A stretch of 64,000 nt of DNA from Sphingomonadaceae bacterium (lineage in GTDB: Bacteria > Pseudomonadota > Alphaproteobacteria > Sphingomonadales > Sphingomonadaceae): the NCBI GenBank assembly GCA_947463325.1, contig CANHQT010000010.1, positions 962-64,961 on the forward strand. The letters are read 5' to 3'. Positions 1-64,000 of the stretch are shown here, one piece after another. How positions within the stretch are numbered: the stretch's first letter is position 1; every line of letters starts with the position of its first letter. Position numbers and translations under genes: made by a program. Below the pieces are notes generated by a model that was given only the letters and a program-made list of their open reading frames with translations, was not told where the DNA came from and ran no database searches.

Positions 1-1
1 C

Positions 2-2392
2 CTGATGCTGATGCGCGAGACGGCGGGTAATCTCACCATTGCGCCCGAGGCGGTCGAGCGCGAGCGTGGGGTGATCGAGGCCGAGCGGCGTGCGCGCGAG
101 AGTTTCGCGCTGCGCAATTTCGAGGACCAGATCGACTTTCTGTTTGGCGAAAGCCGCCTCCCGTCGCGCATGCCGATCGGCACCAGCGAGGTGATCCGCA
201 CCGCGCCGGCGGAACGGCTGCGCGCCTTTTACGAGCGCTGGTACCGGCCCGAGCGGGCGACGCTGGTGATCGTCGGGGACATGAACCTCGACATGATGGA
301 AGCTGAAATCGCCCGCCGCTTCGGTGACTGGCGGGGGGTAGGCGAGGGTGTGCCGGTGCCGACGGCGGGGACGATGACGCTCGACCGGGCGGCAGCTGCC
401 GACGTTTTCGTCCATCCGGCTATCCCCGAGCAGGTGACGATCAGCTGGTTCAAGCCATGGCAGCTGGAGCGCGATACGCGCGCGCTGCGCCATCGCCGCA
501 TGCTCGAGTCCATTGCCGAGGGAGCGTTCGAACGCCGCCTGTCGCGGCTGGCGCTGGCGGCCGATGCGCCCTTCACCGCGGCGGGCCTCAGCGAGGGCAA
601 TAATTTCGATCTGGCAACCGGTCTCATCCTTTCCGCCTCGGCACGCGAGGGTGAATGGGCGCGTGCGCTGACCGCCATCGAGAATGAATATCGCCGCGCG
701 ATCGAGCATGGCTTTACCGAAGCCGAGATTGCCGAGCAGGTCGCCAATGCCCGCACCGCGATCCGCAACGAGGTGGCAGGCGTCGCCACGCGGCGCAGCG
801 GCGGGCTGGCAGCGCGCCTGCTTGGCGCAGCGGATGGTCGCAATGTGGTGACATCGCCGGCCACACGCGCCGCGCTGTTTGAGGCGTTCGCCCCCTCGAT
901 TACACCTGAGGCCGTGACGGATGCCTTTCGTGCGATGCGGGACGGGCTCGGCCAGCCGCTGGTCCGGGTGACAGCCAAGACCCCGGTAGAAGGCGGAGAG
1001 GCAGCGGTGCTTGCCGCGTTCGCCAATGCCCGCGCTGTTGCCGTCCTCCCGCCCGAAGCCCGCGCTGCGGCTGCCTTTGCCTATACAGATTTCGGGGCTC
1101 CGGGCGCTGTCGTCAGCGATGACCGGATCGAGGATCTCGGCATCCGCCGCATCCGTTTTGCCAATAATGTGATGCTGAACATCAAGCGTACCGAGTTTGA
1201 GGATGACCGTATCCGCATCCTGGTGCGCGTTGATGGCGGGGCCTTGCTCGCTACACGTGAGGATCCGACCCGCGTCGCGCTGGGTTCGATCCTGCCGCTC
1301 GGCGGGCTGGAAGCGCATAGTGCGGACGAGCTGCGTTCAATCCTCGCCGGTCGATCGGTCGGGGGCGGATTTGGCATTGCCACGGACAGCTTCAACCTCT
1401 CGGCGGTGACGACGCCCACGGACCTTGTGCTCCAGACGCAATTGCTCGCGGCCTATCTGACGCGTCCCGGCTTCCGTCCCGAAGCGATCGACCTGCTGCG
1501 TCGGGTGCTGCCCCAGCAATATGCGCAGAGCGATGCGACGCCAGGAGCCGTGATCGGTCGCGATGCGGCATTCATCCTTGCCGACAACGATCCGCGCGTT
1601 GCGCAGCCGCCGCTGGAGCGGATGCTGGCGCTCGAATGGGATGGCTTCCGGCAGGCGGCGGGCAACAGCCTTTCACGCGGAGCGATCGAGATCGGCGTGG
1701 TCGGTGCGGTGGACGAAGATGCCGCCATCGCCGCCTTTGCCGCGACCTTTGGCGCGCTGCCGGAGCGCCATGCGGCGTTCGATCCGCGCGAAGCGGCGCG
1801 TGACCGTCGCTTTGCCAATGACCGTGCCCCACGCATCCTCACCCATCGCGGCGCTGCCGATCAGGCGGTGGTGCAGGCCTATTGGCCGGCGCGTGATGAC
1901 AGTGATCTGGGCGAGACAATCCGCCTCGACCTGCTGGCCGAAGTGATGGGCATCATGCTGACGGACGAGCTGCGTGAACGGCTGGGGCAGACTTATAGCC
2001 CCTCGGCCGGATCGAGCCTGTCAGCCGACTTCCCCGGCTATGGCTATCTGTGGACATCGACCAGCGTCGCCCCGGCTGACATCCCGGCGGTGGAGGCGGC
2101 GATTGATGGGATCGCCGCGCGGCTGCGCGAAGGGGCGCTGGATGAAGACCTCATCGCACGGGCGCGCACACCCTTTGCCGAACGGTTGCGCCAGTCACGG
2201 CGGGAAAACAGTTACTGGCTGGGCTATACCGCGATTGCGCAGAGCGATGAGGCGCGGCTCGATCGCAGCCGTCGCGCCATTGCCGAATTGCAGGCGGTGA
2301 CAGCAGGCGAATTGACCGAACTGGCCCGCCGTTACCTGACAGCAGAAGGTATGCTGCGTATCCGCGCGGTGCCCGAAGGATGGGCGCCATGA
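2..2392 (+). CDS. M16 (insulinase/pitrilysin) family zinc peptidase, C-terminal ~795 aa; the 5' end lies outside the window
   Basis: The frame is open from the window edge. It is a long M16-like two-lobed sequence. The stop TGA at 2390-2392 overlaps the next gene's start. Confidence 0.8.
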   Translation: MMLMRETAGNLTIAPEAVERERGVIEAERRARESFALRNFEDQIDFLFGESRLPSRMPIGTSEVIRTAPAERLRAFYERWYRPERATLVIVGDMNLDMMEAEIARRFGDWRGVGEGVPVPTAGTMTLDRAAAADVFVHPAIPEQVTISWFKPWQLERDTRALRHRRMLESIAEGAFERRLSRLALAADAPFTAAGLSEGNNFDLATGLILSASAREGEWARALTAIENEYRRAIEHGFTEAEIAEQVANARTAIRNEVAGVATRRSGGLAARLLGAADGRNVVTSPATRAALFEAFAPSITPEAVTDAFRAMRDGLGQPLVRVTAKTPVEGGEAAVLAAFANARAVAVLPPEARAAAAFAYTDFGAPGAVVSDDRIEDLGIRRIRFANNVMLNIKRTEFEDDRIRILVRVDGGALLATREDPTRVALGSILPLGGLEAHSADELRSILAGRSVGGGFGIATDSFNLSAVTTPTDLVLQTQLLAAYLTRPGFRPEAIDLLRRVLPQQYAQSDATPGAVIGRDAAFILADNDPRVAQPPLERMLALEWDGFRQAAGNSLSRGAIEIGVVGAVDEDAAIAAFAATFGALPERHAAFDPREAARDRRFANDRAPRILTHRGAADQAVVQAYWPARDDSDLGETIRLDLLAEVMGIMLTDELRERLGQTYSPSAGSSLSADFPGYGYLWTSTSVAPADIPAVEAAIDGIAARLREGALDEDLIARARTPFAERLRQSRRENSYWLGYTAIAQSDEARLDRSRRAIAELQAVTAGELTELARRYLTAEGMLRIRAVPEGWAP

Positions 2393-3288
2393 GGCGTGTC
2401 GCGACTGCCCTGATCCTTGCGAGCTTGCCGGCCTGCTCGGCCGTGGCCGAGCCCGCGCGCCCGGCACCGCAGCTGGCCGCCTATTTCGATTGTCTGCGCG
2501 AGCGTGGCGAGGCTGTGGTCTCTGCCCATCGGGCCGGTCCGGCGGCGGGCCTGCCGGAAAATGCGTTGGAAACGATGCGCGCCACGCTGGATGCAGACCC
2601 GCATGCCATTGTCGAGCTCGATATCCGGCGCAGCGCGGATGGTGTGCTGTTCCTGCTCCATGATGAGCGGCTGGAACGCACGACGACGGGCCGCGGGACT
2701 GCGGGCGAGCTGCGCTGGCGTGCGCTTTCACGATTGCGGCTGAAGGATGATGGCGGCGCGGTAACGCGGGCGCGCATCCCGAGCCTGTCCGACGCGCTGG
2801 AGCTGGCGCGGGAACGCGGCGCTATCGCCACGCTCGACGTGAAGCGGGGGGTGCCGTTTGCCGAGGTGGTCGCCGCCGTGCGCGCGGCGCGGGCAGAGCG
2901 ACATGCGACCATCATCACTTATAATGTGGAGGATGCCGCAGAGGTCGCCCGGCTGGCACCAGAGCTCATGATATCCATCGACGCCCCTTCGCGCGAGGCG
3001 CTCGACCGCCATCGGGCGGCTGGCATAGCGGTGGAACAGATGCTCGCCTTTACCGGTACGCGCGAGCCCCGCCTGCGCTGGATCAGCGCGCTGGAAGAAG
3101 AGGGTATCGAGCCGATTGTCGGCACGCTGGGTCGTCCGGGTAACCGTATCGACGACCGCTGGCTGGCCGATGGTGATGCCTCCGAATTTGTGGAGCTTGC
3201 CCGTCAAGGCGCGGTGATCATCGCCACTGATGCGCCGCGCGCCGTGGCGGCGGTGCTGCCCGACCCGACCTGCCGGATCAGTCCTTGA
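2380..3288 (+). CDS. glycerophosphodiester phosphodiesterase (GDPD) family protein, exported
   Basis: GDPD-like motifs (AHRAG...PENALE, ELDIRRSADGVLFLLHDERLERTT) follow an N-terminal signal or lipobox-like segment. An alternative start is ATG 2389. Confidence 0.8.
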   Translation: MGAMRRVATALILASLPACSAVAEPARPAPQLAAYFDCLRERGEAVVSAHRAGPAAGLPENALETMRATLDADPHAIVELDIRRSADGVLFLLHDERLERTTTGRGTAGELRWRALSRLRLKDDGGAVTRARIPSLSDALELARERGAIATLDVKRGVPFAEVVAAVRAARAERHATIITYNVEDAAEVARLAPELMISIDAPSREALDRHRAAGIAVEQMLAFTGTREPRLRWISALEEEGIEPIVGTLGRPGNRIDDRWLADGDASEFVELARQGAVIIATDAPRAVAAVLPDPTCRISP

Positions 3289-3427
3289 CCCGATAGCCGC
3301 AGATGATTCCGAAGATGAAGCTGGCAAAAATCGCCAGTTGCACTTGGCCATCGGGATCATACCAGCCGAAGGTATCATGGCCCCAGCCCCAGAGGCCGAT
3401 GAACATGGCGAGGGATAGCATTCCCAT
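3278..3427 (-). CDS. small hydrophobic protein (49 aa), not in the ORF track
   Basis: My own translation gives MGMLSLAMFIGLWGWGHDTFGWYDPDGQVQLAIFASFIFGIICGYRVKD. A GAGGA sits 8 nt upstream of the ATG, and there are two hydrophobic stretches. It overlaps the convergent GDPD gene's 3' end by 11 nt. Confidence 0.35.
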   Translation of the reverse strand: MGMLSLAMFIGLWGWGHDTFGWYDPDGQVQLAIFASFIFGIICGYRVKD

Positions 3428-3591
3428 CACATTCGTCCTCAATCGGTGCGGCGCGACCCGCTGGTTGTTCGAGCGCGGATCATCTGTGACAGATTATGGT
3501 GAAGATATTCCTGACAGCATCGCTTGCCCCGCACGGCGCAAGGCGGCATAGGCGCGGCCATTCCAACCCGCGCGCGCAAGGATGAGGCAGG

Positions 3592-3822
3592 ATGAAGGTC
3601 GAGGTATTCGTGACGTTGAAGCCCGGCGTGCTCGATCCGCAAGGCCGCGCTATCCAGCATGCCCTCGGCGGGCTCGGTTTCGCCGGCGTCAATGATGTGC
3701 GCGCCGGGCGCTATATCCAGCTCGATCTTGCCGATGGCACGAGCGAGGCCGATGTGCGCGCGATGTGCGAGCAACTGCTCGCCAACACGGTCATCGAGAA
3801 TTTCCGCATCACCGGCGTCTGA
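3592..3822 (+). CDS. purS: phosphoribosylformylglycinamidine synthase subunit PurS
   Basis: A 76-aa protein, [18 protein letters not shown]..., typical of PurS and immediately upstream of purQ. Confidence 0.95.
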
Positions 3823-3851
3823 TCGCCCAATCCTTTTCAGGAGGCATCGCC

Positions 3852-4517
3852 ATGCCCGCAGCTGTCATCGTCTTTCCCGGTTCCAATTGCGACCGTGACA
3901 TGGCCCGCGCGATCGAGCTGGTGACCGGCCGTGCGCCGGCGATGGTCTGGCATGGTGACACCAGCCTGCCCGACGGGACCGATTTTGTCGCGCTGCCCGG
4001 CGGCTTTTCCTACGGCGATTATTTGCGGTCCGGCGCGATGGCCGCGCGCAGCCCGGTGATGGGAGCGGTCAAGGCCGCCGCGCAACGCGGCGTTCCGGTG
4101 CTCGGCGTGTGCAACGGATTTCAGGTGCTGACGGAGGCGGGCCTGCTGCCCGGCGCGCTGATGCGCAATGCTGGCCTGAACTTCGTGTGCCGCGATGTCG
4201 CGCTCGATGTCGAAAACAGCCAGACCATCTTTACCGCGGGCTATGCCGCAGGCCAGCGCATCACCATCCCGGTCGCCCATCATGACGGCAATTATTTTGC
4301 CGATGCCGATACGCTTGACCGGATCGAAGGCGAAGGGCGCGTAGCCTTTCGCTATGCCGAGGTGGTCAACGGGTCAGCCCGCGGGATCGCCGGACTGGTC
4401 AGCGCCGGCGGCAATGTGCTGGGCATGATGCCTCACCCCGAGCGAGCGGTAGAGGATGCACACAGCAACCGTCAGGGCCTGGCGCTGTTCGAAAGCGTGC
4501 TCGGCGTTATCGCCTGA
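3852..4517 (+). CDS. purQ: phosphoribosylformylglycinamidine synthase subunit PurQ (glutaminase)
   Basis: [16 protein letters not shown]..., a GVCNGFQ nucleophile elbow and C-terminal MPHPER. ATG 3852 is preceded by GGAGG. The track ORF from 3765 is an upstream extension. Confidence 0.95.
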
Positions 4518-4574
4518 GGCGGCGGGGCCTGACACCGGCCAGCAGCCGTTTCAGCGGCTGGATTGCCACGCTGA

Positions 4575-5363
4575 TCATATCTTGGCGCGGAACGGCGTGA
4601 AATTGGTGTCGCTGTCGTAGAGATCGATGCCCTCGCGGCGTTTCAAGGTGCCGACCACCACATAGGTCGCGGGTGTCAGCGCGGCTTCCCATATGACCTT
4701 GAGCGCCCAGTTGGTCAGCATCACCGTGACGAGCAGTTCGTTCGACCAGATGCCGTAAAAGGCGAGCGGGTAGAAGATCATGCTGTCCACGCCCTGGCCG
4801 ACAAAGGTTGAGCCGATGGTGCGCATCCACAAGAAGCGCCCCTGCGTCATCAGCTTCATCCGGGCGAGCACATAGGAGTTGACGAATTCCCCGGCCCAGA
4901 AGGCGATGATCGAGGCGAGCACCAGCCGCCAAGTGTTGCCGAAAACCGATTCATAGGTCGCCTGACAGATGGCGCCCGGCGGCGCGGCGGTGTTGCTGCT
5001 GAGCAGCATCGCCCCGGATGCCGCGCATTCCCAACCGGCGCTGAACGGCATGGCGACCACCGCAAGGCTCATCACCGCGAGGAAGATGAGGGCTGCAAAG
5101 CCCGTCCAGATCACGCGGCGGGCGCGGGCATAGCCATAGACTTCGGTCAGCACGTCCCCGATCACATAGCTGACCGGAAAGAAGAGGATGCCTGCGCCGA
5201 ACACGAAGCCGTTCACGTCGGCAAGCTTGGACGCGCCAATGACATTGGACAGGAGGAGGACGGCGACAAACGCCGCCATCACTAGGTCATAATAGCGCAG
5301 CGGCCGCCCTTCGATGGCGGATGCGGAGACGGCGACGGGCTGTGCGTGCGGGGATTGAACCAT
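4575..5363 (-). CDS. yhhQ: queuosine-precursor transporter, YhhQ/VUT (DUF165) family
   Basis: A polytopic membrane protein with YhhQ-like segments (FFPVSYVIGDVLTEVYGY...). ATG 5363 is preferred over the TTG at 5399 used by the track. Confidence 0.8.
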   Translation of the reverse strand: MVQSPHAQPVAVSASAIEGRPLRYYDLVMAAFVAVLLLSNVIGASKLADVNGFVFGAGILFFPVSYVIGDVLTEVYGYARARRVIWTGFAALIFLAVMSLAVVAMPFSAGWECAASGAMLLSSNTAAPPGAICQATYESVFGNTWRLVLASIIAFWAGEFVNSYVLARMKLMTQGRFLWMRTIGSTFVGQGVDSMIFYPLAFYGIWSNELLVTVMLTNWALKVIWEAALTPATYVVVGTLKRREGIDLYDSDTNFTPFRAKI

Positions 5364-5423
5364 GGCCACCAGCTTTATCGATGTTTCCGCGCGCTGCAAT
5401 CCGCGCTAGGGGCTATGCGCCGC

Positions 5424-5500
5424 GCGCCCGTAGCTCAGCTGGATAGAGCACGTGACTTCTAATCTCGAGGCCGCAGGTTCGACTCCTGCCGGGCGCGCCA
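5424..5500 (+). tRNA. tRNA-Arg (anticodon TCT)
   Basis: Cloverleaf folded by hand. The acceptor stem GCGCCCG/CGGGCGC is a perfect 7 bp. D arm is GCTC-AGCTGGATA-GAGC, anticodon loop CTTCTAA, T arm GCAGG-TTCGACT-CCTGC, and CCA is encoded. Confidence 0.9.
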
Positions 5501-5508
5501 TTTTTCGT

Positions 5509-6207
5509 TCAGGATGAGAGGCCGACTGCCGCGCCTGCCAGCAGCGTGAAGGGCAGAGCCAGCGCGAGCATTGTGCCGAAGGGGATTTGCGCCTCTGCGG
5601 TGCCCTTGCCCCGGGCTATCGCCAATAGCGCCAGCACAAGACCCGCGAGTGCGGCGAGCAGCAGCATCAGTGGCAGCAGTGCCCAACCGGTCCATGCAGC
5701 AATGGCCCCGACGAAAGGCGGGTCGCCCCCGCCCATGCCTTCGCGGCCGCGGATAGCGCGGAACAATCGCGCGATGATCCACAGGCCGCCCCAGCCTGCA
5801 GCCGCACCGATCAGCCGATCCGTGAAGCTGGCGTCCATACCGGCTGCTGCCATGGCCCATCCGCCGATGGCCAGACCGCAGCCGAGGATCACCCAGCTCA
5901 GCCGGTGCGGCAGCCAATGATGGCGGGCATCAAGCAGCCCGGCGGTGAGCGCCAGCCAGCCCAGCAGCGCCAGCGCCGCGCCATTCCAGTCAGGGGATAA
6001 GGCCATCGCACCGGCACCGATCACCGCAGACGCGGCTTCGGTCAGCGGATGGAGCGGATCGATCCGCCCGCCGCAGCGGCGGCATTTGCCCGCCTGTGCC
6101 GCCCAGCTGAGCAGCGGAATCAGTTCGTGCACACGCAGCGATGACCCACAATGGTCACAGCGCGATCCACCCCGCAGGATGGTGATGCCTCTGGGCCAAC
6201 GCAGCAC
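5509..6207 (-). CDS. gspO: prepilin leader peptidase/N-methyltransferase GspO (A24 family); the start is uncertain (see findings)
   Basis: Cys-rich CxxC...CxxC segment (RCDHCG...CRRCGG), polytopic membrane body, last gene of the gsp operon. The conserved N-terminal helix lies upstream of the GTG start at 6207. Confidence 0.8.
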   Translation of the reverse strand: MLRWPRGITILRGGSRCDHCGSSLRVHELIPLLSWAAQAGKCRRCGGRIDPLHPLTEAASAVIGAGAMALSPDWNGAALALLGWLALTAGLLDARHHWLPHRLSWVILGCGLAIGGWAMAAAGMDASFTDRLIGAAAGWGGLWIIARLFRAIRGREGMGGGDPPFVGAIAAWTGWALLPLMLLLAALAGLVLALLAIARGKGTAEAQIPFGTMLALALPFTLLAGAAVGLSS

Positions 6208-6284
6208 GAGCGTGGCAAGAAAACTGCCGGCGATGAGGCCGGTAGACGCCCCCAGCCCGATGGCCCATTCAAGCGGCAGGCCGT

Positions 6285-6992
6285 TCAGAGCCGGCCCCGC
6301 ATCGTCCGGGTGAAGCCCTCTGCGGTGGGGCCGAAGCCTGCGGCGGAGAGTGCCGCGCCGAGCATCGGATCAGTCGCGCGGATGTGGAGGCGTGCGACAT
6401 AATTGCCCTCAGCATCCACGGTCATCACCAGCCGTTCCATGCCCGATTGTCCCGCCAGCGTCATCGCAAGCTGCCGCCCGTCGCATGACAGAGGCCCGGT
6501 AAGGCCGTTGGCAAGGCCCAGCCCGGCAAGGTTGAGCGCGGGAACCAGCGTGACCTGTCCTGCAGCCTCGCGGCAGGCACCGTCAGCGAATACCACTGTC
6601 GCATCGGCAAGGTCGACCCGCTCGATCATCAAGCTGTCGATCATGCCGCCCATGATGCTGCCGGTCATGCTGCGGATCGCGGTGCGCCTGATACCGCTTT
6701 CAACGATGCCGGTGAGGCCCCGGTCCGCCGCCGTGGCCGGCCGGTCGATGGCGATGCTCGCTCGACCGAGGAATAGCGGCAGAGGGCGCAAGGCCACATC
6801 AAAGGAGCCGAGATCGAGCGCGCCCGCTCGCACCTGTTCGAGCCGGCCGTCCCAGATGGTGCCACCGGCCGCGCGCGCGGCAATGCGTTCGTCATCCGGC
6901 CCGGCGATGGCGAGTGCGAAGCGGAGCGGCAGGAACAGGATCGCGGCTGCGATACCCGCAAGGATCAGCCAGAAACGCCCCTGCCGGGTCAC
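6285..6992 (-). CDS. gspN: type II secretion system protein GspN
   Basis: 235 aa with an N-terminal TM segment and a GTIWDG motif. It sits between gspM and gspO, and its GTG start overlaps the gspM stop (GTGA). Confidence 0.7.
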   Translation of the reverse strand: MTRQGRFWLILAGIAAAILFLPLRFALAIAGPDDERIAARAAGGTIWDGRLEQVRAGALDLGSFDVALRPLPLFLGRASIAIDRPATAADRGLTGIVESGIRRTAIRSMTGSIMGGMIDSLMIERVDLADATVVFADGACREAAGQVTLVPALNLAGLGLANGLTGPLSCDGRQLAMTLAGQSGMERLVMTVDAEGNYVARLHIRATDPMLGAALSAAGFGPTAEGFTRTMRGRL

Positions 6993-7474
6993 GGGCGCCT
7001 CGCCAGCGTGGCGGTGAGCGCAACCGTGCCGTCGGCATTGGGCCGCATCACCAGTTCGCGCGCGACGATGCCCTGTCCTTCGAGCGTATCGATCCAGGCA
7101 AGTGCCGCGCCCGCGCGGGCATTGGCGATGGCGACGGCGGCAGCATCCTGACCCTGAGGTTCGTTGCGCGAGAGAGTGAAGCCGCGCTCGGCCGCTGACT
7201 GGCCGATGACAAGATCGAGTGTCGCGGCCGGGGCCGATGCGGCCGGAGCTGGCTGATCCCCGATGCGGCGCAGCAGCGCGACGCGCGCCATCACCGCACC
7301 GTGCCGGTCAACCGCCTCGGCATGGGCTGCCCCGGCATCAGCGAGTGCGCTGCGCAGCGGCGTGAGGATAAGGAACCAGCCTACCACCAGCGCGGCGAGG
7401 GCACCGGCGATGCCCACCAGCCAGCGCTCGCGCAGCGACAGCGCATCCCACCAGCTCTGCAGCCGTGCGATCAT
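6989..7474 (-). CDS. gspM: type II secretion system protein GspM
   Basis: 161 aa: MIARLQSWWDALSLRERWL... followed by a single TM. ATGA overlap with the gspL stop. Confidence 0.8.
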   Translation of the reverse strand: MIARLQSWWDALSLRERWLVGIAGALAALVVGWFLILTPLRSALADAGAAHAEAVDRHGAVMARVALLRRIGDQPAPAASAPAATLDLVIGQSAAERGFTLSRNEPQGQDAAAVAIANARAGAALAWIDTLEGQGIVARELVMRPNADGTVALTATLARRP

Positions 7475-8610
7475 GGGGCGCTCCTGATGGTGATGTCGGC
7501 GAGCGTGCGGCCGTCGGGTGCGGAGCGGGGCTGGGCGGTGATGCTATAGCCCGCCGCCTGGATCGCGATCAGCACAGGATTAATGTCTTCGGCGCGCGGT
7601 GCCCCCAATGTCGCCGAAAGCGTGCCATCGCCATTCCAGGAGAGGCTGTCGATGGCGACATTGGGCTGCGATTCCATCGCCGTGATCAGGCCGGCGATGA
7701 CGACTGCCGGCCGCGCGGTGCCGGCACCGCGCTGTGCCAGTTCGGCATCAAGCGCGGCAACCGCCTGATCAAGCGGCGGGGCAGGGCGCAGGACTGATGC
7801 AGCGGCTGCCTCCGCTTCGCTGTCGAGGCTGGCGATGTCGGCATGGGTATGGATGAGGCGCGCGACAGCGATAGCGATGCTGACCGCGATGATCAGCGCG
7901 ATGATGGTTGCCGCACGGCGCAGCAGCGCGCGGTCGATCAGCGGGGCGGGCCGCCGGGCGAAGGGGCCGGTGAGCAGCTCTACTGGCGCCGCGACGGCAG
8001 CGGCGATCAGTGCGGATTCAACCTCTGCCTTGCCGGCTTCGCGCAAGGGGGCGTCGCCGATGATGTGCGGGGTCAGCAGCGGATCATCGGCGAAGCTGCT
8101 GTCACGCCCGCGCACGACACGCTCGGGACCGAGTGTGCTGACCACCCAGGCGTTGGCGGGGTCGCCGGGAGCTGCATCGACCAGTGCGACCGCTCCAGCC
8201 GGAACAAGGCTATCGAATGCGAGCTCATGTGTGGCCGCCTCTGCCAGCCATTGCTGCATCGCCGCCAAAGCGACGGCGGCGACCGGTGCACATCCCTCGC
8301 CGTCACGGGGGCCGATGGCGACATGCAGCGTTTCTGGCGGGGCGATGCTTGTCTCGGCAGCGAGGAGGCGTGCGCCGACCTCTGCCTGCCGTTCGCTCAG
8401 CCCCGCAAAGCTGCTCTGATGCAGAATACAGGCGGATGCGGGCGCGATGCCGATGACGCGTGTTTCCCCATCTGGGGCGTCGGCTTGCGCCCAGATTGTC
8501 GGCCAGCCTTCGCCGTGCGCGACGATGCCACCATCGCGCAGACGCCACCAATGCGGGGCATCGCCAGCACGCGCGGCAAGCGCGATGATCAGGGCGTTGG
8601 CGGCGTTCAC
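7471..8610 (-). CDS. gspL: type II secretion system protein GspL
   Basis: 379 aa with a cytoplasmic domain, a single TM (AATIIALIIAVSIAIAV) and a periplasmic domain. Position in the operon fits gspL. Confidence 0.8.
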   Translation of the reverse strand: MNAANALIIALAARAGDAPHWWRLRDGGIVAHGEGWPTIWAQADAPDGETRVIGIAPASACILHQSSFAGLSERQAEVGARLLAAETSIAPPETLHVAIGPRDGEGCAPVAAVALAAMQQWLAEAATHELAFDSLVPAGAVALVDAAPGDPANAWVVSTLGPERVVRGRDSSFADDPLLTPHIIGDAPLREAGKAEVESALIAAAVAAPVELLTGPFARRPAPLIDRALLRRAATIIALIIAVSIAIAVARLIHTHADIASLDSEAEAAAASVLRPAPPLDQAVAALDAELAQRGAGTARPAVVIAGLITAMESQPNVAIDSLSWNGDGTLSATLGAPRAEDINPVLIAIQAAGYSITAQPRSAPDGRTLADITIRSAP

Positions 8611-8616
8611 CCAGGC

Positions 8617-9630
8617 TTATCCTTCACTGCCCCAGCTGCGGCGCACGACGCGGGCGCGCTGACCCTGTTCACCGGCATCAATCAGCGCGCTTGAACCCAA
8701 GGTTACATCCCCCAATCGCACATTCGTCTCCAACCGGAACCAGCGTGTCGTGAGCCGAACCTGGCTGGCGGCATCACCCGGCGGTGCGATACCGCCCAAA
8801 GCAGGATCCGCCCAAAAGCGATTGACGCTGCCATAGCCGCCGCTTGGCCGCGCTGCCAGTGCAGTCCTGGCTTGCGCCGGCGAAATCCGGTTGCCGGTCA
8901 GCATTTGCAGCAGCACCGCTTGCTCTGGCAGCAATGTGTTGACGTTGATGGGGGACAGATCGTCGGCCGGCAGCGCGCAGGTCCAGCGGCTGAGGCGTTG
9001 CGCAAGGGCGGGGGTCATGCCCGCGATCTGCGCCAGTTCACCTGCGCTTGCCATCGGCCGGTCTGCAGTGCGGCGGGCGGGGCTGGCGGCGGCATAGGCG
9101 GAATCTTCCGCGCCATTGGGCATGGCCGACTGGTCAGCATCGATCCAGTCCACTGCGCCTGCCACGATGCGGTCGGCGGTGGCGCGGTCGGTGCCGAGCC
9201 CTTGGAGCAGGGCAGTGAATTGCTGAATCGCGAGCGGGCGGGGCGGCGCAATGCCGCCGCTCTCTCCCGCTTGCGAGGTTGCCACCAGACTGTTGATGTT
9301 GAAGCAATTGCCGCCATCGGTCAGCCGCATTTCCGCCGACCCGCCGGGCAGCGGCAGGGTGAAGGTTCGGCCGTGCCAGCCGCCGTCGAGTGTCACCTGG
9401 CTGTCGTTCGCGGCCAGCAGCGTATCGATGCGGCGCAGCGCCAGCGCTTCTCCGGCCATCGCGAAATGGCGCGCCTGTTCCATTGCGGAGGCGCTCCCCG
9501 CCAGTCGTGTTGCCAGCGTCAATCGCTCGACCGCCGCAGCAGACACCACCGCCATCACCGCCACCAGCAACAGCACGGTGAGCAACGCCGCGCCCCGCTC
9601 GCGGGCGGGAAAGGCAGAGGAAGACTCCAC
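8617..9630 (-). CDS. gspK: type II secretion minor pseudopilin GspK
   Basis: N-terminus is MESSSAFPARERGAALLTVLLLVAVMAVV if GTG 9630 is used. An in-frame ATG at 9729 would read through a palindromic repeat element. The track ORF start at 9864 is an artefactual extension. Confidence 0.8.
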   Translation of the reverse strand: MESSSAFPARERGAALLTVLLLVAVMAVVSAAAVERLTLATRLAGSASAMEQARHFAMAGEALALRRIDTLLAANDSQVTLDGGWHGRTFTLPLPGGSAEMRLTDGGNCFNINSLVATSQAGESGGIAPPRPLAIQQFTALLQGLGTDRATADRIVAGAVDWIDADQSAMPNGAEDSAYAAASPARRTADRPMASAGELAQIAGMTPALAQRLSRWTCALPADDLSPINVNTLLPEQAVLLQMLTGNRISPAQARTALAARPSGGYGSVNRFWADPALGGIAPPGDAASQVRLTTRWFRLETNVRLGDVTLGSSALIDAGEQGQRARVVRRSWGSEG

Positions 9631-9638
9631 ATGCCCAT

Positions 9639-9723
9639 CGTCATTGCGAGCGAAGCGAAGCAATCTAGGGCGGTTTGCGCCTGCTCTGGATTGCCGCGTC
9701 GCCTGCGGCTCCTCGCAATGACG
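9639..9723. repeat. imperfect palindromic (REP/MITE-like) element in the gspJ-gspK spacer
   Basis: The 12-bp termini CGTCATTGCGAG (9639-9650) and CTCGCAATGACG (9712-9723) are perfect reverse complements. An inner GCAATC/GATTGC pair also matches. The arms carry the widespread TCATTGCGAGCGAAGCGAAGCAATC motif. Confidence 0.6.
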
Positions 9724-9731
9724 GTCCATGG

Positions 9732-10394
9732 TCACTGCGGAGCCTCCGGCGGGGGCAGGCCATCGGGACCGACGAGGAAGATCATCGTCAGTGGCCGGGC
9801 GTTGTTCCGGTCGAGAGTGAGTTCTATCGCGCGGGGAAGGCGGGCGGGATTGTCCGCGCTCCACCCATCGCTCCAGCCGCCGTCGGCATTGCGCACACGC
9901 CAGCGAGCGCCGGTGACATCGCGTACCAGCACTGCGGCTACCCCTTCGCCGCCGCCATCCACCGCCTGCGTGCTGCGGCGGACGAAATTGCCGTTTTCCA
10001 GCGTGTAGCGGGTGCGTTCGAGCCGCTCGATCCCGGCATCGTCGCTTGCCGCATGGGTGAAGGCGATGCCGCCGCCGTCCGTCACAAAGGCGGTTTGCGG
10101 TGCGCCGCTCGCGTCGCGCACCGCACGCGGCTGGGCGCTGGCGAGGTCGGCGGATAGCAGGGCGCGCGTGCGCAGGATTGCGCTGCCCTCTCCCAAGCGT
10201 TCGGACACGACGATTTGCGTATCGACGCTGGAGCGCAGCAGCATGACCCCCGCCGCCGAAACGAGCGCGAAGATCGCCAGCGCGACCAGCATTTCCACCA
10301 GCGTGAAGCCGTGTTCGGCGGAACGCCGCACGGGCGTGAAGCCGTGTTCGGCGGAACGCCAGGAGGAGGTGAATTCACGCTCCGACCGCGTCAT
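9732..10394 (-). CDS. gspJ: type II secretion minor pseudopilin GspJ
   Basis: Prepilin motif G|FTLVEMLVALAIFALV. ATG 10394 overlaps the gspI stop (ATGA). An alternative GTG at 10331 gives the classic short leader MRRSAEHG|FTLVEM. Confidence 0.8.
   Translation of the reverse strand: MTRSEREFTSSWRSAEHGFTPVRRSAEHGFTLVEMLVALAIFALVSAAGVMLLRSSVDTQIVVSERLGEGSAILRTRALLSADLASAQPRAVRDASGAPQTAFVTDGGGIAFTHAASDDAGIERLERTRYTLENGNFVRRSTQAVDGGGEGVAAVLVRDVTGARWRVRNADGGWSDGWSADNPARLPRAIELTLDRNNARPLTMIFLVGPDGLPPPEAPQ
10301..10360 (-). repeat. in-frame 33-bp-period tandem duplication inside the gspJ leader
   Basis: The 27-bp string GCGTGAAGCCGTGTTCGGCGGAACGCC occurs at 10301-10327 and again at 10334-10360, separated by GCACGG. 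It encodes RSAEHGFT twice. Confidence 0.9.
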
Positions 10395-10762
10395 TGTGCG
10401 GTCCGGATGATGGTCAGCGTCGCGCGGCCCCCACCGCCACTGGCGGTGATGTCTATGCGCAGCAATTCGGGATCGGCGGTCGGGCGGACATTGCGGGTGA
10501 CGCGCCATGTGCGCCCGGCGTTGCTCACAGTTTCGCTGGCGCCGCCGGTTGCGGGCGGGGCAGGATCGCTGGCGATGGTCGCCGCGACATTGGCAGCGAC
10601 GATCCCGGCGAGCGCATCGTCATTGAGATCCGCCGCTCCGCGCACGGTGAAGGCATCGAGCCGCACCAGAGCGAGTGCCGCGATGCTCAGCACCGCCAGC
10701 GCCACCAGCATTTCGAGCAGCGTGAAGCCCTGTTCCGATGGTGTCCGCACGCGCCGTTTCAT
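10391..10762 (-). CDS. gspI: type II secretion minor pseudopilin GspI
   Basis: MKRRVRTPSEQG|FTLLEMLVALAVLSIAAL prepilin N-terminus, 123 aa. Confidence 0.85.
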   Translation of the reverse strand: MKRRVRTPSEQGFTLLEMLVALAVLSIAALALVRLDAFTVRGAADLNDDALAGIVAANVAATIASDPAPPATGGASETVSNAGRTWRVTRNVRPTADPELLRIDITASGGGGRATLTIIRTAQ

Positions 10763-11220
10763 CGCACGCTCACGTCGCCCGCGCCGTCAATGATGACGCT
10801 CGCCTCGGTACCGCTGCGGGCGATGGTGATGGTGGCGCTCCGGTCAGGCAGGCCGACCCGGTCAAAGCTGACCCGTCCGGTTGCCGCGCCGCTGATGCTC
10901 GCCGCGGTTCCTTCGCGCCAGTCGTCACGCGACAGCCGGCCATCGGCGATCGGTTGCCACTCCGGCCCTTGATCGGTCCGGATGCGCCGTTCGAACCCGT
11001 AGCCGGAGGGCGAGACCCACAAGCCGTGCGTGCGTCCTTCGATGATTGCGCGGTCCCGCAAGGCCGCGACGCGTGCGGCGAGTTGCACGGCATCGGCGCG
11101 CGCGTTGCCGCCGGGCGGAGCCATGGTCAGAACGACGACACTCGCAGCCAGCCCGATCAGGGCGAGCACGATCATCAATTCAATGAGCGTGAAGCCGCGT
11201 TCGTCGGACCAGCCGGGCAC
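10759..11220 (-). CDS. gspH: type II secretion minor pseudopilin GspH
   Basis: (GTG)PGWSDERG|FTLIELMIVLALIGL prepilin N-terminus, 153 aa. Confidence 0.8.
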   Translation of the reverse strand: MPGWSDERGFTLIELMIVLALIGLAASVVVLTMAPPGGNARADAVQLAARVAALRDRAIIEGRTHGLWVSPSGYGFERRIRTDQGPEWQPIADGRLSRDDWREGTAASISGAATGRVSFDRVGLPDRSATITIARSGTEASVIIDGAGDVSVR

Positions 11221-11223
11221 AGA

Positions 11224-11715
11224 TCACCCTTCGCTGCCGTAAATGTCGGCATTCTCGTTTTCGCCACCGGGCGCCCCATCCGCGCCAAGCGAATAGACGC
11301 TGAACGGCGCGCCATCCTGCCCCGGCACAGCGAGCTGATACGGGCGGCCCCAGGGATCTTCGGGCAGGCTGCGGACATAGCCGCCGGGGCGATAGCGCGA
11401 TGGATCGGCAAGGCCGGCCGGAGCTGCCCTGAGTGCGGCGAGCCCGTCAGCCGCATTGGGGTAGGTAAGGTTGTCGAGCCGGTATTGCTCCATCGCCTGT
11501 TCGAGCGTCGCAATGTCGGCGCGCGCCTTGGTCACCATTGCGCGGTCCTGACTCGGCAGGACGTTGATGAGGACGACTGTCGCCAGCAGGCCGACGATGA
11601 ACAGCACGACCATCAGTTCGGTCAGCGTAAAGCCGCGCTCGTCGCGCGGACGGCGCTCCACGGGCGCGCGGTTGCGGGTGAAATCGGCGAACAGGGCAAG
11701 GAGCAGGAGGCGCAT
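11224..11715 (-). CDS. gspG: type II secretion major pseudopilin GspG
   Basis: G|FTLTELMVVLFIVGLLATVV...DRAMVTKARADIATLEQAMEQYRLDN is typical GspG. ATG 11715 gives a 28-aa leader. GTG 11661 would give a 10-aa leader. Confidence 0.9.
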   Translation of the reverse strand: MRLLLLALFADFTRNRAPVERRPRDERGFTLTELMVVLFIVGLLATVVLINVLPSQDRAMVTKARADIATLEQAMEQYRLDNLTYPNAADGLAALRAAPAGLADPSRYRPGGYVRSLPEDPWGRPYQLAVPGQDGAPFSVYSLGADGAPGGENENADIYGSEG

Positions 11716-11717
11716 GG

Positions 11718-12932
11718 TCAGGGGCCCGTCAGTTGCTGGAGCTGCAGGATCGGCAGCAGGATGGAAAGGATGATAAGCGCGACGATGACGCCCATGACGA
11801 CGATGATGAGCGGTTCGAGCAGCGCCATCGCGGTCGCGGTGAACCGGTCGAACTCATTCTCGAGATAGTCGGCCGCGCGCTCCAGCATCACTTCGAGCCG
11901 ACCCGAGCTTTCCCCGCTGGCGGCGAGATAGACCAGCAGCGGCGGGAAAATCTTGGCATCGCGCATGGCGGCAGAAAGGCTGCCACCGCCGCGCACCTGT
12001 TCGACGATGCTCTCCGTCGCTTCGGCAAGACGGCGGTTGCGGATGGTGGGGATGGTGAGGCGCAGTCCTTCGACCAGCGGCAAGCGGCTCGACACCATGG
12101 TCGAGAGGGTGCGGGCGAAGCGGGCGGCGTGCAGATCGCGCAGCAGCCGCCCGATCAGCGGCAGTTTGAGAAGCCGGCTGTCGAAGGCGAGGCGGAAGGC
12201 GGGGCGGCGCAGCAGTGCGGCAAAGCCGGCACCCGCGGCAGCCAGTGCAAGCAGCGCCAGCCACCACCAATTGGCAGCAATGTCAGACAAAGCGATGACG
12301 ATGCGGGTGAGCAGCGGCAATTGCTGGCCCACCGTGTCAAACTGTTCGACCACGCGCGGCACCACCCAGATCATCAGCGCAGCGACCACCAGCACCGCGA
12401 CGGTCGCAAGCACGATCGGATAGGCAAGCGTCGCCATCAGCTTGCCGCGCACCTCCGCCTGCCGTTCGAGTAGCGCGGAGAGGCGATCGAGAATGACCGG
12501 CAGCGAGCCTGAGCTTTCGCCGGCGGAGATCATCGCGCGATAGAGCGGCGGAAAGCTTTTCGGCTCACGCCCCATAGCCTCGGCGAGGCGGCGACCCTCG
12601 ACAATGCCTGAGTGGACGGTGCCGATGATGGCGCGAACATGCGCGGCCTCCGACTGGCGGGAGGACGTGCGCAGCGCCTCTTCGAGCGGACTGACTTCTG
12701 TCAGCGTCGCAAGCTGGCGGGTGAACAGTGCGAGTTCACGGTGGGAAAGCCTGTTGCGCTCAAGGGTCAGCAGCGCCTTTTTCGGTTCCGGTGGCGCACC
12801 CGGCGCACATTCTATGACGAACAGCCGTTTCTGCGCGAGCGCGGCGCGCGCGGCCTCCCGATCGGGCGCGTCGATATGGCCGCGCTTTTCGCGACCAGCA
12901 GGATCAACGGCGAGGTAGCGGAAATCAGCCAT
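11718..12932 (-). CDS. gspF: type II secretion inner-membrane platform protein GspF
   Basis: MADFRYLAVDPAGREKRGHIDA... with duplicated GspF domains and 3 TM segments. ATG 12932 overlaps the gspE 3' end. The track ORF start at 13085 is an extension. Confidence 0.9.
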   Translation of the reverse strand: MADFRYLAVDPAGREKRGHIDAPDREAARAALAQKRLFVIECAPGAPPEPKKALLTLERNRLSHRELALFTRQLATLTEVSPLEEALRTSSRQSEAAHVRAIIGTVHSGIVEGRRLAEAMGREPKSFPPLYRAMISAGESSGSLPVILDRLSALLERQAEVRGKLMATLAYPIVLATVAVLVVAALMIWVVPRVVEQFDTVGQQLPLLTRIVIALSDIAANWWWLALLALAAAGAGFAALLRRPAFRLAFDSRLLKLPLIGRLLRDLHAARFARTLSTMVSSRLPLVEGLRLTIPTIRNRRLAEATESIVEQVRGGGSLSAAMRDAKIFPPLLVYLAASGESSGRLEVMLERAADYLENEFDRFTATAMALLEPLIIVVMGVIVALIILSILLPILQLQQLTGP

Positions 12933-14427
12933 CGGCGGTTTCGGGTTCCGCCTCGCGCCGCGAGATGCGGATGGCTTCCTCGGGCGTGGTTTCGCCAGCC
13001 CGGACAAGCGCGCGTGCCGCCGAACCCAGCGTCGGCGCATGCAGGAAGGCGTGGCGGGCGATGATTGCCTCATCGCCGCCGTCATTGATCAGGCGGCGGA
13101 TAGTCTCATCGACCTTGAGCGCCTCAAACACGCCGATGCGGCCCTTGTAGCCCGTCTGCCCACATGCCGGGCAGCCATGCGCGCGATAGACGATGGTGCC
13201 GGGGTCGAAGCCGAGCAGGCTGGCAACGCTGCCTTCGGCTTGCACAGGCTCCCGACATTCGGGACACAGCCGCCGCACCAGCCGCTGGGCGATGACGGCG
13301 CGCAGGGAGGAGGCGATGAGGAAGGGTTCGACCTTCATATCGCGCAGGCGGGTGATCGCGCCGATCGCATCATTGGTGTGGACGGTCGACAGCACCAGAT
13401 GGCCGGTGAGCGATGCCTGCACCGCGATATCCGCGGTTTCGCGGTCGCGGATTTCGCCGACCATCACCACGTCCGGATCCTGGCGCAGGATCGCGCGCAA
13501 ACCGGCGGCGAAGCTCAAACCCACCTTGGCATTGACCTGTGTCTGACCGACGCCATCGACCGCATATTCCACCGGATCTTCGACGGTCAGGATATTGCGG
13601 CTGCCGTCATTCAATATCTTGAGCGCGGCATAAAGCGTCGTCGTCTTGCCCGATCCTGTCGGACCGGTGACGAGGATGATGCCATTGGGTTCGGCGAGCG
13701 CGCCGCGCAATATGGTGTCCGCCGCACCGTTAAGGCCGAGCAGGTCGAAATCGATGCCTGCCGTATCCTTGTCGAGCAAGCGCAACACCACCCGTTCACC
13801 GGCGCGGCTGGGCAGGGTCGAGACGCGCACGTCGAGGCTCTTGCCACCAAGTGTCAGGCCGATGCGGCCATCCTGCGGCACGCGCCGCTCGGCGATATCG
13901 AGGCGCGCCATCACCTTGATGCGGCTGACCACCACCGGTGCGACATGCGCCGGCATCTTCAGCACCTCGCGCAGCAGGCCGTCGATGCGCATGCGGACGA
14001 CAAGCGCGCTCTCATAGGGTTCTACATGGATATCCGACACGCCTTGGCGCGCCGCATCGGCGATGATGCCGTTGATGAGGCGGATGGCCGGCGCATCGTC
14101 CGCGCTGTCGAGCAGATCGTCAGCAGTGGGCAGGTCGGTGGCGAGGATATCAAGGCTCGATTCGCCGACTGCGAGCGCGCCTGCGACTGCGGCGTGCGAA
14201 TCCATGGCATAATGGTCTGACAGGAGCTCGTCGAACCGCGCAGCGCTCACGAAATCGACGTCGAAGCCGTGGCCGAGGTGGCGGCGCACCTCAATAAGGA
14301 CACGCGGGTCCGCGCCCTCGCGCAGGGCAATGTGCGTCGCCGCCGGGTTGGCATCGACGATGATCACGCCATGCTTCAGCGCGAAGGCATAGGGGATGTC
14401 GATCGGAGGAGAGGCGATCGGGTCCAT
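12925..14427 (-). CDS. gspE: type II secretion ATPase GspE
   Basis: Walker A GPTGSGKTTT, Asp/His boxes and a C-terminal tetracysteine motif (CPECR...CPACGQTGY). Start is ATG 14427 (MDPIASPP...). Confidence 0.95.
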   Translation of the reverse strand: MDPIASPPIDIPYAFALKHGVIIVDANPAATHIALREGADPRVLIEVRRHLGHGFDVDFVSAARFDELLSDHYAMDSHAAVAGALAVGESSLDILATDLPTADDLLDSADDAPAIRLINGIIADAARQGVSDIHVEPYESALVVRMRIDGLLREVLKMPAHVAPVVVSRIKVMARLDIAERRVPQDGRIGLTLGGKSLDVRVSTLPSRAGERVVLRLLDKDTAGIDFDLLGLNGAADTILRGALAEPNGIILVTGPTGSGKTTTLYAALKILNDGSRNILTVEDPVEYAVDGVGQTQVNAKVGLSFAAGLRAILRQDPDVVMVGEIRDRETADIAVQASLTGHLVLSTVHTNDAIGAITRLRDMKVEPFLIASSLRAVIAQRLVRRLCPECREPVQAEGSVASLLGFDPGTIVYRAHGCPACGQTGYKGRIGVFEALKVDETIRRLINDGGDEAIIARHAFLHAPTLGSAARALVRAGETTPEEAIRISRREAEPETADG

Positions 14428-14431
14428 GGGC

Positions 14432-16603
14432 TTACCCTTGCGGTGGCGGCGGTCCGGCGTCGCTCGGCGGAATGTCGACTGGTTCGACCGGGGCGGGCAA
14501 TGCCCGTGCTGCACCGATCACCTGATCGTCGGAGCGGGCGACGACGCCGGGCGGCACAGTGCCGAGATAATCGCGCACAAGCAGATCGATCTCGGGCTCG
14601 CTGTCGGGATCGCGGGCGAGTTGGTCGGCGCGAACAAAATTGTATCGCCGGGCGGTCAGCGCCGCATTGTCGGCCCGGTCGCGCAGGATTGTCGGGCGGA
14701 TGAAGACCATGAGGTTGGTCTTCGCCCGGCTGCGCGAGCGGGAACGGAACAGTTCGCCGATAACCGGAATGTCGGAGAGGAGCGGAATACGCTCTATGGT
14801 GCGCCGTTCGTCATCATTGAGCAGACCGCCGATGGCGAGGATGTCGCCATCATCGACGGTCAGTACTGTTTCGAACAGCCGCTTGTTGATGATGAGATCG
14901 CTCGACCGGCTGGAAACGGGCCCTGCAACCGAAGACACTTCCTGGCTGATGTAGAGCTTGACCTCGCCCGAGGCGTTGATCTGTGGCGTGACGGTGAGTT
15001 TGATGCCTACCTCCTCACGCTCGATGGTCCGGAAGGCATTGTCGAAATTGTCGGAGAGCGCCTCGCCGGTGGTCACTGGCACTTCTTGTCCGACCAGGAA
15101 GCGGGCTTCGCTATTGTCGAGCGTGACAATGTGCGGCGTGGCGAGCAGGTTCGATGCGGTGTCCGACTGGACGGCGTTGATGATCGCGCCGAACACAGTG
15201 TTGCGGCCAATGTCTCCAGCGAAGCCCGCAAAGCCGCCGGTCGCGCCGAGGATCTGGCGCGCCGCGGCCTCGGTGACGCCGCTGCCGAAGGGGTTTTGCT
15301 GTGTCGTGGTGACGACATTGCCGTCGATGGTCGTCGTCTCACGCGACAGTTCATAACCGGCCGCCGCTGCGCCGAGCGTCAGGATGTTCGGGTTGGCGTT
15401 GGAATAGTTGGTGGCGAGGAAGGGGATATTCTCCCCGCCGACGAGGAATTGGACGCCCAGTTGGCGTGCCGCATTATCCCCGATCTCGACAATGATTGCC
15501 TCGACCAGGACTTGCTGGCGGCGAACGTCGAGCTGGCGGATGAGTTCACCCAGCATGCGCTGGATGTCGGCATTGCCGGCAACGATGATCGCATTGGCGC
15601 CTTCGTAGCGGGTCACGATGGCGGGGCCGCGTGTCGCGATGCTGGCGCCGTTGCCAGCACTGGTGGTGGCGGCAACCGGGGCGGCGGCAGGTGCTTCGCT
15701 GCCTTCACTGCGCGGCTGTGCGGGCGAGGGCGTGGCGGCCGGATCGCTGCCGCCGCCGATCAGCGATTGCAGGGTCGGGAGCAGCCGCGCTGCATCGGCA
15801 TGTTCAAGGAAATAGACCCGGATCTCGGCCTGGCTGGCGGCGCGCGCGTCAAGCTCCTCGGCGAGCTGGGCAAAGCGTGCGACCTGTGCCGCATCGCCAC
15901 GGATAGCGATGCTGTTGGATGTATCGAAGGCGGCAACCGTCACCCCGCCTGCAGCCGGTGCCCCGTTGGCCCCGGCGGCTGCCGCACCGAGTTGCTGGAG
16001 CGAGGCTGCAATCTCACGCGCACCGGCGTTGGTGAGGTGGATCAGGCGCGTGGCGCTGGCATCGCGGTCGATAGAGGCGACCAGCGCGCGGATACGGCGG
16101 ACATTGTCGGCAAAGTCGACCACCACCAGGCTGTTGGCATTGCGGTTGGCGGTGACCGAACCCTGCTGGCTGACCAGCGGACGCAGCGTTTCAATGGCGG
16201 CGGTTGCATCGATATAACGCAGGCGCACGATTTCCGTGACGAACTGGTTGGCGCCGGCATTGCCGCTGCCGATCCGCCCCGGCTGCGAGGCTGCGCCGTC
16301 GAGCGGCTGGATGCGATAGCTGCCGTTAGGCAACGGGATGGCGACAAGGCTGTTGGCGCGCAGTGTCGACAGGAAAATCTCGAAATATTCGGCGCGGTTC
16401 AGCGGTCGCTCGGTGACAACGGTGACGCGGCCTTGCACCCGCCCGTCGACGACGAAGGTGCGGCCGGTGACGCGCGCGGCATCGGCAATGAAGGCGCGGA
16501 TGTCGGCGTCGCGAACATTGAGCACATGCTGTGCGAGCGCGGGCTGCGCGGCGCAGACGATGGCAGTTGCGGCCAGGAGTGCGGCTGGGAAACGGCGGGT
16601 CAT
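14432..16603 (-). CDS. gspD: type II secretion secretin GspD
   Basis: 723 aa with a signal peptide, N-domains and a C-terminal secretin domain (...VPLLSDIPVIGELFRSRS...). Confidence 0.95.
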   Translation of the reverse strand: MTRRFPAALLAATAIVCAAQPALAQHVLNVRDADIRAFIADAARVTGRTFVVDGRVQGRVTVVTERPLNRAEYFEIFLSTLRANSLVAIPLPNGSYRIQPLDGAASQPGRIGSGNAGANQFVTEIVRLRYIDATAAIETLRPLVSQQGSVTANRNANSLVVVDFADNVRRIRALVASIDRDASATRLIHLTNAGAREIAASLQQLGAAAAGANGAPAAGGVTVAAFDTSNSIAIRGDAAQVARFAQLAEELDARAASQAEIRVYFLEHADAARLLPTLQSLIGGGSDPAATPSPAQPRSEGSEAPAAAPVAATTSAGNGASIATRGPAIVTRYEGANAIIVAGNADIQRMLGELIRQLDVRRQQVLVEAIIVEIGDNAARQLGVQFLVGGENIPFLATNYSNANPNILTLGAAAAGYELSRETTTIDGNVVTTTQQNPFGSGVTEAAARQILGATGGFAGFAGDIGRNTVFGAIINAVQSDTASNLLATPHIVTLDNSEARFLVGQEVPVTTGEALSDNFDNAFRTIEREEVGIKLTVTPQINASGEVKLYISQEVSSVAGPVSSRSSDLIINKRLFETVLTVDDGDILAIGGLLNDDERRTIERIPLLSDIPVIGELFRSRSRSRAKTNLMVFIRPTILRDRADNAALTARRYNFVRADQLARDPDSEPEIDLLVRDYLGTVPPGVVARSDDQVIGAARALPAPVEPVDIPPSDAGPPPPQG

Positions 16604-17460
16604 TGGCCTCCGGCGGGCAGGGTGATGGCGATGGGAATAGTCCCTGCTCCGCGCTCGACCTCTAAGCTGAGGCGCGCGCCGGGCTGGACTTGCGAGAGAA
16701 AAGTGGTGGCATCCGACGCAGCGGTGATACGCCGGCCGTTGATGCTGCGGATAACATCACCGCCGCGGAAGCCCGCAGCGGTAAAGGCACGGCCATCACC
16801 GGTCTGGCCGACCGCGATGCCGGTGACACGGCCACCCTCACTGCGCGGCGAAAAACTGATGCCGGCGCGGATCGATTGCTGGCTCAGCGGGGTAGTGCCA
16901 GCAGCGGAGCCCGGCACCTGTGCGGGCGGAGTGGCAATGGCCGGTGCCGCACCGTCGGCGGGGGCGGTACCCGGCGCCTGCGATTGATCAAGATAGAGCA
17001 GCTCACGCCGCCCGGCATTGTCGATTTCGACATGATCGAAATGGACTGCGGCGAGGCGGACGCCCGGCTGGATTTCTTCACCCACGCCAATGCTGGCCTG
17101 AACGCCATCGGCAGTGCCGATGATCGCCGATCCCAGCGAGGTCGCCTGGTTCATGCGCACGCCGAACAACTGGATCTGCAGGCTCGTGACCTGGCTAGTC
17201 CCGGTCGCTGCAGCAGGGGCGGTGCGGTAGAAAGGATCGATGCGTGCAAACAGCTCGGCGCGCGCTTCGGCGGGGATTTCGCTCGCCGATCGCGGGCTCC
17301 AATCCCCCACCGGTCCTGTTGGTGTGAGTATCGCGAACAGGAGCCGAACCGACTGCACCACGAGGATCAGCAGCAGCACGCCGATCAGCAGCTGGCCCAG
17401 CCAGCCACCGGGCAACGCAGCGATGCGTCGGCGCAGGCGCTCGTCGATCATCAACTGCAT
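16600..17460 (-). CDS. gspC: type II secretion protein GspC (with C-terminal PDZ-like domain)
   Basis: N-terminal TM (LLIGVLLLILVV) and a C-terminal PDZ-like segment (GFRGGDVIRSINGRRI). It is the first gene of the operon, and its stop overlaps the gspD ATG. Confidence 0.75.
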   Translation of the reverse strand: MQLMIDERLRRRIAALPGGWLGQLLIGVLLLILVVQSVRLLFAILTPTGPVGDWSPRSASEIPAEARAELFARIDPFYRTAPAAATGTSQVTSLQIQLFGVRMNQATSLGSAIIGTADGVQASIGVGEEIQPGVRLAAVHFDHVEIDNAGRRELLYLDQSQAPGTAPADGAAPAIATPPAQVPGSAAGTTPLSQQSIRAGISFSPRSEGGRVTGIAVGQTGDGRAFTAAGFRGGDVIRSINGRRITAASDATTFLSQVQPGARLSLEVERGAGTIPIAITLPAGGQ

Positions 17461-17508
17461 GGTTTGGCTACTTTCCCCCTTCGGTCGAGTCGCGGCTAGG
17501 CTGGACTC

Positions 17509-17526
17509 ATGACCCTTTGGTGACAG
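17509..17526 (-). promoter_or_regulatory. Pho-box-like site upstream of gspC
   Basis: The minus strand reads CTGTCAC-CAAA-GGGTCAT, two 7-mers 11 bp apart. It is co-oriented with gspC and its proximal end is 48 nt from ATG 17460. Confidence 0.4.
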
Positions 17527-17549
17527 TCAGACTACTCTTATGTTGCAAC

Positions 17550-17578
17550 GCGCGACAAGCCGGTGGGGCTTGCCGCGC
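17550..17578 (-). terminator. GC-rich hairpin downstream of the TonB-dependent receptor gene (no U-tract)
   Basis: GCGCGACAAGCC / GGCTTGCCGCGC form a 12-bp stem with one mismatch and a 5-nt loop, 28 nt past the receptor stop codon. Confidence 0.35.
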
Positions 17579-17605
17579 GCTGGTTGGTTCGGAGCTCTAG
17601 GAGGG

Positions 17606-20335
17606 TCAGAATTTCAGCGTCGCGCCGAACGAGAAGCTCCTGCCGATATCGTAGCTGTTGATGATCAACTCACTGCCGTTGAGGCGCTGGCGCTCGACAT
17701 AGTTGGTGCCGCTGAGGTTGCGCGCCTCGAACTTCATTTCGAGCTGCTGGCCGAACAGCGTGACCGCTTCGCGCAGCACCAGATCGACCCTCAGACCCGG
17801 GCGCTCGATGATGTCGGGCGTCAGGTTGGGACCGCGCTGGGTTACGCGCGGGCTGGCATAAGTGACCAGGATCGACTGCTGCGACAGCCGGTCCTCATGC
17901 TCCAGGCTGAGCTGCAGGTTGAGCAGATGATCGGACTGGCCGGTCATCTTCAGGCGCTGGCTGGTATCGAACACCAGGCTGGCGTCGATCGGGTTGGGCT
18001 GGCTGGTGAAGCTGATCGTCGTGTCACCAGGCTGCACGTTGATCCGGCTGTCGGTGTAGCTGTAGTTGGCGATCACCGCGAAGCGGCGTGCTTCGAAGAA
18101 GCTGCCCCAGTCATAGAGCGGGAAATATTTCCGCGCTTCCAGCTCGATGCCGAAAAGTTCCGCCGAAGGGGCGTTGGCAAAGCTGGTGACGAGGCTCGAA
18201 CCCAGATTGACGGCGGTCGCCTCGATCGGGTTTTTGATGTCCTTATAGAAGCCCGCGATCGACAGCTGCTGGTCGCGCCCGAAATACCATTCGTAACGCG
18301 CTTCGATGTTGGTCAGTTCGCTGTCGGTCAGGAACTGGTTGCCGAAGAAAGTGCGCTGCGATTCGGTGTCGCGATAGGGCTGCGGTGCCAGCTCGCGGAA
18401 CTGTGGGCGGGCAATCGTCTTGGACGCGGCCAAACGCAGCTGCATGTCCTCGGCGAAGTTCCAGGTCAGCGTGCCACCCGGCAGCCAGTAATCTTCCTGA
18501 ATGCGCGAAGCGGTGAGCGGCGGTGCGCCGAACAGCGAGCGCGGCGTTACCGTCTGGTCTCCATCTTCATAGCGGACACCGATGTTCAGCGTCAGGCCAT
18601 CAACCAGTTCGGCTTCTGCCATCACATAGCCGGCGTGGGTGACGAGTTCGGCTGCGAACGATGCCGAACCCAGACCGCCGGTGGTTTCGCGCAGCAGCAC
18701 GTTCCAATTATAGGCGTTGAAGTCCGAGAGGAGATAATCGATCCGCTGCTGCGCCACTTCCACCGGCAGTGCGCCTGCGGGGAAATATTCAAAGTCGCGA
18801 CGCAGTGAATCGCGGTCATTGTCATAATAGGCATAGCCGGCAGACAAGGTGATGTCGGTTGCAGTGGGTAAACGCCAAGCGAGGTCAGCCGAGCCCGCCC
18901 AGACGGTGTCGGTCAGCGTGCTGAACGAAACACCAGCATTCTGACCCGGTGAACGCAGATCGTTGACATAGTCGCGCACGGTTTCGTTGAACGCATAGCT
19001 GTAGGTGCGTTCATAAGGGGCGTTGCGCTGCGATTCCGCCCATCCGCCGCGGACGTTCAAAGACACATCGCCGAAACGGAATTCGCCGACTGCCTGCGTG
19101 TCAAACAATTGCCGTTCGAACCAGGCGGTAAGGCCGGTCTGAAGCGTCGCTTCCGGTCGGGTCGTGCTGGGGCTGACGGTATCGAAATTATTGCCGACCG
19201 CCGCCCGCGATTCCTTTAGCGTGTCGCGGATGAAGATGTTGGTGAAACGGAGCTTATGTTCCGCGAAATCGACAACCGTGCTGGCCATCAGATTGGCGAC
19301 CATGCGGTTTTCAGTGACGAGGTAACGGAAGCGGCTGCTTTCCACGAGCGCTTCGTTGGCGCTGCCGGCGGCACCGGTGCGTGTGCCCGCTTCCTGCAAG
19401 CCGCCGCGTGTCCGCCAGCTGTTCGACAGGCCACCGGCAAAAATGACGCCAACAGAGGCGCCGCCGAGGTCGATAGTGTCGCCGAAAGCGATATCGCCGG
19501 ACCAGTTCACGGGCACGTCGCCGCGCTGGATCACCGTGGTCGGTGCGTTGACCAGACTGGCGGTGATGTCCTGAATCTGTCGGCGGGTGAAATTGGCGCC
19601 CTGGACGACACGATTGCCGCTGGCGATGGCGTTGGCGAGCAGGCCGGGGATGTCGCGGGTGCCGTCATCGAAGCCGGTCCAGTCCCAGTCGCCGCCGTAA
19701 TGGAAGTAGCCGACCTCTCCGGTCGTTTCCGTGTCGCCGCCGATCGAGAAGCCAAGGTCGAGGAAGCCTTCTTCGGGAGCCGAGCGGGTGGTGAGGTTGA
19801 TCACCCCGCCGCCGAATTCACCCGGATAGTTGGCCGAAAAGCTTTTCTGCACCACGGTCGATGCGAGGATCGAGGTCGGGAAGAGGTCCAGCGGCACGAC
19901 GCGGCGCAGCGGTTCGGGGCTGGGCAGCGGCAGGCCGTTGAGCAGCGCAAGCGAATAGCGTTCGCCGAGGCCGCGGACATAGACGAACCGCCCGCCGACA
20001 ACGGAAAGGCCGGTCACGCGGCCGAGCGCGCCGGCAATGTCGCCTTCACCGGTGCGCGCGATATCCTCTGCAGACAGCACCGAGACGACTTCGGGTGTCG
20101 CGCGGATCGGGTTGGGGATGAAACGGCCGCGAACGACGATGTCGCCCGTGTCTTCGAAGTCGGCGCCGGGGCCGGAGATTTCGACCTCGTCGCCAGCCGG
20201 ATCGGGTTCGGCCGCTTCGGGCGGGGTCGATTCAGCAGGCGGTGTCGTTGCAGGCGTGCCTTGCGCAAGGGCGGGCGCGGCGGTGAGCGCGGTGCCAGCC
20301 AGCAGCAGGGCAGAGAAAAGGCGGAACTGGGTCAC
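17606..20335 (-). CDS. TonB-dependent outer-membrane receptor
   Basis: 909 aa with a signal peptide, a Pro/Glu-rich linker, a plug domain (VVRGRF...VYVRGLGERYS...LNG) and a C-terminal beta-barrel ending ...GATLKF. Confidence 0.9.
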   Translation of the reverse strand: MTQFRLFSALLLAGTALTAAPALAQGTPATTPPAESTPPEAAEPDPAGDEVEISGPGADFEDTGDIVVRGRFIPNPIRATPEVVSVLSAEDIARTGEGDIAGALGRVTGLSVVGGRFVYVRGLGERYSLALLNGLPLPSPEPLRRVVPLDLFPTSILASTVVQKSFSANYPGEFGGGVINLTTRSAPEEGFLDLGFSIGGDTETTGEVGYFHYGGDWDWTGFDDGTRDIPGLLANAIASGNRVVQGANFTRRQIQDITASLVNAPTTVIQRGDVPVNWSGDIAFGDTIDLGGASVGVIFAGGLSNSWRTRGGLQEAGTRTGAAGSANEALVESSRFRYLVTENRMVANLMASTVVDFAEHKLRFTNIFIRDTLKESRAAVGNNFDTVSPSTTRPEATLQTGLTAWFERQLFDTQAVGEFRFGDVSLNVRGGWAESQRNAPYERTYSYAFNETVRDYVNDLRSPGQNAGVSFSTLTDTVWAGSADLAWRLPTATDITLSAGYAYYDNDRDSLRRDFEYFPAGALPVEVAQQRIDYLLSDFNAYNWNVLLRETTGGLGSASFAAELVTHAGYVMAEAELVDGLTLNIGVRYEDGDQTVTPRSLFGAPPLTASRIQEDYWLPGGTLTWNFAEDMQLRLAASKTIARPQFRELAPQPYRDTESQRTFFGNQFLTDSELTNIEARYEWYFGRDQQLSIAGFYKDIKNPIEATAVNLGSSLVTSFANAPSAELFGIELEARKYFPLYDWGSFFEARRFAVIANYSYTDSRINVQPGDTTISFTSQPNPIDASLVFDTSQRLKMTGQSDHLLNLQLSLEHEDRLSQQSILVTYASPRVTQRGPNLTPDIIERPGLRVDLVLREAVTLFGQQLEMKFEARNLSGTNYVERQRLNGSELIINSYDIGRSFSFGATLKF

Positions 20336-20377
20336 TGGATGTCCCCCGGCAGATATTGTGTGTTGAAAGTGCCAAGC

Positions 20378-20410
20378 GGGGGACGGCGGGCCATGCGGCC
20401 GCCGTCCCCC
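20378..20410 (-). other. intercistronic stem-loop between the lipoprotein gene and the TonB receptor gene
   Basis: GGGGGACGGCGG (20378-20389) pairs perfectly with CCGCCGTCCCCC (20399-20410), with a 9-nt loop and no U-tract. Confidence 0.5.
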
Positions 20411-20434
20411 ATCATGTCAGGGTAGGCGGCCAGA

Positions 20435-21979
20435 TCAGCCGGCGGCGTTGATCGCGGTGCAGCTTGCCTGATCAGCGGCAAGGCCGCAGGTCCAGCCACG
20501 CCACCAATTGTCGTTCGCGTCGCGGACGGCGCCGATATAGGCGACGTTCGAGAAGAAGGCCGACAGGCTGGTCGGGTTGAACGGCGTCACCGCGGTTTCA
20601 GCCGAACCGTTGATGAAGGTCGCGGTCAGCGTCGATGCCGTTGTGCTGCTGTTGTTGGTGCCGCCGCCGAACAGCGATGCCACCGCCGCCGCATCGACAT
20701 CACTGTCGCTGACGAAGGCAGTCGCGCAGTTGAGCAGCACTGAATTGAAGCGCAGCGGGCCGAGTTCATCGATCGTGGCATTAGCGGCCTGAACCGTCGC
20801 TGCCGTATCGATGTCGAGGCACTGGCCCGTCGTGCCGGTTGCGCGGACCACGCCGTTGACCAGCGTGCCATCCATGCCGCCACGCAGGTGGATCGGCGAG
20901 CTGGCGCGCGGCGTCACGAAGGTGAAGTTGGACAGGAGCAGGTTGGTGCGCGGGGTGGCGTCCACCGGCTTGTCGGTCGAATCACCCTCGATCAGCTTGT
21001 CGGCACCGCCGGCGCGCTGGGTAACGATCGCGAACTGGATCGCGCCCTTCCAGCCGGAGTCCATGTCGAGGCTGTCGTCGTCATTACCAGTCAACACCAG
21101 ATAGCGCTGGTTCACGCGGCCGCCGAACCATTCGATCCCGTCGTCCGAGCTGTTGTGGACCTGGACATATTCGAAGATCGTGCCCGAACCCACGCCGGCC
21201 AGCGTGATGCCGTTAAGTTCGTTGTTGGTGTCCACGCGGAAGCCCGGATAGCGGACCTGCAGATAACGGATCGAACCCGATGAATCGCTCGGGTTGGCGC
21301 CGCCATAAATCGAACCGGCGGTTCCTTCGACCGGTGCCTGGCAGGCGTTGGTGCCGCCGGTGGCGCCAGCATCGGCGCAGTCGCCGATCGGCGCACGGCC
21401 GAGGATGACGAGGCCGCCCCATTCACCGATCGATTCGCCGGTCACCGAACCGACGACATTGCTGCGGCTGGTCATGACGACAGGGCGCGAGGCTGAGCCA
21501 TCGACGTTGAGCTGCGAGCCGCGATTGACGACGAGGAAGTCCGCGCCCGAGGCGCCGAAGATGGTGACACCAGCGTCGATGGTCAGCGTGCCGGCCTGCG
21601 CGCCGGCGACCGGATTGTTGACGTCGGGGCCACGGTCATCACCGACCTGGACCTTGCCCGACAGCGAATAGATGGTGCCGGCGAGGTTCTGCAGGCGCAG
21701 CGCGCCGCGGATGGTGCCGGAGATCTGGCAGTTGCGCCGCGTGTCGCTCGTGCTCACCTGAATGGTGCCGCTGTCGACGGTGCCAGTGGGGCAGCTTGCA
21801 GCCGGCGTGCCCGGAGTCGGGGTCGGTGTGGTGGGCGTCGGCGTCGGGGCGGGAGCAGGCGGCAGAACGACCAGATTGCCTTCGCCGGGCGAGGCAATGT
21901 CTTCAGCGCCGCAGGCGGCCAGCGTGAGGGAGGCGACGCCGGCGAGCAGCGCCGTGCGGGCAGAAGCGAAATGTGCCAT
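20435..21979 (-). CDS. lipoprotein of unknown function (lipobox, Pro/Thr linker, probable beta-helix-like body)
   Basis: Signal peptide plus lipobox LTLAAC|G, then PPAPAPTPTPTTPTPTPGTP, then a Gly/Asn/Thr/Val-rich body with an NSSDDGIEWFGG motif. I recognise no family. Confidence 0.75.
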   Translation of the reverse strand: MAHFASARTALLAGVASLTLAACGAEDIASPGEGNLVVLPPAPAPTPTPTTPTPTPGTPAASCPTGTVDSGTIQVSTSDTRRNCQISGTIRGALRLQNLAGTIYSLSGKVQVGDDRGPDVNNPVAGAQAGTLTIDAGVTIFGASGADFLVVNRGSQLNVDGSASRPVVMTSRSNVVGSVTGESIGEWGGLVILGRAPIGDCADAGATGGTNACQAPVEGTAGSIYGGANPSDSSGSIRYLQVRYPGFRVDTNNELNGITLAGVGSGTIFEYVQVHNSSDDGIEWFGGRVNQRYLVLTGNDDDSLDMDSGWKGAIQFAIVTQRAGGADKLIEGDSTDKPVDATPRTNLLLSNFTFVTPRASSPIHLRGGMDGTLVNGVVRATGTTGQCLDIDTAATVQAANATIDELGPLRFNSVLLNCATAFVSDSDVDAAAVASLFGGGTNNSSTTASTLTATFINGSAETAVTPFNPTSLSAFFSNVAYIGAVRDANDNWWRGWTCGLAADQASCTAINAAG

Positions 21980-22088
21980 GAATCAAGGCTCCGGGTAGAT
22001 GTGCGAAAACTCAGACTCGCAGCGCCCGGGGATATGGATCAGCCCCTCACCCCCAGGCGGCTGCCGGGGGAGCGTCTAGGATGGCTTC

Positions 22089-22172
22089 ATGACTCTGCCG
22101 TGCCATTTCAGTGACACCGCGGTTGCATCTGCATGACGCAACAATGACTTATAGATTGCAGTCCTGTGACAC
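22089..22172 (-). promoter_or_regulatory. array of eight 11-bp-phased Pho-box-like half sites (four tandem boxes)
   Basis: Plus-strand pentamers ATGAC, GTGCC, GTGAC, GTTGC, ATGAC, ATGAC, ATTGC, GTGAC start at 22089, 22100, 22111, 22122, 22133, 22144, 22155 and 22166. Confidence 0.5.
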
Positions 22173-22182
22173 AGGCATAGGC

Positions 22183-22219
22183 AAACGGGCCGGATCGCCC
22201 CCCGGCGACCGGCCCGTTT
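22183..22219 (-). terminator. rho-independent-type terminator after the TPR-like gene (A/T-flanked, potentially bidirectional)
   Basis: AAACGGGCCGG / CCGGCCCGTTT form an 11-bp stem, extended by TCGCC/GGCGA. It lies 19 nt downstream of the stop at 22238. Confidence 0.6.
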
Positions 22220-22237
22220 TGCTGGATTGATGGTGGT

Positions 22238-22621
22238 TTAGCGTGCGGCGAGCGCTGGCATCATGCGGCTCAGCGCGCGGCGAGCAACATCACGGCTGTT
22301 CGCCACTTCGCCATTGGCGAGTTCGAGCATCACATCCCGGCGATGGTCGCGCACTGTTTCGAACAGGCGCTGAGCCGATTGGATGCGCCCCGTGCGCATG
22401 TGGATATAGCCAAGATTGATCAGCCGTGCCGGATCATCGGCGGCTATCCCTTGGGCTGATTCGATCTGCACTTCGGCGGTGCGCAGATCATTGTCGCGCA
22501 AAGCATCATAGCCCAGCGAGCCGCGCGCATATCCGATTTCGCCCTGTGCTGTCTGGGCCATGGCTGTGCCGCCAAGGGCTGATGCACCGAGCGCGATGGC
22601 GAGTGTCAAAGCCTTCATCAC
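22238..22621 (-). CDS. small exported TPR-like protein
   Basis: Signal peptide MKALTLAIALGASALGGTAMA|Q and helical repeat-like segments (LINLGYIHMRTGRIQSAQRLFE). The track uses GTG 22621. ATG 22618 is more likely. Confidence 0.7.
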   Translation of the reverse strand: MMKALTLAIALGASALGGTAMAQTAQGEIGYARGSLGYDALRDNDLRTAEVQIESAQGIAADDPARLINLGYIHMRTGRIQSAQRLFETVRDHRRDVMLELANGEVANSRDVARRALSRMMPALAAR

Positions 22622-22652
22622 CCTTCTCCCAATTCCGTGCGTTGGGGGAAGA

Positions 22653-22670
22653 ATGACAGTTTAATGACAT
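22653..22670 (-). promoter_or_regulatory. near-consensus Pho box upstream of the TPR-like gene
   Basis: The minus strand reads ATGTCAT-TAAA-CTGTCAT. Its proximal end is 34 nt from ATG 22618, and GGGAGAAGGG precedes the start codon. Confidence 0.45.
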
Positions 22671-22691
22671 CAATGCAACATTTCTGTCATA

Positions 22692-24311
22692 TTAGCCGGC
22701 AAGCTGGTTCCGGCCGCGCAAAACATGGCGGTTGGCAGTGGTCGCCATTGCTGTTTCAGGGCTGCGTACGCTGTCCCACATCCGCCATTCGCTGCTCGCC
22801 TGATCGGGTGTCAGCGTGACCGCCAGATAGCCGCGCCGTGAAGTATCGACCCAATTGAGTGCCGGGTTGGCGGAGCGCAGCGCGGCAGCCACGGTCGCCG
22901 GCGGGACCGGGAAATAGGATTCGATGCCGGGCGAGGTCACACCGGGTGTTGCAAACTCGACACCGGCAGCGCGCCCGCCATTGTCGAGATCAAAGCCCCA
23001 GCCATTGTGGCTGTCCCCCGTCAGCACGACGAGGTTGGCCCCCGCCGCCTGTGCAGCGCCCAGCAACCTTGCGCGGGCCGCAGGATAGCCATCCCATGCG
23101 TCGAGGTTGAGCGGCAGGCCGACGGAGGCAACCATCGCCGCCGCGCCCGCCCGTCGCCGTACAATCTCCGGCGCATCGGCAGGGATCCAGCTCGAAAGCT
23201 CGCGCGGCGCGTTGAGCCGCCCCATGATCACTTGCTGCGCCACAATCTGCCAGCGGGTCCCGGCGCGGGCGGAACCGGCGATCAGTCCTTCGATCCATGC
23301 TTCCTGCTCGGCGCCCAGCATCGATCGGGCAGTGTCCTGCCAATCGCCATCACGGAACCGCGTGAGTGCCGCGCCCAGCTCCCCGCCGGACAGGCCCGAG
23401 ATCAGCCGCTGGTAATCATGCGGCTGGTCTCGCCCGATGATGCGGGTGTCGGGCAGGGCGATCGTCGCCAGCGTGCCGATCTGGTAGCTGCGCCAGCGCG
23501 CATCGCTGACCGGCATCCATTCCTGCCACGCTTGAAGCGCCGCGCGGCGCCGTGCCATCCAGTCGCCTTCGCTGTCCGGATTGTGGTTTTCCGCGCCGCC
23601 CGACCAGGCATCATTGGCGAACTCATGATCGTCCCACATGGCGATCATCGGCATCTGCTGATGAAGCTGCTGCAACGCCGCATCGCTGCGATAGCTGGCG
23701 TAGCGCAGGCGATAGTCGGCGAGTGCGACCGTAGCGTGCAGTGGCAGCATCTCGCGCCCCGGCAGCGGCCGGTCCGGGTAGGAGCCTTGGGGGTATTCGT
23801 AGATATAGTCGCCGAGGTGGACAGCGAGGTCGATGTCCCCGCGGCGTGCCGCATCGGCATAAGCGTTGAACCAACCAAAGCCGATGTTGGAGCAGGAAAA
23901 GACGCCGAGCCGGAACTGGTCGGCATCGCCTTCGGGCAAAGTGCGGGTCCGCCCGGTGCAGCTCACCGACCCGTCGGGCGCGACGAAGCGGAAATAGTAC
24001 CAGCGCCCCGGCGCAAGGCCATCAACCACAATTTTGGCCGTGTGATCGCGCATCGCCGATGCCGTGACGCTGCTGCCTGCAACGACGCGTGCGAAATCCA
24101 AAGTCTCCGCTATCTCTGCGGTCAGGCGCGCTTCGCCCGAGCTGCTGACGAAGCGTGTCCACAGCAGCACCGAATTTGCCGACGGCTCACCGCTCGCCAC
24201 GCCATGGGTAAAGCCGCGCGCGGCGACGATCTGCGCTGCGCCGGGCACCGCCAGCGCGCCAGTTCCCAATGCAGCGAGCTTGATCAGCAGACGGCGGTCG
24301 ATGGCATTCAT
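22692..24311 (-). CDS. phoD: alkaline phosphatase D (PhoD family), Tat-exported
   Basis: Twin-arginine signal MNAIDRRLLIKLAALGTGALAVPGAAQ and PhoD-like metallophosphatase motifs (GDYIYEY, WDDHEFAND, VVLTGDSHN). Start is ATG 24311. Confidence 0.9.
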   Translation of the reverse strand: MNAIDRRLLIKLAALGTGALAVPGAAQIVAARGFTHGVASGEPSANSVLLWTRFVSSSGEARLTAEIAETLDFARVVAGSSVTASAMRDHTAKIVVDGLAPGRWYYFRFVAPDGSVSCTGRTRTLPEGDADQFRLGVFSCSNIGFGWFNAYADAARRGDIDLAVHLGDYIYEYPQGSYPDRPLPGREMLPLHATVALADYRLRYASYRSDAALQQLHQQMPMIAMWDDHEFANDAWSGGAENHNPDSEGDWMARRRAALQAWQEWMPVSDARWRSYQIGTLATIALPDTRIIGRDQPHDYQRLISGLSGGELGAALTRFRDGDWQDTARSMLGAEQEAWIEGLIAGSARAGTRWQIVAQQVIMGRLNAPRELSSWIPADAPEIVRRRAGAAAMVASVGLPLNLDAWDGYPAARARLLGAAQAAGANLVVLTGDSHNGWGFDLDNGGRAAGVEFATPGVTSPGIESYFPVPPATVAAALRSANPALNWVDTSRRGYLAVTLTPDQASSEWRMWDSVRSPETAMATTANRHVLRGRNQLAG

Positions 24312-24356
24312 GGTTTTTTTCTCCCAGCGCCTGCGGGACAAGCCCGGGCAGAATAG

Positions 24357-25436
24357 TCAGCCCAGCGCACCCAGCGCCAGCAACCCTGCCGCAAACAGCG
24401 TCAATGTCAGCATGGAGAAATTGAGCAGCAGGACAGTCCGCAGCAATGCGCCGAACCGCGAGCTGCGGTAGGCCCCGCGCAGCTGCCGGTACATATGATA
24501 GGGCGGATAGAATAGCAGGATCATCCCGATCCAGCCGCTGGGCACCGCCGCCGCGCTGGCCAGCCGCAGCAGAATGGCGAGCAGCAGCATGAAGGAGATG
24601 GAATAGGTGATGAACACCAGATGGTCGTACATACCGAAGCGGCGGCTGAACGGATAAAGTAGCCACAGGAATGGCGCGGACAGCGGGATCAACGCCCAGG
24701 CGAATTTATAGGCGTTGTTCTGTACCTTATAGAGCAGCAGTGCCGGATTTTCGTTGGCTTTGCTGATCAGAGCGTCGATTTCCGGCACGCCGGTCGCCGC
24801 ATCGGCAATCGTGAAATTGCGTTCGACCTTTCCATCCTCGGTGCGTTCGATGCCAACCATCCGCTCCGCCGCCGCCAAAGTCGCCCGCTTTTGCTCCAGC
24901 TCGGTTTCGATGGCTGCTGTCGGCCGCCCTGCGGCACGCGCCGTCGCCAGTTCCTGCTCGCTTTCGGCAATGGTTTGGGAAAATTCGCGCTCGATCTGAT
25001 TGACCGTCGTTTGCCGGTCGGCGGCGCTCATCGCTTCAAAACCGCCGCTTCCCACACCCATGGCGCTGAACACGGCAAAGGTCATGAACACCGCGAACAG
25101 GAACAGCGCGAGCGGGGAAATGAAGCGCGCCCGCTCGCCATTGATGTAACGCCGCGTCAGCTCGCCCGGGCGCAGGAACAGCATTGGCAGCGTGCGCCAG
25201 GCCTTGCCTTCGAAATGCAGTACGCTGTGCAATATGTCTTGGCCGAACGCGCCGACCGTGCGGTGGACATGCGCTGCTTGTCCGCAGGCCGGGCAGTAAT
25301 GACTATCGAGGAAATGGCCGCAGTTGAGGCAACGATGCTTGTCGTGGCCGCCGCCGCCACTGCCATGACGTTCGACCGCGCTGGCGAGCATTCCGCCCGT
25401 CACTGCATCGCCCAAGGCTTCGATTTCGCCCGCCAT
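24357..25436 (-). CDS. DUF3667-like membrane protein with N-terminal zinc ribbon
   Basis: CLNCGHFLDSHYCPACGQ is followed by RPGELTRRYINGERARFISPL and several TM segments. ATG 25436 is chosen because the track ORF start at 25886 overlaps proA antisense. Confidence 0.75.
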   Translation of the reverse strand: MAGEIEALGDAVTGGMLASAVERHGSGGGGHDKHRCLNCGHFLDSHYCPACGQAAHVHRTVGAFGQDILHSVLHFEGKAWRTLPMLFLRPGELTRRYINGERARFISPLALFLFAVFMTFAVFSAMGVGSGGFEAMSAADRQTTVNQIEREFSQTIAESEQELATARAAGRPTAAIETELEQKRATLAAAERMVGIERTEDGKVERNFTIADAATGVPEIDALISKANENPALLLYKVQNNAYKFAWALIPLSAPFLWLLYPFSRRFGMYDHLVFITYSISFMLLLAILLRLASAAAVPSGWIGMILLFYPPYHMYRQLRGAYRSSRFGALLRTVLLLNFSMLTLTLFAAGLLALGALG

Positions 25437-25444
25437 GGCTCTTG

Positions 25445-25506
25445 GATAGCATTGCCCGCTTTCCGCGCAAGCACTCTGCCTTGCGCGGACATGCACGAAT
25501 GCTATC
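25445..25506. promoter_or_regulatory. nested inverted repeat in the divergent DUF3667/proA intergenic region
   Basis: The outer pair GATAGCATT (25445-25453) / AATGCTATC (25498-25506) encloses CCGCGCAAG (25463-25471) / CTTGCGCGG (25480-25488). Confidence 0.4.
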
Positions 25507-25515
25507 GCTTGGCCC

Positions 25516-26769
25516 ATGGCCGATACAACTGCCCTGATCGCCGAAATGGCCCGCGCTGCGCGCATCGCGGCGCGCACGCTGTCGGCCGCGCCGACCGAAG
25601 CGAAGGCAGCGGCGCTGCGATCGGCGGCACACAGGCTGCGGGCCAGCCGGGACGCGATCCTCGCCGCCAATGCCGAGGATATGGCGGCGGGTGAAGCGAA
25701 TGGCCTGTCCGGGGCGATGCTCGACCGGCTGCGGCTCGATGAAGGGCGTCTGGAGTCAATCGCTGCGGCGGTGGAGGTGGTTGCCGCGCTTCCCGATCCG
25801 GTGGGCAGCATCATCGACCGGTCAGTGCCCGCCAACGGTATTGCGCTCGAACGGGTGCGGGTGCCCTTGGGTGTCATCGGCATCATCTACGAAAGCCGCC
25901 CCAATGTGACGGCGGATGCGGCCGCGCTCGGCCTGATGGCAGGCAATGCCGTCATTCTGCGCGGCGGCAGCGAAGCGGTGCATTCGAACCGCGCCATCCA
26001 TACGGCGCTGGCGGATGGTATCCTGGCCGCCGGCCTTCCCGCCGATGCGGTGCAGCTGGTGCCGACGCAGGACCGTTCGGCGGTCGGCGCGATGCTCGGC
26101 GCCGCCGGCCTCCTCGACATTATCATCCCGCGCGGCGGCAAGAGCCTGGTCGCGCGCGTCCAATCCGAAGCGCGGGTGCCTGTGCTCGCGCACCTCGATG
26201 GCAACAATCATCTCTACATCGACCGTGCGGCCGATACGGAAATGGCACGCGCCATCGCGATCAATGCCAAGCTGCGCCGGACCGGCGTGTGCGGTTCGAC
26301 CGAGACCATTCTCATCGATCGTGCCTTTGCCCGCCCGCAGGAGATCGTCGGCGCCCTGCTCGATGCCGGGTGCGAGGTACGCGGGGATGCCGGTGCGGCC
26401 CGCCTCGACAGCCGGATCGTGCCCGCAACGCCGATCGACTGGGATACCGAATATCTCGATGCCATTGTCGCGGTCGCCATGGTCGACGGGGTCGAAGACG
26501 CCATCGCCCATATTGCCGCGCATTCGAGCCACCATACCGACGCCATCGTTACTGCCGACACGCAAGCGGCCGAACGATTCCTAGCCGAAGTCGACAGCGC
26601 CATCGTGCTGTGGAACGCATCCACCCAATATGCTGATGGCGGCGAATTCGGGCTGGGCGCGGAAATCGGCATTTCCACCGGCCGCCTCCATGCGCGCGGG
26701 CCGGTCGCGCTCGAAGGGCTGACCACGTACAAATGGGTCGGCCGTGGTCAGGGGCAATGTCGGCCTTGA
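25516..26769 (+). CDS. proA: glutamate-5-semialdehyde dehydrogenase (gamma-glutamyl phosphate reductase)
   Basis: 417 aa with typical ProA sequence (IIYESRPNVT..., CGSTETILID, HHTDAIVT...). Confidence 0.95.
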   Translation: MADTTALIAEMARAARIAARTLSAAPTEAKAAALRSAAHRLRASRDAILAANAEDMAAGEANGLSGAMLDRLRLDEGRLESIAAAVEVVAALPDPVGSIIDRSVPANGIALERVRVPLGVIGIIYESRPNVTADAAALGLMAGNAVILRGGSEAVHSNRAIHTALADGILAAGLPADAVQLVPTQDRSAVGAMLGAAGLLDIIIPRGGKSLVARVQSEARVPVLAHLDGNNHLYIDRAADTEMARAIAINAKLRRTGVCGSTETILIDRAFARPQEIVGALLDAGCEVRGDAGAARLDSRIVPATPIDWDTEYLDAIVAVAMVDGVEDAIAHIAAHSSHHTDAIVTADTQAAERFLAEVDSAIVLWNASTQYADGGEFGLGAEIGISTGRLHARGPVALEGLTTYKWVGRGQGQCRP

Positions 26770-27407
26770 CCACCACCGGCCTGCTTGGCGGCAGTTTCAA
26801 TCCCGCACATCCCGGGCATCGGGCGATCAGCCTTGCCTTCATGCGCGCGCTCGGGCTCGACGAGCTGTGGTGGCTGGTATCGCCGGGCAATCCCTTGAAG
26901 CCCAAGGCGGGCATGGCACCGCTCGCCGCGCGGCTGGCATCGGCGCAAGGCATGGCGCGGCGCAGCCCGATCCGGGCGACTGCGATCGAGGCCGAACTCG
27001 GCACGCGCTACACCGTCGATACGCTGCGCGCGCTGGTGCGCCGTTATCCGCAGCGCCGTTTCATCTGGCTGATGGGGGCAGACAATCTCGCCCAGATGCA
27101 CCGCTGGCGCGACTGGCGGGGGATTGCACGGCTGATGCCGATTGCGGTTGCGGCGCGACCCGGCTATGATGCGCATGCCCGCGCGGCCGTCGCGATGGGC
27201 TGGTTCCGGCCTTTCGTCCGGCCGGCGAGCCAAAGCAAACAATGGACGACATGGAGTATGCCGGCGCTCGTGTTGTTGCGCTTTCCGCCAGACCCGCATT
27301 CCGCGACTTTGATCCGGGCTGCCGATCCTGACTGGCACCGCCGCGTTATCCCGCGGCGACCGCGCGATCCACTCACCCGCCGCCTTCTCCCCGAGGAACA
27401 CTCTTGA
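26757..27407 (+). CDS. nadD: nicotinate-nucleotide adenylyltransferase
   Basis: GLLGGSFNPAHPGHRAIS (HxGH motif). It overlaps the proA stop. ATG 26757 is preferred over the track start at 26733. Confidence 0.9.
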   Translation: MSALTTTGLLGGSFNPAHPGHRAISLAFMRALGLDELWWLVSPGNPLKPKAGMAPLAARLASAQGMARRSPIRATAIEAELGTRYTVDTLRALVRRYPQRRFIWLMGADNLAQMHRWRDWRGIARLMPIAVAARPGYDAHARAAVAMGWFRPFVRPASQSKQWTTWSMPALVLLRFPPDPHSATLIRAADPDWHRRVIPRRPRDPLTRRLLPEEHS

Positions 27408-27805
27408 CCCCACATAGTGACGCTCCGGCCGGTTCGCCGGTCGCTGCCGACAGCGCGGTTCTGCATGATCTGGTGATGCATCAGCTCGATGAGGATCAGG
27501 CGATCGAAGTCGTGTCCATCCCGCTCGCCGGAATCAGCAGCATTGCTGATCATATGGTCATCGCCTCGGGCCGCTCCTCGCGTCATGTCGCGGCGATGGC
27601 GGAAAAGATTGCCAGCCGCATCAAGCAGGATCTGAAGGGCTCGGCGCGGGTCGAAGGGCTGCCGACCGCCGATTGGGTGCTGATCGATGCCGGCGACGTC
27701 ATCGTCCACCTGTTCCGTCCCGAAGTGCGCAGCTTCTACAATCTCGAACGCATGTGGGGCGGGGACAGCCTGTCGCCTGCCGGTGCCTCCAGCGCCGCCC
27801 ACTGA
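27404..27805 (+). CDS. rsfS: ribosome silencing factor RsfS
   Basis: ...IADHMVIASGRSSRHVAAMAEKI...DWVLIDAGDVIVHLFRPEVRSFYNLERMW, in the conserved nadD-rsfS-rlmH order. Confidence 0.9.
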   Translation: MTPHSDAPAGSPVAADSAVLHDLVMHQLDEDQAIEVVSIPLAGISSIADHMVIASGRSSRHVAAMAEKIASRIKQDLKGSARVEGLPTADWVLIDAGDVIVHLFRPEVRSFYNLERMWGGDSLSPAGASSAAH

Positions 27806-27817
27806 GCGGATCGGGCC

Positions 27818-28249
27818 ATGCGCATCCGCCTGATTGTGCGCGGGCGCATCGGCCGCGATCCCGAAGCGGAGATTGTCGACCGCTATCTCAAGCGCCTGCC
27901 GTGGGAATGCAGGGTCACCGAACTGCCCGATCGGGGCGGCGCGGGCATGCCCCCACGCGAGGGCCATGCGCGCACCATCCTGCTCGACGAGCGCGGAGAA
28001 ACGCTTGATAGCCCGGCGTTTGCGGCGCGCATCGGGCGCTGGCGGGACGAAGGTGTGCGCGAACTGCGCTTTGGCATCGGCGCAGCGGACGGGTTCACCC
28101 CGGACGAGCGGGCAGGCGCGGACATGCTGCTCTCGCTTGGCCGGATGACCTGGCCGCACATGCTCGCCCGCGCCATGCTCGCCGAACAATTGTGGCGCGC
28201 GAGCGCGATCCTCTCCGGCCACCCCTATCACCGCGCGGGGCAGGATTGA
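27818..28249 (+). CDS. rlmH: 23S rRNA (pseudouridine1915-N3)-methyltransferase RlmH
   Basis: 143-aa SPOUT-type sequence ending ...EQLWRASAILSGHPYHR. Confidence 0.95.
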   Translation: MRIRLIVRGRIGRDPEAEIVDRYLKRLPWECRVTELPDRGGAGMPPREGHARTILLDERGETLDSPAFAARIGRWRDEGVRELRFGIGAADGFTPDERAGADMLLSLGRMTWPHMLARAMLAEQLWRASAILSGHPYHRAGQD

Positions 28250-29448
28250 TGCGCCGCCTCGCTCTGTTCGCGTCCGTGCTGGGCCTCGCGCTGGTCGCGC
28301 CGGCCGCTGGTGCGCCTGTTGACGGTTTTGCCAACCAACTGGCCGCCGAACGCCGCGCGCTTGCTGCTGCCCGCGCGCAAGCGGCGGAGGCCGAGGCGCG
28401 GGCCGTGCAGCTTGATCGCGAGGCGCAGGGGCTACGCGACGCCGCTGCTCGTGACCGTGCTGCACTCACCCTCGTCGCAGCGCAGATCCAGGCGAGCGAG
28501 GCAGGGCTCGCCGTCATATCCTCCGAGGTAGCGTTGGTTGATCGCCTTCTGGCGGCGCAACGCGCCCGGCTTGCTGTGCAGCAGCGCCCGCTCGCCGAGC
28601 AACTGGCCGCGCTGCAACTGCTCGCCCGCCGCCCGCCGCTATCGCTGTTTGCCGAGCCCGGAACGGCGACTGACATCATCCATCAGCGCGCAGTGATTGA
28701 AGCGATATTGCCGGTGATCCGCGCGCGCACGGCGCACTTGCGGGATGAAATTGACCGTACGCGTCGGCTCGCCGCCGCTCGCCGAGCTGTGCTTGACCGA
28801 CAGGAAACGGCCAATGCCCGCCTTGTCGAACAACGGCGCGAGCTTGCGCGGCGTGAAGCCGAAGCCCGCCGGCAAGCGGCGTCAGCCGGCGTCTCTGCTG
28901 GTATGGAAGGGGATCGCGCTGTCGCGCTTGCCGAGGATGCGGGCGATATCGGCGCGCTCGTGGAACGGCTTGAGGATGCGGCAGTCGTGCGGGACCGGCT
29001 GGCGCGCTTGCCGGGGCCGGTGGCGCGACCGGGCAGCATGGCTGGTGATGGTGGCCCGCTCGCCACCAGTCCGGCCAGCCCTGCTTCGCCGCCCTATATC
29101 TTGCCCGTGGTTGGACGGATTGAGCGCGGCTTTGGCGATGTCAGCAGCGACGGCACCCGTTCGCGCGGGCTGACGCTGGTCGCCCCGGGTGGTGCACAGG
29201 TCGTTGCTCCGGCACGCGGGCGCGTGGTGTTTGCGGGTCCCTTCCGCAGCTTCGGGCGAATAGCCATTATCGATCATGGCGGCGGCTGGACCAGCCTTGT
29301 CACCGGCATGATTGCTGTTTCGGCGCGGGTCGGCGACACAGTGGATCAGGGCGCACCGCTCGGCCGGGCCGGGCCGGGGCAACCCCGTATCGCAGTCGAG
29401 CTGCGCCGTGCAGGTCGCCCGATCGATGTAGGCGCCCTCCTGTCCTGA
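28249..29448 (+). CDS. murein hydrolase activator EnvC-like protein (coiled coil + M23/LytM domain)
   Basis: Signal peptide MRRLALFASVLGLALVAPAAG, a long Ala/Arg/Glu-rich coiled coil and a C-terminal LytM domain (...IIDHGGGWTSLV...). ATG overlaps the rlmH stop. Confidence 0.85.
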   Translation: MRRLALFASVLGLALVAPAAGAPVDGFANQLAAERRALAAARAQAAEAEARAVQLDREAQGLRDAAARDRAALTLVAAQIQASEAGLAVISSEVALVDRLLAAQRARLAVQQRPLAEQLAALQLLARRPPLSLFAEPGTATDIIHQRAVIEAILPVIRARTAHLRDEIDRTRRLAAARRAVLDRQETANARLVEQRRELARREAEARRQAASAGVSAGMEGDRAVALAEDAGDIGALVERLEDAAVVRDRLARLPGPVARPGSMAGDGGPLATSPASPASPPYILPVVGRIERGFGDVSSDGTRSRGLTLVAPGGAQVVAPARGRVVFAGPFRSFGRIAIIDHGGGWTSLVTGMIAVSARVGDTVDQGAPLGRAGPGQPRIAVELRRAGRPIDVGALLS

Positions 29449-29562
29449 ATACGGGCGGGACATGGTTAAGTGCCCTTTGCTTCGCTGTTTAACCGACCTA
29501 TGTTTGATGGAGAGGTCTGCCTGCTGTCTTTCCAGCGGCGCGGACAATGCGGAGAGTTTTCA

Positions 29563-30966
29563 ATGGCCCGACCTTCCCCAGCCGCTCCTGCCAGCCGTTT
29601 GATGCGGCTTGCGCGCCCTGCGGCTGCCATGGCGATGGTGCTTGCGGTGCCACTGACCGCCAGCGCCATGGCTTCGGTCGAAAGTTCGACCCGCGCCGAG
29701 CTCGCCCGCTTCATGACCGTGTTCCAGGAGGTGAAGGCCAGCTATGTCGAGCCGGTCGATGACAGCCGCTTGGTCGAAGGCGCGATCGAAGGCATGCTCG
29801 CCGCGCTTGATCCGCATTCGGGCTATCTCGATGCCAGCGATTTCGCGCAGCTCAGGACGCAGACCGACGGTGAATATGGCGGGCTCGGCCTCTCCGTCAC
29901 GATGGAGGATGGCGCGGTAAAGGTGATCGCGCCGCAGGCCGGCACCCCGGCTGATCGTGCAGGCATCAAGGCGGGCGATTACATCACCCACATCGATGGC
30001 GAGCTCATCGTCGGCTACACCCTCGACGAGGCAGTCGAAAAGATGCGCGGCCAACCCGGCACCACTATTCGCCTGACGGTTGTGCGCCCTGGCCGAGATG
30101 CGCCGATCCAGACCAGCATCACCCGCGAAGTCATCGTGCTGCGGCCGGTGACCTGGGAAGTGAAGGACGGAATCGGCATCCTCAAGCTCAACACCTTCTC
30201 TGAAAATGCCGCGCGCGAATTGCGTGCCGCGATGGTCGCCGTTGAACGGTCGCTCGGGCGCAAGCCCACCGGATGGATTCTCGACATGCGCTCCAATCCG
30301 GGCGGGCTGCTGGATCAGGCGGTGGCGGTGAGCGATCTGTTCCTTGAGCGGGGCGAGATCGTTTCCCAGCGCGGTCGCCGCGCGAGCGACATCGAACGCT
30401 TTAGTGCGCGTCCGGGCGATGCGGCAGGCGGTCTTCCGGTCATCGCGCTGATTGATGCCGGATCGGCATCCGCAAGCGAGATCGTCGCCGGGGCGCTGCA
30501 GGATCATCACCGCGGCCTTGTCATGGGCGAAACCAGCTTCGGCAAGGGATCGGTGCAGACTGTGCTGCCGCTGTCAGAAACCAGTGCGCTCCGCCTTACC
30601 ACTGCCCGCTATTACACGCCGTCGGGTCGCTCGGTGCAGGAAGGGGGCATTGTGCCCGACATTCGTGTGCCCCAGATTTCCGATCCCGATTATCGCACCC
30701 GCCCGGTTTTCCGTGAGGCAGACCTGCGTCGCCACCTGACCAACGAGCGCGGCATTGAAAACCGTGCGGTGGAGGAAGATGCCGTCACTGATCCGCGGTT
30801 CAGCCAGACGGCGGAGCAGCTGCGCGAGCAGGGGATCGAGGATTTCCAGCTCCATTATGCCGCTCAGACCCTCGCCCGCCTCGCTCGCAACCCGCAGCTG
30901 GTCGCGGAATTGTCCGGGCGCCGTGCGGCTGCTGCGACACGCGTGCCGGTGCGTTCCAATCGCTGA
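29563..30966 (+). CDS. ctpA: S41 family carboxy-terminal processing peptidase
   Basis: PDZ segment (GTPADRAGIKAGDYITHIDG) and S41 catalytic region (LDMRSNPGGLL..., GSASASEIVAGALQD). ATG 29563 begins the signal peptide. Confidence 0.9.
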   Translation: MARPSPAAPASRLMRLARPAAAMAMVLAVPLTASAMASVESSTRAELARFMTVFQEVKASYVEPVDDSRLVEGAIEGMLAALDPHSGYLDASDFAQLRTQTDGEYGGLGLSVTMEDGAVKVIAPQAGTPADRAGIKAGDYITHIDGELIVGYTLDEAVEKMRGQPGTTIRLTVVRPGRDAPIQTSITREVIVLRPVTWEVKDGIGILKLNTFSENAARELRAAMVAVERSLGRKPTGWILDMRSNPGGLLDQAVAVSDLFLERGEIVSQRGRRASDIERFSARPGDAAGGLPVIALIDAGSASASEIVAGALQDHHRGLVMGETSFGKGSVQTVLPLSETSALRLTTARYYTPSGRSVQEGGIVPDIRVPQISDPDYRTRPVFREADLRRHLTNERGIENRAVEEDAVTDPRFSQTAEQLREQGIEDFQLHYAAQTLARLARNPQLVAELSGRRAAAATRVPVRSNR

Positions 30967-31019
30967 GGCCCATGTGAATTCATGTGACGATGGCCTGGTG
31001 ATGCGGTAACGGCGCAGCC

Positions 31020-31481
31020 ATGACTCGCTTTACGATTGCGCGTGCTCTGGCCCTCCTCATCCCTGCCGGATTGCTCGGCGGGGCGTTGGCCAGCCAATAT
31101 GTCTTCGGCCTGCCGCCGTGTGAAATGTGCCATTGGCAACGCTGGCCGCATTATGCCGCCCTCGTCCCCGCGCTCGGCGCATTCTTTGCACCCGAACAAT
31201 TGCGTAAGCTGCTGGTGATGCTCGCCGCACTGCTTGTCGCGGTGAGCGGGGCCATCGGCGCATTTCATGCCGGGGTTGAATATGGCTGGTGGCAGGGCGT
31301 GACCGCCTGTGCTTCTTCAGGGGCAACGACGCTGGAAGATTTGCTCAACGCCCCGCTGGTGCGCTGTGATGTCGCGCCCTGGACGTTGTTCGGCATCAGC
31401 CTTGCCGGATATAATGCAATCATCTCGCTCGGCGGCGCGACGGTCATCGGCTGGCTGGCGCTCGGAAAGGATCAGCCGTGA
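31020..31481 (+). CDS. disulfide bond formation protein B family protein
   Basis: 153 aa with 4 TM segments, a CEMC pair in the first loop and a second Cys pair (C...C) in the second loop. Confidence 0.8.
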   Translation: MTRFTIARALALLIPAGLLGGALASQYVFGLPPCEMCHWQRWPHYAALVPALGAFFAPEQLRKLLVMLAALLVAVSGAIGAFHAGVEYGWWQGVTACASSGATTLEDLLNAPLVRCDVAPWTLFGISLAGYNAIISLGGATVIGWLALGKDQP

Positions 31482-32011
31482 AAGCCCATCGTCCCCCCAG
31501 CGAACGTGCGCGCCGCGCCATGATCCGCGTCGATCAGGCGGGCGAATATGGCGCGACCCGCATTTATGCCGGGCAGCTCGCGGTGCTTGGTGCGTCCGGC
31601 CCCGGGGCCAAGGACATTGCGCATATGGCGGAACAGGAACGCCGCCATCTGGAATGGTTCAATGCCGCGATGGCGCGGCGTGGCGTGCGGCCGACGCTGC
31701 TCCAGCCCTTGTGGCATGTCGCTGGCTTTGGCCTTGGCGCTGCCACCGCAGCGATCGGGCCGGAGGCGGCGATGGCCTGCACCGTTGCTGTCGAGACCGA
31801 GATTGACCGGCATTATGCGCAGCAGCTCGAGGAGCTGGGCGACAGTGATCCGGAACTATCCGCTGCGATAAGCGATTTCCGTGAAGAAGAGCTGGAGCAT
31901 CGCGACCATGCGTTGGAGGCGGGTGCGGAGCGTGCGCCGGCCTATCCTTTGCTCTCTCTGGCTATCCGTGCTGCCTGCCGGCTTGCCATCGCGACCTCGC
32001 AGCGTATCTGA
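31478..32011 (+). CDS. coq7: 2-polyprenyl-3-methyl-6-methoxy-1,4-benzoquinone monooxygenase (Coq7 family)
   Basis: Di-iron carboxylate motifs (RVDQAGEYGA, EQERRHL, EEELEHRD), 177 aa. Confidence 0.9.
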   Translation: MKAHRPPSERARRAMIRVDQAGEYGATRIYAGQLAVLGASGPGAKDIAHMAEQERRHLEWFNAAMARRGVRPTLLQPLWHVAGFGLGAATAAIGPEAAMACTVAVETEIDRHYAQQLEELGDSDPELSAAISDFREEELEHRDHALEAGAERAPAYPLLSLAIRAACRLAIATSQRI

Positions 32012-32065
32012 TTGCCAACCTCCGCGTTCAGGCGCGGTCAAGCTCTGAAGGGACAGGGTCCGCCC

Positions 32066-32641
32066 ATGTCGAGGATATTCATTGCCGCTGCCGCGCTCGC
32101 CGCGCTCGCCCCTGTCCCTGCGCTGGCACAGGCCGGGTCCACTGCCCCTGCCGGAGAGCGCGTCAATCAAGTCATCGTCTATGGCGATGATCCTTGCCCG
32201 CAGGCCGAGGGTGACGAGATTGTCGTGTGCGGTCGCCTTGATGAAGGCGAACGCTATCGCATTCCCGAACCGCTGCGCGGCAACCCCAATGATCCGCGCC
32301 GCGAAAGCTGGACTGCGCGCGTGCGTTCAGTCGAGCGCATCGGCCGGTTCGGTACCGACAGCTGCTCACCCGCTGGCCTTGGCGGCTTCACCGGCTGCCT
32401 CAATCAGCTGGTCGACAATGCCTATGCCGAACGGGCGCAGGCCGCCGGTACGGATTGGACGACCGCAGTTGCCGACGCCCGGCGCGAACGGATGGAAGGC
32501 TTTGACGCGGCCGCCCGCGAGGTCGAGGAACAGATCGCACGGGACGAAGCCGCCCGTGTTGCCCGCGCACAGCAGGCCGAGGCCGAGGCCGAAGGCGTCG
32601 ACGCCGAGCCGCTGCCCCAGCCCGTTCCCCCGCCGCAGTAA
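32066..32641 (+). CDS. exported hypothetical protein
   Basis: Signal peptide MSRIFIAAAALAALAPVPALAQA, four Cys residues and a charged C-terminal tail. No family recognised. Confidence 0.6.
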   Translation: MSRIFIAAAALAALAPVPALAQAGSTAPAGERVNQVIVYGDDPCPQAEGDEIVVCGRLDEGERYRIPEPLRGNPNDPRRESWTARVRSVERIGRFGTDSCSPAGLGGFTGCLNQLVDNAYAERAQAAGTDWTTAVADARRERMEGFDAAAREVEEQIARDEAARVARAQQAEAEAEGVDAEPLPQPVPPPQ

Positions 32642-32644
32642 CGC

Positions 32645-34423
32645 CTAGTCCGCAGCGCCAGCGCGGCTCGCGATCCACTCGCTGACCTGCGCTTCCAGCA
32701 CGTCGAGCGGCACCGCCCCTTGCGCGAGCACGGCATCGTGAAAGGCGCGGATGTCGAACCGTGCGCCCAGCTCGCGTTCTGCGCGCTCGCGCAGCGCGCG
32801 GATGCGCAGTTCGCCGATCTTGTAGCCCAGCGCTTGGCCCGGCCAGCTGATGTAACGGTTCACCTCGGCATCGATATTGGCTTCGGATAGCGCGCTATTT
32901 TCACGCATGAAGGCGACGGCTTGCTCCTTGCTCCAGCCCTTGGCGTGGATCCCGGTATCGACCACGAGCCGGCACGCGCGCCACATTTCGTAGGACAGGC
33001 GGCCCATGTCAGTCGCTGGCGTGTCGTAAAGGCCCATTTCGATGCCCAGCCGCTCAGTATAAAGCGCCCAGCCTTCGACGAAGGCGGTGAAACCGGTGAA
33101 GTTGCGCCGCCACATCGGGATATCCAGTTCCTGCTGCAGCGAAATCTGGTGATGGTGGCCGGGCACTGCTTCATGCAGCGACAGGGCGGGAATTTCCCAT
33201 AACGGCCGCTGGTCGAGCTTCGATGTGTTCACATAATAGGTGCCGGCAATCCCGGCGCTGAGGCTGCCTTGCGAATAATAAGCGGTGGTTGTGCCCTCGG
33301 CGATCTCCGCAGGGATTTCGCGCAGCGTATAGGGCAGGCGGGGCAGCCGGCCGAACAGGCGTGGCATATGCCCGTCGATGGTGCGGGTGATACGCGCCGT
33401 GCGCATCATCAGCTCCTCTGGCGTCCGCGCGTAATGGACCGGATTGGTGCGCAGGTCAGCGATGAACGCTTCACGGCTAGCAAAGCCGGCGCGCGCCGCC
33501 ACTTGCTCCATCTCGGCGCGGATGCGGGCCACCTCGGATAGGCCGAGCTGGTGGATCTCCTCCGCGCTCATGCCCGTCGTCGTTTCCTGCCGGATGCGGA
33601 AGTCATAATAGTCCGCGCCGGAGGGTTGGGCGGAAATGCCCGGCTGTGCTGTGCAGCTCGGCAGATAATCGCGGGTCAGGAAATCCCGGTGCCGGGCAAG
33701 TGCAGGGAACACCGCCCCGGCGATCACGCGCCGTGCTTCGGCCTGCAGCGCTGCCCAGGCCGTTTCGTCGACATCGACGGGGCGAGCACGTGTGAAGGGG
33801 GCGTAGTAGCGGGACGCCTCGGGCGTATCGGTGATCAAGCCGGCGACGGATCGCTCGATATTGCCCAACACCATGCAGGGCAGCACATGCCCTTCGCGCA
33901 CTCCCCTTGCGGTGATTGCCAGAGCCTCATCGCTCAGCGCCGGATATTGCGCCAGCCGGTCGAGATAGCTGCGATAGTCAGCAGCGTTTGAGAAAGGCGA
34001 GCTGTTCGCGAGGCCCGCGTAGCTTTGGTGCCAACCGGCATAGGTGGTGAACAGCATCATGCGCTGCGGGTAGCGGTTGCCCTCCACGGTTTCGGAGAGC
34101 TGGCGATGCATGATCGCGCGGTTGGTGCGCAGCGCCGGGGTCAAGGCGTCCGCCGGTACCGCGTCGAGCCGCGCCAGCATGGCTGCAGCCTCTGCGGCCC
34201 GCCGGTCCATTGCTGCGAGGCTGATGTCCGAAATCCGCCCATCATGCTCCCGCACGCCCAGCGCGGAGGCATATTCCGGGCTCTCGCGCAGCAACCAAGT
34301 CTCATAGTCGCGTTCAATGGCCGCATAATCCTCGGCCGGGCCGGCGATGGCCGGGGAGGGTAGAGCGATGGCCAGCGTAGCGGCCATGGCGAGGCCGAAC
34401 AGGGATTGGCGGCGGATGAGCAT
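32645..34423 (-). CDS. DUF885 family exported protein (putative metallopeptidase-like)
   Basis: Signal peptide MLIRRQSLFGLAMAATLAIALPSPAIAG. HEAVPGHH and EGWALY segments are typical of DUF885. ATG 34423 is preferred over the track start at 34711. Confidence 0.8.
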   Translation of the reverse strand: MLIRRQSLFGLAMAATLAIALPSPAIAGPAEDYAAIERDYETWLLRESPEYASALGVREHDGRISDISLAAMDRRAAEAAAMLARLDAVPADALTPALRTNRAIMHRQLSETVEGNRYPQRMMLFTTYAGWHQSYAGLANSSPFSNAADYRSYLDRLAQYPALSDEALAITARGVREGHVLPCMVLGNIERSVAGLITDTPEASRYYAPFTRARPVDVDETAWAALQAEARRVIAGAVFPALARHRDFLTRDYLPSCTAQPGISAQPSGADYYDFRIRQETTTGMSAEEIHQLGLSEVARIRAEMEQVAARAGFASREAFIADLRTNPVHYARTPEELMMRTARITRTIDGHMPRLFGRLPRLPYTLREIPAEIAEGTTTAYYSQGSLSAGIAGTYYVNTSKLDQRPLWEIPALSLHEAVPGHHHQISLQQELDIPMWRRNFTGFTAFVEGWALYTERLGIEMGLYDTPATDMGRLSYEMWRACRLVVDTGIHAKGWSKEQAVAFMRENSALSEANIDAEVNRYISWPGQALGYKIGELRIRALRERAERELGARFDIRAFHDAVLAQGAVPLDVLEAQVSEWIASRAGAAD

Positions 34424-34727
34424 GATGGAGCTTTCCCGATCTGGTGAGAGCGCGAAACTAGCAGCCTTCATGCCGCTGCCAAGACTTGCAAATGATGCGC
34501 GCGACTCGGAGAAGCCATTACTGGCTGAAATGCTGGAATTCCCTCGCGATTGGCCCTGAATCAGAGTTGGCCGCTGCCGGTTCCTGCGAATTGCCAATAT
34601 TGAATCGATGAGTCGTTTTACAGCTACGACGAATCGAGTTGCCCATCGCCCGACTAAATTGACGTCACGCGCAAGTCGTGGATTCCTGTAGGTAACTCCA
34701 AATTGGACCAATGGGCAGGGGTCGCCA

Positions 34728-35129
34728 ATGGCCAGTGTTTTCCCGAGTGCGCGGGTTCATCCGCGCGTCACCACGCCTGTTTCCGCGCCGTCGCTGGCGC
34801 GCGCCATGTCTTGGCACGCGTCGGGCGCGTTGATGCTTTTTGCGCTGATGCAAATTGCTGGTCTGTTTCTGATCGCCGATGCCGCGCATGGCCCCTTGCC
34901 CTTCATCGCATTGGCGTTCGTCGTGCTTGGCGCTGTCCCCTATGCACGCCGTCTTGAACGACGCTGGGCCCGGCTTGCCGATACCGCGCTGCCGTCCGAT
35001 GGGCTGATCAACCGGTTTCGCAATGACCGCGCCCGGCTGTGGCGGCTGGCGCTGGTTGTCCCGCCGCTGTGGCTCGGTGCATCGGTGCTGATGTCGGAAA
35101 CGGCCGTCGCCGCTACCGCTGTATTTTGA
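34728..35129 (+). CDS. hypothetical membrane protein
   Basis: 133 aa with three hydrophobic segments. No family recognised. Confidence 0.5.
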   Translation: MASVFPSARVHPRVTTPVSAPSLARAMSWHASGALMLFALMQIAGLFLIADAAHGPLPFIALAFVVLGAVPYARRLERRWARLADTALPSDGLINRFRNDRARLWRLALVVPPLWLGASVLMSETAVAATAVF

Positions 35130-35160
35130 CGCAAGGGCTCGCCCACCCTATCTGGGGGGG

Positions 35161-36513
35161 GTGAGTTCCGATTTCGCTTCCCAGACCGCCGATCTTGTTG
35201 ACCGTGCAGCCGACGCCGTGGCGCGTGCCCGCGCCTTGGGCGCTGACGCTGCGACCGCCCATGTGCGCAGCAGCATGGCGACCAGCGTCAGCGTGCGCCT
35301 CGGCGCGCTCGAAGATGTCGGCCGATCGGAAGAGCGCGATCTTGCGCTGACGCTTTATTGCGGACAGCGGTCCGCCAGCGTTTCGACCGCAGACCTTTCC
35401 CCCGCCGCCATTGATGCGCTGGTCGAACGCGCGGTGGCCATGGCGCGAATCGCGCCCGAAAATCCATGGGCCGGTCTGGCACCGGAAGAAGCCCTGATGC
35501 GGGGCAGCCTGCCCGACTGCGATCTGGCTGATCCCGCAGGTGAGCCTGATCCCGAACGGCTGCGCGCGATGGCGCTCGCTGCCGAGGATGCGGCCCGTGC
35601 GGTTCCAGGCGTCACCAACAGCGAAGGCGGCACAGCTGCCGCCAACAGTTCGGCCGCCGCGCTCGCCACCAGCCACGGCTTTACCGGCGGTGTGTTTGCC
35701 ACCGGCTATTCGCTCTCCGCCAGCGTGCTGGCGGGCGAGGGAGACCGGATGCAGCGCGACTATGCCTGGCACAGTGCCCGCTACCTCGCCGACCTTGAAG
35801 GCGCAGAGGATATCGGCACTCGGGCCGGTGTTCGCGCGGTCGCGCGGCTCGATCCTGCGTTGCTGCCCAGCGGCCCGATGCCGGTGCTGTTCGATCCGCG
35901 CGTTGCGGGCAGCCTCATCAGCCATCTGACCTCCGGCATGTCCGGCCCGGCCATCGCGCGCGGACGCAGCTTTCTGAAGACCCGTGAAGGCGAGCGGCTG
36001 TTTCCGGACACCATCAGCATCGTGGAAGATCCGCTGCGCCGCCGCGGCTTGCGTTCACGCCCGTTCGACGGCGAAGGGCTGCCGACGCGTGAAGGCCGCC
36101 TGGTGGATCGTGGCGTGATCGGCGGCTGGCTGTGCGATGCCGCATCCGCCCGCCAACTGGGTCGCGCCCCTACCGGCCATGCCAGCGGTGGTGGCGGCGT
36201 TTCGACCGGTAATCTTATCCTCCTGCCCGGCAGCATCAGCCGTGATGCGCTGATGGCCGACATCGCCGATGGCGTGCTCGTCACCGAACTGATCGGACAG
36301 GGTGTCGATGCGCTGACCGGGGATTATAGCCGCGGCGCCTCTGGCTTTCGTATCCGTAACGGCCAGCTGGCGGAGGCGGTGTCAGGATTCACCATCGCCG
36401 GCAACCTGATCATCATGTTCGCTGATCTGCGGGCGGCCAACGATCTCGACACGCGCGGCAGCGTGCATGTTCCGACGCTGAGGACAGATAGTTTGACGGT
36501 TGCCGGCGCATGA
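35161..36513 (+). CDS. pmbA: TldD/PmbA family metalloprotease (PmbA-like)
   Basis: 450 aa with PmbA/TldD-like sequence throughout (…GFRIRNGQLAEAVSGFTIAGNL…). GTG start. Confidence 0.85.
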   Translation: MSSDFASQTADLVDRAADAVARARALGADAATAHVRSSMATSVSVRLGALEDVGRSEERDLALTLYCGQRSASVSTADLSPAAIDALVERAVAMARIAPENPWAGLAPEEALMRGSLPDCDLADPAGEPDPERLRAMALAAEDAARAVPGVTNSEGGTAAANSSAAALATSHGFTGGVFATGYSLSASVLAGEGDRMQRDYAWHSARYLADLEGAEDIGTRAGVRAVARLDPALLPSGPMPVLFDPRVAGSLISHLTSGMSGPAIARGRSFLKTREGERLFPDTISIVEDPLRRRGLRSRPFDGEGLPTREGRLVDRGVIGGWLCDAASARQLGRAPTGHASGGGGVSTGNLILLPGSISRDALMADIADGVLVTELIGQGVDALTGDYSRGASGFRIRNGQLAEAVSGFTIAGNLIIMFADLRAANDLDTRGSVHVPTLRTDSLTVAGA

Positions 36514-37298
36514 GCGCCATACCGCGCGAAGCCGTCATTTCTGCCGCTCGCGAGGTCGGCGATGCCGCGCTCGGCCAGTGGCGGCACCTGCGCGGCGGCG
36601 GCGCGCTCGACCGGTGGAGCAAGGCGGACGAAAGCCTGGTGTGCGAGGTCGACATCGAGACCGACCGGCGGTTGAAAGCGATGCTCGGCGCGATTGACCC
36701 CGAGGCTGGCTGGCTCAGCGAGGAAACGGCAGACGATCCAACGCGCCTTACCCGGCGCCGCATCTGGTGCGTCGACCCGATTGACGGCACGCGCGATTTC
36801 CTGCGCGGCCGCGAAGGCTGGGCAGTCTCGATCGCGTTGGTCGATTCCGGCCGGCCGGTGTTCGGCGTCCTCTATGCCCCCGCGCGCGACGAGCTTTGGG
36901 TGGGCGAACAGGGGCGCGGTGCGACGCTCAACGGCCTGAATGTCGCTGCGGGCAAGCGCGATACGCTGACTGGCGCGCGCGTCCCTGCGCATGACCTGCC
37001 CAAAGTCGACAGCGATCTCACCAAGGTGTTCCAGCCCAACAGCATCGCGCTGCGCATGGCGATGGTCGCATCCGACCAGGCCGATCTGGTGGCGACGCTG
37101 CGCTGGGGCTTCGAATGGGACATCGCCGCCGCGACGCTGATCGCAGGCGAGGCAGGCGCGACGGTGACGGACGCCTTTGGCCAGCCGCTCGCCTTCAATA
37201 CCCGCCGCGCGCAGGCCTTTGGTGTCCTCGCCAGCGTGCCCGCTATTCATGCGGCGGCGGTGGAAAGGCTGGCGGAACGGGCCCGTTCGATCGCCTGA
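36510..37298 (+). CDS. inositol monophosphatase family protein (CysQ-like 3'(2'),5'-bisphosphate nucleotidase)
   Basis: Motifs WLSEE, WCVDPIDGTRDF and WEWDIAAA are characteristic of the IMPase/CysQ fold. Confidence 0.8.
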   Translation: MSAIPREAVISAAREVGDAALGQWRHLRGGGALDRWSKADESLVCEVDIETDRRLKAMLGAIDPEAGWLSEETADDPTRLTRRRIWCVDPIDGTRDFLRGREGWAVSIALVDSGRPVFGVLYAPARDELWVGEQGRGATLNGLNVAAGKRDTLTGARVPAHDLPKVDSDLTKVFQPNSIALRMAMVASDQADLVATLRWGFEWDIAAATLIAGEAGATVTDAFGQPLAFNTRRAQAFGVLASVPAIHAAAVERLAERARSIA

Positions 37299-37508
37299 GC
37301 GGGCCACACCCCGCTTGACGTCAATGCCCGAATTTCCTAACGGCTTGCGCTCTCGGAACCCACTGGGCGGTCGGAAACGCGTTGCAAGGCGCGTGCTCGG
37401 CCTGCTTTTGCGTTACGAGAAATGGCGGATTTCTGCCATTTTTGAGCAAACTCGCGTCGAGATGGGCCGGTTGCCAGCCGGCCTGTGGAGCAAGGAGAAT
37501 CAGTTTCC

Positions 37509-37877
37509 ATGGCACGTATCGCGGGCGTCAATCTGCCCACCAACAAGCGCGTTGTGATCGCGCTGCAATATATCCACGGCATCGGCCCGAAGTTCGCGGC
37601 TGATATCATCGCCAAGGTCGGCATTGCCGATAACCGCCGCATCCAGGATCTCAGCGACGCTGAAGTCCTGCAGATCCGCGAAGCCATCGACGCCGGTTAC
37701 ACGGTCGAGGGCGATCTGCGCCGCGAAACCGCGATGAACATCAAGCGTCTGATGGACCTTGGCTGCTATCGCGGCCTGCGTCACCGCAAGGGCCTCCCGG
37801 TCCGTGGTCAGCGCACCCACACCAACGCCCGCACCCGCAAGGGTAAGGCGAAGCCGATTGCAGGCAAGAAGAAGTAA
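37509..37877 (+). CDS. rpsM: 30S ribosomal protein S13
   Basis: [26 protein letters not shown]... Confidence 0.97.
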
Positions 37878-37938
37878 GCGCGCGCTTTTGCCGCTGCGCT
37901 TTTCCTCTTCCGTCACCGTTTAGCCAAGGATTTCCCAA

Positions 37939-38328
37939 ATGGCCCGCGAACCTCAGCGCCTGCGTCGGCGCGAACGCAAAAACATCTCTTCCGGCGTCGC
38001 TCATGTGAACGCCACTTTCAACAACACCATGGTCACCATCACGGATGCCCAGGGCAATGCGATCAGCTGGTCTTCGGCCGGCATGATGGGTTTCAAGGGT
38101 TCGCGTAAGTCGACCCCTTATGCCGCGCAGGTTGCCGCCGAAGACGCGGGCCGCAAGGCCGCCGAACATGGCGTGCGCACGCTCGAGGTCGAAGTGAAGG
38201 GCCCGGGTGCCGGCCGTGAATCGGCGCTGCGCGCTCTGCAGGCTGCCGGTTTCCAGATTACGTCGATCCGCGATGTGACGCCGATCCCGCACAATGGTGT
38301 GCGTCCGGCAAAGCGTCGCCGCGTTTGA
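37939..38328 (+). CDS. rpsK: 30S ribosomal protein S11
   Basis: ...[30 protein letters not shown]...[13 protein letters not shown]. Confidence 0.97.
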
Positions 38329-38446
38329 TGCTTTTGGCCCCGCGCGCGGCTGGCGGGCCGCGCGGTATCGGGGCCGGTGATCCGGAGGCAGCGCCGCCAG
38401 CTGCTTCCCGGTCACCCTGTTCCGCCCTTTTGACCCATAGGGGAAC

Positions 38447-39517
38447 ATGATGTCTGTCAACAGCAAGAACTGGCAGGAACTCAAGAAGCCAACCGGCCTC
38501 GAAGTGAAGGCTGGTTCCGACAGCCGCCGCAAGGCGACATTCGTGGCTGAGCCGCTTGAGCGCGGCTTCGGCCTGACTCTCGGTAACGCGCTGCGCCGCG
38601 TGCTGCTCTCCTCGTTGCAGGGTGCTGCGATCACCTCGATCAAGATCGAGAATGTGCTGCACGAATTTTCGAGCCTCGCCGGCGTTCGGGAAGATGTCAC
38701 TGACATCGTCCTCAACGTGAAGCAGATCGCTCTGCGCATGGAAGGCGAGGGCCCCAAGCGTCTGCAGCTTTCGGCCACCGGCCCGGCCACCGTCACCGCC
38801 GGCGATATCGCTGTGTCGGGTGACATCCAGGTGATGAACCCGGATCATGTGATCTGCCACCTCGACGATGGCGCGACGCTCAACATGGAACTGACCGCCG
38901 ACAGCGGTAAGGGCTATGTGCCGGCTGCCAACAACCGTCCGGCCGACGCGCCGATCGGTCTTATCCCGGTCGACTCGCTCTATTCGCCCGTGCGTCAGGT
39001 CGCCTACAAGGTCGACAATGCCCGCATTGGTCAGGAGCTTGACTATGACAAGCTCTCGATCACCATCGACACCGATGGCACGGTGAGCCCCGAGGACGCG
39101 GTCGCCTATGCGGCTCGCATCCTTCAGGATCAGCTCGCGGTGTTCGTCCACTTCTCCGACGGTGCGGTCAGCGAAAGCCCGCGCATCGGCATGGCTGCGC
39201 CTGCGATGGGTGCCCATGCTGACGAAACCGACACCAACCAGCTCAACCGTTTCCTCCTCAAGAAGGTGGACGAGCTGGAACTGTCGGTGCGCAGCGCCAA
39301 CTGCCTCAAGAACGACAACATCATCTACATCGGCGATCTGGTCCAGAAGACCGAAGCCGAGATGCTGCGCACGCCGAACTTCGGCCGCAAGTCGCTCAAC
39401 GAGATCAAGGAAGTGCTCTCGTCGATGGGTCTGCGCCTCGGCATGGACATCCCCGGCTGGCCGCCGGAGAACATCGAAGAAATGGCCAAGAAGCTCGAGC
39501 AAGAGCTGCTGGGTTGA
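38447..39517 (+). CDS. rpoA: DNA-directed RNA polymerase subunit alpha
   Basis: 356 aa: ...[26 protein letters not shown]... with a C-terminal domain [22 protein letters not shown]. Confidence 0.97.
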
Positions 39518-39636
39518 TGAATTAGCGTTGCCCCGGATCCGTTCCGGGGTGACGCCGCAAGGGATAAGGGCGGGCCCTTTAATCCGCCTGGACCGGGGTA
39601 CCTTGCACGGCCCCCGTACGAACGAAGGAAAGAACA

Positions 39637-40056
39637 ATGCGTCATAAAGTAGGCGGCCGTAAGCTGCAGCGCACGTCGGCCCATCGCATCGCGATGTTCC
39701 GCAACATGTCGGCCTCGCTCATCAAGCATGAGCAGATCACGACCACCCTCGCCAAGGCGAAGGAACTGCGTCCCTATATCGAAAAGCTGGTCACGCTCGC
39801 CAAGCGCGGTGGCCTTGCCAACCGTCGTCTTGCGATGGCCCGATTGGGTGACGAAACGCAGCTCAAGAAGCTGTTTGACGTGATCGCCGCGCGCTACGCC
39901 GACCGTCCGGGTGGCTACACCCGCGTGCTCAAGGCCGGCTTCCGCGCTTCGGACGCCGCAGCGATGGCGATCATCGAATTCGTCGACCGCGACATCAATG
40001 CCAAGGGCAAGGATTCGGGCCCGGTGATCACCGAGGAAGAGATGGAAGCGGCCTAA
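39637..40056 (+). CDS. rplQ: 50S ribosomal protein L17
   Basis: [24 protein letters not shown]... Confidence 0.97.
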
Positions 40057-40079
40057 GCCTCTCCATCCGCAAGGATTTC

Positions 40080-40116
40080 GGGGGCCGGATGCGACAAGCG
40101 TCCGGCCCCTTTTGCT
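40080..40116 (+). terminator. rho-independent terminator of the rpsM-rplQ operon
   Basis: GGGGCCGGA (40081-40089) pairs with TCCGGCCCC (40101-40109) and is followed by TTTTGCTT. Confidence 0.75.
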
Positions 40117-40166
40117 TGATGCAGCTGCGCCTTGACGCCGGAGCGGCGGCACGCCAGCCTTTGGCG

Positions 40167-41600
40167 ATGCAATTCAAATCCCTGATCGCCACGGTCGCCG
40201 TTTTGGCTGCAACCCCGCTCGCCGCGCAGACCGTGCCCGTCCCCACCCCCGCCGCCCAGCAGCGCAGCCTCGCCGCGGGCTATGTCGCGCTGACGACCTG
40301 CAGCGCGATCTTCAACGCGCGCACCAACGGCGCAGAGCGCAGCGAGGCAAGCGTGCGTGCGAACGAGCTGGTCGGTGTCTACCCCGAGCTCGACCCGCTG
40401 GTGCGCGACATGGTGGCGGAGGTCGGCGAATTTGCCGTCAGCGTGCGCTGGGACGAGCGCATGCCTCCGCGCGTCGCCAGACCCGATCAGGTGATGGGCT
40501 GCACGCTCCATCCGGTTGGTCTGGGCGCGGAGCATTGGCTGGCGGCGCCGTCATTGCGTCAGAATCCGGCACCCGCCCTTTGGCCGATTGGCGACATGAT
40601 GCCGCTGGAGCCGCATGCGCCATCCGACGATGCCGGGGCGCGTGCCGCGGGTGTCGATCCCCATCGGGATTCCCCGTGGATCGTGCCGGAGCTTCAGTCC
40701 GGCCCGGTCGAGCGCGCCTTTGCTGGCGGGTTCGGCGCGAATGCGAACACGACCGCCGTGGTGGTGCTCAGCGAAGGGGCGATTATCGCCGAACGCTATG
40801 CGCCCGGTTTCGGCATCGATACGCCGCAGCGCACATGGTCGGTGGCCAAGAGCATTGCCGCGACGATCGCCGGTGTCGCTGTGCAATGGGGAGAGGCGGA
40901 CGTCACCGCCCCTGCCGCGATCCCGAACTGGCAGCACCCGAATGATCCGCGTCGTGCCATCATGCTCGATCAGCTGCTGCGCATGGCCTCTGGCCTCACC
41001 AGTGATACGGCGGGCAACCGCACCGATGCCGTCTATTTCGGTGGTACGACTGTCGATGAGCAGGTGCCAGGCTGGCCGCTGATTGCACCGCCGGGTTCGA
41101 CCTTCCGCTACGCCAATAATGACACGCTGCTCGCGGTCATGGCGATCAGCCCAAGCTTTGCCCGGCATCCGCCGCGCGACTTTTTCGCTTCCGTATCGAT
41201 GCATGCGACCGTTGCCGAGACCGACTGGCGCGGCAATTACATCCTGTCCTCGCAGGTGTGGGCCACTGCGCGCGATTTGGCGCGGTTCGGGATGCTGTAT
41301 CTCAATGACGGCGTCTGGAACGGCACCCGCATCTTGCCCGAAAACTGGCTGGAATATGTCTCGATGCCGAGCGGCCCGCAGCCGGCGGGCGAATTTGGCT
41401 ATGGTGCCTCCTTCTGGTTGATGAACCGCAGCGAGGGTGTGCCGCCCGATACCATCGCCGCCTTCGGCAACCGTGGGCAATTTGTCGTGATCATCCCCAG
41501 CCGCGACATCGTCATCGTCCGGCGCGGGGAGGATCCTGCGGGCACACGGTTCAACATTGCCGCCTTCACCCGCGATGTGCTGGCGGCACTCCCCCGCTGA
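40167..41600 (+). CDS. exported serine hydrolase, beta-lactamase-related family
   Basis: Signal peptide [21 protein letters not shown] and a SxxK-type motif (WSVAKS). ATG 40167 is preferred over the track start at 40089. Confidence 0.8.
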
Positions 41601-41679
41601 ATTTTCGCCCCGCTTGTCGAGTGCGCTGCTCCTCTCTACCTAACCGATCAAACATATCCTTCCCCCGGAGAATCATCCC

Positions 41680-43929
41680 ATGATCCATCGTGCCGCGCTG
41701 CTTGCCGCAGCCTCCATGCTTTCGATCACCGCTGTTCCTGCCGCCGCAGAGGAAACCGCCGCCCCTGCCGCGCCGGTGCCGGTTGAAACCGGTGAAAGAG
41801 GCGCCGCTGCCGCAGCGCCAATCAGCTATCCGGTGACGCGGCAGATGGACCTTGTGGAAACCCAGTTCGGCGTCGCGGTCGCGGATCCGTTCCGCTGGCT
41901 CGAAAATGACGTGCGCGTCGATGCAGAGGTCGCCAATTGGGTGACGGAGCAGAACCGCGTCACCAACGCCTATCTCGAAACGCTGCCCGGCCGTGCCGCC
42001 TTCGCGAACCGCATGGCGGAGCTGTATCGCTATGACCGCCTCGGCCTGCCGCGCAAGCGCGGGGACCGTTATTTCTTCACCCGCAACAACGGCCAGCAGA
42101 ACCAGTCGGTGCTCTATGTCCGCGACGGCAATGAGGGCGAGGGCCGGGTCCTCATCGATCCCAATGCCTGGGCCGCCGACGGCGCGACCGCGCTTGCCGA
42201 GTGGGCACCCAATGAGGATGGCTCGCGCCTGCTCTATTCGGTTCAGGATGGCGGCACCGACTGGCGCATCGTGCGCGTGCTCGACGTCGCGACGGGCGAG
42301 CATCTGGGCGACGAGCTTCGCTGGATCAAATTCTCCGGTTTCGCCTGGGCGCCCGACGGCTCCGGTTTCTATTATTCGCGTTTCCCGCAGCCGCCCGAAG
42401 GCGCGGCCTTCCAGTCGACCAACCTCAATCAGGCCGTCTATTTCCATCGCATCGGCACGCCGCAGTCGGAAGATCGCCTGGTCTATGCGACGCCCGAACA
42501 GCCGGGCTGGAGCCACAGCGCCGAAGTGACGGATGACGGCCGCTGGCTGGTCATCACCACCAGCGAGAGCACCGACGATCGCTATGAGATCACGCTGTTC
42601 GACCTGCGCCGGGAAGGCGGCGCGCCGATCAAGCTGGTCGCGGGCCTGGAGCACAAGTGGGAGCTGGTGGGCAGCGAAGGCAGCCGTCTGTTCTTCCTGA
42701 CCGACAAAGATGCCCCGCGCGGCCGCATAGTCGCCATCGATGCCGTCCGCCGCTCCGCCCCGGTGGAAATCGTTGCGCAGCGCGAGGAGGCACTGCAGCG
42801 GGCCCGCCGCGTGGGCGACCGCATCATCCTCTCTTATCTGGGTGATGCCAGCAGCCAGGCGGAGATGGTTGACCTGCGCGGACGCCGTGTCGGCCGGCTG
42901 ACGCTCGGCAGCATCGGCACCGCCTCCGGCTTTGACGGATCGGCGGACAGCAGCGAGACCTTCTACGCCTTTTCGAGCTTCAACCGCCCGACCACCATCT
43001 ATCGCCTCGACACCGCCACGGGTGCGACCAGCGTGTTCGCTCAGCCGACGCTCGCCTTCAATCCAGACGATTACACAGTCGAACAGCGTTTCTATACCAG
43101 CCGCGATGGCACGCGCGTGCCGATGTTCATCGTGATGAAGCGCGGTGTCGACCGCACCGGCGGTTCGCCGACCCTGCTCTACGGCTATGGCGGATTCTCA
43201 CTGCCGCAGACGCCCGGCTTCTCGCCGACGCGCCTCGCCTGGCTTGATGCGGGTGGCGTGTTCGTCCTCGCCAACCTGCGCGGCGGCAGCGAATATGGTG
43301 CCGACTGGCATGATGCCGGCCGCCTGCTCAACAAGCAGAATGTGTTCGATGATTTCATCGCTGCCGGCGAATATCTGATCAGCGAAGGCATCACTGGACA
43401 GGGTGAGCTTGCCATCGAAGGGCGCTCGAACGGCGGCCTGCTGGTCGGCGCGGTGGTCAACCAGCGGCCGGATCTGTTTGCGGCGGCGCTGCCGGCTGTG
43501 GGCGTGATGGACATGCTGCGTTTCGACCGGTTCACCGCCGGGCGCTACTGGGTCGATGATTATGGTCGCCCCGACCGCGAACCCGATTTCCGGAACCTGT
43601 TCGGCTATTCGCCCTATCACAATGTCCGCAACGGGCAGAATTATCCGGCGATCCTGGTGACCACCGCGGACACCGACGATCGCGTGGTGCCCGGCCACAG
43701 CTTTAAATATACGGCGGCACTGCAGGCCGCCGACATCGGTGACCGCCCGCACCTGATCCGCATCGAAACGCGTGCCGGGCATGGTTCGGGCAAGCCGGTG
43801 GACAAGATTGTCGCCGAATTTGCTGACCAATATGCCTTCATTGCGCACTGGACCGGGCTCGATGTGGTGGCGGCGCTGGGCCAGCCTGCGACAGCGGCAA
43901 CGCCCGCTGGTCAAGGCACCGGCGAATAG
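41680..43929 (+). CDS. prolyl oligopeptidase (S9A family), exported
   Basis: N-terminal beta-propeller region (DPFRWLEN...) and a C-terminal catalytic domain (GRSNGGLL, ...TADTDDRVVPGHSFK). Confidence 0.9.
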   Translation: MIHRAALLAAASMLSITAVPAAAEETAAPAAPVPVETGERGAAAAAPISYPVTRQMDLVETQFGVAVADPFRWLENDVRVDAEVANWVTEQNRVTNAYLETLPGRAAFANRMAELYRYDRLGLPRKRGDRYFFTRNNGQQNQSVLYVRDGNEGEGRVLIDPNAWAADGATALAEWAPNEDGSRLLYSVQDGGTDWRIVRVLDVATGEHLGDELRWIKFSGFAWAPDGSGFYYSRFPQPPEGAAFQSTNLNQAVYFHRIGTPQSEDRLVYATPEQPGWSHSAEVTDDGRWLVITTSESTDDRYEITLFDLRREGGAPIKLVAGLEHKWELVGSEGSRLFFLTDKDAPRGRIVAIDAVRRSAPVEIVAQREEALQRARRVGDRIILSYLGDASSQAEMVDLRGRRVGRLTLGSIGTASGFDGSADSSETFYAFSSFNRPTTIYRLDTATGATSVFAQPTLAFNPDDYTVEQRFYTSRDGTRVPMFIVMKRGVDRTGGSPTLLYGYGGFSLPQTPGFSPTRLAWLDAGGVFVLANLRGGSEYGADWHDAGRLLNKQNVFDDFIAAGEYLISEGITGQGELAIEGRSNGGLLVGAVVNQRPDLFAAALPAVGVMDMLRFDRFTAGRYWVDDYGRPDREPDFRNLFGYSPYHNVRNGQNYPAILVTTADTDDRVVPGHSFKYTAALQAADIGDRPHLIRIETRAGHGSGKPVDKIVAEFADQYAFIAHWTGLDVVAALGQPATAATPAGQGTGE

Positions 43930-43954
43930 GCGCGGATCAGGAGGGGGAGAAGAC

Positions 43955-45481
43955 ATGGAACCGGTCGCAGCGCTTGAGGCCCCGTTCGGTGATTTTTCCG
44001 CCATCCTGAAGGGCTGGGCGGTGCATCATCCCGATGCGCTAGCCCTGCGTGATGACACGCGTGAGGTCTGTTGGGCGGATCTGGTCGATCTCGTGGAACG
44101 ACTCGCTACGCGGTTGGTGGAAACCGGGCTTCAGCGCGGGCAATCGGTGGCGATCCTTGGCACTTCGACCGTCGAATATGCGCTGGTCTTTCTTGCAGCG
44201 GTCCGCGCCGGGGGCGTGGCCGCGCCGCTCACCACCAGTGCTAGCCCCGAACAGCTTGTGGGGATGGCGAAGGATTCGGGCGCGATCCATCTGTTTATCG
44301 ATGCCGCCAAGGCCGCCGAACTCGGGCCGGATTTCATGGCCGATCTGATGCACGTGCCGCTCGAAAACATCGACCAGTGGATGGCCCCGCCCGGCGCCCG
44401 CGCGCCGGACTTCGTTCCGGAGCCCAAAGACCCCTTCAATATCATCTATTCCAGCGGCACGACCGGCATTCCCAAGGGCATCGTCCATTCGCACCAGATG
44501 CGCTGGCGTCAGTTTGCGGCGACCGCCTTGAGCTATCTTGGCGCCGGGCTGGAAGTGCGCTCGCTCGCCTCGACGCCGCTCTATTCCAACACCACGATGG
44601 TCGCTTTCCTTCCCGTGCTGCTGGCGGGCGGATGCGTGCGGGTGATGGGCAAGTTCGATTGCGCCAAGTGGTTGGAGCATGCGCAGCGCGACCGCACCAC
44701 CATCACCATGCTGGTGCCAGTGCAGTATCAAAGGCTGATGGACTTCGCCGGGTTCGACGACTTCGACCTGTCGAGCCTCAGGCTCAAATATTGCACCTCG
44801 GCGCCCTTCTCCGCCGACCTCAAGCGCGAGGTGCTCAGGCGAATGCCGGGCGGCCTGATCGAGATCTATTCGATGACCGAGGGCGGGGTGGTCTGCCTGC
44901 TGGCGGCGCACGAATTCCCCGAAAAGCTCCACACCGTTGGCCGTCCGGCTCCGGGAAGCGAGCTGAAGGTGCTGGACGATGAAGACCGCGAAGTGCCTCC
45001 GGGTACCGCGGGCAACCTCATCGGCCGCAGCCTCACCATGATGAGCGGTTACAAGAACCGCCCTGACAAAACCGCCGAAGCCCAGTGGATCGACCCGGCC
45101 ACCGGGGAGGCATGGATGCGCATGGGGGACATCGGCCGCGTTGATGCCGAAGGCTTCGTCGAACTGGTAGGCCGGGCCAAGGACATGATCATCTCTGGCG
45201 GGTTCAACATCTACCCCAGCGATCTGGAGGCCGAGCTGCTGAAGGAGCCGGGGGTGGTGGAAGTAGCCGTTGTCGGTGTGCCCTCTCGCGCCTGGGGGGA
45301 GACGCCGGTCGGCTTCGTGGTGCTGAAGGACGGGGGTGATTGCGACGCGATCCTCGCCAGCGTCAACGCCAGGCTCGGCAAGACCCAGCGGCTTTCCGCG
45401 CTTCATCCTATCGATGAGATGCCACGCAGCCATATCGGCAAGCTTTTGAAGACGGAATTGCGCGCGCGCCTTTCCGCTTGA
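43955..45481 (+). CDS. AMP-dependent acyl-CoA synthetase/ligase
   Basis: AMP-binding motif IIYSSGTTGIPKG, plus ...MGDIGRVDAEGFVELVGRAKDMIISGG... ATG 43955 is preceded by GGAGGGGGAG. Confidence 0.85.
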   Translation: MEPVAALEAPFGDFSAILKGWAVHHPDALALRDDTREVCWADLVDLVERLATRLVETGLQRGQSVAILGTSTVEYALVFLAAVRAGGVAAPLTTSASPEQLVGMAKDSGAIHLFIDAAKAAELGPDFMADLMHVPLENIDQWMAPPGARAPDFVPEPKDPFNIIYSSGTTGIPKGIVHSHQMRWRQFAATALSYLGAGLEVRSLASTPLYSNTTMVAFLPVLLAGGCVRVMGKFDCAKWLEHAQRDRTTITMLVPVQYQRLMDFAGFDDFDLSSLRLKYCTSAPFSADLKREVLRRMPGGLIEIYSMTEGGVVCLLAAHEFPEKLHTVGRPAPGSELKVLDDEDREVPPGTAGNLIGRSLTMMSGYKNRPDKTAEAQWIDPATGEAWMRMGDIGRVDAEGFVELVGRAKDMIISGGFNIYPSDLEAELLKEPGVVEVAVVGVPSRAWGETPVGFVVLKDGGDCDAILASVNARLGKTQRLSALHPIDEMPRSHIGKLLKTELRARLSA

Positions 45482-45558
45482 GTGCGATACCGAAGCTGAA
45501 CGGCGGCTAACGGGCGAATTCAGGATCGTGACATCGCCGAATCACTAGACCCCTCATT

Positions 45559-45602
45559 GTCGGGCACCGGGCTTCCCCCCTTCCCCCTTGCCGGCGCCCG
45601 AC
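45559..45602 (+). other. 5'-leader hairpin with an 18-20 nt C/U-rich loop
   Basis: GTCGGGCACCGG / CCGGCGCCCGAC pair at 11 of 12 positions. The loop is GCTTCCCCCCTTCCCCCTTG, and the hairpin lies 8 nt upstream of the GAGGAG Shine-Dalgarno of the next gene. Confidence 0.4.
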
Positions 45603-45624
45603 ACAGTTTGAGGAGTGTAGTGAC

Positions 45625-46224
45625 ATGGCGAACAGGCTCGCAAAGACAGCGAAGGCAGCGATCGGTTCGCTGCTGGCTACTTCCATGCTGGCGACGGCGG
45701 TTCCCGCATCGGCCCAGTATCGTGACCGGCACCGCGACCATGACGGGATCAGCGCAGGTGAAATCATAGCCGGTGCAGTGATCGTTGGCGGTCTGGCCGC
45801 GATTCTCTCAGGTGGCGGGCGCGACCGCCACGGCCGTTATGACGGTGATTATTATCGTGGTGGCGATTGGGATTATGACTGGCGCCGTTACGGCGGATCG
45901 CGTCGGGCCATTGAACAGTGCGTCTCCGCTGTCGAGCGGCGTGGGCGCGGTGATGACATCGACGTCCGCCGCATCACCGATGTCCAGCGTATCCGCGACG
46001 GATATCGCGTCCAGGGCCGGGTTACCGTCGACTATCGCGACGGGCGCTATGACCGCTGGGGTCACGACGGCCGCTGGGATCGCGATGACCGCTGGGATCG
46101 TGGCGGGCGCTGGGATCGTGACGACCGTTACGGGTACGGCCGCCAGCGCTATGACGATCGGGGCCGCTTTACCTGCATTGTCCGTTACGGACGTGTCCGC
46201 GACGTCGATTTCCGGGGCATCTGA
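45625..46224 (+). CDS. exported/membrane-anchored hypothetical protein with Arg/Asp/Trp/Tyr-rich repeats
   Basis: Signal peptide ...ATAVPASAQ, a Gly-zipper-like hydrophobic segment (IIAGAVIVGGLAAILSGG) and RWDRDD-type repeats. A terminator follows. Confidence 0.65.
   Translation: MANRLAKTAKAAIGSLLATSMLATAVPASAQYRDRHRDHDGISAGEIIAGAVIVGGLAAILSGGGRDRHGRYDGDYYRGGDWDYDWRRYGGSRRAIEQCVSAVERRGRGDDIDVRRITDVQRIRDGYRVQGRVTVDYRDGRYDRWGHDGRWDRDDRWDRGGRWDRDDRYGYGRQRYDDRGRFTCIVRYGRVRDVDFRGI
46054..46125 (+). repeat. four tandem 18-bp coding repeats (CGCTGGGATCG-type)
   Basis: The units at 46054, 46072, 46090 and 46108 encode RWGHDG, RWDRDD, RWDRGG and RWDRDD. Confidence 0.85.
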
Positions 46225-46252
46225 CCTCGGGTGAATCCTCTGTAAGGAGGGG

Positions 46253-46289
46253 GAAGGCCGCCGGTTCGTTCCGGCGGCCTTTCCTTTTT
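46253..46289 (+). terminator. rho-independent terminator
   Basis: GAAGGCCGCCGG / CCGGCGGCCTTT stem with loop TTCGTT, followed by CCTTTTT. Confidence 0.75.
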
Positions 46290-46314
46290 GCCCGTCAGCG
46301 CATATCGGCCCGCC

Positions 46315-47874
46315 ATGAGCATCCAGCCTACAGACTCCATCCTCATCGTCGATTTCGGTAGCCAGGTGACGCAGTTGATTGCGCGCCGCGTGCGCGAGGC
46401 CGGGGTCTATTCGGAAATTGCGCCGTTCAACGCGGCTGAGGCGGCTTTCGAACGGATGCGGCCAAAGGGCATCATCCTGTCGGGTTCACCGGCCAGCGTG
46501 CCGGCGGACGGCTCCCCGCGCGCGCCGCAATGCCTGTTTGACAGTGGTCTGCCGATCCTCGGCATCTGTTACGGCCAGCAGGTGATGAGCCACCAGCTCG
46601 GCGGCACGGTCGAGCGCGGCGACAGCGGCGAATTCGGTCGCGCCTTCATTGAGGTGTCAGACGATTGCCTGCTGTTCGAAGGGCTGTGGGAGAAAGGCTC
46701 CCGCCATCAAGTGTGGATGAGCCATGGCGACAAGGTGACCGCCTTTGCCCCCGGTTTCCGCGTCGTCGCCACCACCGAAGGCGCCCCCTTCGCGATGATC
46801 GCGGATGATGCGCGCCGCTATTATGGGACCCAGTTCCACCCGGAGGTCGTCCACACCCCCGACGGGGCGAAGCTGATCGCCAATTTCGTGCATCGCGTGT
46901 GCGGGCTCGCCGGCGACTGGACGATGGCAGAATTCCGCGCCGCCAAGATCGCCGATATCCGCGCGCAGGTTGGCTCCGGCCGTGTAATCTGTGGCCTATC
47001 CGGCGGCGTCGACAGTGCGGTTGCCGCTGTCCTCATTCATGAGGCGATCGGCGAACAGCTGACCTGCGTGTTTGTCGATCACGGCCTGTTGCGCATGAAC
47101 GAGCGGGAGCAGGTCGAGCGGCTGTTCCGCGACCATTACAAGATTCCGCTGGTCGTCGTGGACGCTGAAGCGCGCTTTATGAGCGGTCTCGCCGGCGTGA
47201 CTGACCCCGAGAAGAAGCGCAAATTCATTGGCGGTGAATTCATCGCCGTGTTCGAGGAAGAGGCAAAGAAGCTCGGCGGCGCGGATTTCCTCGCGCAAGG
47301 CACGCTCTACCCTGACGTGATCGAGAGCGTGTCCTTCACCGGCGGCCCCAGCGTCACGATCAAGAGCCACCACAATGTCGGCGGCCTTCCTGAACGCATG
47401 AATATGAAGCTGGTCGAGCCGCTGCGTGAGCTTTTCAAGGATGAGGTGCGCGCTTTGGGCCGCGAGCTTGGCCTGCCCGACATTTTCGTTGGCCGCCATC
47501 CCTTCCCCGGCCCGGGCCTTGCCATCCGCATCCCTGGCGAAGTGACCAAGGAACGCTGTGATATCCTGCGCAAGGCCGACGCCGTCTATCTCGAAGAAAT
47601 CCGCAATGCGGGTCTCTATGATGCTATCTGGCAGGCCTTTGCCGTCCTCCTCCCGGTCCGCACCGTTGGCGTAATGGGCGACGGGCGCACCTATGACAGC
47701 GTCTGCGCGCTGCGCGCCGTTACCAGCGTCGATGGAATGACCGCCGACATCTACCCCTTTGACGCCGCCTTCCTCAGTCGTTGCGCGACGCGCATCATCA
47801 ACGAGGTGAAGGGCATCAACCGCGTGGTCTATGACTATACGTCAAAGCCACCGGGCACGATCGAGTGGGAATAG
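46315..47874 (+). CDS. guaA: glutamine-hydrolysing GMP synthase
   Basis: [28 protein letters not shown]..., PP-loop SGGVDSAV, C-terminus ...[10 protein letters not shown]. Confidence 0.97.
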
Positions 47875-47879
47875 AGACC

Positions 47880-48900
47880 AGAAGATAAAGCGAAAAATGC
47901 GCTCGCTTTGCCGGCCTTCATGGTGCGATCGGTGCCGCAGTCGGCAGCAGTGGAACTGTCAATTCTCTTGAAGGCGATACATGGCGTCGCTGTAGACGAT
48001 GTTGAATTCGGGCCGCAGATTTTTCCGAAGCGTGCTAACAATGACCCGAAGATGATCGATGGTGATCGATTCCTGGTAAGAGCTGACTGCGTTTATCAAT
48101 GAATATGTCGTAGCCGAGAAATTCGGCGAATTGATAAGTTTGGTCAGAATGATTTTTTGCCTGTTCTTCAAATTCTGGACGTAGGCATATTTGTTCAGTT
48201 CGGATTCAAGCTCGACATTCTTAATCCGTTCGTGAAGATTCGATCTGTATCGTGACCAAATGGTGAATATACGAGACATGAACTCGATCGGCGTCGAGCG
48301 ATTGATTTCAATCACATCGTCGAAGCCGCCGGTGAGCAGCTTAACACGCCTCCGCGGATCACTTTTCAGGCACAGGCAAATTTTTGCCTTATCGGCCAGC
48401 ATGGGGGCGTTGTATTTCAAAACGCTCACAATCCGCTGAGCATCTTCGCCACTGAAGATGATGACATCAAAGTCCCCGGTTGCGCTTGATACGAGTATTT
48501 CGCCGGGTAAATTGAGATCAAGGACCTTCACATTATCGAAGATGGCGTTGATCCACTGCAGTCGGGCAGGGCTTTCCGGATCTTTGCAGTCGACGATGCG
48601 AGGCGTTATTTTGGTAAATTCATCATAGTCGGCGAAGATTTCCTTCAGATGCTCTGAAATGAAGGCGACTTCATCGATGCCATCACCTGCGGGCAGCGAA
48701 TTCGGATTGTCGGACAATGAGTTGGGCGTGCCCATATGCTTCGGATACCCTTTGTTCGCATGGCGAATGTCCTGGTCCGACGCAGCTGGTCTAAGGGCGC
48801 ATAGTTAAAGGTTTTTTCACCTCATTTGTTAAAGATTATGCCATATTGACGCCAAAACAGCTTCGTTCCGCTGGCGTCGAAATTGTCGTTTCGATGTCGT
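47880..48900. other. low-GC islet (probable horizontally acquired DNA) between guaA and the asparaginase-like gene
   Basis: By hand count, line 48121-48180 has 22 G+C of 60, against 42 of 60 for line 47461-47520 inside guaA. It holds a single gene, with no integrase and no flanking direct repeats seen. Confidence 0.6.
47959..48735 (-). CDS. orphan OmpR/PhoB-like winged-helix regulator with a degenerate (pseudo-)receiver domain
   Basis: The C-terminus ...ITIDHLRVIVSTLRKNLRPEFNIVYSDAMYRLQ resembles the Trans_reg_C recognition helix and wing. GGFDDVIEINRSTPIEFMSRI resembles the receiver alpha4-beta5 segment (GADDYLxKPF), but the acceptor Asp and the Lys appear substituted. Confidence 0.55.
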   Translation of the reverse strand: MGTPNSLSDNPNSLPAGDGIDEVAFISEHLKEIFADYDEFTKITPRIVDCKDPESPARLQWINAIFDNVKVLDLNLPGEILVSSATGDFDVIIFSGEDAQRIVSVLKYNAPMLADKAKICLCLKSDPRRRVKLLTGGFDDVIEINRSTPIEFMSRIFTIWSRYRSNLHERIKNVELESELNKYAYVQNLKNRQKIILTKLINSPNFSATTYSLINAVSSYQESITIDHLRVIVSTLRKNLRPEFNIVYSDAMYRLQEN

Positions 48901-49086
48901 GATTGACCGCTGAAACCGGCGCTGGGATAGCCCCTTGCTGACCATTCGGCCCCCGTCATTCACCGCGGGCAGTTATGATTGGGGTGCTTGGCGATAAATG
49001 CGCGGGGTGATGCCGTTAATCGTGGCGGCCCGGACCAAGCTGTTGCTGAATCCGCTATTCCTGGTTCCGGCTGTGGCGAGCCCTGC

Positions 49087-49584
49087 TCAGTCTATCGCCA
49101 CGAACCGCCCCGCGGCCCGGTCTTTCCTGACCTTCAACCCGTCAAACACCTCGCCGCTCATCACGATCCATACGCCCGCCGGTGCGGTTTGGGCCGTGGC
49201 GAAGGCCATGCCGAGGTTGAAGGGTGCGTCCGTTTCCGCGAACCGCGCGGGGGAGAGGGCGCCGGTCAGCACGATGGTCTTGCCCGGCACGGCCTGCGCC
49301 AGCACTTTCGCCGTCTCGGTCATGGTGTCGGTGCCGTGGGTAATGACGATGCGCGTTTCTGGCGCTTCGCCTGCGCGGCGGGCGATTTCGGCCCGGTCAG
49401 CGTCTGTGAGGTCGAGGCTGTCCTTTCGGCATATTTCCTCGACGCGGTGCGGGAGGGCAACGCGCGCTTCCCTGAGCAGTGCGGGGATGCCGCTCTCGAC
49501 GATCTGATATTCGGACAGCGCATCGAAATAATTCTTGTCGATGGTGCCACCGGTAGTGAGGATGAGAAGGCCTGATCGCGTCAT
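49087..49584 (-). CDS. asparaginase N-terminal-domain-like protein (single domain, ~165 aa)
   Basis: LLILTTGGTIDK...IVITHGTDTMTETA...VLTGA matches the type I/II L-asparaginase N-terminal motifs. The C-terminal domain is absent. Confidence 0.7.
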   Translation of the reverse strand: MTRSGLLILTTGGTIDKNYFDALSEYQIVESGIPALLREARVALPHRVEEICRKDSLDLTDADRAEIARRAGEAPETRIVITHGTDTMTETAKVLAQAVPGKTIVLTGALSPARFAETDAPFNLGMAFATAQTAPAGVWIVMSGEVFDGLKVRKDRAAGRFVAID

Positions 49585-49626
49585 GCGCTGACGCATAGCG
49601 GCTTCGACCAAGGAGAGGGAAGGGCG

Positions 49627-50121
49627 ATGACGACAGCTCCGGGCGCAAACTGCCGGCCGCCTTGCGTTGCGGTGCGTCGTCTCGGTTCAGGCGATATCGC
49701 CGGAATGCGGGCGCTCAACGCGCTCTATTCCGAGGCGTTCGGTGAGCCGGAACACTATGCCGACCTGCTCCCTTCGGACGACTGGCTGCTGGCGCGGCTT
49801 GCCGATCCGGCAGTGATCGCCCTTGTGGCTGACGATGGCGGCAAGGTGGTCGGGGCGCTGACCGGCTATGTCCTCGCCAAGCTCGAACAGGCGCGCAGCG
49901 AAATCTACATCTATGATCTCGCCGTGTCTGAAACCCACCGCCGGCAGGGCGTGGCCACCGCGCTGATAGATGCGCTCCAGCCCATCGCACGAGAGGTTGG
50001 CGCATGGGTTATCTATGTGCAGGCCGCCCATGACGACGAGCCTGCAGTTGCGCTCTACACCAAATTGGGCGAGCGCGAGGATGTGAGGCATTTCGACATA
50101 AAGGTAAAAGGCGCAGCATGA
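49627..50121 (+). CDS. GNAT acetyltransferase, AAC(3)-I-like aminoglycoside 3-N-acetyltransferase
   Basis: [25 protein letters not shown] and [32 protein letters not shown] closely match my recollection of AAC(3)-Ia ([25 protein letters not shown] / [32 protein letters not shown]). Confidence 0.75.
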   Translation: [164 protein letters not shown]

Positions 50122-50465
50122 CTCTCACTCTCTACGGCATCCCCAATTGCGACACGGTGAAGAAGGCGCGGGTCTGGCTCGATGGGCGGGGGATTGCCCA
50201 TGGCTTTCACGATTACAAAAAGGCGGGGATCGACGCGGCCACCCTCTCCGGCTGGGCGCGCGCGGTGGGCTGGGAGGTGCTGCTCAACCGCGCCGGGACG
50301 ACCTGGCGCAAGCTCCCCGATGAAGCGCGCGAGGGCGTCGATGAGGCGAAGGCGATCGCGCTGATGGTGGAGCAGCCCAGCCTTATCAAGCGCCCGGTCG
50401 TCACCGGCGGCGCCCGGCTGCTGGTCGGCTTCAAGCCCGCCGAGTGGGAGGCGGCGCTTGGCTGA
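50118..50465 (+). CDS. ArsC/Spx/MgsR family protein (YffB-like)
   Basis: MTLTLYGIPNCDTVKKARVWL...NRAGTTWRKL, 115 aa. Confidence 0.85.
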   Translation: MTLTLYGIPNCDTVKKARVWLDGRGIAHGFHDYKKAGIDAATLSGWARAVGWEVLLNRAGTTWRKLPDEAREGVDEAKAIALMVEQPSLIKRPVVTGGARLLVGFKPAEWEAALG

Positions 50466-50486
50466 GCGGGTGCTCCAGCATCGCCG

Positions 50487-50504
50487 CCGTCACGGCGCTG
50501 TCAC
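50487..50504 (+). promoter_or_regulatory. Pho-box-like site upstream of glpQ
   Basis: The plus strand reads CCGTCAC-GGCG-CTGTCAC, ending 23 nt before ATG 50528. Confidence 0.4.
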
Positions 50505-50527
50505 GCGCGTGCGCCAAGGGGAAGGTC

Positions 50528-51598
50528 ATGATGCTCCGTTCGATGCTTTGTGCCGCGCTCGCCGCGATGCTGGTCTCCCCCGCCATGGCTGAGACGCCAA
50601 TTGCCCCCGTGCGTGAAGGCCCGATCGTTATCGCCCATCGCGGCAGCTCCGGCGAGCGGCCCGAACATACGCTCGCCGCCTATGACCGGGCGATCGAGCA
50701 GGGCGCCGACTTTGTCGAACCCGATCTGGTGTTGACCAAGGATGGCGTGCTCGTCGCGCGGCACGAAAATGAGATTTCGGAGACGACCGATGTCGCCTCC
50801 CGCCCAGAATTTGCCGACCGCCGGACGACCAAGACAATTGACGGCGTCGAGATGACCGGCTGGTTTACTGAGGATGTCACGCTCGCCGAGCTGCGAACGC
50901 TGCGCACCCGCGAACGCTTGCCGCTACTGCGCCCCGCCAACACCGCATTCGACGGCCTGTATCAGGTGCCGACCTTTGACGAGATCTTGCGCCTCGTCCG
51001 CGCGCGGGAGTCGGAATTGAACCGGACCATCGGCGTCTATCCCGAGACCAAGCACCCGAGTTACTTCTCCTCGATCGGCTTGCCGCATGAAGGGCCGCTC
51101 ATCGAAGCACTCGCCCGCCACGGCTATGTGGGGGCCGAAGACGCGGTCTTCATCCAGAGCTTTGAGGTGGGCAATCTCGAACGGCTGAACGCCCTCACCG
51201 ACGTGCGGTTGATCCAGCTCGCGTCCGCAGAGGGTGGTCCCGCCGACCGCCCCGGCACCAGCTATGCCGACATGGTCAGCGCACAGGGCCTCGCCGCCAT
51301 TGCGCGCTATGCCGACGGCATCGGCCCGGCCAAGGATATGGTGATCGCCCGCAATGCCGATGGCACGCTCGGTGCCTCGACCGGACTTGTTGCGCGCGCC
51401 CACGCCGCGGGCCTCGCTGTCCACCCCTGGACCTTCCGCGCCGAGAATTACTTCCTCCCCGTCAATTTGCGCACAGGCGCAGAACCCGGCACCCACGGCG
51501 ACCTTTCCGCCGAAATCCGGGCATTCATTGCCGAGGGGGTCGATGGTGTGTTCGCCGATCATCCAGCGGTGGCGGTAGAAGTGCTGCGCGGGGAATAG
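50528..51598 (+). CDS. glpQ: periplasmic glycerophosphodiester phosphodiesterase
   Basis: Signal peptide MMLRSMLCAALAAMLVSPAMA, then IAHRGSSGERPEHT...EPDLVLTKDGVLVARHENE. ATG 50528 is preferred over the track start at 50444. Confidence 0.85.
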   Translation: MMLRSMLCAALAAMLVSPAMAETPIAPVREGPIVIAHRGSSGERPEHTLAAYDRAIEQGADFVEPDLVLTKDGVLVARHENEISETTDVASRPEFADRRTTKTIDGVEMTGWFTEDVTLAELRTLRTRERLPLLRPANTAFDGLYQVPTFDEILRLVRARESELNRTIGVYPETKHPSYFSSIGLPHEGPLIEALARHGYVGAEDAVFIQSFEVGNLERLNALTDVRLIQLASAEGGPADRPGTSYADMVSAQGLAAIARYADGIGPAKDMVIARNADGTLGASTGLVARAHAAGLAVHPWTFRAENYFLPVNLRTGAEPGTHGDLSAEIRAFIAEGVDGVFADHPAVAVEVLRGE

Positions 51599-51601
51599 GG
51601 C

Positions 51602-51814
51602 TCAGCCCTCCTCCCAGGCGAAAACCTCCTCGAGCGGTCGATCGAACACCCGCGCGATGCGGAAGGCCACCTCGAGGCTAGGGGAATATTTGCCCTGTTC
51701 GATGGCGGCGATGGTCTGGCGGGTCACGCCGACCCGGTCACCCAGATCGGCCTGCGTCATCTCGCCAGTGAGGAATCGCAGCGTGCGGATGCTATTACTG
51801 AAGGGAAGGGCCAT
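51602..51814 (-). CDS. XRE-family helix-turn-helix transcriptional regulator (70 aa)
   Basis: ...MTQADLGDRVGVTRQTIAAIEQGKYSPSLEVAFRIARVF... GGAGGAG lies 7 nt upstream of the ATG. Confidence 0.85.
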   Translation of the reverse strand: MALPFSNSIRTLRFLTGEMTQADLGDRVGVTRQTIAAIEQGKYSPSLEVAFRIARVFDRPLEEVFAWEEG

Positions 51815-51817
51815 GGT

Positions 51818-51907
51818 TCAGCTCCTCCGGTACAGCGATAGCTGCCAGCCGAACGCGCCGGCGATGCCGATGAAGGCTGCCCAATGGATCTTTTCGCGGA
51901 AAGACAT
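51818..51907 (-). CDS. 29-aa single-TM micro-protein upstream of the XRE gene (not in the ORF track)
   Basis: My own translation gives MSFREKIHWAAFIGIAGAFGWQLSLYRRS. GGAG lies 7 nt upstream of the ATG. Its stop is 3 nt before the XRE start, and its last codons contain the XRE Shine-Dalgarno. Confidence 0.45.
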   Translation of the reverse strand: MSFREKIHWAAFIGIAGAFGWQLSLYRRS

Positions 51908-51930
51908 TTCTGACTCCATGTCCGAATCAT

Positions 51931-51958
51931 ATGACGTCATGTTAAAAATATATAACAT
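51931..51958. promoter_or_regulatory. AT-rich palindromes in the divergent micro-protein/XRE versus panB promoter region (candidate operator)
   Basis: ATGACGTCAT (51931-51940) is a perfect 10-bp palindrome. It overlaps ATGTTA-N8-TAACAT (51939-51958). Confidence 0.4.
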
Positions 51959-52053
51959 TGAGTCAAGCTAAACCAACATGCGGCTCATGTGCCGGTGTCG
52001 ACGCCTGCCTGCACCCTTGGGCTTTCGGCGCACAGCGGCTATGCCTCGCGCCC

Positions 52054-52926
52054 ATGTCCACGACCTTCACTCTCGACACTTCGACCAGCCGCGCCAACCC
52101 GACGCCCGCGCCGATGAAGCGGCTGACCGTGCCTGCCATCCAGTCGCGCAAGGTGGATGGCGTCACCGCGCAGCCGCTGGTGATGCTGACCGCCTACACT
52201 GCGCGCATGGCACAGCTGCTCGATCCGCATTGCGACATGCTGCTGGTCGGCGATTCGCTGGGGCAGGTGATCTACGGCCTGCCATCGACTGTGCCGGTCA
52301 GCCTGGAAATGATGTGCGCGCACGGTGCCGCCGTGGTGCGCGGCAGCTATCACAGCGTGGTGATCGTCGACATGCCGTTCGGCTCTTACGAAGGCTCGCC
52401 CGAACAGGCGTTCGCCAGTGCCGCGCGAATCCTCAAGGAAACCGGGGCTGCGGGCGTAAAGCTGGAGGGCGGCGAAGCGATGGCGGAAACCATCGCCTTC
52501 CTGACGCGGCGCGGTATTCCGGTGATGGGTCATGTCGGCCTGACGCCGCAGGCGGTCAACGCTCTGGGTGGTTATGGTGCGCGCGGGCGTAGTGCGGCGG
52601 AAGCCGACAAGATCGTCAATGATGCGCGCGCAGTCGCTGATGCGGGTGCCTTTGCCATGGTCATCGAAGGCGTGGTGGAGCCGATCGCAATCGCGATTAC
52701 CGAAGCGGTGGCTTGCCCCACCATCGGCATCGGCGCATCGGCCCGCTGTGACGGGCAGGTGCTGGTCACTGAAGACATGCTCGGCCTGTTTGAACGCGTG
52801 CCGCGCTTTGTGAAGCGTTATGCTGACCTTGCCGGCTGGATCAGCGAACATGCGGCGAGCTATGCCGATGAAGTCAGGCAGCGTTCATTCCCGACAAGCG
52901 AACAGACTTATCAGCCCAAGGCCTGA
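52054..52926 (+). CDS. panB: 3-methyl-2-oxobutanoate hydroxymethyltransferase
   Basis: ...[28 protein letters not shown]...[10 protein letters not shown]...GHVGLTPQ... ATG 52054 is preferred over the track start at 51958. Confidence 0.92.
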
Positions 52927-53033
52927 CGGGCATCGTTCCGGCGGGCGCTGAAAGGCTTGGCCTTTTGACGGGGGCGCACTAAGGAACCGGCCTGTCCCGC
53001 GCGCGGTGGCGCGGTGATTGAGAGGAATAGTTC

Positions 53034-53771
53034 ATGGCATTGCCGCCCGGCAGTCCCGATACCTTGGTGCGCGAAGTCGACGATGCCGTCCGCGAGGACC
53101 GGCTGCGCACATTCTTCGCCAACTATGGCAAAGCGGTTATCGGCCTTGTTATCGTCGGACTCGCTGCTCTGGGCGGCTGGCTTTACTGGGATCATCATCA
53201 GGGCCGTCAGGCGGGTGCACTCGGCGCCCAGCTCAACACCGCGATTGATGCGCTGGGTCAGGGCCGTCCGAATGCTGCGGCCAGCGGGGCCGAATCCCTC
53301 GCTAAGGGCGATGACCCCGCTTATGCGGCGCTTGCGCTGATGGTGCAGGGCAATGCCGCCGCCGCTGGTGGAGACATGCGCACCGCCGCCGCGCGCTTTG
53401 CCGCGGTTTCTGCCAATGAGGATGTGCCGCAGGCGCTGCGCGATGCCGCGCTGCTGCGCGAAATCCTCGCACAATATGACACGATGCAGCCTGCAACGGT
53501 GATCGCCCGTCTCCGCCATCTGGTGGCCGAGCCCGGTCCGGCGTTCGCGAGCGCGGCTGAATTGACTGCGCTTGCCGAATTGAAGCGTGGCAATGAGGCT
53601 GCCGCTGGCGCCCTTTTCAAGCGGATCGCCGAAAGCGAGGATGCACCCGAAAGCCTCAAGTCGCGAGCGGTGCAGATGGCCGGCATGCTCGGCGTCGATG
53701 CTGTCGGCGACAATAACGAAGAAGCAGCACCGGCGGCAGGTGCCGCCAGCGGTGGCGGGACAGGAGAGTGA
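53034..53771 (+). CDS. YfgM-like TPR membrane protein
   Basis: An N-terminal cytoplasmic stretch, one TM (AVIGLVIVGLAALGGWLYW) and a helical periplasmic domain. The order yfgM-like/bamB/der matches enterobacteria. Confidence 0.7.
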   Translation: MALPPGSPDTLVREVDDAVREDRLRTFFANYGKAVIGLVIVGLAALGGWLYWDHHQGRQAGALGAQLNTAIDALGQGRPNAAASGAESLAKGDDPAYAALALMVQGNAAAAGGDMRTAAARFAAVSANEDVPQALRDAALLREILAQYDTMQPATVIARLRHLVAEPGPAFASAAELTALAELKRGNEAAAGALFKRIAESEDAPESLKSRAVQMAGMLGVDAVGDNNEEAAPAAGAASGGGTGE

Positions 53772-55114
53772 ACGTCATGGCGATGCGCGCAAATTGGTCT
53801 GTGGCTTTACTGGCGGGCGCGGCGCTCGGTCTCTCGGGCTGCAGCGTGCTGCGCGGTAGTGGTGATGAGCCGACCACGCCGACGGTAGGCAACCGCACCC
53901 CGATTCTCGCGAGCGCCAACGCCATCGAAGTTGATCCGCAGCTCGCCAGCCTTCAGGTATTGCTGCCGCCGCAGCTGCCCAATGCCGACTGGGGCCAGCC
54001 CGGCGGTAACGCCGCCAAATCGATGGGGCATCTCACGCTCCCGGCGTCGATTTCTGTCGCCTGGACCGCGCAGATCGATGGTGGAGACAATCGCGCCCGT
54101 CTCGCCAGTGCGCCGGTGGTGGCGGGCGGCACGCTCTATGCCATCGACACACAGGCGACGGTGCATGCCTTCAACGCCGGAACCGGGCAAAAGCTGTGGT
54201 CGACCACTATCGGCGATACAAACCGTGACGGGCAGCGCGCCCGCTTCGGCGGCGGTGTGAGTGCAGACGCGAGCGGTGTCTATGCCGTTTCGGGCCTGGG
54301 TGACGTTGCCGCGCTCGATCCTGCGACCGGCGCAGTGCGTTGGTCGGTGCGTCCGTCGGGCCCGCTGCGCGGTGCGCCGAGCATCGCCTTTGGCAATCTT
54401 TACCTGATGGGTCAGGACAATCAGCTGTTCGCGCTGCGAACCAGCGACGGCGGTGTCGAATGGCAGGAATCGGGATCGGTTGCGCCGGGCAGCGTGTTCG
54501 GTGTTGCTGCCCCCGCAGCAGGGCAGGGGACAATCGTTGCCGGCTATAGCTCGGGTGAGCTGAACGCCTATCGCTACGAGAATGGCCGCCCGCTTTGGGC
54601 GGACGCCCTCGCGCGCACGTCCATTTCGGTCGCGGTGTCGACGCTTGCTGATATCGATGCCGATCCGGTGATCGATCGCGGGCGCGTGTTTGCCATCGGC
54701 CAAGGCGGGCGCATGGCCGCTTATGAACTGGTCACCGGTCAGCGCACGTGGGAACTCAATCTCGCCGGTATCGCCACCCCCTGGGTAGCGGGCGAGTGGG
54801 TGTTCGTTGTTGCTGACGATGCGCGGGTGTTTGCCATCGCGCGCGCCACCGGGCGGATCCGCTGGATCGCCCAGCTGCCGCGCTGGCGCGACGAGGAAGA
54901 CCGTCAAGGTTCGATCCGCTGGACCGGCCCCGTCCTCGCCGGTGAACGGCTCATCCTCGTCAGCACGGATGGCCGCATGGCACAGGTCAACCCGCTTGAC
55001 GGCAGCATTTCCAGCATCGCCGAGATCAGCGGCGGCACCCGCCTGCCGCCGGTGGTCGCCAACGGCATGCTTTATGTGATGGACGACAGCGGTCGCATCA
55101 CGGCCTGGCGCTGA
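53768..55114 (+). CDS. bamB: outer membrane protein assembly factor BamB (PQQ-like beta-propeller lipoprotein)
   Basis: Lipobox LGLSGC and repeated ...G.VYA.....G.L.ALD..TG...W propeller blades, directly upstream of der. Confidence 0.85.
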   Translation: MNVMAMRANWSVALLAGAALGLSGCSVLRGSGDEPTTPTVGNRTPILASANAIEVDPQLASLQVLLPPQLPNADWGQPGGNAAKSMGHLTLPASISVAWTAQIDGGDNRARLASAPVVAGGTLYAIDTQATVHAFNAGTGQKLWSTTIGDTNRDGQRARFGGGVSADASGVYAVSGLGDVAALDPATGAVRWSVRPSGPLRGAPSIAFGNLYLMGQDNQLFALRTSDGGVEWQESGSVAPGSVFGVAAPAAGQGTIVAGYSSGELNAYRYENGRPLWADALARTSISVAVSTLADIDADPVIDRGRVFAIGQGGRMAAYELVTGQRTWELNLAGIATPWVAGEWVFVVADDARVFAIARATGRIRWIAQLPRWRDEEDRQGSIRWTGPVLAGERLILVSTDGRMAQVNPLDGSISSIAEISGGTRLPPVVANGMLYVMDDSGRITAWR

Positions 55115-55122
55115 GGGCTGGC

Positions 55123-56619
55123 ATGGCAGACGCGCGGCCTCTCGCGACGGTCGTGATCGTCGGCCGACCCAATGTCGGCAAATCGACATTGTTCAACCGG
55201 TTGATCGGCAAGAAGCTGGCACTGGTTGACGATCGCCCCGGTGTGACCCGCGACCGACGCGAGGGCGAGGGCAAGCTGCTCGACCTTTCTTTCCGCATCG
55301 TCGATACCGCCGGGTTCGAGGAGGATGATCCCGCCAGCCTGCCGGGCCGCATGCGCCTGCAGACCGAAGCGGCGGTGCGCGAAGCCGATGTCGCGCTGTT
55401 CCTGTTTGATGCGCGCGCCGGCCTCACCCCGGTTGATGAAGAAATCGCCCGCTGGCTGCGGGACAGCGCGACCCCGGTGATCGTCGTCGGCAACAAGGCG
55501 GAAGGCCGCGAGGGGCAACAAGGCGTCAACGAGGCCTATGGCCTCGGCCTTGGCGAACCTTTCGGCATCAGCGCCGAACATGGCGAAGGCATCGTCGACC
55601 TGTTCGATGCGCTGCTGCCCTATGTCGACCGGCCTGAAGACGGGACCGATGGAGATGACGGCCAGGAAGAGCTGGCCGCCGACGCGCCTTTGAAGCTCGC
55701 GATTGTCGGGCGGCCCAACGCTGGCAAGTCGACTCTGGTCAACCGCATTCTTGGTGAGGACCGGATGATCACCGGGCCGGAAGCCGGCATCACCCGCGAT
55801 TCCATCTCGATCGACTGGATGTGGCATGATGGCGAAGGGCGCGAACGCCCGGTGCGCCTCATCGATACCGCAGGGCTGCGCAAGAAGGCCAAGATCCAGG
55901 ACAAGCTCGAAAAACTGTCAGCCGCGGATACGCTCCACTCCGTCGCCTTTGCAGAGGTGGTCGTGCTGCTGCTCGATGCGACATTGGGACTGGAAGCGCA
56001 GGATGTGCGCATTGCCAGCCATGTGGTGGAGGAAGGCCGCGCCCTCATCATCGCCATCAACAAGTGGGATGTCGCGGAAGAAGGCAGCAGCCTGTTCCAG
56101 GGCATTCGCACGGCGCTCGACGAAGGACTGGCGCAGGTGAAGGGCTTGCCGCTGCTGACGGTCTCTGCAGCGACCGGCAAAGGGCTCGACGCACTGATCG
56201 CGGCGGCGTTCGAGCTGCGTGATCAATGGTCACGCCGCGTCCCTACGGGGGAACTTAACCGCTGGTTCGAACGTGCGGTGGAGGCCAACCCGCCGCCCGC
56301 GCCAAAGGGGCAGCGTATCAAGCTGCGCTACATCACGCAGGCGCGTCTGCGCCCGCCCAGCTTTGTCATCTTTGGCAGCCGCGTCGATCTCCTGCCCGAG
56401 AGCTACCGCCGCTATCTCGTCAACGGTATCCGGCGAGAGCTGGGCTTTGGCGGCGTGCCAGTGCGACTGACGATGCGGTCGTCGCGCAACCCCTTTGGCG
56501 ATGCCGCGCGCAAATCCGCCGCTGCTCCGACCCGGAGGCCGACTGCGGCGCGTGGCGGTGCGGGCAAGCCTCCGCCCCGGCGGGGGCCGCGAAGTGGCCC
56601 ACCCCGGAGCCGTCCGTAA
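55123..56619 (+). CDS. der: ribosome-biogenesis GTPase Der (EngA)
   Basis: Two G domains (GRPNVGKSTLFNRL and GRPNAGKSTLVNRI), a KH-like domain and a basic Arg/Pro-rich tail. Confidence 0.95.
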   Translation: MADARPLATVVIVGRPNVGKSTLFNRLIGKKLALVDDRPGVTRDRREGEGKLLDLSFRIVDTAGFEEDDPASLPGRMRLQTEAAVREADVALFLFDARAGLTPVDEEIARWLRDSATPVIVVGNKAEGREGQQGVNEAYGLGLGEPFGISAEHGEGIVDLFDALLPYVDRPEDGTDGDDGQEELAADAPLKLAIVGRPNAGKSTLVNRILGEDRMITGPEAGITRDSISIDWMWHDGEGRERPVRLIDTAGLRKKAKIQDKLEKLSAADTLHSVAFAEVVVLLLDATLGLEAQDVRIASHVVEEGRALIIAINKWDVAEEGSSLFQGIRTALDEGLAQVKGLPLLTVSAATGKGLDALIAAAFELRDQWSRRVPTGELNRWFERAVEANPPPAPKGQRIKLRYITQARLRPPSFVIFGSRVDLLPESYRRYLVNGIRRELGFGGVPVRLTMRSSRNPFGDAARKSAAAPTRRPTAARGGAGKPPPRRGPRSGPPRSRP

Positions 56620-56698
56620 CCTTGCATTTACCGCCTATGCACTAGGGTTTGCTTGCGCTGTCTGGACTGTCCGGTCGGCGCAGGAACCCGAAGGCCGG

Positions 56699-57109
56699 AT
56701 GATGCCAGACGAGACATTGCCCCTGATCGACTGGAACGGCTTTGCACGCACTCGCGCGCAGTTGGGCGGGTCGTTCATTCGCATCCTGGGTTATTTTGTC
56801 GAGGACGGGCTGAAATCGGTCTCTGCGATCGAGGATGCTATCCGGAGCGGGAATGCCGCTGCCATGATCCTGCCGGCGCATACGCTGAAGAGCGAGGCGC
56901 GCCAGTTCGGCGGCGAGCGGTTGGGCCAGCTCGCCGAAGACATTGAATTATACGCCCGGCAGTGCGTCGAAACGCACGAATCGCCAGAGGATTATGTCGA
57001 TCGCGTGGTCAAGTTGCGCCCGCTGTTCGCGGCCATGCTTGCGGAGATCGAGGCAGAATCCAATCCGCTCGTTCAGCGCAAGCAGGGCTTTGGCCGCCGT
57101 GTCGCCTGA
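56699..57109 (+). CDS. single-domain histidine phosphotransfer (Hpt) protein
   Basis: AHTLKSEARQFG matches the HxxKG Hpt signature, in a four-helix-sized 136-aa protein. ATG 56699 is preferred over the track start at 56495, which overlaps der. Confidence 0.75.
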   Translation: MMPDETLPLIDWNGFARTRAQLGGSFIRILGYFVEDGLKSVSAIEDAIRSGNAAAMILPAHTLKSEARQFGGERLGQLAEDIELYARQCVETHESPEDYVDRVVKLRPLFAAMLAEIEAESNPLVQRKQGFGRRVA

Positions 57110-57118
57110 ACCCCAGCG

Positions 57119-57610
57119 TTAGCCCACTTCGGGCTTGGCGTTGGGGTCGCTCTGCGACTGGATGTAATTCGCAATCCCCATCAGCTTGATCAGGTCGAAC
57201 TGGCGATCCAGCCAGTCGACATGTTCTTCCTCGCTTTCGAGGATGTCGGTGAACAGGCGGCGGCTGACAAAGTCCTGAACGCTCTCGCAATGTGCGATCG
57301 CTTCCTTGAGGAGGGGGATGGCGTCATGCTCGAGCGCGAGGTCAGCGGTGAGGATCTCTTCAACCGTCTCGCCGACGCGCAGCCGGCCCAGCATCTGGAA
57401 ATTGGGAAGGCCGCCGAGGAACAGCACGCGGTCGGCCAGCCGGTCGGCATGCTTCATCTCGTCAATGGATTCGTGCCGCTCATATTCAGCGAGTTTGGTG
57501 ACGCCCCAGTTGGCGAGCATGCGGTAATGCAGCCAATACTGGTTGATCGCGGTCAGCTCGTTCTTGAGCGCCTCGTTGAGATAGTCGATGACCTTCGCGT
57601 CGCCTTGCAT
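57119..57610 (-). CDS. bfr: bacterioferritin
   Basis: MQGDAKVIDYLNEALKNELTAINQYWLHYRM..., 163 aa. Confidence 0.95.
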   Translation of the reverse strand: MQGDAKVIDYLNEALKNELTAINQYWLHYRMLANWGVTKLAEYERHESIDEMKHADRLADRVLFLGGLPNFQMLGRLRVGETVEEILTADLALEHDAIPLLKEAIAHCESVQDFVSRRLFTDILESEEEHVDWLDRQFDLIKLMGIANYIQSQSDPNAKPEVG

Positions 57611-57641
57611 GATTTCTGTCCGTTGATGCGTTGAATGCCGC

Positions 57642-57670
57642 CAATATAGGCGCGCGGACGGGATCTACAA
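57642..57670 (-). promoter_or_regulatory. candidate sigma-70 promoter of bfr
   Basis: The minus strand reads TTGTAG-N17-TATATT, with the -10 element ending 31 nt upstream of ATG 57610. Confidence 0.4.
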
Positions 57671-57754
57671 GGCAAAAAAGCAAGGATTTCTGCGGGTTTC
57701 AGCGCTTCAACTGCATCGCGTTCGCAACTGCTGCGGTGCGATTGCCTCGCAGAG

Positions 57755-57925
57755 TCAGGCGACTGCGCGTTCCTGGTTGACGATGGTGCGCGCAGCAGGG
57801 ACGCAGGTACCGCACTTCGGCTTGGAGCCGAGTGCCTTATATGCCGTCATCGGACAGGTTGCCCCGCTGCGCACAGCGGCACGAACATCGGCTTCACGCA
57901 GGGCATTGCACACGCACAGGATCAT
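57755..57925 (-). CDS. bfd: bacterioferritin-associated ferredoxin (Bfd, [2Fe-2S]); below the ORF-track size cutoff
   Basis: My own translation gives MILCVCNALREADVRAAVRSGATCPMTAYKALGSKPKCGTCVPAARTIVNQERAVA. It has the four-Cys pattern CxC...CxxC and sits directly upstream of bfr. Confidence 0.8.
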   Translation of the reverse strand: MILCVCNALREADVRAAVRSGATCPMTAYKALGSKPKCGTCVPAARTIVNQERAVA

Positions 57926-57958
57926 CGCGGCACCTCTCGACTCGCTGTATAGCGAGAG

Positions 57959-57973
57959 TGAGAAGCGTTCGCA
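57959..57973. promoter_or_regulatory. Fur-box-like palindrome upstream of bfd
   Basis: TGAGAA-GCG-TTCGCA is a 6-3-6 repeat with 5 of 6 arms complementary, 34-48 nt upstream of the bfd ATG. Confidence 0.3.
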
Positions 57974-57997
57974 ATAGCAACTGTGTGGCTATTGCGA
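57969..57997 (-). terminator. perfect 10-bp stem-loop spanning the stop codon of the DUF418 gene (no U-tract)
   Basis: TCGCAATAGC (57969-57978) pairs with GCTATTGCGA (57988-57997), with a 9-nt loop. Confidence 0.4.
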
Positions 57998-59233
57998 TTT
58001 CCGCATCTGTTGCAGCTGCCCGCGGGACAGGCTGCGCCACAGCCACTCAAGCGGCCCGTAATGGAAGTTTTCCAGCCAGGGCTTGGACCACAGCAGCATG
58101 ATCGCCCAGGCGAACACGACGGGGATATACACTGCCGCGCGCGACCAGTGGCCATATTGGCCAAGGCCCCAGCCGTAGAAGATGAAGGTCATCAGGAGCG
58201 AGGTGCCGAGATAGTTGGTGAAGGCTGCACGCCCCGCCGCACCCACGCGCTGGATGAAATCCGATGCCGCGAAACGCTGCGCTAGCCCCATGAACAGGGC
58301 GGCGTAACCAACGCTCATCGTCACATCGAACGGCACTGAAAAGCCCAAGGTCGATCCCAGTACCAGCACAGGCTCCAGATCGGCGGACAATTGCCACCAC
58401 AGCAGCAACAGATTGCCGGTGATGCCGATGGCGAGGCAGATGTTGCGCCACTTGGCCAGCCGGTCGAGCGACCATTCGCCCCGCAGCAGGCCCGATTTGA
58501 ACAGCGCCATGCCGATCATCATCAGGCCCAGCGTGTCGGGGCCGTAGATGAATAGGCCGAAGAAGGGATAGGCGAGTTCTTCGGCCAGCTTGTGCTCAGC
58601 GATGTCGATGAAGCCGCTGCGATGGAGCGCGATGTCTTCATTCGACATGCTGCTGTTGGGCCCGAATTCGGCGGCAAAGCTTGCATAGCCTTCAGCGAGT
58701 TCCGGCGACGCTGAGGGGCTGGCGCCCATCATCAGCATAGCCATGCCGCCGCCCCAGACGATAGCGCTCAGTAAGTTCAGGGCGATTCCCCACCCCGCCA
58801 GCGCCTTCACGCCGACATTGCGGAAGGCATAGAGGATCATCCCCATCATCGCGTAGAGGAACAATATGTCGCCGTACCAGATGAGGTAGAAGTGGATGAG
58901 GCCGAACACGGCCAGCACGGCCATACGCGCATAATGTGCCCGCGCGGGATTGCGGGCAGCGGCAGCAGCCGACTGGATGACCAGCAGCGTCGATGCGCCG
59001 AACATGATCGAAAACAGCCCGCGCATTTTGGAATCGAACAGCACGAAACCAGTGGCCCAGGTCCACAGGTCTATGCCGCTATCGCCACCCCACACAATCG
59101 GGTTGATGTAGGCATTTTCGGGCATCGAAAAGGCGACGATGTTCATCGCAAGGATACCCATCACAGCAAAGCCGCGCGTCACATCAAGCCCGCTGATCCG
59201 ATCCTTGCTGCCTGTCATTGCTGTCATCATCAC
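57989..59233 (-). CDS. DUF418 (YeiB-like) membrane protein
   Basis: ...RISGLDVTRGFAVMGILAMN..., about 10 TM segments and a C-terminus ...GPLEWLWRSLS typical of DUF418. Confidence 0.8.
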   Translation of the reverse strand: MMMTAMTGSKDRISGLDVTRGFAVMGILAMNIVAFSMPENAYINPIVWGGDSGIDLWTWATGFVLFDSKMRGLFSIMFGASTLLVIQSAAAAARNPARAHYARMAVLAVFGLIHFYLIWYGDILFLYAMMGMILYAFRNVGVKALAGWGIALNLLSAIVWGGGMAMLMMGASPSASPELAEGYASFAAEFGPNSSMSNEDIALHRSGFIDIAEHKLAEELAYPFFGLFIYGPDTLGLMMIGMALFKSGLLRGEWSLDRLAKWRNICLAIGITGNLLLLWWQLSADLEPVLVLGSTLGFSVPFDVTMSVGYAALFMGLAQRFAASDFIQRVGAAGRAAFTNYLGTSLLMTFIFYGWGLGQYGHWSRAAVYIPVVFAWAIMLLWSKPWLENFHYGPLEWLWRSLSRGQLQQMRKSQ

Positions 59234-59292
59234 GCCCCCACTGTATCAGGGTGGTAATGCACCAGCTTGCGACGCTTGCCAACCCATGAAAG

Positions 59293-60216
59293 TCAGTCTG
59301 CCCGCTTCGGCCGCAGCGCCACAACAAGGCCAATGACGGCAAGGATCGATCCGGCAATCGACAGGCCCGACCAGACATAGCCTTCGATCAGCGTCGAAAA
59401 TCCCATGGCGATGACCGGAATCAGCACGCTCGACCAGGCGGCGGGCCCGGCGCCGGCATCGCGGATGATGCCGAAATAGAGCGGGAAGCAGACAACGCTG
59501 CCGGCAAGGCCGAGCCACAGCAGGCCGGCGATATAGCCCGGCCGCCAGTCGAACACCGGCGGACCCACTGTGGCCAGCGCAAAGGCAGTGTCAGCAATCG
59601 TCCCCCACAGCATCGCCCAAGCGATCAGCACGATGGCCGATTGCGCGCGCGCCAGCGGGCTTGCCTGCATGACGTTGGAAGCCGAGGCCGACAGCACGCC
59701 GGCCAATGTCAGCAGCGTGCCGATGATCACCGTGCCGATATCGGCTCGGATTGCGGCGGCCTCATGCGCGAGGAGGAGGCCAACGCCGATCACCGCTATG
59801 CCCCCGCCGGCGAGGAAACGGCGCTCGACCGGTGTTTTCAGGAAGATGCTGGATAGGAGTGTGTTCGGCACGATCAGCAGCGCAAAGATCACCGCCACCA
59901 CGCCCGATGTCAGGAAATGCTCGGCGCGGTAGACGAAGTTGAAATTGAGCGCGAACTGGAACAGACCGATGGTCATCGCCAGCGCCTGCACCCGTGCAGG
60001 CAGCCAGATCGTCTCACGCCGGATCGCGGCAAGCGCGAACATCGCCACCGCTGCGATGGCAAAGCGGTAGGCAACCGACCAGCTCTCTGGAACCGTGCCC
60101 AGCTGGTCGCGGATCACGATCCAGGTCGAACCCCAGATCAGCGTGATGATGATGAAGGGGATGAGGACGCGCGGGCTCAGCAGCGTCAGAGGGGGAGCGG
60201 AGACGGGTTGGGTCAC
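59293..60216 (-). CDS. DMT superfamily (EamA-like) transporter
   Basis: 307 aa with ten TM segments in two EamA-like halves. Confidence 0.85.
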   Translation of the reverse strand: MTQPVSAPPLTLLSPRVLIPFIIITLIWGSTWIVIRDQLGTVPESWSVAYRFAIAAVAMFALAAIRRETIWLPARVQALAMTIGLFQFALNFNFVYRAEHFLTSGVVAVIFALLIVPNTLLSSIFLKTPVERRFLAGGGIAVIGVGLLLAHEAAAIRADIGTVIIGTLLTLAGVLSASASNVMQASPLARAQSAIVLIAWAMLWGTIADTAFALATVGPPVFDWRPGYIAGLLWLGLAGSVVCFPLYFGIIRDAGAGPAAWSSVLIPVIAMGFSTLIEGYVWSGLSIAGSILAVIGLVVALRPKRAD

Positions 60217-61220
60217 AGGGCGCGAATAGCCTTTGCCAGCGGTGCAACGTCCGCCGAGCCATGGTGCCAGCTCGTCACCAGCCGTGCCGCACCCTCGCCC
60301 CAGTCATAGAAATCAAAGCCTGCGCCGCGCAGACGCGCTGCTTCGTCCGCTGACAGTCGCAAGAATATCTCGTTCGCTTCAACCGGATGGAGCAGTCGAG
60401 CGCCTGCTGCCTGCGCGATGGTCGCCGCCGCCGCATTGGCCGCGCGCGCATTCGCCAGCCACAGATCGCCCTCTATCATCGCCAACAGTTGCGCGGCGAG
60501 GAAACGCCCCTTGGACTGGAGGTGGCCAGAGCGTTTGCGCAGTTCGAGCAGGCCAGCGGGTGCATCGCCAAAGAAGACCAAAGCTTCGGCATTCATGCCG
60601 CCGTTCTTCACGCAGCCGAAGCTGAGCGCGCTCACGCCTGCCCGCCAAGTCACATCGGCAGGGTGGCACCCGGCAAAAGCGACGGCATTGGCAAAGCGCG
60701 CACCATCCATGTGGAGAGATAGCCCATGCGATCTCGCCGCCTCTCCCACCGCGCCGACCTCGCCCGGCGTCCAGGCAAGACCATATTCGGTCGCGTTGGT
60801 GATGCTGACCGCGGCGGGCTGCACTTGGTGAACATCCTTGCGGATGCCCGCCATGGCGCGGTCAATGGCGGCAGGTGTGATCTTTGCGCCATTACCGACA
60901 AGCAGGATCAGCTTTGCGCCGCCGGAAAACAGTGCCGGTGCGCCGCATTCATCGACCTCGATATGCGCCTCGCGGTGGCACAGCACCGCCTGCCAGGGCT
61001 TTACCATTGAGGCGAGCGCGAGGCTGTTCGCCGCCGTGCCGGTCGCCACCCACAATGCGGTGCAACGGGTTTCGAACAGATCGGCAAAGGCCGCGTCGAG
61101 CCGCTTTGACAGCGCGTCGCCGTCATAGGCCGCATCCGGCGCATTGGCAGCGGCAATCGCATCCAGCACCGCCGGATGAACGGGCGCGGCATTGTCTGAA
61201 AAGAAACGGGCGAGTGTCAT
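60213..61220 (-). CDS. ltaE: low-specificity L-threonine aldolase (PLP-dependent)
   Basis: FFSDNAAPVHPAVLDAI...AYDGDALSKRL...GTAANSLAL...KNGG... matches the beta-eliminating lyase/threonine aldolase pattern. Confidence 0.8.
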   Translation of the reverse strand: MTLARFFSDNAAPVHPAVLDAIAAANAPDAAYDGDALSKRLDAAFADLFETRCTALWVATGTAANSLALASMVKPWQAVLCHREAHIEVDECGAPALFSGGAKLILLVGNGAKITPAAIDRAMAGIRKDVHQVQPAAVSITNATEYGLAWTPGEVGAVGEAARSHGLSLHMDGARFANAVAFAGCHPADVTWRAGVSALSFGCVKNGGMNAEALVFFGDAPAGLLELRKRSGHLQSKGRFLAAQLLAMIEGDLWLANARAANAAAATIAQAAGARLLHPVEANEIFLRLSADEAARLRGAGFDFYDWGEGAARLVTSWHHGSADVAPLAKAIRAL

Positions 61221-61327
61221 CGCCGCGCCCTTTGCCTGTGCTGCAAGGCTATGTCGAGACGGTCCGGAGGACAGGGTGCAGGTGCCCCGCGGTTGACCCT
61301 CTCTGCTTTGCCGTTAAGCCGCAGACC

Positions 61328-62509
61328 ATGCGCAAGGACGACAGTTTTGATGCCATCGTCCTCGGTGCAGGTGCCGCGGGCCTGATGTGTGCGTTGACGG
61401 CGGGGCAGCGCGGGCGGCGTGTGCTGGTGATCGATCATAGCGACGAGCCGGGACGCAAGATCCTGATCTCCGGCGGCGGGCGCTGCAACTTCACCAACAT
61501 CCATACAGCGCCTGACCGGTTCCTGTCGGCCAACCCGCATTTCGCGAAATCAGCGCTGGGGCGGTACAGCCCGCAGGATTTCATCGCGCTGGTCGATGCG
61601 CATGGCATCGCCTGGCATGAAAAGACGCTGGGGCAATTATTCTGCGACGGTTCGGCCAAACAGATTGTGGCGATGCTGATGGCCGAATGCCGCAAGGGCG
61701 ATGTCCGCTTTGCCTTCGGCCAGCCGGTCGATGAGGTGACCCACGCCGACGGGCATTTCCGCGTGAGCGTGGGCGGCACCGCATATAGCGCGCCCGCGCT
61801 GGTCATCGCCACCGGCGGCCCGGCAATTCCGAAGATCGGTGCGACCGGTTTCGCCTATGACCTCGCCCGCCAATTCGGGCTGAAGGTGGTGCAACCGCGC
61901 CCCGCGCTGGTGCCCTTTACCCTGGGGCAGGATGAGGCGCTGTTCACCAGCCTGTCGGGCGTCGCGACGGAGGTGGAGACCACCATCGGCAAGACCTGTT
62001 TCCGCGAAGCCGCGCTGTTCACCCACAAGGGGCTGTCCGGCCCGGCGATGCTCCAGATCAGCAGCTACTGGAGCCATGGTGGTGCGATCGCGGTCGATTT
62101 CCTCCCCGATGAGCAGGCCGACTGGCTGGTCGAGGCCAAGCGGCGCGAACCCCGCGCCAGCGTGAAGGCGCTGCTCGGCCGCACCCTCCCCGCGCGCCTT
62201 GCCGATGTGCTGGCGGACCGGCTGGCCATTCCCGGCGACATCGGCAACCTCACTGACGCGCGGCTGAGAGAGGCCGGCCGGCAGATCGCCGCCTGGCCAT
62301 TCCACCCCGATGGCACGGAGGGGTTCGCCAAGGCGGAAGTGACCGCAGGCGGCATCGCGACCGCGGGCCTCTCCTCCCAGACCATGGCCGCGCGCCACCT
62401 GCCGGGCCTGTTTGCCATTGGCGAGGCGGTGGACGTCACCGGCTGGCTCGGCGGCTATAATTTCCAATGGGCCTGGGCGAGCGGGGCCGCGGCGGGCCAG
62501 GCGGTCTAG
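61328..62509 (+). CDS. BaiN/YhiN-family FAD-dependent oxidoreductase
   Basis: FDAIVLGAGAAGLMCA...KILISGGGRCNFTN... is the hallmark of this family. ATG 61328 is preferred over the track start at 60884. Confidence 0.85.
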   Translation: MRKDDSFDAIVLGAGAAGLMCALTAGQRGRRVLVIDHSDEPGRKILISGGGRCNFTNIHTAPDRFLSANPHFAKSALGRYSPQDFIALVDAHGIAWHEKTLGQLFCDGSAKQIVAMLMAECRKGDVRFAFGQPVDEVTHADGHFRVSVGGTAYSAPALVIATGGPAIPKIGATGFAYDLARQFGLKVVQPRPALVPFTLGQDEALFTSLSGVATEVETTIGKTCFREAALFTHKGLSGPAMLQISSYWSHGGAIAVDFLPDEQADWLVEAKRREPRASVKALLGRTLPARLADVLADRLAIPGDIGNLTDARLREAGRQIAAWPFHPDGTEGFAKAEVTAGGIATAGLSSQTMAARHLPGLFAIGEAVDVTGWLGGYNFQWAWASGAAAGQAV

Positions 62510-62697
62510 CCGCCAGCCCTTTCCCTCAAACCCGCAGAAATACGTGCAAGTTCACAGTGGATTCGCGTTTTTTCCGATGGCCCCTCCCCCCGCGAAAATT
62601 GATCGCCAGCGCGACGCCGGATGATCGCACGGTGGGGGGTGTGTAGGACAGGGGGCGAGCGGGTGGATGCCGTCCAGCGGCGTCCCGCGCTTCCCCC

Positions 62698-63921
62698 TTA
62701 GCGGTCCCGCTTGGCCAGCAGTTTCAGGCGCAGCGCGTTGAGTTTGATGAAGCCGGCGGCGTCCTTTTGGTCATAGGCGCCGGCGTCATCCTCGAACGTC
62801 ACATGGCGTTCGCTGTAGAGGCTGTTGGGCGATTTGCGGCCGACCACGCTGGCGAGGCCCTTGTAGAGTTTCAGCCGGACGGTGCCGCTGACCTTTTCCT
62901 GGCTGTGGTCGATGGCGGCTTGCAGCATCTCGCGCTCCGGTGCGAACCAGAAGCCGTTGTAGATGAGCTCCGCATATTTCGGCATCAGCTCGTCCTTGAG
63001 GTGCGCTGCGCCGCGATCGAGCGTGATCGATTCAATGCCGCGGTGCGCGCGGGCGTAAATCTCTCCGCCCGGCGTTTCATACATGCCGCGCGATTTCATG
63101 CCGACGAAGCGGTTCTCGACCAGATCGAGCCGGCCGATGCCATGCTTGCGGCCGAGATCATTGAGCGCGGCGAGCAGAGTCGCGGGGCTCATCGCCTGAC
63201 CGTTGAGGGCAACACCATCACCGCGTTCGAAATCGATGGTGATATATTCCGGCGTGTCCGGCGCGTCCTCCGGGTTCACCGTGCGCGAATAGACATAGTC
63301 CGGGGTCTCATCCCACGGGTTTTCCAGAACCTTGCCCTCGGATGAAGTGTGGAGGAGGTTGGCGTCGGTGGAGAAGGGGCTTTCGCCGCGCTTGTCCTTT
63401 GGCACCGGGATCTGGTGGGCTTCGGCCCAGGCGATCAGCGCGGTGCGGCTGGTCAGATCCCATTCGCGCCATGGGGCGATGACCTTGATGTCGGGATTGA
63501 GCGCATAGGCGCTGAGTTCGAAGCGGACCTGGTCATTGCCCTTGCCGGTCGCGCCATGCGCCACGGCATCGGCGCCGGTTTCATGCGCGATTTCGACGAG
63601 GCGCTTGGAAATGAGCGGGCGGGCGATGCTGGTACCCAGCAGATAATCGCCCTCATAGCGGGCGTTGGCGCGCATCATCGGGAAGACGAAATCGCGGACG
63701 AATTCCTCCTTGAGGTCGTCGATGTAGATATGCTCGGGCTTGACGCCCATCATCACGGCCTTGGCGCGTGCAGGCTCCAGCTCCTCGCCCTGGCCGAGGT
63801 CTGCGGTGAAGGTGACGACCTCACAATTGTAGGTGACCTGCAGCCATTTCAGGATCACGCTGGTATCGAGCCCACCCGAATAGGCCAGCACCACCCGTTT
63901 CACGCCGTCAGCCATTTGCAT
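62698..63921 (-). CDS. argG: argininosuccinate synthase
   Basis: ...[19 protein letters not shown]...[15 protein letters not shown]..., 407 aa. Confidence 0.97.
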
Positions 63922-64000
63922 CTATCCTTCGCGCGCTGCCCGCCTGCCGGGCGCGGGGTCGCCCCTATGGGAGGGCGCGGGTCCATGCAAGCGGCAGGAA

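Follow-up and report, generated by a model that had tools for sequence, protein, structure and literature searches.

A probable sphingomonad counterpart of the Caulobacter elpS, TonB-dependent receptor and type II secretion locus

Introduction

Do the type II secretion system (T2SS), TonB-dependent receptor (TBDR), lipoprotein and phosphatase genes that lie side by side on a contig of a Sphingomonadaceae bacterium make up a system of their own, or are they a local version of one already studied? A first-pass annotation of this DNA had favoured an undescribed combination acting in phosphate starvation. The order elpS, TBDR gene, gspC to gspN was reported in 2010 for Caulobacter crescentus (CC0170, CC0171, gspC–N) and is conserved in Xanthomonas, Sphingopyxis (Sphingomonas) alaskensis and Hyphomonas (Le Blastier et al. 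2010; PMC2996285). In Caulobacter, PhoB directly controls CCNA_00169, CCNA_00170 and gsp genes, and in some samples the elpS read count reaches about 300,000, from a few hundred or about 1000 (PMC11208175 and its supplement); induction of P169 depends on PhoB (PMC5172544). The Caulobacter T2SS is required to release ElpS but not to display it at the surface, and a ΔelpS mutant has unchanged alkaline phosphatase activity.

We regard the region, with considerable confidence, as the sphingomonad counterpart of this PhoB-regulated locus of elpS, a TBDR gene and a T2SS of the Xcs/Caulobacter type. The locus is real but largely ordinary: Caulobacter already has a studied version, and the phosphatase and two small genes are added only in close relatives.

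Materials and Methods

The window, i.e., the whole stretch of DNA analysed, comprises 64,000 nt of contig CANHQT010000010.1, and its open reading frames were annotated by Pfam search. Pho boxes were sought as TGTCAY-N5-TGTCAY with at most two mismatches, and 100 shuffles of the window served as the control. The neighbourhood survey covered 89 related loci (referred to by L numbers); 88 were scored for the TPR, PhoD and DUF3667 genes, and 75 were informative for the T2SS.

Results

By Pfam, the minus strand of the window carries 13 gsp genes (C to O) and the genes for a TBDR, a lipoprotein, a TPR protein, a PhoD protein with a Tat signal and a DUF3667 protein (Table 1). Every minus-strand gene listed by the first-pass annotation was found where it had been placed, and the spacing of 45 bp between the DUF3667 stop codon and the phoD ATG was confirmed. 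The gsp operon reads from 17460 down to 5509 and ends in a co-oriented gspO; the same gsp order was repeated in the relatives L081–L085. Lipoprotein, receptor and gspC to gspN follow one another as in C. crescentus, where gspO, however, has the opposite orientation (PMC2996285).

Table 1. Features of the locus, all on the minus strand, with their positions in the window.
Feature	Position	Strand	Evidence
T2SS operon gspC-D-E-F-G-H-I-J-K-L-M-N-O	5509..17460	−	Pfam matches for every component
GspO	5509–6207	−	Peptidase_A24 (Pfam)
GspN	6285–6992	−	Pfam
GspM	6989–7474	−	Pfam
GspL	7471–8610	−	Weak Pfam matches, E ~1e-4, under curated cutoff; position as expected
GspK, GspJ, GspI, GspH	between GspL and GspG	−	Pfam
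GspG	11224–11715	−	Pfam
GspF, GspE	between GspG and GspD	−	Pfam
GspD	14432–16603	−	Pfam
GspC	16600–17460	−	T2SSC + PDZ (Pfam)
gspC promoter region	17495..17525	−	Pho box TGTCACcaaagGGTCAT at 17525–17509 (1 mismatch), 8 nt, −10-like CCTAGC at 17500–17495
GC-rich hairpin 3′ of receptor gene	17549..17580	−	GCGCGCGGCAAGCC-CCAC-CGGCTTGTCGCGCG, read from sequence; conserved in L081
TonB-dependent receptor	17606–20335	−	Plug + TonB_dep_Rec_b-barrel (Pfam)
Strong hairpin between lipoprotein and receptor genes	20378..20410	−	GGGGGACGGCGGCC-GCAT-GGCCCGCCGTCCCCC, read from sequence
ElpS-family lipoprotein	20435–21979	−	Lipobox LAAC, Cys23; Pfam PF28492 Beta_helix_4 via database relatives
Lipoprotein promoter	22075..22171	−	~8 GTCAY-like half-sites in 11-bp phase, 22171–22089; 8 nt; −10-like CCTAGA at 22080–22075
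TPR-like exported protein, 126 aa	22238–22618	−	TPR_19, E 1.5e-4, under cutoff
TPR-gene promoter	22653..22680	−	Perfect Pho box TGTCATtaaacTGTCAT at 22669–22653 (0 mismatches) + upstream half-site
PhoD-family phosphatase or phosphodiesterase	22692–24311	−	PhoD_N + PhoD, E 6e-95; MNAIDRRLLIK
DUF3667 zinc-ribbon membrane protein	24357–25436	−	PF12412, E 1e-16; CxxC...CxxC motif

The GC-rich hairpin beyond the receptor gene is likely a terminator between the receptor and gsp units; lacking a T-tract, it was passed over by a simple terminator scan. The hairpin ahead of the receptor gene may act as a partial terminator or as an mRNA stabilizer.

The lipoprotein gave zero matches in our local copy of Pfam, but PF28492 was recorded on all 120 relatives listed out of the 2506 found. 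Its layout is a lipobox, a conserved CG-AEDIASPGEG motif, a Pro/Thr-rich linker and a right-handed β-helix body. Over its full length it was 41% identical (E 2e-112) to the protein in the elpS position of Caulobacter sp. BE264, where the gene order is lipoprotein, TBDR, gspC-D-E-F. That protein has a lipobox at residues 17–20 and Asn at 37 and 38, which are published features of ElpS, and it shares with the window lipoprotein the succession of lipobox, G-x-D/E-D-I/V-x-SPG motif and Pro/Thr linker. The window receptor, whose match to TIGR01782 (TonB-Xanth-Caul) was sub-threshold, shared 46% identity across 872 residues with the receptor encoded after the lipoprotein in BE264. We assign the lipoprotein as the orthologue of Caulobacter ElpS and the receptor as that of CC0171/CCNA_00170. 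The combination, which the first-pass annotation did not recognize as a described system, is thus a known one: its lipoprotein belongs with the very Caulobacter precedent that the annotation had cited, and the gene order is in PMC2996285.

An AlphaFold2 model of the lipoprotein (pLDDT 84, pTM 0.84) was mostly β-strand. Its fold matches in the PDB were mostly of the pectin-lyase fold (right-handed β-helix), all of them weak (E at least 0.007, TM at most 0.30), and a PDB search by sequence gave no relative. Such a fold would also suit a SusCD-like pair that captures and takes up a glycan or another carbon source, with phosphate regulation secondary or absent; most of the best of these weak matches were polysaccharide-acting enzymes and phage tailspikes, and Lidbury et al. 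proposed possible plant-glycan binding for the Flavobacterium homologues. We consider this very unlikely, given the weakness of the matches, the strong phased Pho-box array before the lipoprotein gene, and the induction of the Caulobacter and Flavobacterium homologues specifically under phosphate limitation.

The Pho-box pattern matched 18 times in the window against 8.4 ± 2.9 times in the shuffles, 18 being reached in 0 of 100. Three intergenic regions, 473 bp in all, held ten of the 18 matches, against a chance expectation of about 0.06; nine of these ten were on the minus strand, co-oriented with the genes. The co-oriented Pho-box-like sites that had been pointed out before gspC, the lipoprotein operon and the TPR gene were therefore upheld by the pattern search and the shuffles. 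It might still be argued that a general-purpose T2SS lies by chance beside unrelated outer-membrane genes and that the Pho-box-like strings are accidental, since T2SS clusters are common, two mismatches are permitted and about eight matches per 64 kb arise by chance. This explanation is already disfavoured, and in our judgment is hardly credible, in view of the crowding of matches into promoter DNA, the retention of Pho sites in position and phase among relatives, and a lipoprotein–receptor–T2SS synteny that extends over Alpha- and Gammaproteobacteria.

The gspC promoter region is the same letter for letter in L081; in L083, L084 and L087 the equivalent place is taken by Pho-box arrays. Upstream of the lipoprotein gene, whose transcript would have a leader of about 95 nt after the −10-like hexamer, phased arrays are kept in L081, L082, L084, L086, L087 and other Sphingomonadales; a co-oriented site within 350 bp upstream of this gene was found in 25 of 80 loci, compared to about four expected. 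Before the TPR gene, TTGCA-n-TGTCAT-n5-TGTMAY recurs in L003, L027, L081, L087, L089 and L090, and in weaker form in L006 and L039. No match to the pattern preceded phoD or the DUF3667 gene in the window or in L081. Ahead of the Caulobacter elpS orthologue (L026) the simple pattern likewise had no match, a sign that the motif model does not carry over fully from one order to another. With Pho boxes before three units and their conservation in relatives, the earlier phosphate-starvation reading is supported, and the T2SS, TBDR and β-helix lipoprotein locus is very probably under PhoB control in phosphate starvation.

Among the related loci, the receptor came next after the lipoprotein in 86 of 89. 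The T2SS was linked in 39 of the 75 informative loci; with about half of these loci lacking a linked one, it is not a neighbour on which the lipoprotein–receptor pair strictly depends. The TPR gene was adjacent in 13/88 loci, PhoD in 4/88 and DUF3667 in 3/88 (L081, L082 and L087). The complete order DUF3667, PhoD, TPR, lipoprotein, TBDR, gsp was repeated in L081 and L087. Locus L082, with a lipoprotein 81% identical to that of the window, has DUF3667, TPR, lipoprotein, TBDR and gsp without phoD, and in other close relatives the upstream genes are unrelated (an RND efflux system, Porin_O_P or ruvB).

These counts bear on the proposal of an integrated five-unit island, in which the T2SS would secrete PhoD and/or the lipoprotein, the receptor would import the released or captured phosphorus compound, and the DUF3667 and TPR proteins would be dedicated parts. 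In its favour, the five units do lie side by side in one orientation here, the full order has its two repeats, PhoD adjoins the TPR–lipoprotein pair divergently in two Blastomonas genomes (L006 and L039), and ElpS has been reported to increase the activity of a phosphatase. Yet the five units were not co-conserved: PhoD and DUF3667 are rarely adjacent, L082 does without phoD, both genes lack a Pho box in the window and in L081, unrelated genes take their place in other close relatives, and the core is already in the literature. We therefore think the island unlikely, and retain the reading of an ElpS-type locus to which phoD and the DUF3667 gene, as judged from gene neighbourhoods, are lineage-specific neighbours outside the conserved module.

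The N terminus of PhoD bears the twin-arginine motif DRRLLIK. The DUF3667 gene, probably co-transcribed with phoD, is divergent from a proA-like gene (25516–26769, plus strand). The TPR gene makes a monocistronic unit, behind which lies a hairpin (about 22216–22183), and its product has a signal peptide but no lipobox. The TPR-like family is a small one of 273 relatives, and wherever a source name bears a taxon, this is a Sphingomonadales genus. A protein with PF28492 stood beside TPR relatives in two of three loci; in the third, L090, the neighbour had no recorded Pfam match but a tblastn match to the lipoprotein.

Discussion

From the sequence together with the Caulobacter experiments, the following course of events can be proposed. 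Under phosphate limitation, PhoB~P would bind the Pho boxes, which would stand in for the −35 element 8 nt before the CCTAG-type −10 of gspC and of the lipoprotein gene; with the perfect box before the TPR gene, binding would turn on all three units. By analogy with Caulobacter, the lipoprotein would be lipidated and shown on the cell surface and, if it behaves as ElpS does at 41% identity, later be cut from its anchor in a step that needs the T2SS. As it is paired with the receptor almost without exception, it may be a surface partner or 'lid', capturing a phosphorus-containing substrate for TonB-powered uptake.

The window and Caulobacter loci have in common Pho-type control elements upstream. 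Unlike C. crescentus, the window, whose locus is known from sequence only, has a Pho-box-driven TPR gene, a Tat-PhoD gene and a DUF3667 gene immediately upstream.

A lid role was proposed by Price et al. (bioRxiv 10.1101/2023.03.17.533168), who found homologous lipoprotein–TBDT pairs in 621 genera. In Bacteroidota, Fjoh_0545/Fjoh_0546 of Flavobacterium johnsoniae and BT4055/BT4056 of Bacteroides thetaiotaomicron likewise place a β-helix surface lipoprotein of the pectin-lyase superfamily beside a TonB-dependent transporter and are induced on phosphate depletion (PMC8115612 for the homologue Fjoh_0546 and the TBDT Fjoh_0545 at low phosphate; the same preprint), and in such pairs the lipoprotein has been suggested to serve as a lid or to bind substrate. 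Their homology to the window pair is distant, however; they have no T2SS, using other lipoprotein export routes, the TBDT precedes the lipoprotein, and the locus is in a phoBR operon.

The Hxc T2SS of Pseudomonas aeruginosa, with LapA, is likewise a Pho-regulated T2SS for phosphate acquisition. Both the alkaline phosphatase that this machine secretes and the liposecretin HxcQ are encoded within its cluster, whereas the window secretin has a signal peptide of the ordinary type (MTRRFPAALLAATAIVCAAQPALAQ) and the conserved partner genes are those for ElpS and the TBDR; the resemblance is functional, and not one of family membership. The second T2SS of Xanthomonas, xcs, comes with the ElpS homologue XAC0692 (PMC7777525) and has the same C-to-N gene order as the window. 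Directly upstream of the T2SS in L008 and L049, both from Xanthomonas, lie the genes for an ElpS-family lipoprotein (46–48% identity to that of the window) and a receptor, the xcs system being an accessory one that was probably acquired horizontally (PMC7777525).

Gene content of the locus

When minus-strand ORFs were scanned with Pfam, each of the genes placed between 5509 and 25436 by the first-pass annotation was recovered. The T2SS was complete, comprising GspC with a PDZ domain, the secretin GspD, the ATPase GspE, GspF, the pseudopilins G–K, L, M, N, and the prepilin peptidase O. GspL was assigned from sub-threshold Pfam matches only (22 and 21 bits), together with a fitting position and size. 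The lipoprotein gene and the receptor gene that follows it are 99 bp apart, and GC-rich hairpins were found between the TPR, lipoprotein/receptor and gsp units.

Features of the locus and of its Pho-box promoters
Feature	Position	Strand	Evidence or remark
tRNA-Arg (anticodon TCT)	5424-5500	+	9 bp from gspO stop, convergent
TonB-dependent receptor	17606-20335	-	Pfam
gspC Pho box	17525-17509	-	1 box
Lipoprotein, 514 aa	20435-21979	-	local Pfam copy: no match
Lipoprotein Pho array	22171-22089	-	about eight half-sites in strict 11-bp phase, about 4 boxes
Exported TPR-like protein, 126 aa	22238-22618	-	Pfam
TPR Pho site	22680-22653	-	1 perfect box and an extra half-site
PhoD, twin-arginine signal	22692-24311	-	Pfam and motif
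DUF3667 zinc-ribbon membrane protein	24357-25436	-	Pfam; stop codon 45 bp from phoD ATG

PhoD carried the domains PF09423 (E 5.9e-95) and PF16655 (E 2.6e-24), with DRRLLIK as the RR motif. Its score against the NCBIfam equivalog AlkPhosPhoDBac was 217, far under the cutoff of 1000; hence, the protein is a member of the family but not the Bacillus PhoD equivalog. The DUF3667 protein had no match in NCBIfam.

The flanks of the locus are housekeeping genes. One edge is marked by the tRNA-Arg gene, and a Vut_1 transporter gene and a purQ-like gene were also found on the gspO side. On the DUF3667 side, a proA-like gene was followed by ORFs that matched nadD, rsfS and rlmH by synteny with L081 (the homologous locus of a close relative), and then by M23 and S41 peptidase genes. 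The window has a GC content of about 65%, and no GC anomaly supporting a recent island insertion was seen. An Rfam gathering scan of the whole window returned the single tRNA and nothing else.

The divergent intergenic region between the DUF3667 and proA-like genes (25437-25515, 79 bp) contained an imperfect palindrome, GATAGCATT ... AATGCTATC around GTCCGCGCAAG ... CTTGCGCGGA. It was largely kept in L081, is unrelated to the Pho boxes, and is a possible candidate for a regulator-binding site. Farther away, GC content dipped to 0.57 at 48000-50000, around a short asparaginase-like ORF (49087-49611), and a strong positive AT skew (0.21) was observed at 58000-60000, over DUF418 and EamA membrane-protein genes.

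The lipoprotein belongs to the ElpS family

The N terminus of the lipoprotein, MAHFASARTALLAGVASLTLAAC, contained the lipobox LAAC with Cys23, and nearly all 86 homologues checked had a lipobox as well. The search for relatives returned 2506 proteins at E ≤ 0.001; the newer Pfam family PF28492 (Beta_helix_4) was found on all 120 among the matches listed. No match was obtained in NCBIfam or in the local Pfam copy. When compared with the protein in the elpS position of Caulobacter sp. BE264, the lipoprotein showed 41% identity over 526 aligned positions, that is, over its full length (E 2e-112). In the BE264 protein, residues 17–20 form the lipobox and residues 37 and 38 are Asn, in agreement with the published ElpS features. 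Moreover, the two receptors were 46% identical over 872 residues, and the gene order in BE264 was lipoprotein, TonB-dependent receptor, gspC-D-E-F. Judged by these alignments, the lipoprotein is an orthologue of ElpS and a member of the ElpS family PF28492. The Caulobacter lipoprotein, cited earlier as a precedent, is therefore the counterpart of the window protein itself.

In C. crescentus, cc0170 (elpS) encodes a lipoprotein of about 50 kDa and lies directly upstream of the TonB-dependent receptor gene cc0171, which is directly upstream of gspC-N (Le Blastier et al. 2010, PMC2996285). The same organisation is kept in Xanthomonas campestris, Sphingomonas (now Sphingopyxis) alaskensis and Hyphomonas neptunium (PMC2996285). 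ElpS is made on phosphate starvation and is lipidated; its surface exposure is independent of the T2SS, while its release, by cleavage near Asn38, is T2SS-dependent and sensitive to protease inhibitors (PMC2996285). Overexpression of ElpS led to more alkaline phosphatase activity in the supernatant, ElpS itself being no phosphatase (PMC2996285). A homologue, XAC0692, is carried by the Xanthomonas xcs T2SS cluster (PMC7777525). Distant homologues of Bacteroidota, Fjoh_0546 and BT4056, are encoded beside TonB-dependent transporters (PMC8115612; bioRxiv 10.1101/2023.03.17.533168). Fjoh_0546 is induced by low phosphate (PMC8115612), and both proteins were proposed as transporter 'lids', with the pairing reported in 621 genera (bioRxiv 10.1101/2023.03.17.533168). 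A literature search found no newer functional study of the ElpS family.

The core of what had been put forward as an undescribed system was thus already published by Le Blastier et al. (2010, PMC2996285), and the locus had appeared novel because its lipoprotein was not recognised as ElpS. The window locus is no new kind of system. It also differs from the Hxc-type T2SS of P. aeruginosa, which has a liposecretin, whereas the window GspD has a standard signal peptide and no lipobox. The Hxc cluster encodes a dedicated secreted phosphatase (LapA-type), whereas the window PhoD is not conserved with the cluster. The T2SS of the window thus lacked these two features of the Hxc type.

Conservation of the gene neighbourhood

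We assembled 89 homologous loci: 80 from a one-genome-per-species collection, six of close relatives found by exact-protein look-up, and three reached via the TPR protein. These were scored by tblastn with the window proteins. The receptor gene lay directly downstream of the lipoprotein gene in 86 of the 89 loci, and a T2SS was linked to the lipoprotein gene in 39 of 75 informative loci, including those of Caulobacter, Brevundimonas, Hyphomonas, Blastomonas, Sphingomonas, Kordiimonas, Xanthomonas and SAR86. In all T2SS-linked loci the gsp genes were downstream of the receptor gene, except in one (L001), where they were upstream. Adjacency to the lipoprotein gene was rare for the remaining members: 13/88 loci for the TPR gene (nine co-oriented), 4/88 for PhoD and 3/88 for DUF3667. 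Of the five-unit neighbourhood proposed at first, the lipoprotein–receptor pair was therefore conserved, the T2SS in roughly every second informative locus, and TPR, PhoD and DUF3667 were not. The conserved functional module is ElpS with its receptor, to which about half of the sampled informative loci add an Xcs/Caulobacter-type T2SS.

Every taxon-named locus with an adjacent TPR gene was from Sphingomonadales, and three were unclassified MAGs. PhoD was adjacent in the window's order in the close relatives L081 and L087, and in divergent orientation in two Blastomonas genomes. Another close relative, L082, with a lipoprotein 81% identical to that of the window, had the order proA, DUF3667, TPR, lipoprotein, receptor, gsp, without phoD. 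In other relatives (65–75% identity) the upstream position was taken by unrelated genes: one for a small Trans_reg_C protein, those of an RND efflux system, the gene of a phosphate-selective porin (Porin_O_P), or ruvB; one relative in this identity range (L086) was without a downstream T2SS.

Two of these neighbours may be described separately. In Sphingomonas sp. LY160 (L083:9518-9874), the gene immediately before that of the ElpS homologue encoded a 118-aa protein consisting of Trans_reg_C only (an OmpR/PhoB-type winged helix). In Sphingomicrobium flavum (L085:8409-9710), the Porin_O_P gene was divergently adjacent to the ElpS homologue.

Pho boxes and promoters

Pho boxes were sought with the pattern TGTCAY-N5-TGTCAY, allowing up to two mismatches. 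The window gave 18 matches against 8.4 ± 2.9 in shuffles, and none of 100 shuffles gave at least 18. Ten of the matches fell within three intergenic regions of 473 bp in total, and nine of these ten were co-oriented with the downstream gene. The distance from the final half-site to a −10-like hexamer was exactly 8 nt for both the gspC (CCTAGC) and the lipoprotein gene (CCTAGA); we take these hexamers to resemble the alphaproteobacterial −10 element. A Pho promoter was defined by at least two 7-bp direct repeats (CTGTCAT-like) with an 11-bp period, in place of the −35 and about 10 bp before the −10. Such promoters were found for the gspC, lipoprotein and TPR genes, and not for phoD or DUF3667. 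Simple scans of the window for sigma-70 promoters and intrinsic terminators were uninformative in this high-GC alphaproteobacterial DNA.

In both L081 and L087, the Pho boxes before the gspC, lipoprotein and TPR units were kept in position and phase. Pho boxes also preceded the lipoprotein gene in L082, L083, L084, L086, L089, L090 and several other Sphingomonadales, and most of the TPR-carrying loci had one before the TPR gene. In 25 of 80 diverse loci, the 350 bp preceding the gene of the lipoprotein homologue contained a co-oriented Pho site, compared with about four expected from the background rate. Hence, the Pho-box-like sites first noticed before these three units are present, enriched over shuffles and conserved in relatives. 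No Pho box was found upstream of phoD or DUF3667 in the window or in L081, and L087 had a weak out-of-phase site only.

The PhoB regulon of C. crescentus includes CCNA_00169 (elpS), CCNA_00170 (receptor) and gsp genes, which are likewise listed among the direct PhoB targets that Lubin et al. defined by ChIP-seq (PMC11208175 supplement). Starting at a few hundred or about a thousand, the elpS read counts climbed in some samples to about 300,000 (PMC11208175 supplement), and induction of the elpS promoter P169 is PhoB-dependent (PMC5172544). Taking the sequence and the Caulobacter experiments together, we infer that under phosphate limitation PhoB would activate the window module via its three Pho-box promoters, this being the best-supported mechanism. 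A surface-displayed β-helix lipoprotein would then be expected, by analogy, to work with the TonB-dependent receptor, and its processing or release would be expected to depend on the T2SS, by analogy with C. crescentus only. The designation of the locus as a phosphate-starvation locus thus appears right in substance, given the Pho boxes and the Caulobacter PhoB data. The ElpS-family lipoprotein and its receptor are among the most strongly phosphate-induced gene pairs known and occur in hundreds of genera; the window offers a clean example from a sphingomonad, in which Pho-box promoters occur at three separate places.

GANTC (CcrM methylation) sites, present at 1.4 per kb window-wide, were enriched in the gspC promoter (two in 145 bp, within 17487-17508) and in the lipoprotein promoter and leader (three in 258 bp, within 21980-22095). 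One of them overlapped the promoter-proximal Pho half-site (GAGTCAT). The Caulobacter promoter P169 has four GANTCs, protected by MucR from methylation until PhoB induction (PMC5172544). The densest GANTC cluster of the window, six sites in 300 bp, was located at 34400-34800, covering the 5′ end of a minus-strand DUF885 gene (32645-34711) and the adjoining part of its upstream intergenic region.

A Pho-box-like site, CGTCACggcgcTGTCAC (one mismatch), was also found at 50488-50504, before a plus-strand gene with a GDPD domain (E 8e-44), site and gene together spanning 50488-51598. This gene encodes a secreted glycerophosphodiester phosphodiesterase with a likely ATG at 50529 and the signal peptide MMLRSMLCAALAAMLVSPAMA, and is probably another member of the Pho regulon, 25 kb from the locus.

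TPR protein, PhoD and DUF3667 as neighbours

The TPR protein had 273 relatives, and each source name that gave a taxon was a Sphingomonadales genus. When four family members were looked up, three were encoded directly upstream of an ElpS–receptor pair, and the fourth had a PPK2 polyphosphate kinase gene as its neighbour. The TPR gene is an addition specific to Sphingomonadales and is probably under Pho control.

PhoD and/or the TPR protein might be genuine partners of ElpS. One sphingomonad lineage would then have recruited a Tat-exported PhoD and a Pho-box-driven periplasmic TPR protein to its ElpS–receptor module. ElpS reportedly raises the extracellular activity of a 'still unknown phosphatase', which PhoD could be, and the TPR protein might serve the ElpS–receptor–T2SS machinery as a dedicated accessory factor, chaperone or pilotin-like. 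In that case the gene order seen here would point to the first concrete candidates for biochemical partners of ElpS. We consider such a partnership improbable. The rare repeated recruitment of phosphate-related genes beside elpS, of PhoD twice and of Porin_O_P once, fits ordinary clustering of regulon genes and not an obligate machine. PhoD and DUF3667 are lineage-specific neighbours without recognisable Pho control and were treated as loosely associated. The small TPR gene, restricted to one lineage and accompanying the pair, and the occasional PhoD neighbour are modest leads on the role of ElpS.

Fold and leader of the lipoprotein

The AlphaFold2 model of the lipoprotein was confident (pLDDT 84, pTM 0.84) and mostly β-strand, with residues 1–54 (signal peptide and Pro/Thr linker) disordered. 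When this model was compared with the PDB by Foldseek, the matches were weak (E ≥ 0.007, TM ≤ 0.30), the majority being right-handed β-helix proteins (pectin methylesterases, pectate lyases and phage tailspikes among them). When PDB sequences were searched with the lipoprotein profile, nothing was found at E ≤ 1. The description of the protein as β-helix-like therefore agrees with the model at the level of fold class. Since the Foldseek matches are weak and confined to that level, no catalytic or binding function could be assigned to the lipoprotein. In an alignment of 19 sequences, many Cys, Asp, Glu, His and Asn positions were invariant, as in HNSSDDGIEWFGG and DDDSLD.

The leader of the lipoprotein gene (about 95 nt) was considered as a cis-regulatory RNA and rejected, its folding being no better than that of shuffles (z = −0.52). 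RNAalifold of four leader sequences gave a weak helix with little covariation. Sequestration of the SD by the block TCCGCATCG...TGCGGAGA, found in some Sphingomonadales, was rejected because a family-wide test of anti-SD pairing did not exceed chance (p ≤ 0.05 in 7 of 85 leaders; p = 0.77 for the window).

Some homologues, including L010-L012, L019 and L033-L035, were tandem duplications of the β-helix domain, 820–900 aa in length; many such proteins occurred in Hyphomonas, Rhodospirillaceae and other marine Proteobacteria. The motif G-[AS]-[DE]-[DE]-[IV]-[AS]-SPG-x-G, which follows the lipid-modified Cys, was kept across Alphaproteobacteria, and on account of this conservation it may be a sorting or receptor-docking signal.

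Follow-up and report, generated by a model that had tools for sequence, protein, structure and literature searches.

The Pho box is built of 11-nt units, each with a 7-nt core resembling CTGTCAT and a 4-nt spacer. PhoB monomers bind these units head-to-tail, and at the promoters that PhoB activates, the promoter-proximal box replaces the -35 element and contacts sigma-70 (PMC4415409). In Caulobacter, the motif recovered by PhoB ChIP-seq is a pair of YGTCAYR repeats separated by 4 nt (10.1101/741363). Operators with more than the minimal pair of units have been described in several bacterial groups. In E. coli, the pstS and ugpB promoters carry tandem 7+4-nt units, the proximal box taking the place of the -35 element ~10 bp from the -10 (PMC4415409); more than one box is found at the strongly regulated promoters, and seven Pho units have been proposed for ugp (PMC2275107). 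In Streptomyces, PhoP operators with up to six units have been footprinted in S. coelicolor and eight units have been reported at S. natalensis phoRP; in such multi-unit operators, binding is nucleated at the core units, which are well conserved, and extends cooperatively to extension units, whose conservation is poor (PMC2275107).

A PhoB-controlled operon with a gene order of particular relevance here has been studied in C. crescentus, where the synteny of elpS (cc0170), cc0171 and the genes for the T2SS (type II secretion system) has been described, an arrangement that Sphingomonas alaskensis and Hyphomonas were noted to share (PMC2996285). The genes CCNA_00169 (elpS) and CCNA_00170 (the receptor), as well as those for GspG and GspI, belong to the direct PhoB regulon of C. 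crescentus (Lubin et al. 2016, tabulated in the supplement of PMC11208175). The read counts of elpS increase from ~300 to ~290,000 (log2 fold change ~11), and elpS and the receptor gene are both induced ~1000-fold, while the T2SS genes change only few-fold (PMC11208175). Furthermore, the induction of P169-lacZ by phosphate starvation requires phoB (PMC5172544). Multi-unit Pho operators and the PhoB control of this operon are therefore already known. On Pho boxes in sphingomonads, a search of the literature, within the material that was searchable, returned nothing relevant and no account of the array described below.

The window analysed here, i.e. the whole stretch of 64,000 nucleotides from contig CANHQT010000010.1 of a Sphingomonadaceae bacterium, contains a minus-strand gene cluster with the same order. 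An ElpS-like surface or secreted lipoprotein of 514 aa is encoded at 20435..21979; it begins with MAHFASARTALLAGVASLTLAACG, and has a lipobox (LAAC-G) that is conserved in the alignment of its homologues, a Pro/Thr linker and a Beta_helix_4 domain (PF28492). This family was assigned from precomputed matches, since the protein had no match to the local Pfam and NCBIfam; more than 2500 homologues were found, all with PF28492 and all unnamed. The second gene of the operon (17606..20335, minus strand) encodes a TonB-dependent receptor with plug and beta-barrel domains, which belongs to the TonB-Xanth-Caul subfamily and is the counterpart of cc0171/CCNA_00170. It is followed by the type II secretion operon gspC-D-E-F-G-H-(I)-J-K-L-M-N (6285..17460, minus strand), identified by its Pfam matches; a tRNA gene (5424-5497, plus strand) lies just past the end of this operon. 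The features of the elpS family are thus all present, namely a lipobox-bearing lipoprotein of ~50 kDa and, after it, a TonB-dependent receptor and gspC-N. In two loci of the genus Caulobacter (L062 and L071), the lipoprotein is 52-53% identical to that of the window and the order lipoprotein-receptor-gspC-gspD is the same. Judging from this synteny and these Caulobacter-genus homologues, the operon of the window can be regarded as orthologous to the elpS operon of C. crescentus. On the other side of the lipoprotein gene, a small TPR-like protein of 127 aa is encoded at 22238..22621 (minus strand; weak TPR_19/TPR_2 matches), between the array and a gene for a PhoD-family alkaline phosphatase or phosphodiesterase (22692..24311, minus strand). 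The latter protein carries a Tat signal (RRLLIK) and matches PhoD (5.9e-95) and PhoD_N (2.6e-24), and its match to the NCBIfam model AlkPhosPhoDBac is below the cut-off. Only a 46-bp spacer separates phoD from the preceding DUF3667 gene (24357-25435), and no recognisable Pho box was found upstream of either of these two genes. Among 80 genomic loci of relatives, the receptor gene is located downstream of the lipoprotein gene in 77 and the small TPR gene upstream of it in 24.

Between the TPR gene and the lipoprotein gene, eight 11-bp units, each formed by a 7-nt PhoB half-site and a 4-nt spacer, occupy 22085..22172 on the minus strand, as identified by direct reading of the sequence, core scores and conservation. 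Going down from 22172 along the minus strand, units 1-4 read GTGTCACagga, CTGCAATctat, AAGTCATtgtt and GCGTCATgcag, and units 5-8, down to 22085, are ATGCAACcgcg, GTGTCACtgaa, ATGGCACggca and GAGTCATgaag. A first-pass annotation, made from the letters of this DNA, had placed the low plus-strand ends of the heptamers at 22166, 22155, 22144, 22133, 22122, 22111, 22100 and 22089; all eight are exact when both strands are read, and so are the seven consecutive 11-bp steps without slippage that it had described. The units are arranged head-to-tail, their strand being that of the lipoprotein operon, and the end of the last heptamer is 110 bp away from the start codon at 21979, both as previously noted. 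Of the 11-bp frames flanking the array (TGCCTATgcct and CCATCCTagac), neither matches the half-site. The eight units accord with the form of a Pho box, i.e. at least two head-to-tail 11-nt units with a YGTCAY-like core; a perfect TGTCAC is present in only two of them, two others have TGCAA[TC] variants, and outside the core the units are only ~50% alike. Tandem Repeats Finder returned no repeat between 21900 and 22400; the array is too degenerate for this program, and is therefore a degenerate array of a short motif rather than a sequence duplication. The spacers (AGGA, CTAT, TGTT, GCAG, CGCG, TGAA, GGCA and GAAG) are not clearly A/T-rich, with 15 of 32 positions A or T (47%) vs 35% throughout the window, and the G+C content of the array is 50% vs 65% for the window.The array was scored as the sum of eight phased hexamer cores against TGTCA[TC] at a fixed period, with a maximum of 48. 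It reaches 40/48, while the periods 9, 10, 12 and 13 give at most 29 anywhere in the window. When the whole window was shuffled 200 times with its dinucleotides preserved, the best score averaged 27.5 and never exceeded 31; 20,000 shuffles confined to the local 141 bp, or to the 88 bp of the array, peaked at 30-31. Scored against YGTCAY, the consensus from Caulobacter ChIP-seq, the array reaches 41/48, compared with 29 for the best period-11 array elsewhere in the window and with a maximum of 34 in shuffles (mean 30.4, sd 0.95). The opposite strand of the array also reaches 34/48, because TGTCAC is nearly palindromic. A chance origin of the array is excluded.

A 22-nt position weight matrix (PWM) was trained on 23 non-redundant gspC-promoter sites from other genomes, and the window was scanned with it against shuffled controls, as the first-pass annotation had proposed. 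For successive pairs of units, the scores are 18.7 bits (units 2-3), 13.1 (3-4), 9.0 (5-6), 5.0 (1-2), 3.8 (6-7), -1.6 (7-8) and -3.0 (4-5). In shuffled sequence, the probability per position of a score of at least 3 is ~6e-4 and that of a score of at least 5 is ~3e-4; thus five of the seven successive registers of the array are individually significant and exceed the shuffle expectation. The earlier description of the array as four tandem Pho boxes holds for the eight phased units, while their division into four dimer boxes is ambiguous. If the units are paired in order, the putative boxes would lie at 22151-22172, 22129-22150, 22107-22128 and 22085-22106 (minus strand), but the PWM prefers the pairs 2-3, 3-4 and 5-6 over 7-8, and the promoter-proximal pair (ATGGCAC / GAGTCAT) is weak by this measure.

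The array occupies the space between a terminator-like hairpin and a putative -10 element. The hairpin, which is GC-rich, ends the TPR gene and forms the upstream border of the array (22180..22222, minus strand; RNA fold -34.8 kcal/mol, z = -5.2); the array starts eight bases further on. The hairpin is missing from the terminator scan because its T tail is only 3 nt long. On the downstream side, the ninth 11-bp frame (ccatCCTAGAC) is occupied by the -10-like sequence CCTAGAC (22074..22080, minus strand, core CTA at 22077-22079), which was recognised by its conservation across loci. Within it, CTAGAC (22079-22074) begins 9 nt after the last half-site and resembles what we take to be the CTA-type -10 of alphaproteobacterial promoters, such as those of Caulobacter and Sinorhizobium, and it is a candidate for the -10 element of the lipoprotein operon. 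The proximal box is thus located ~10 bp before the putative -10, in the place of the -35 and in the orientation of the gene. The -35 position itself (22097-22102) reads CACGGC, which is unlike TTGACA, and a sigma-70 consensus scan of the minus strand gave no -35/-10 promoter match, as expected for an activator-dependent promoter.

The leader between the putative -10 and the start codon of the lipoprotein gene is ~90 nt long and contains a stable hairpin (22018..22064, minus strand; -34.7 kcal/mol, z = -3.9). It had no match in an Rfam gathering scan of the whole window, in which the tRNA at 5424-5497 was the sole match. Single-sequence folds of the leaders hinted at a recurrent G-rich/C-rich hairpin, and RNAalifold predicted no consensus pairs for 31 orthologous leaders, the alignment of which was poor. 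In 46 orthologous leaders the mean z was -0.68, the same as in the array-region control (p = 0.38), and a conserved leader structure was dropped as a candidate, only the window's own hairpin being significant. The motifs GGGGG and GATTCG occur at similar positions in many orthologous leaders (~+10 to +70 after CCTA).

The promoter was compared across the 80 loci and two close relatives, whose lipoproteins are 96% and 81% identical to that of the window. Spacing was evaluated without an anchor in 69 non-redundant upstream regions, by counting same-strand pairs of hexamers that match at least 5/6 positions. Half-site pairs at distances of 11, 22, 33, 44 and 55 bp were counted 27, 44, 27, 15 and 9 times, while other spacings mostly gave 0-3 pairs (at most 7) and coding controls gave ~0; since the orthologue search for sites used the very consensus under test, these counts are partly circular for the identity of the motif and not for its phasing. 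That pairs at 22 bp outnumber those at 11 bp points to an alternation of strong and weak half-sites. When the loci were anchored on CTA, ~45 of them had cgcgCCTAg after the array, its register matching that of the window, with the CCTA box 85-120 nt ahead of the start codon. The 11-bp phasing that the first-pass annotation had suggested looking for in related Sphingomonadales promoters is thus conserved, including its register to the -10. The uninterrupted in-phase run varies among loci from 1-2 up to 8 units, in register with CCTA; runs of eight were found in the window, which has the highest total score, in locus L020 and in Sandarakinorhabdus, where one unit is weak. On the other hand, the two Caulobacter-genus loci differ from the window, with ~3-4 phased units and strong sites 22 bp apart. 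In a four-way alignment with relatives whose lipoproteins are 96%, 81% and 79% identical, positions 3-6 of the units (GTCA) are conserved in 1.9-2.5 of 3, compared with 1.0-1.6 of 3 for the spacers and ~1.2 of 3 for unit positions 1-2; the close relatives retain the GTCA cores, while the spacers and flanks drift.

Other Pho sites are present in the window. A canonical Pho box (ATGTCAT taaa CTGTCAT, 22653-22670, minus strand) with 12/12 core matches precedes the TPR gene, 480 bp upstream of the array. It adjoins a box of inverted orientation (plus strand, ATGCAAC attt CTGTCAT, 22673-22690), and the two have the top PWM scores in the window, 25.0 and 22.0 bits. The inverted box, which ends 2 bp before the stop codon of phoD, might drive an antisense transcript or serve as an upstream auxiliary site. 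Furthermore, direct reading revealed a four-unit PhoB-type array before gspC (17494..17548, minus strand; PWM 14.0 bits). It reads TTGCAAC ataa GAGTAGT ctga CTGTCAC caaa GGGTCAT gagt, is followed by ccagCCTAGCC in the same -10 geometry, and is placed after the hairpin that ends the receptor gene. In 77 loci, near-canonical two-unit boxes (at least 11/12) were found in only three places and never in coding sequence: immediately before the lipoprotein gene, at 750-1250 bp upstream, where they precede its left neighbours, and at 4250-4500 bp downstream, before gspC (19 loci). The genes for type II secretion thus seem to be served by a separate Pho promoter. The eight-unit array is accordingly found near a phosphate-acquisition gene, that for PhoD, and near other Pho boxes; no regulator gene is present in its neighbourhood, and phoB was not found in the 64-kb window.

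Taken together, the units, their register and conservation, the Pho neighbourhood and the Caulobacter orthologue support, at the level of sequence, the PhoB-type reading of the first-pass annotation, and the array is very probably the operator of a PhoB-dependent promoter for the elpS-like lipoprotein/TonB receptor operon. Direct repeats phased at 11 bp are generic for winged-helix response regulators, so the array might instead be bound by another member of the OmpR/PhoB family whose signal is not phosphate but, for instance, envelope stress or iron. Several units do deviate from CTGTCAT, and TonB-dependent receptors are often under other systems; but the conserved core GTCA[CT] is that of the PhoB ChIP consensus, perfect Pho boxes and the PhoD gene adjoin the array, the orthologous promoter of Caulobacter depends on PhoB, and no candidate regulator is encoded nearby, all of which make this explanation very improbable. 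Still less credence can be given to the array being a non-functional degenerate repeat, e.g. spacer DNA with an intrinsic bend or an 11-bp microsatellite that has decayed. The low similarity of the units outside the core and the absence of a Tandem Repeats Finder call would be compatible with such an origin, but no shuffle came near the score of the array, the conservation in close relatives is specific to the core, and the phase and the -10 register are kept across genera in spite of differing unit sequences; the comparative data effectively refute it. A CtrA site (TTAA-N7-TTAA, also spaced by 11 bp), a Fur box and plasmid iterons were rejected as well, in view of the core GTCA[CT], the direct rather than palindromic repeats and the 11-bp unit.

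A third explanation keeps PhoB and adds other factors to it. The array would then be a composite operator, in which PhoB sites are combined with CcrM GANTC sites and a MucR-type silencer that PhoB partly displaces, so that cell-cycle or epigenetic state and phosphate state jointly set expression. The model for this is P169 of C. crescentus, which has four GANTCs, is the top hypomethylated locus and a target of MucR1/2, and gains methylation in a PhoB-dependent manner upon phosphate starvation (PMC5172544). The two promoters are alike in that they serve orthologous operons, of which that of C. crescentus is a direct PhoB target, and in that both contain GANTC sites, the control by MucR and methylation being documented for the Caulobacter promoter. 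Across 46 non-redundant promoters, GANTC sites number 1.7 per 240 bp vs 0.44 in the loci overall, a ~4-fold enrichment that is, however, largely relative to coding DNA and drawn from related genera as non-independent samples. Its hot spots are the proximal half-site (GAGTCAT; 22091-22095 in the window) and the leader at +29..+50 (GATTCG), and the 50% G+C of the array amid a 65% G+C window is also in favour of a composite operator. Against it, the induction in Caulobacter is independent of MucR and GANTCs (PMC5172544), only three GANTCs are found in 280 bp of the window (22091-22095, 22014-22018 and 21980-21984), and the leader of the window lacks GATTCG, its hairpin loop reading GATCC, which is not a GANTC. 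We consider the composite operator rather unlikely, and a CcrM/MucR layer, if there is one, would possibly be an addition to PhoB control and not a replacement of it.

Under PhoB control, the array could work as follows. Upon phosphate limitation, phosphorylated PhoB would bind successive 11-bp units head-to-tail on one face of the DNA, with an occupancy of up to eight monomers or four dimers. By analogy with the operators described above, the better units 1, 3, 4 and 6 may act as core sites, and cooperativity between the proteins may fill the weaker units, including the conserved weak proximal pair ATGGCAC / GAGTCAT. This pair, at the place of the -35, would recruit sigma-70 RNA polymerase to the CTAGAC -10, and the promoter would be inactive as long as PhoB~P is absent and very strongly induced once it is present. 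Such a tight off-state and high induction would fit the ~1000-fold response of the Caulobacter orthologue, as well as the smaller, four-unit array at the less strongly induced gspC promoter. PhoB binding in the sphingomonad host, its stoichiometry, the hierarchy of core and extension units and the transcription start are what we infer from these comparisons.

Compared with the known multi-unit operators, the array is unusually long and clean, but it reveals no new mechanism and is an ordinary, if clear, instance of a familiar type of switch. It shares with pstS and ugpB of E. coli the tandem 7+4-nt units and the proximal box in place of the -35, and its eight contiguous units equal or exceed the largest number reported for that organism; E. 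coli differs in belonging to another phylum-level lineage, whereas the window is from a high-GC genome with an alphaproteobacterial CTA-type -10. The class III 'complex operators' of Streptomyces PhoP are similar in their strict 11-nt direct repeats, variable number of units and cooperative core/extension filling, and differ in their half-site (GTTCACC) and regulator lineage; some of them repress, whereas the array of the window is positioned to activate. It is conceivable, though doubtful, that the number of units (1 to 4 boxes in Sphingomonadales, locked to the -10) serves as an evolvable control of gain and threshold, in which a weak proximal box filled by spreading yields an ultrasensitive ~1000-fold switch, and GANTCs in the half-sites (GAGTCAT) and leader (GATTCG) couple this switch to the methylation/silencer state.

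These results provide a confident regulatory annotation for three promoters, those of the TPR gene, elpS-TBDR and gspC-N, as a phosphate-scavenging island of an uncultured-type sphingomonad, and extend the PhoB-ElpS-T2SS module, which was defined by experiment in Caulobacter, to the Sphingomonadales. In addition, the natural series of promoters with 2 to 8 units is suited to asking how operator length sets the amplitude or threshold of induction.

Two minor observations concern the relatives. Beta_helix_4 lipoproteins of 820-900 aa are found in Hyphomonas, Rhodospirillaceae and others, including one record labelled Synechococcus, and their extra region of ~350 aa is missing from the sphingomonad and Caulobacter forms. 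In Allosphingosinicella and related loci (L019 from Sphingomonas metalli, L025, L030 from Altererythrobacter, L033 and L052), the region ~100-250 bp ahead of the lipoprotein gene has 11-bp-phased ATGACAA repeats as its distal units. They are oppositely oriented half-sites, with a single proximal box downstream of them, and the operator architecture is remodelled in this lineage.
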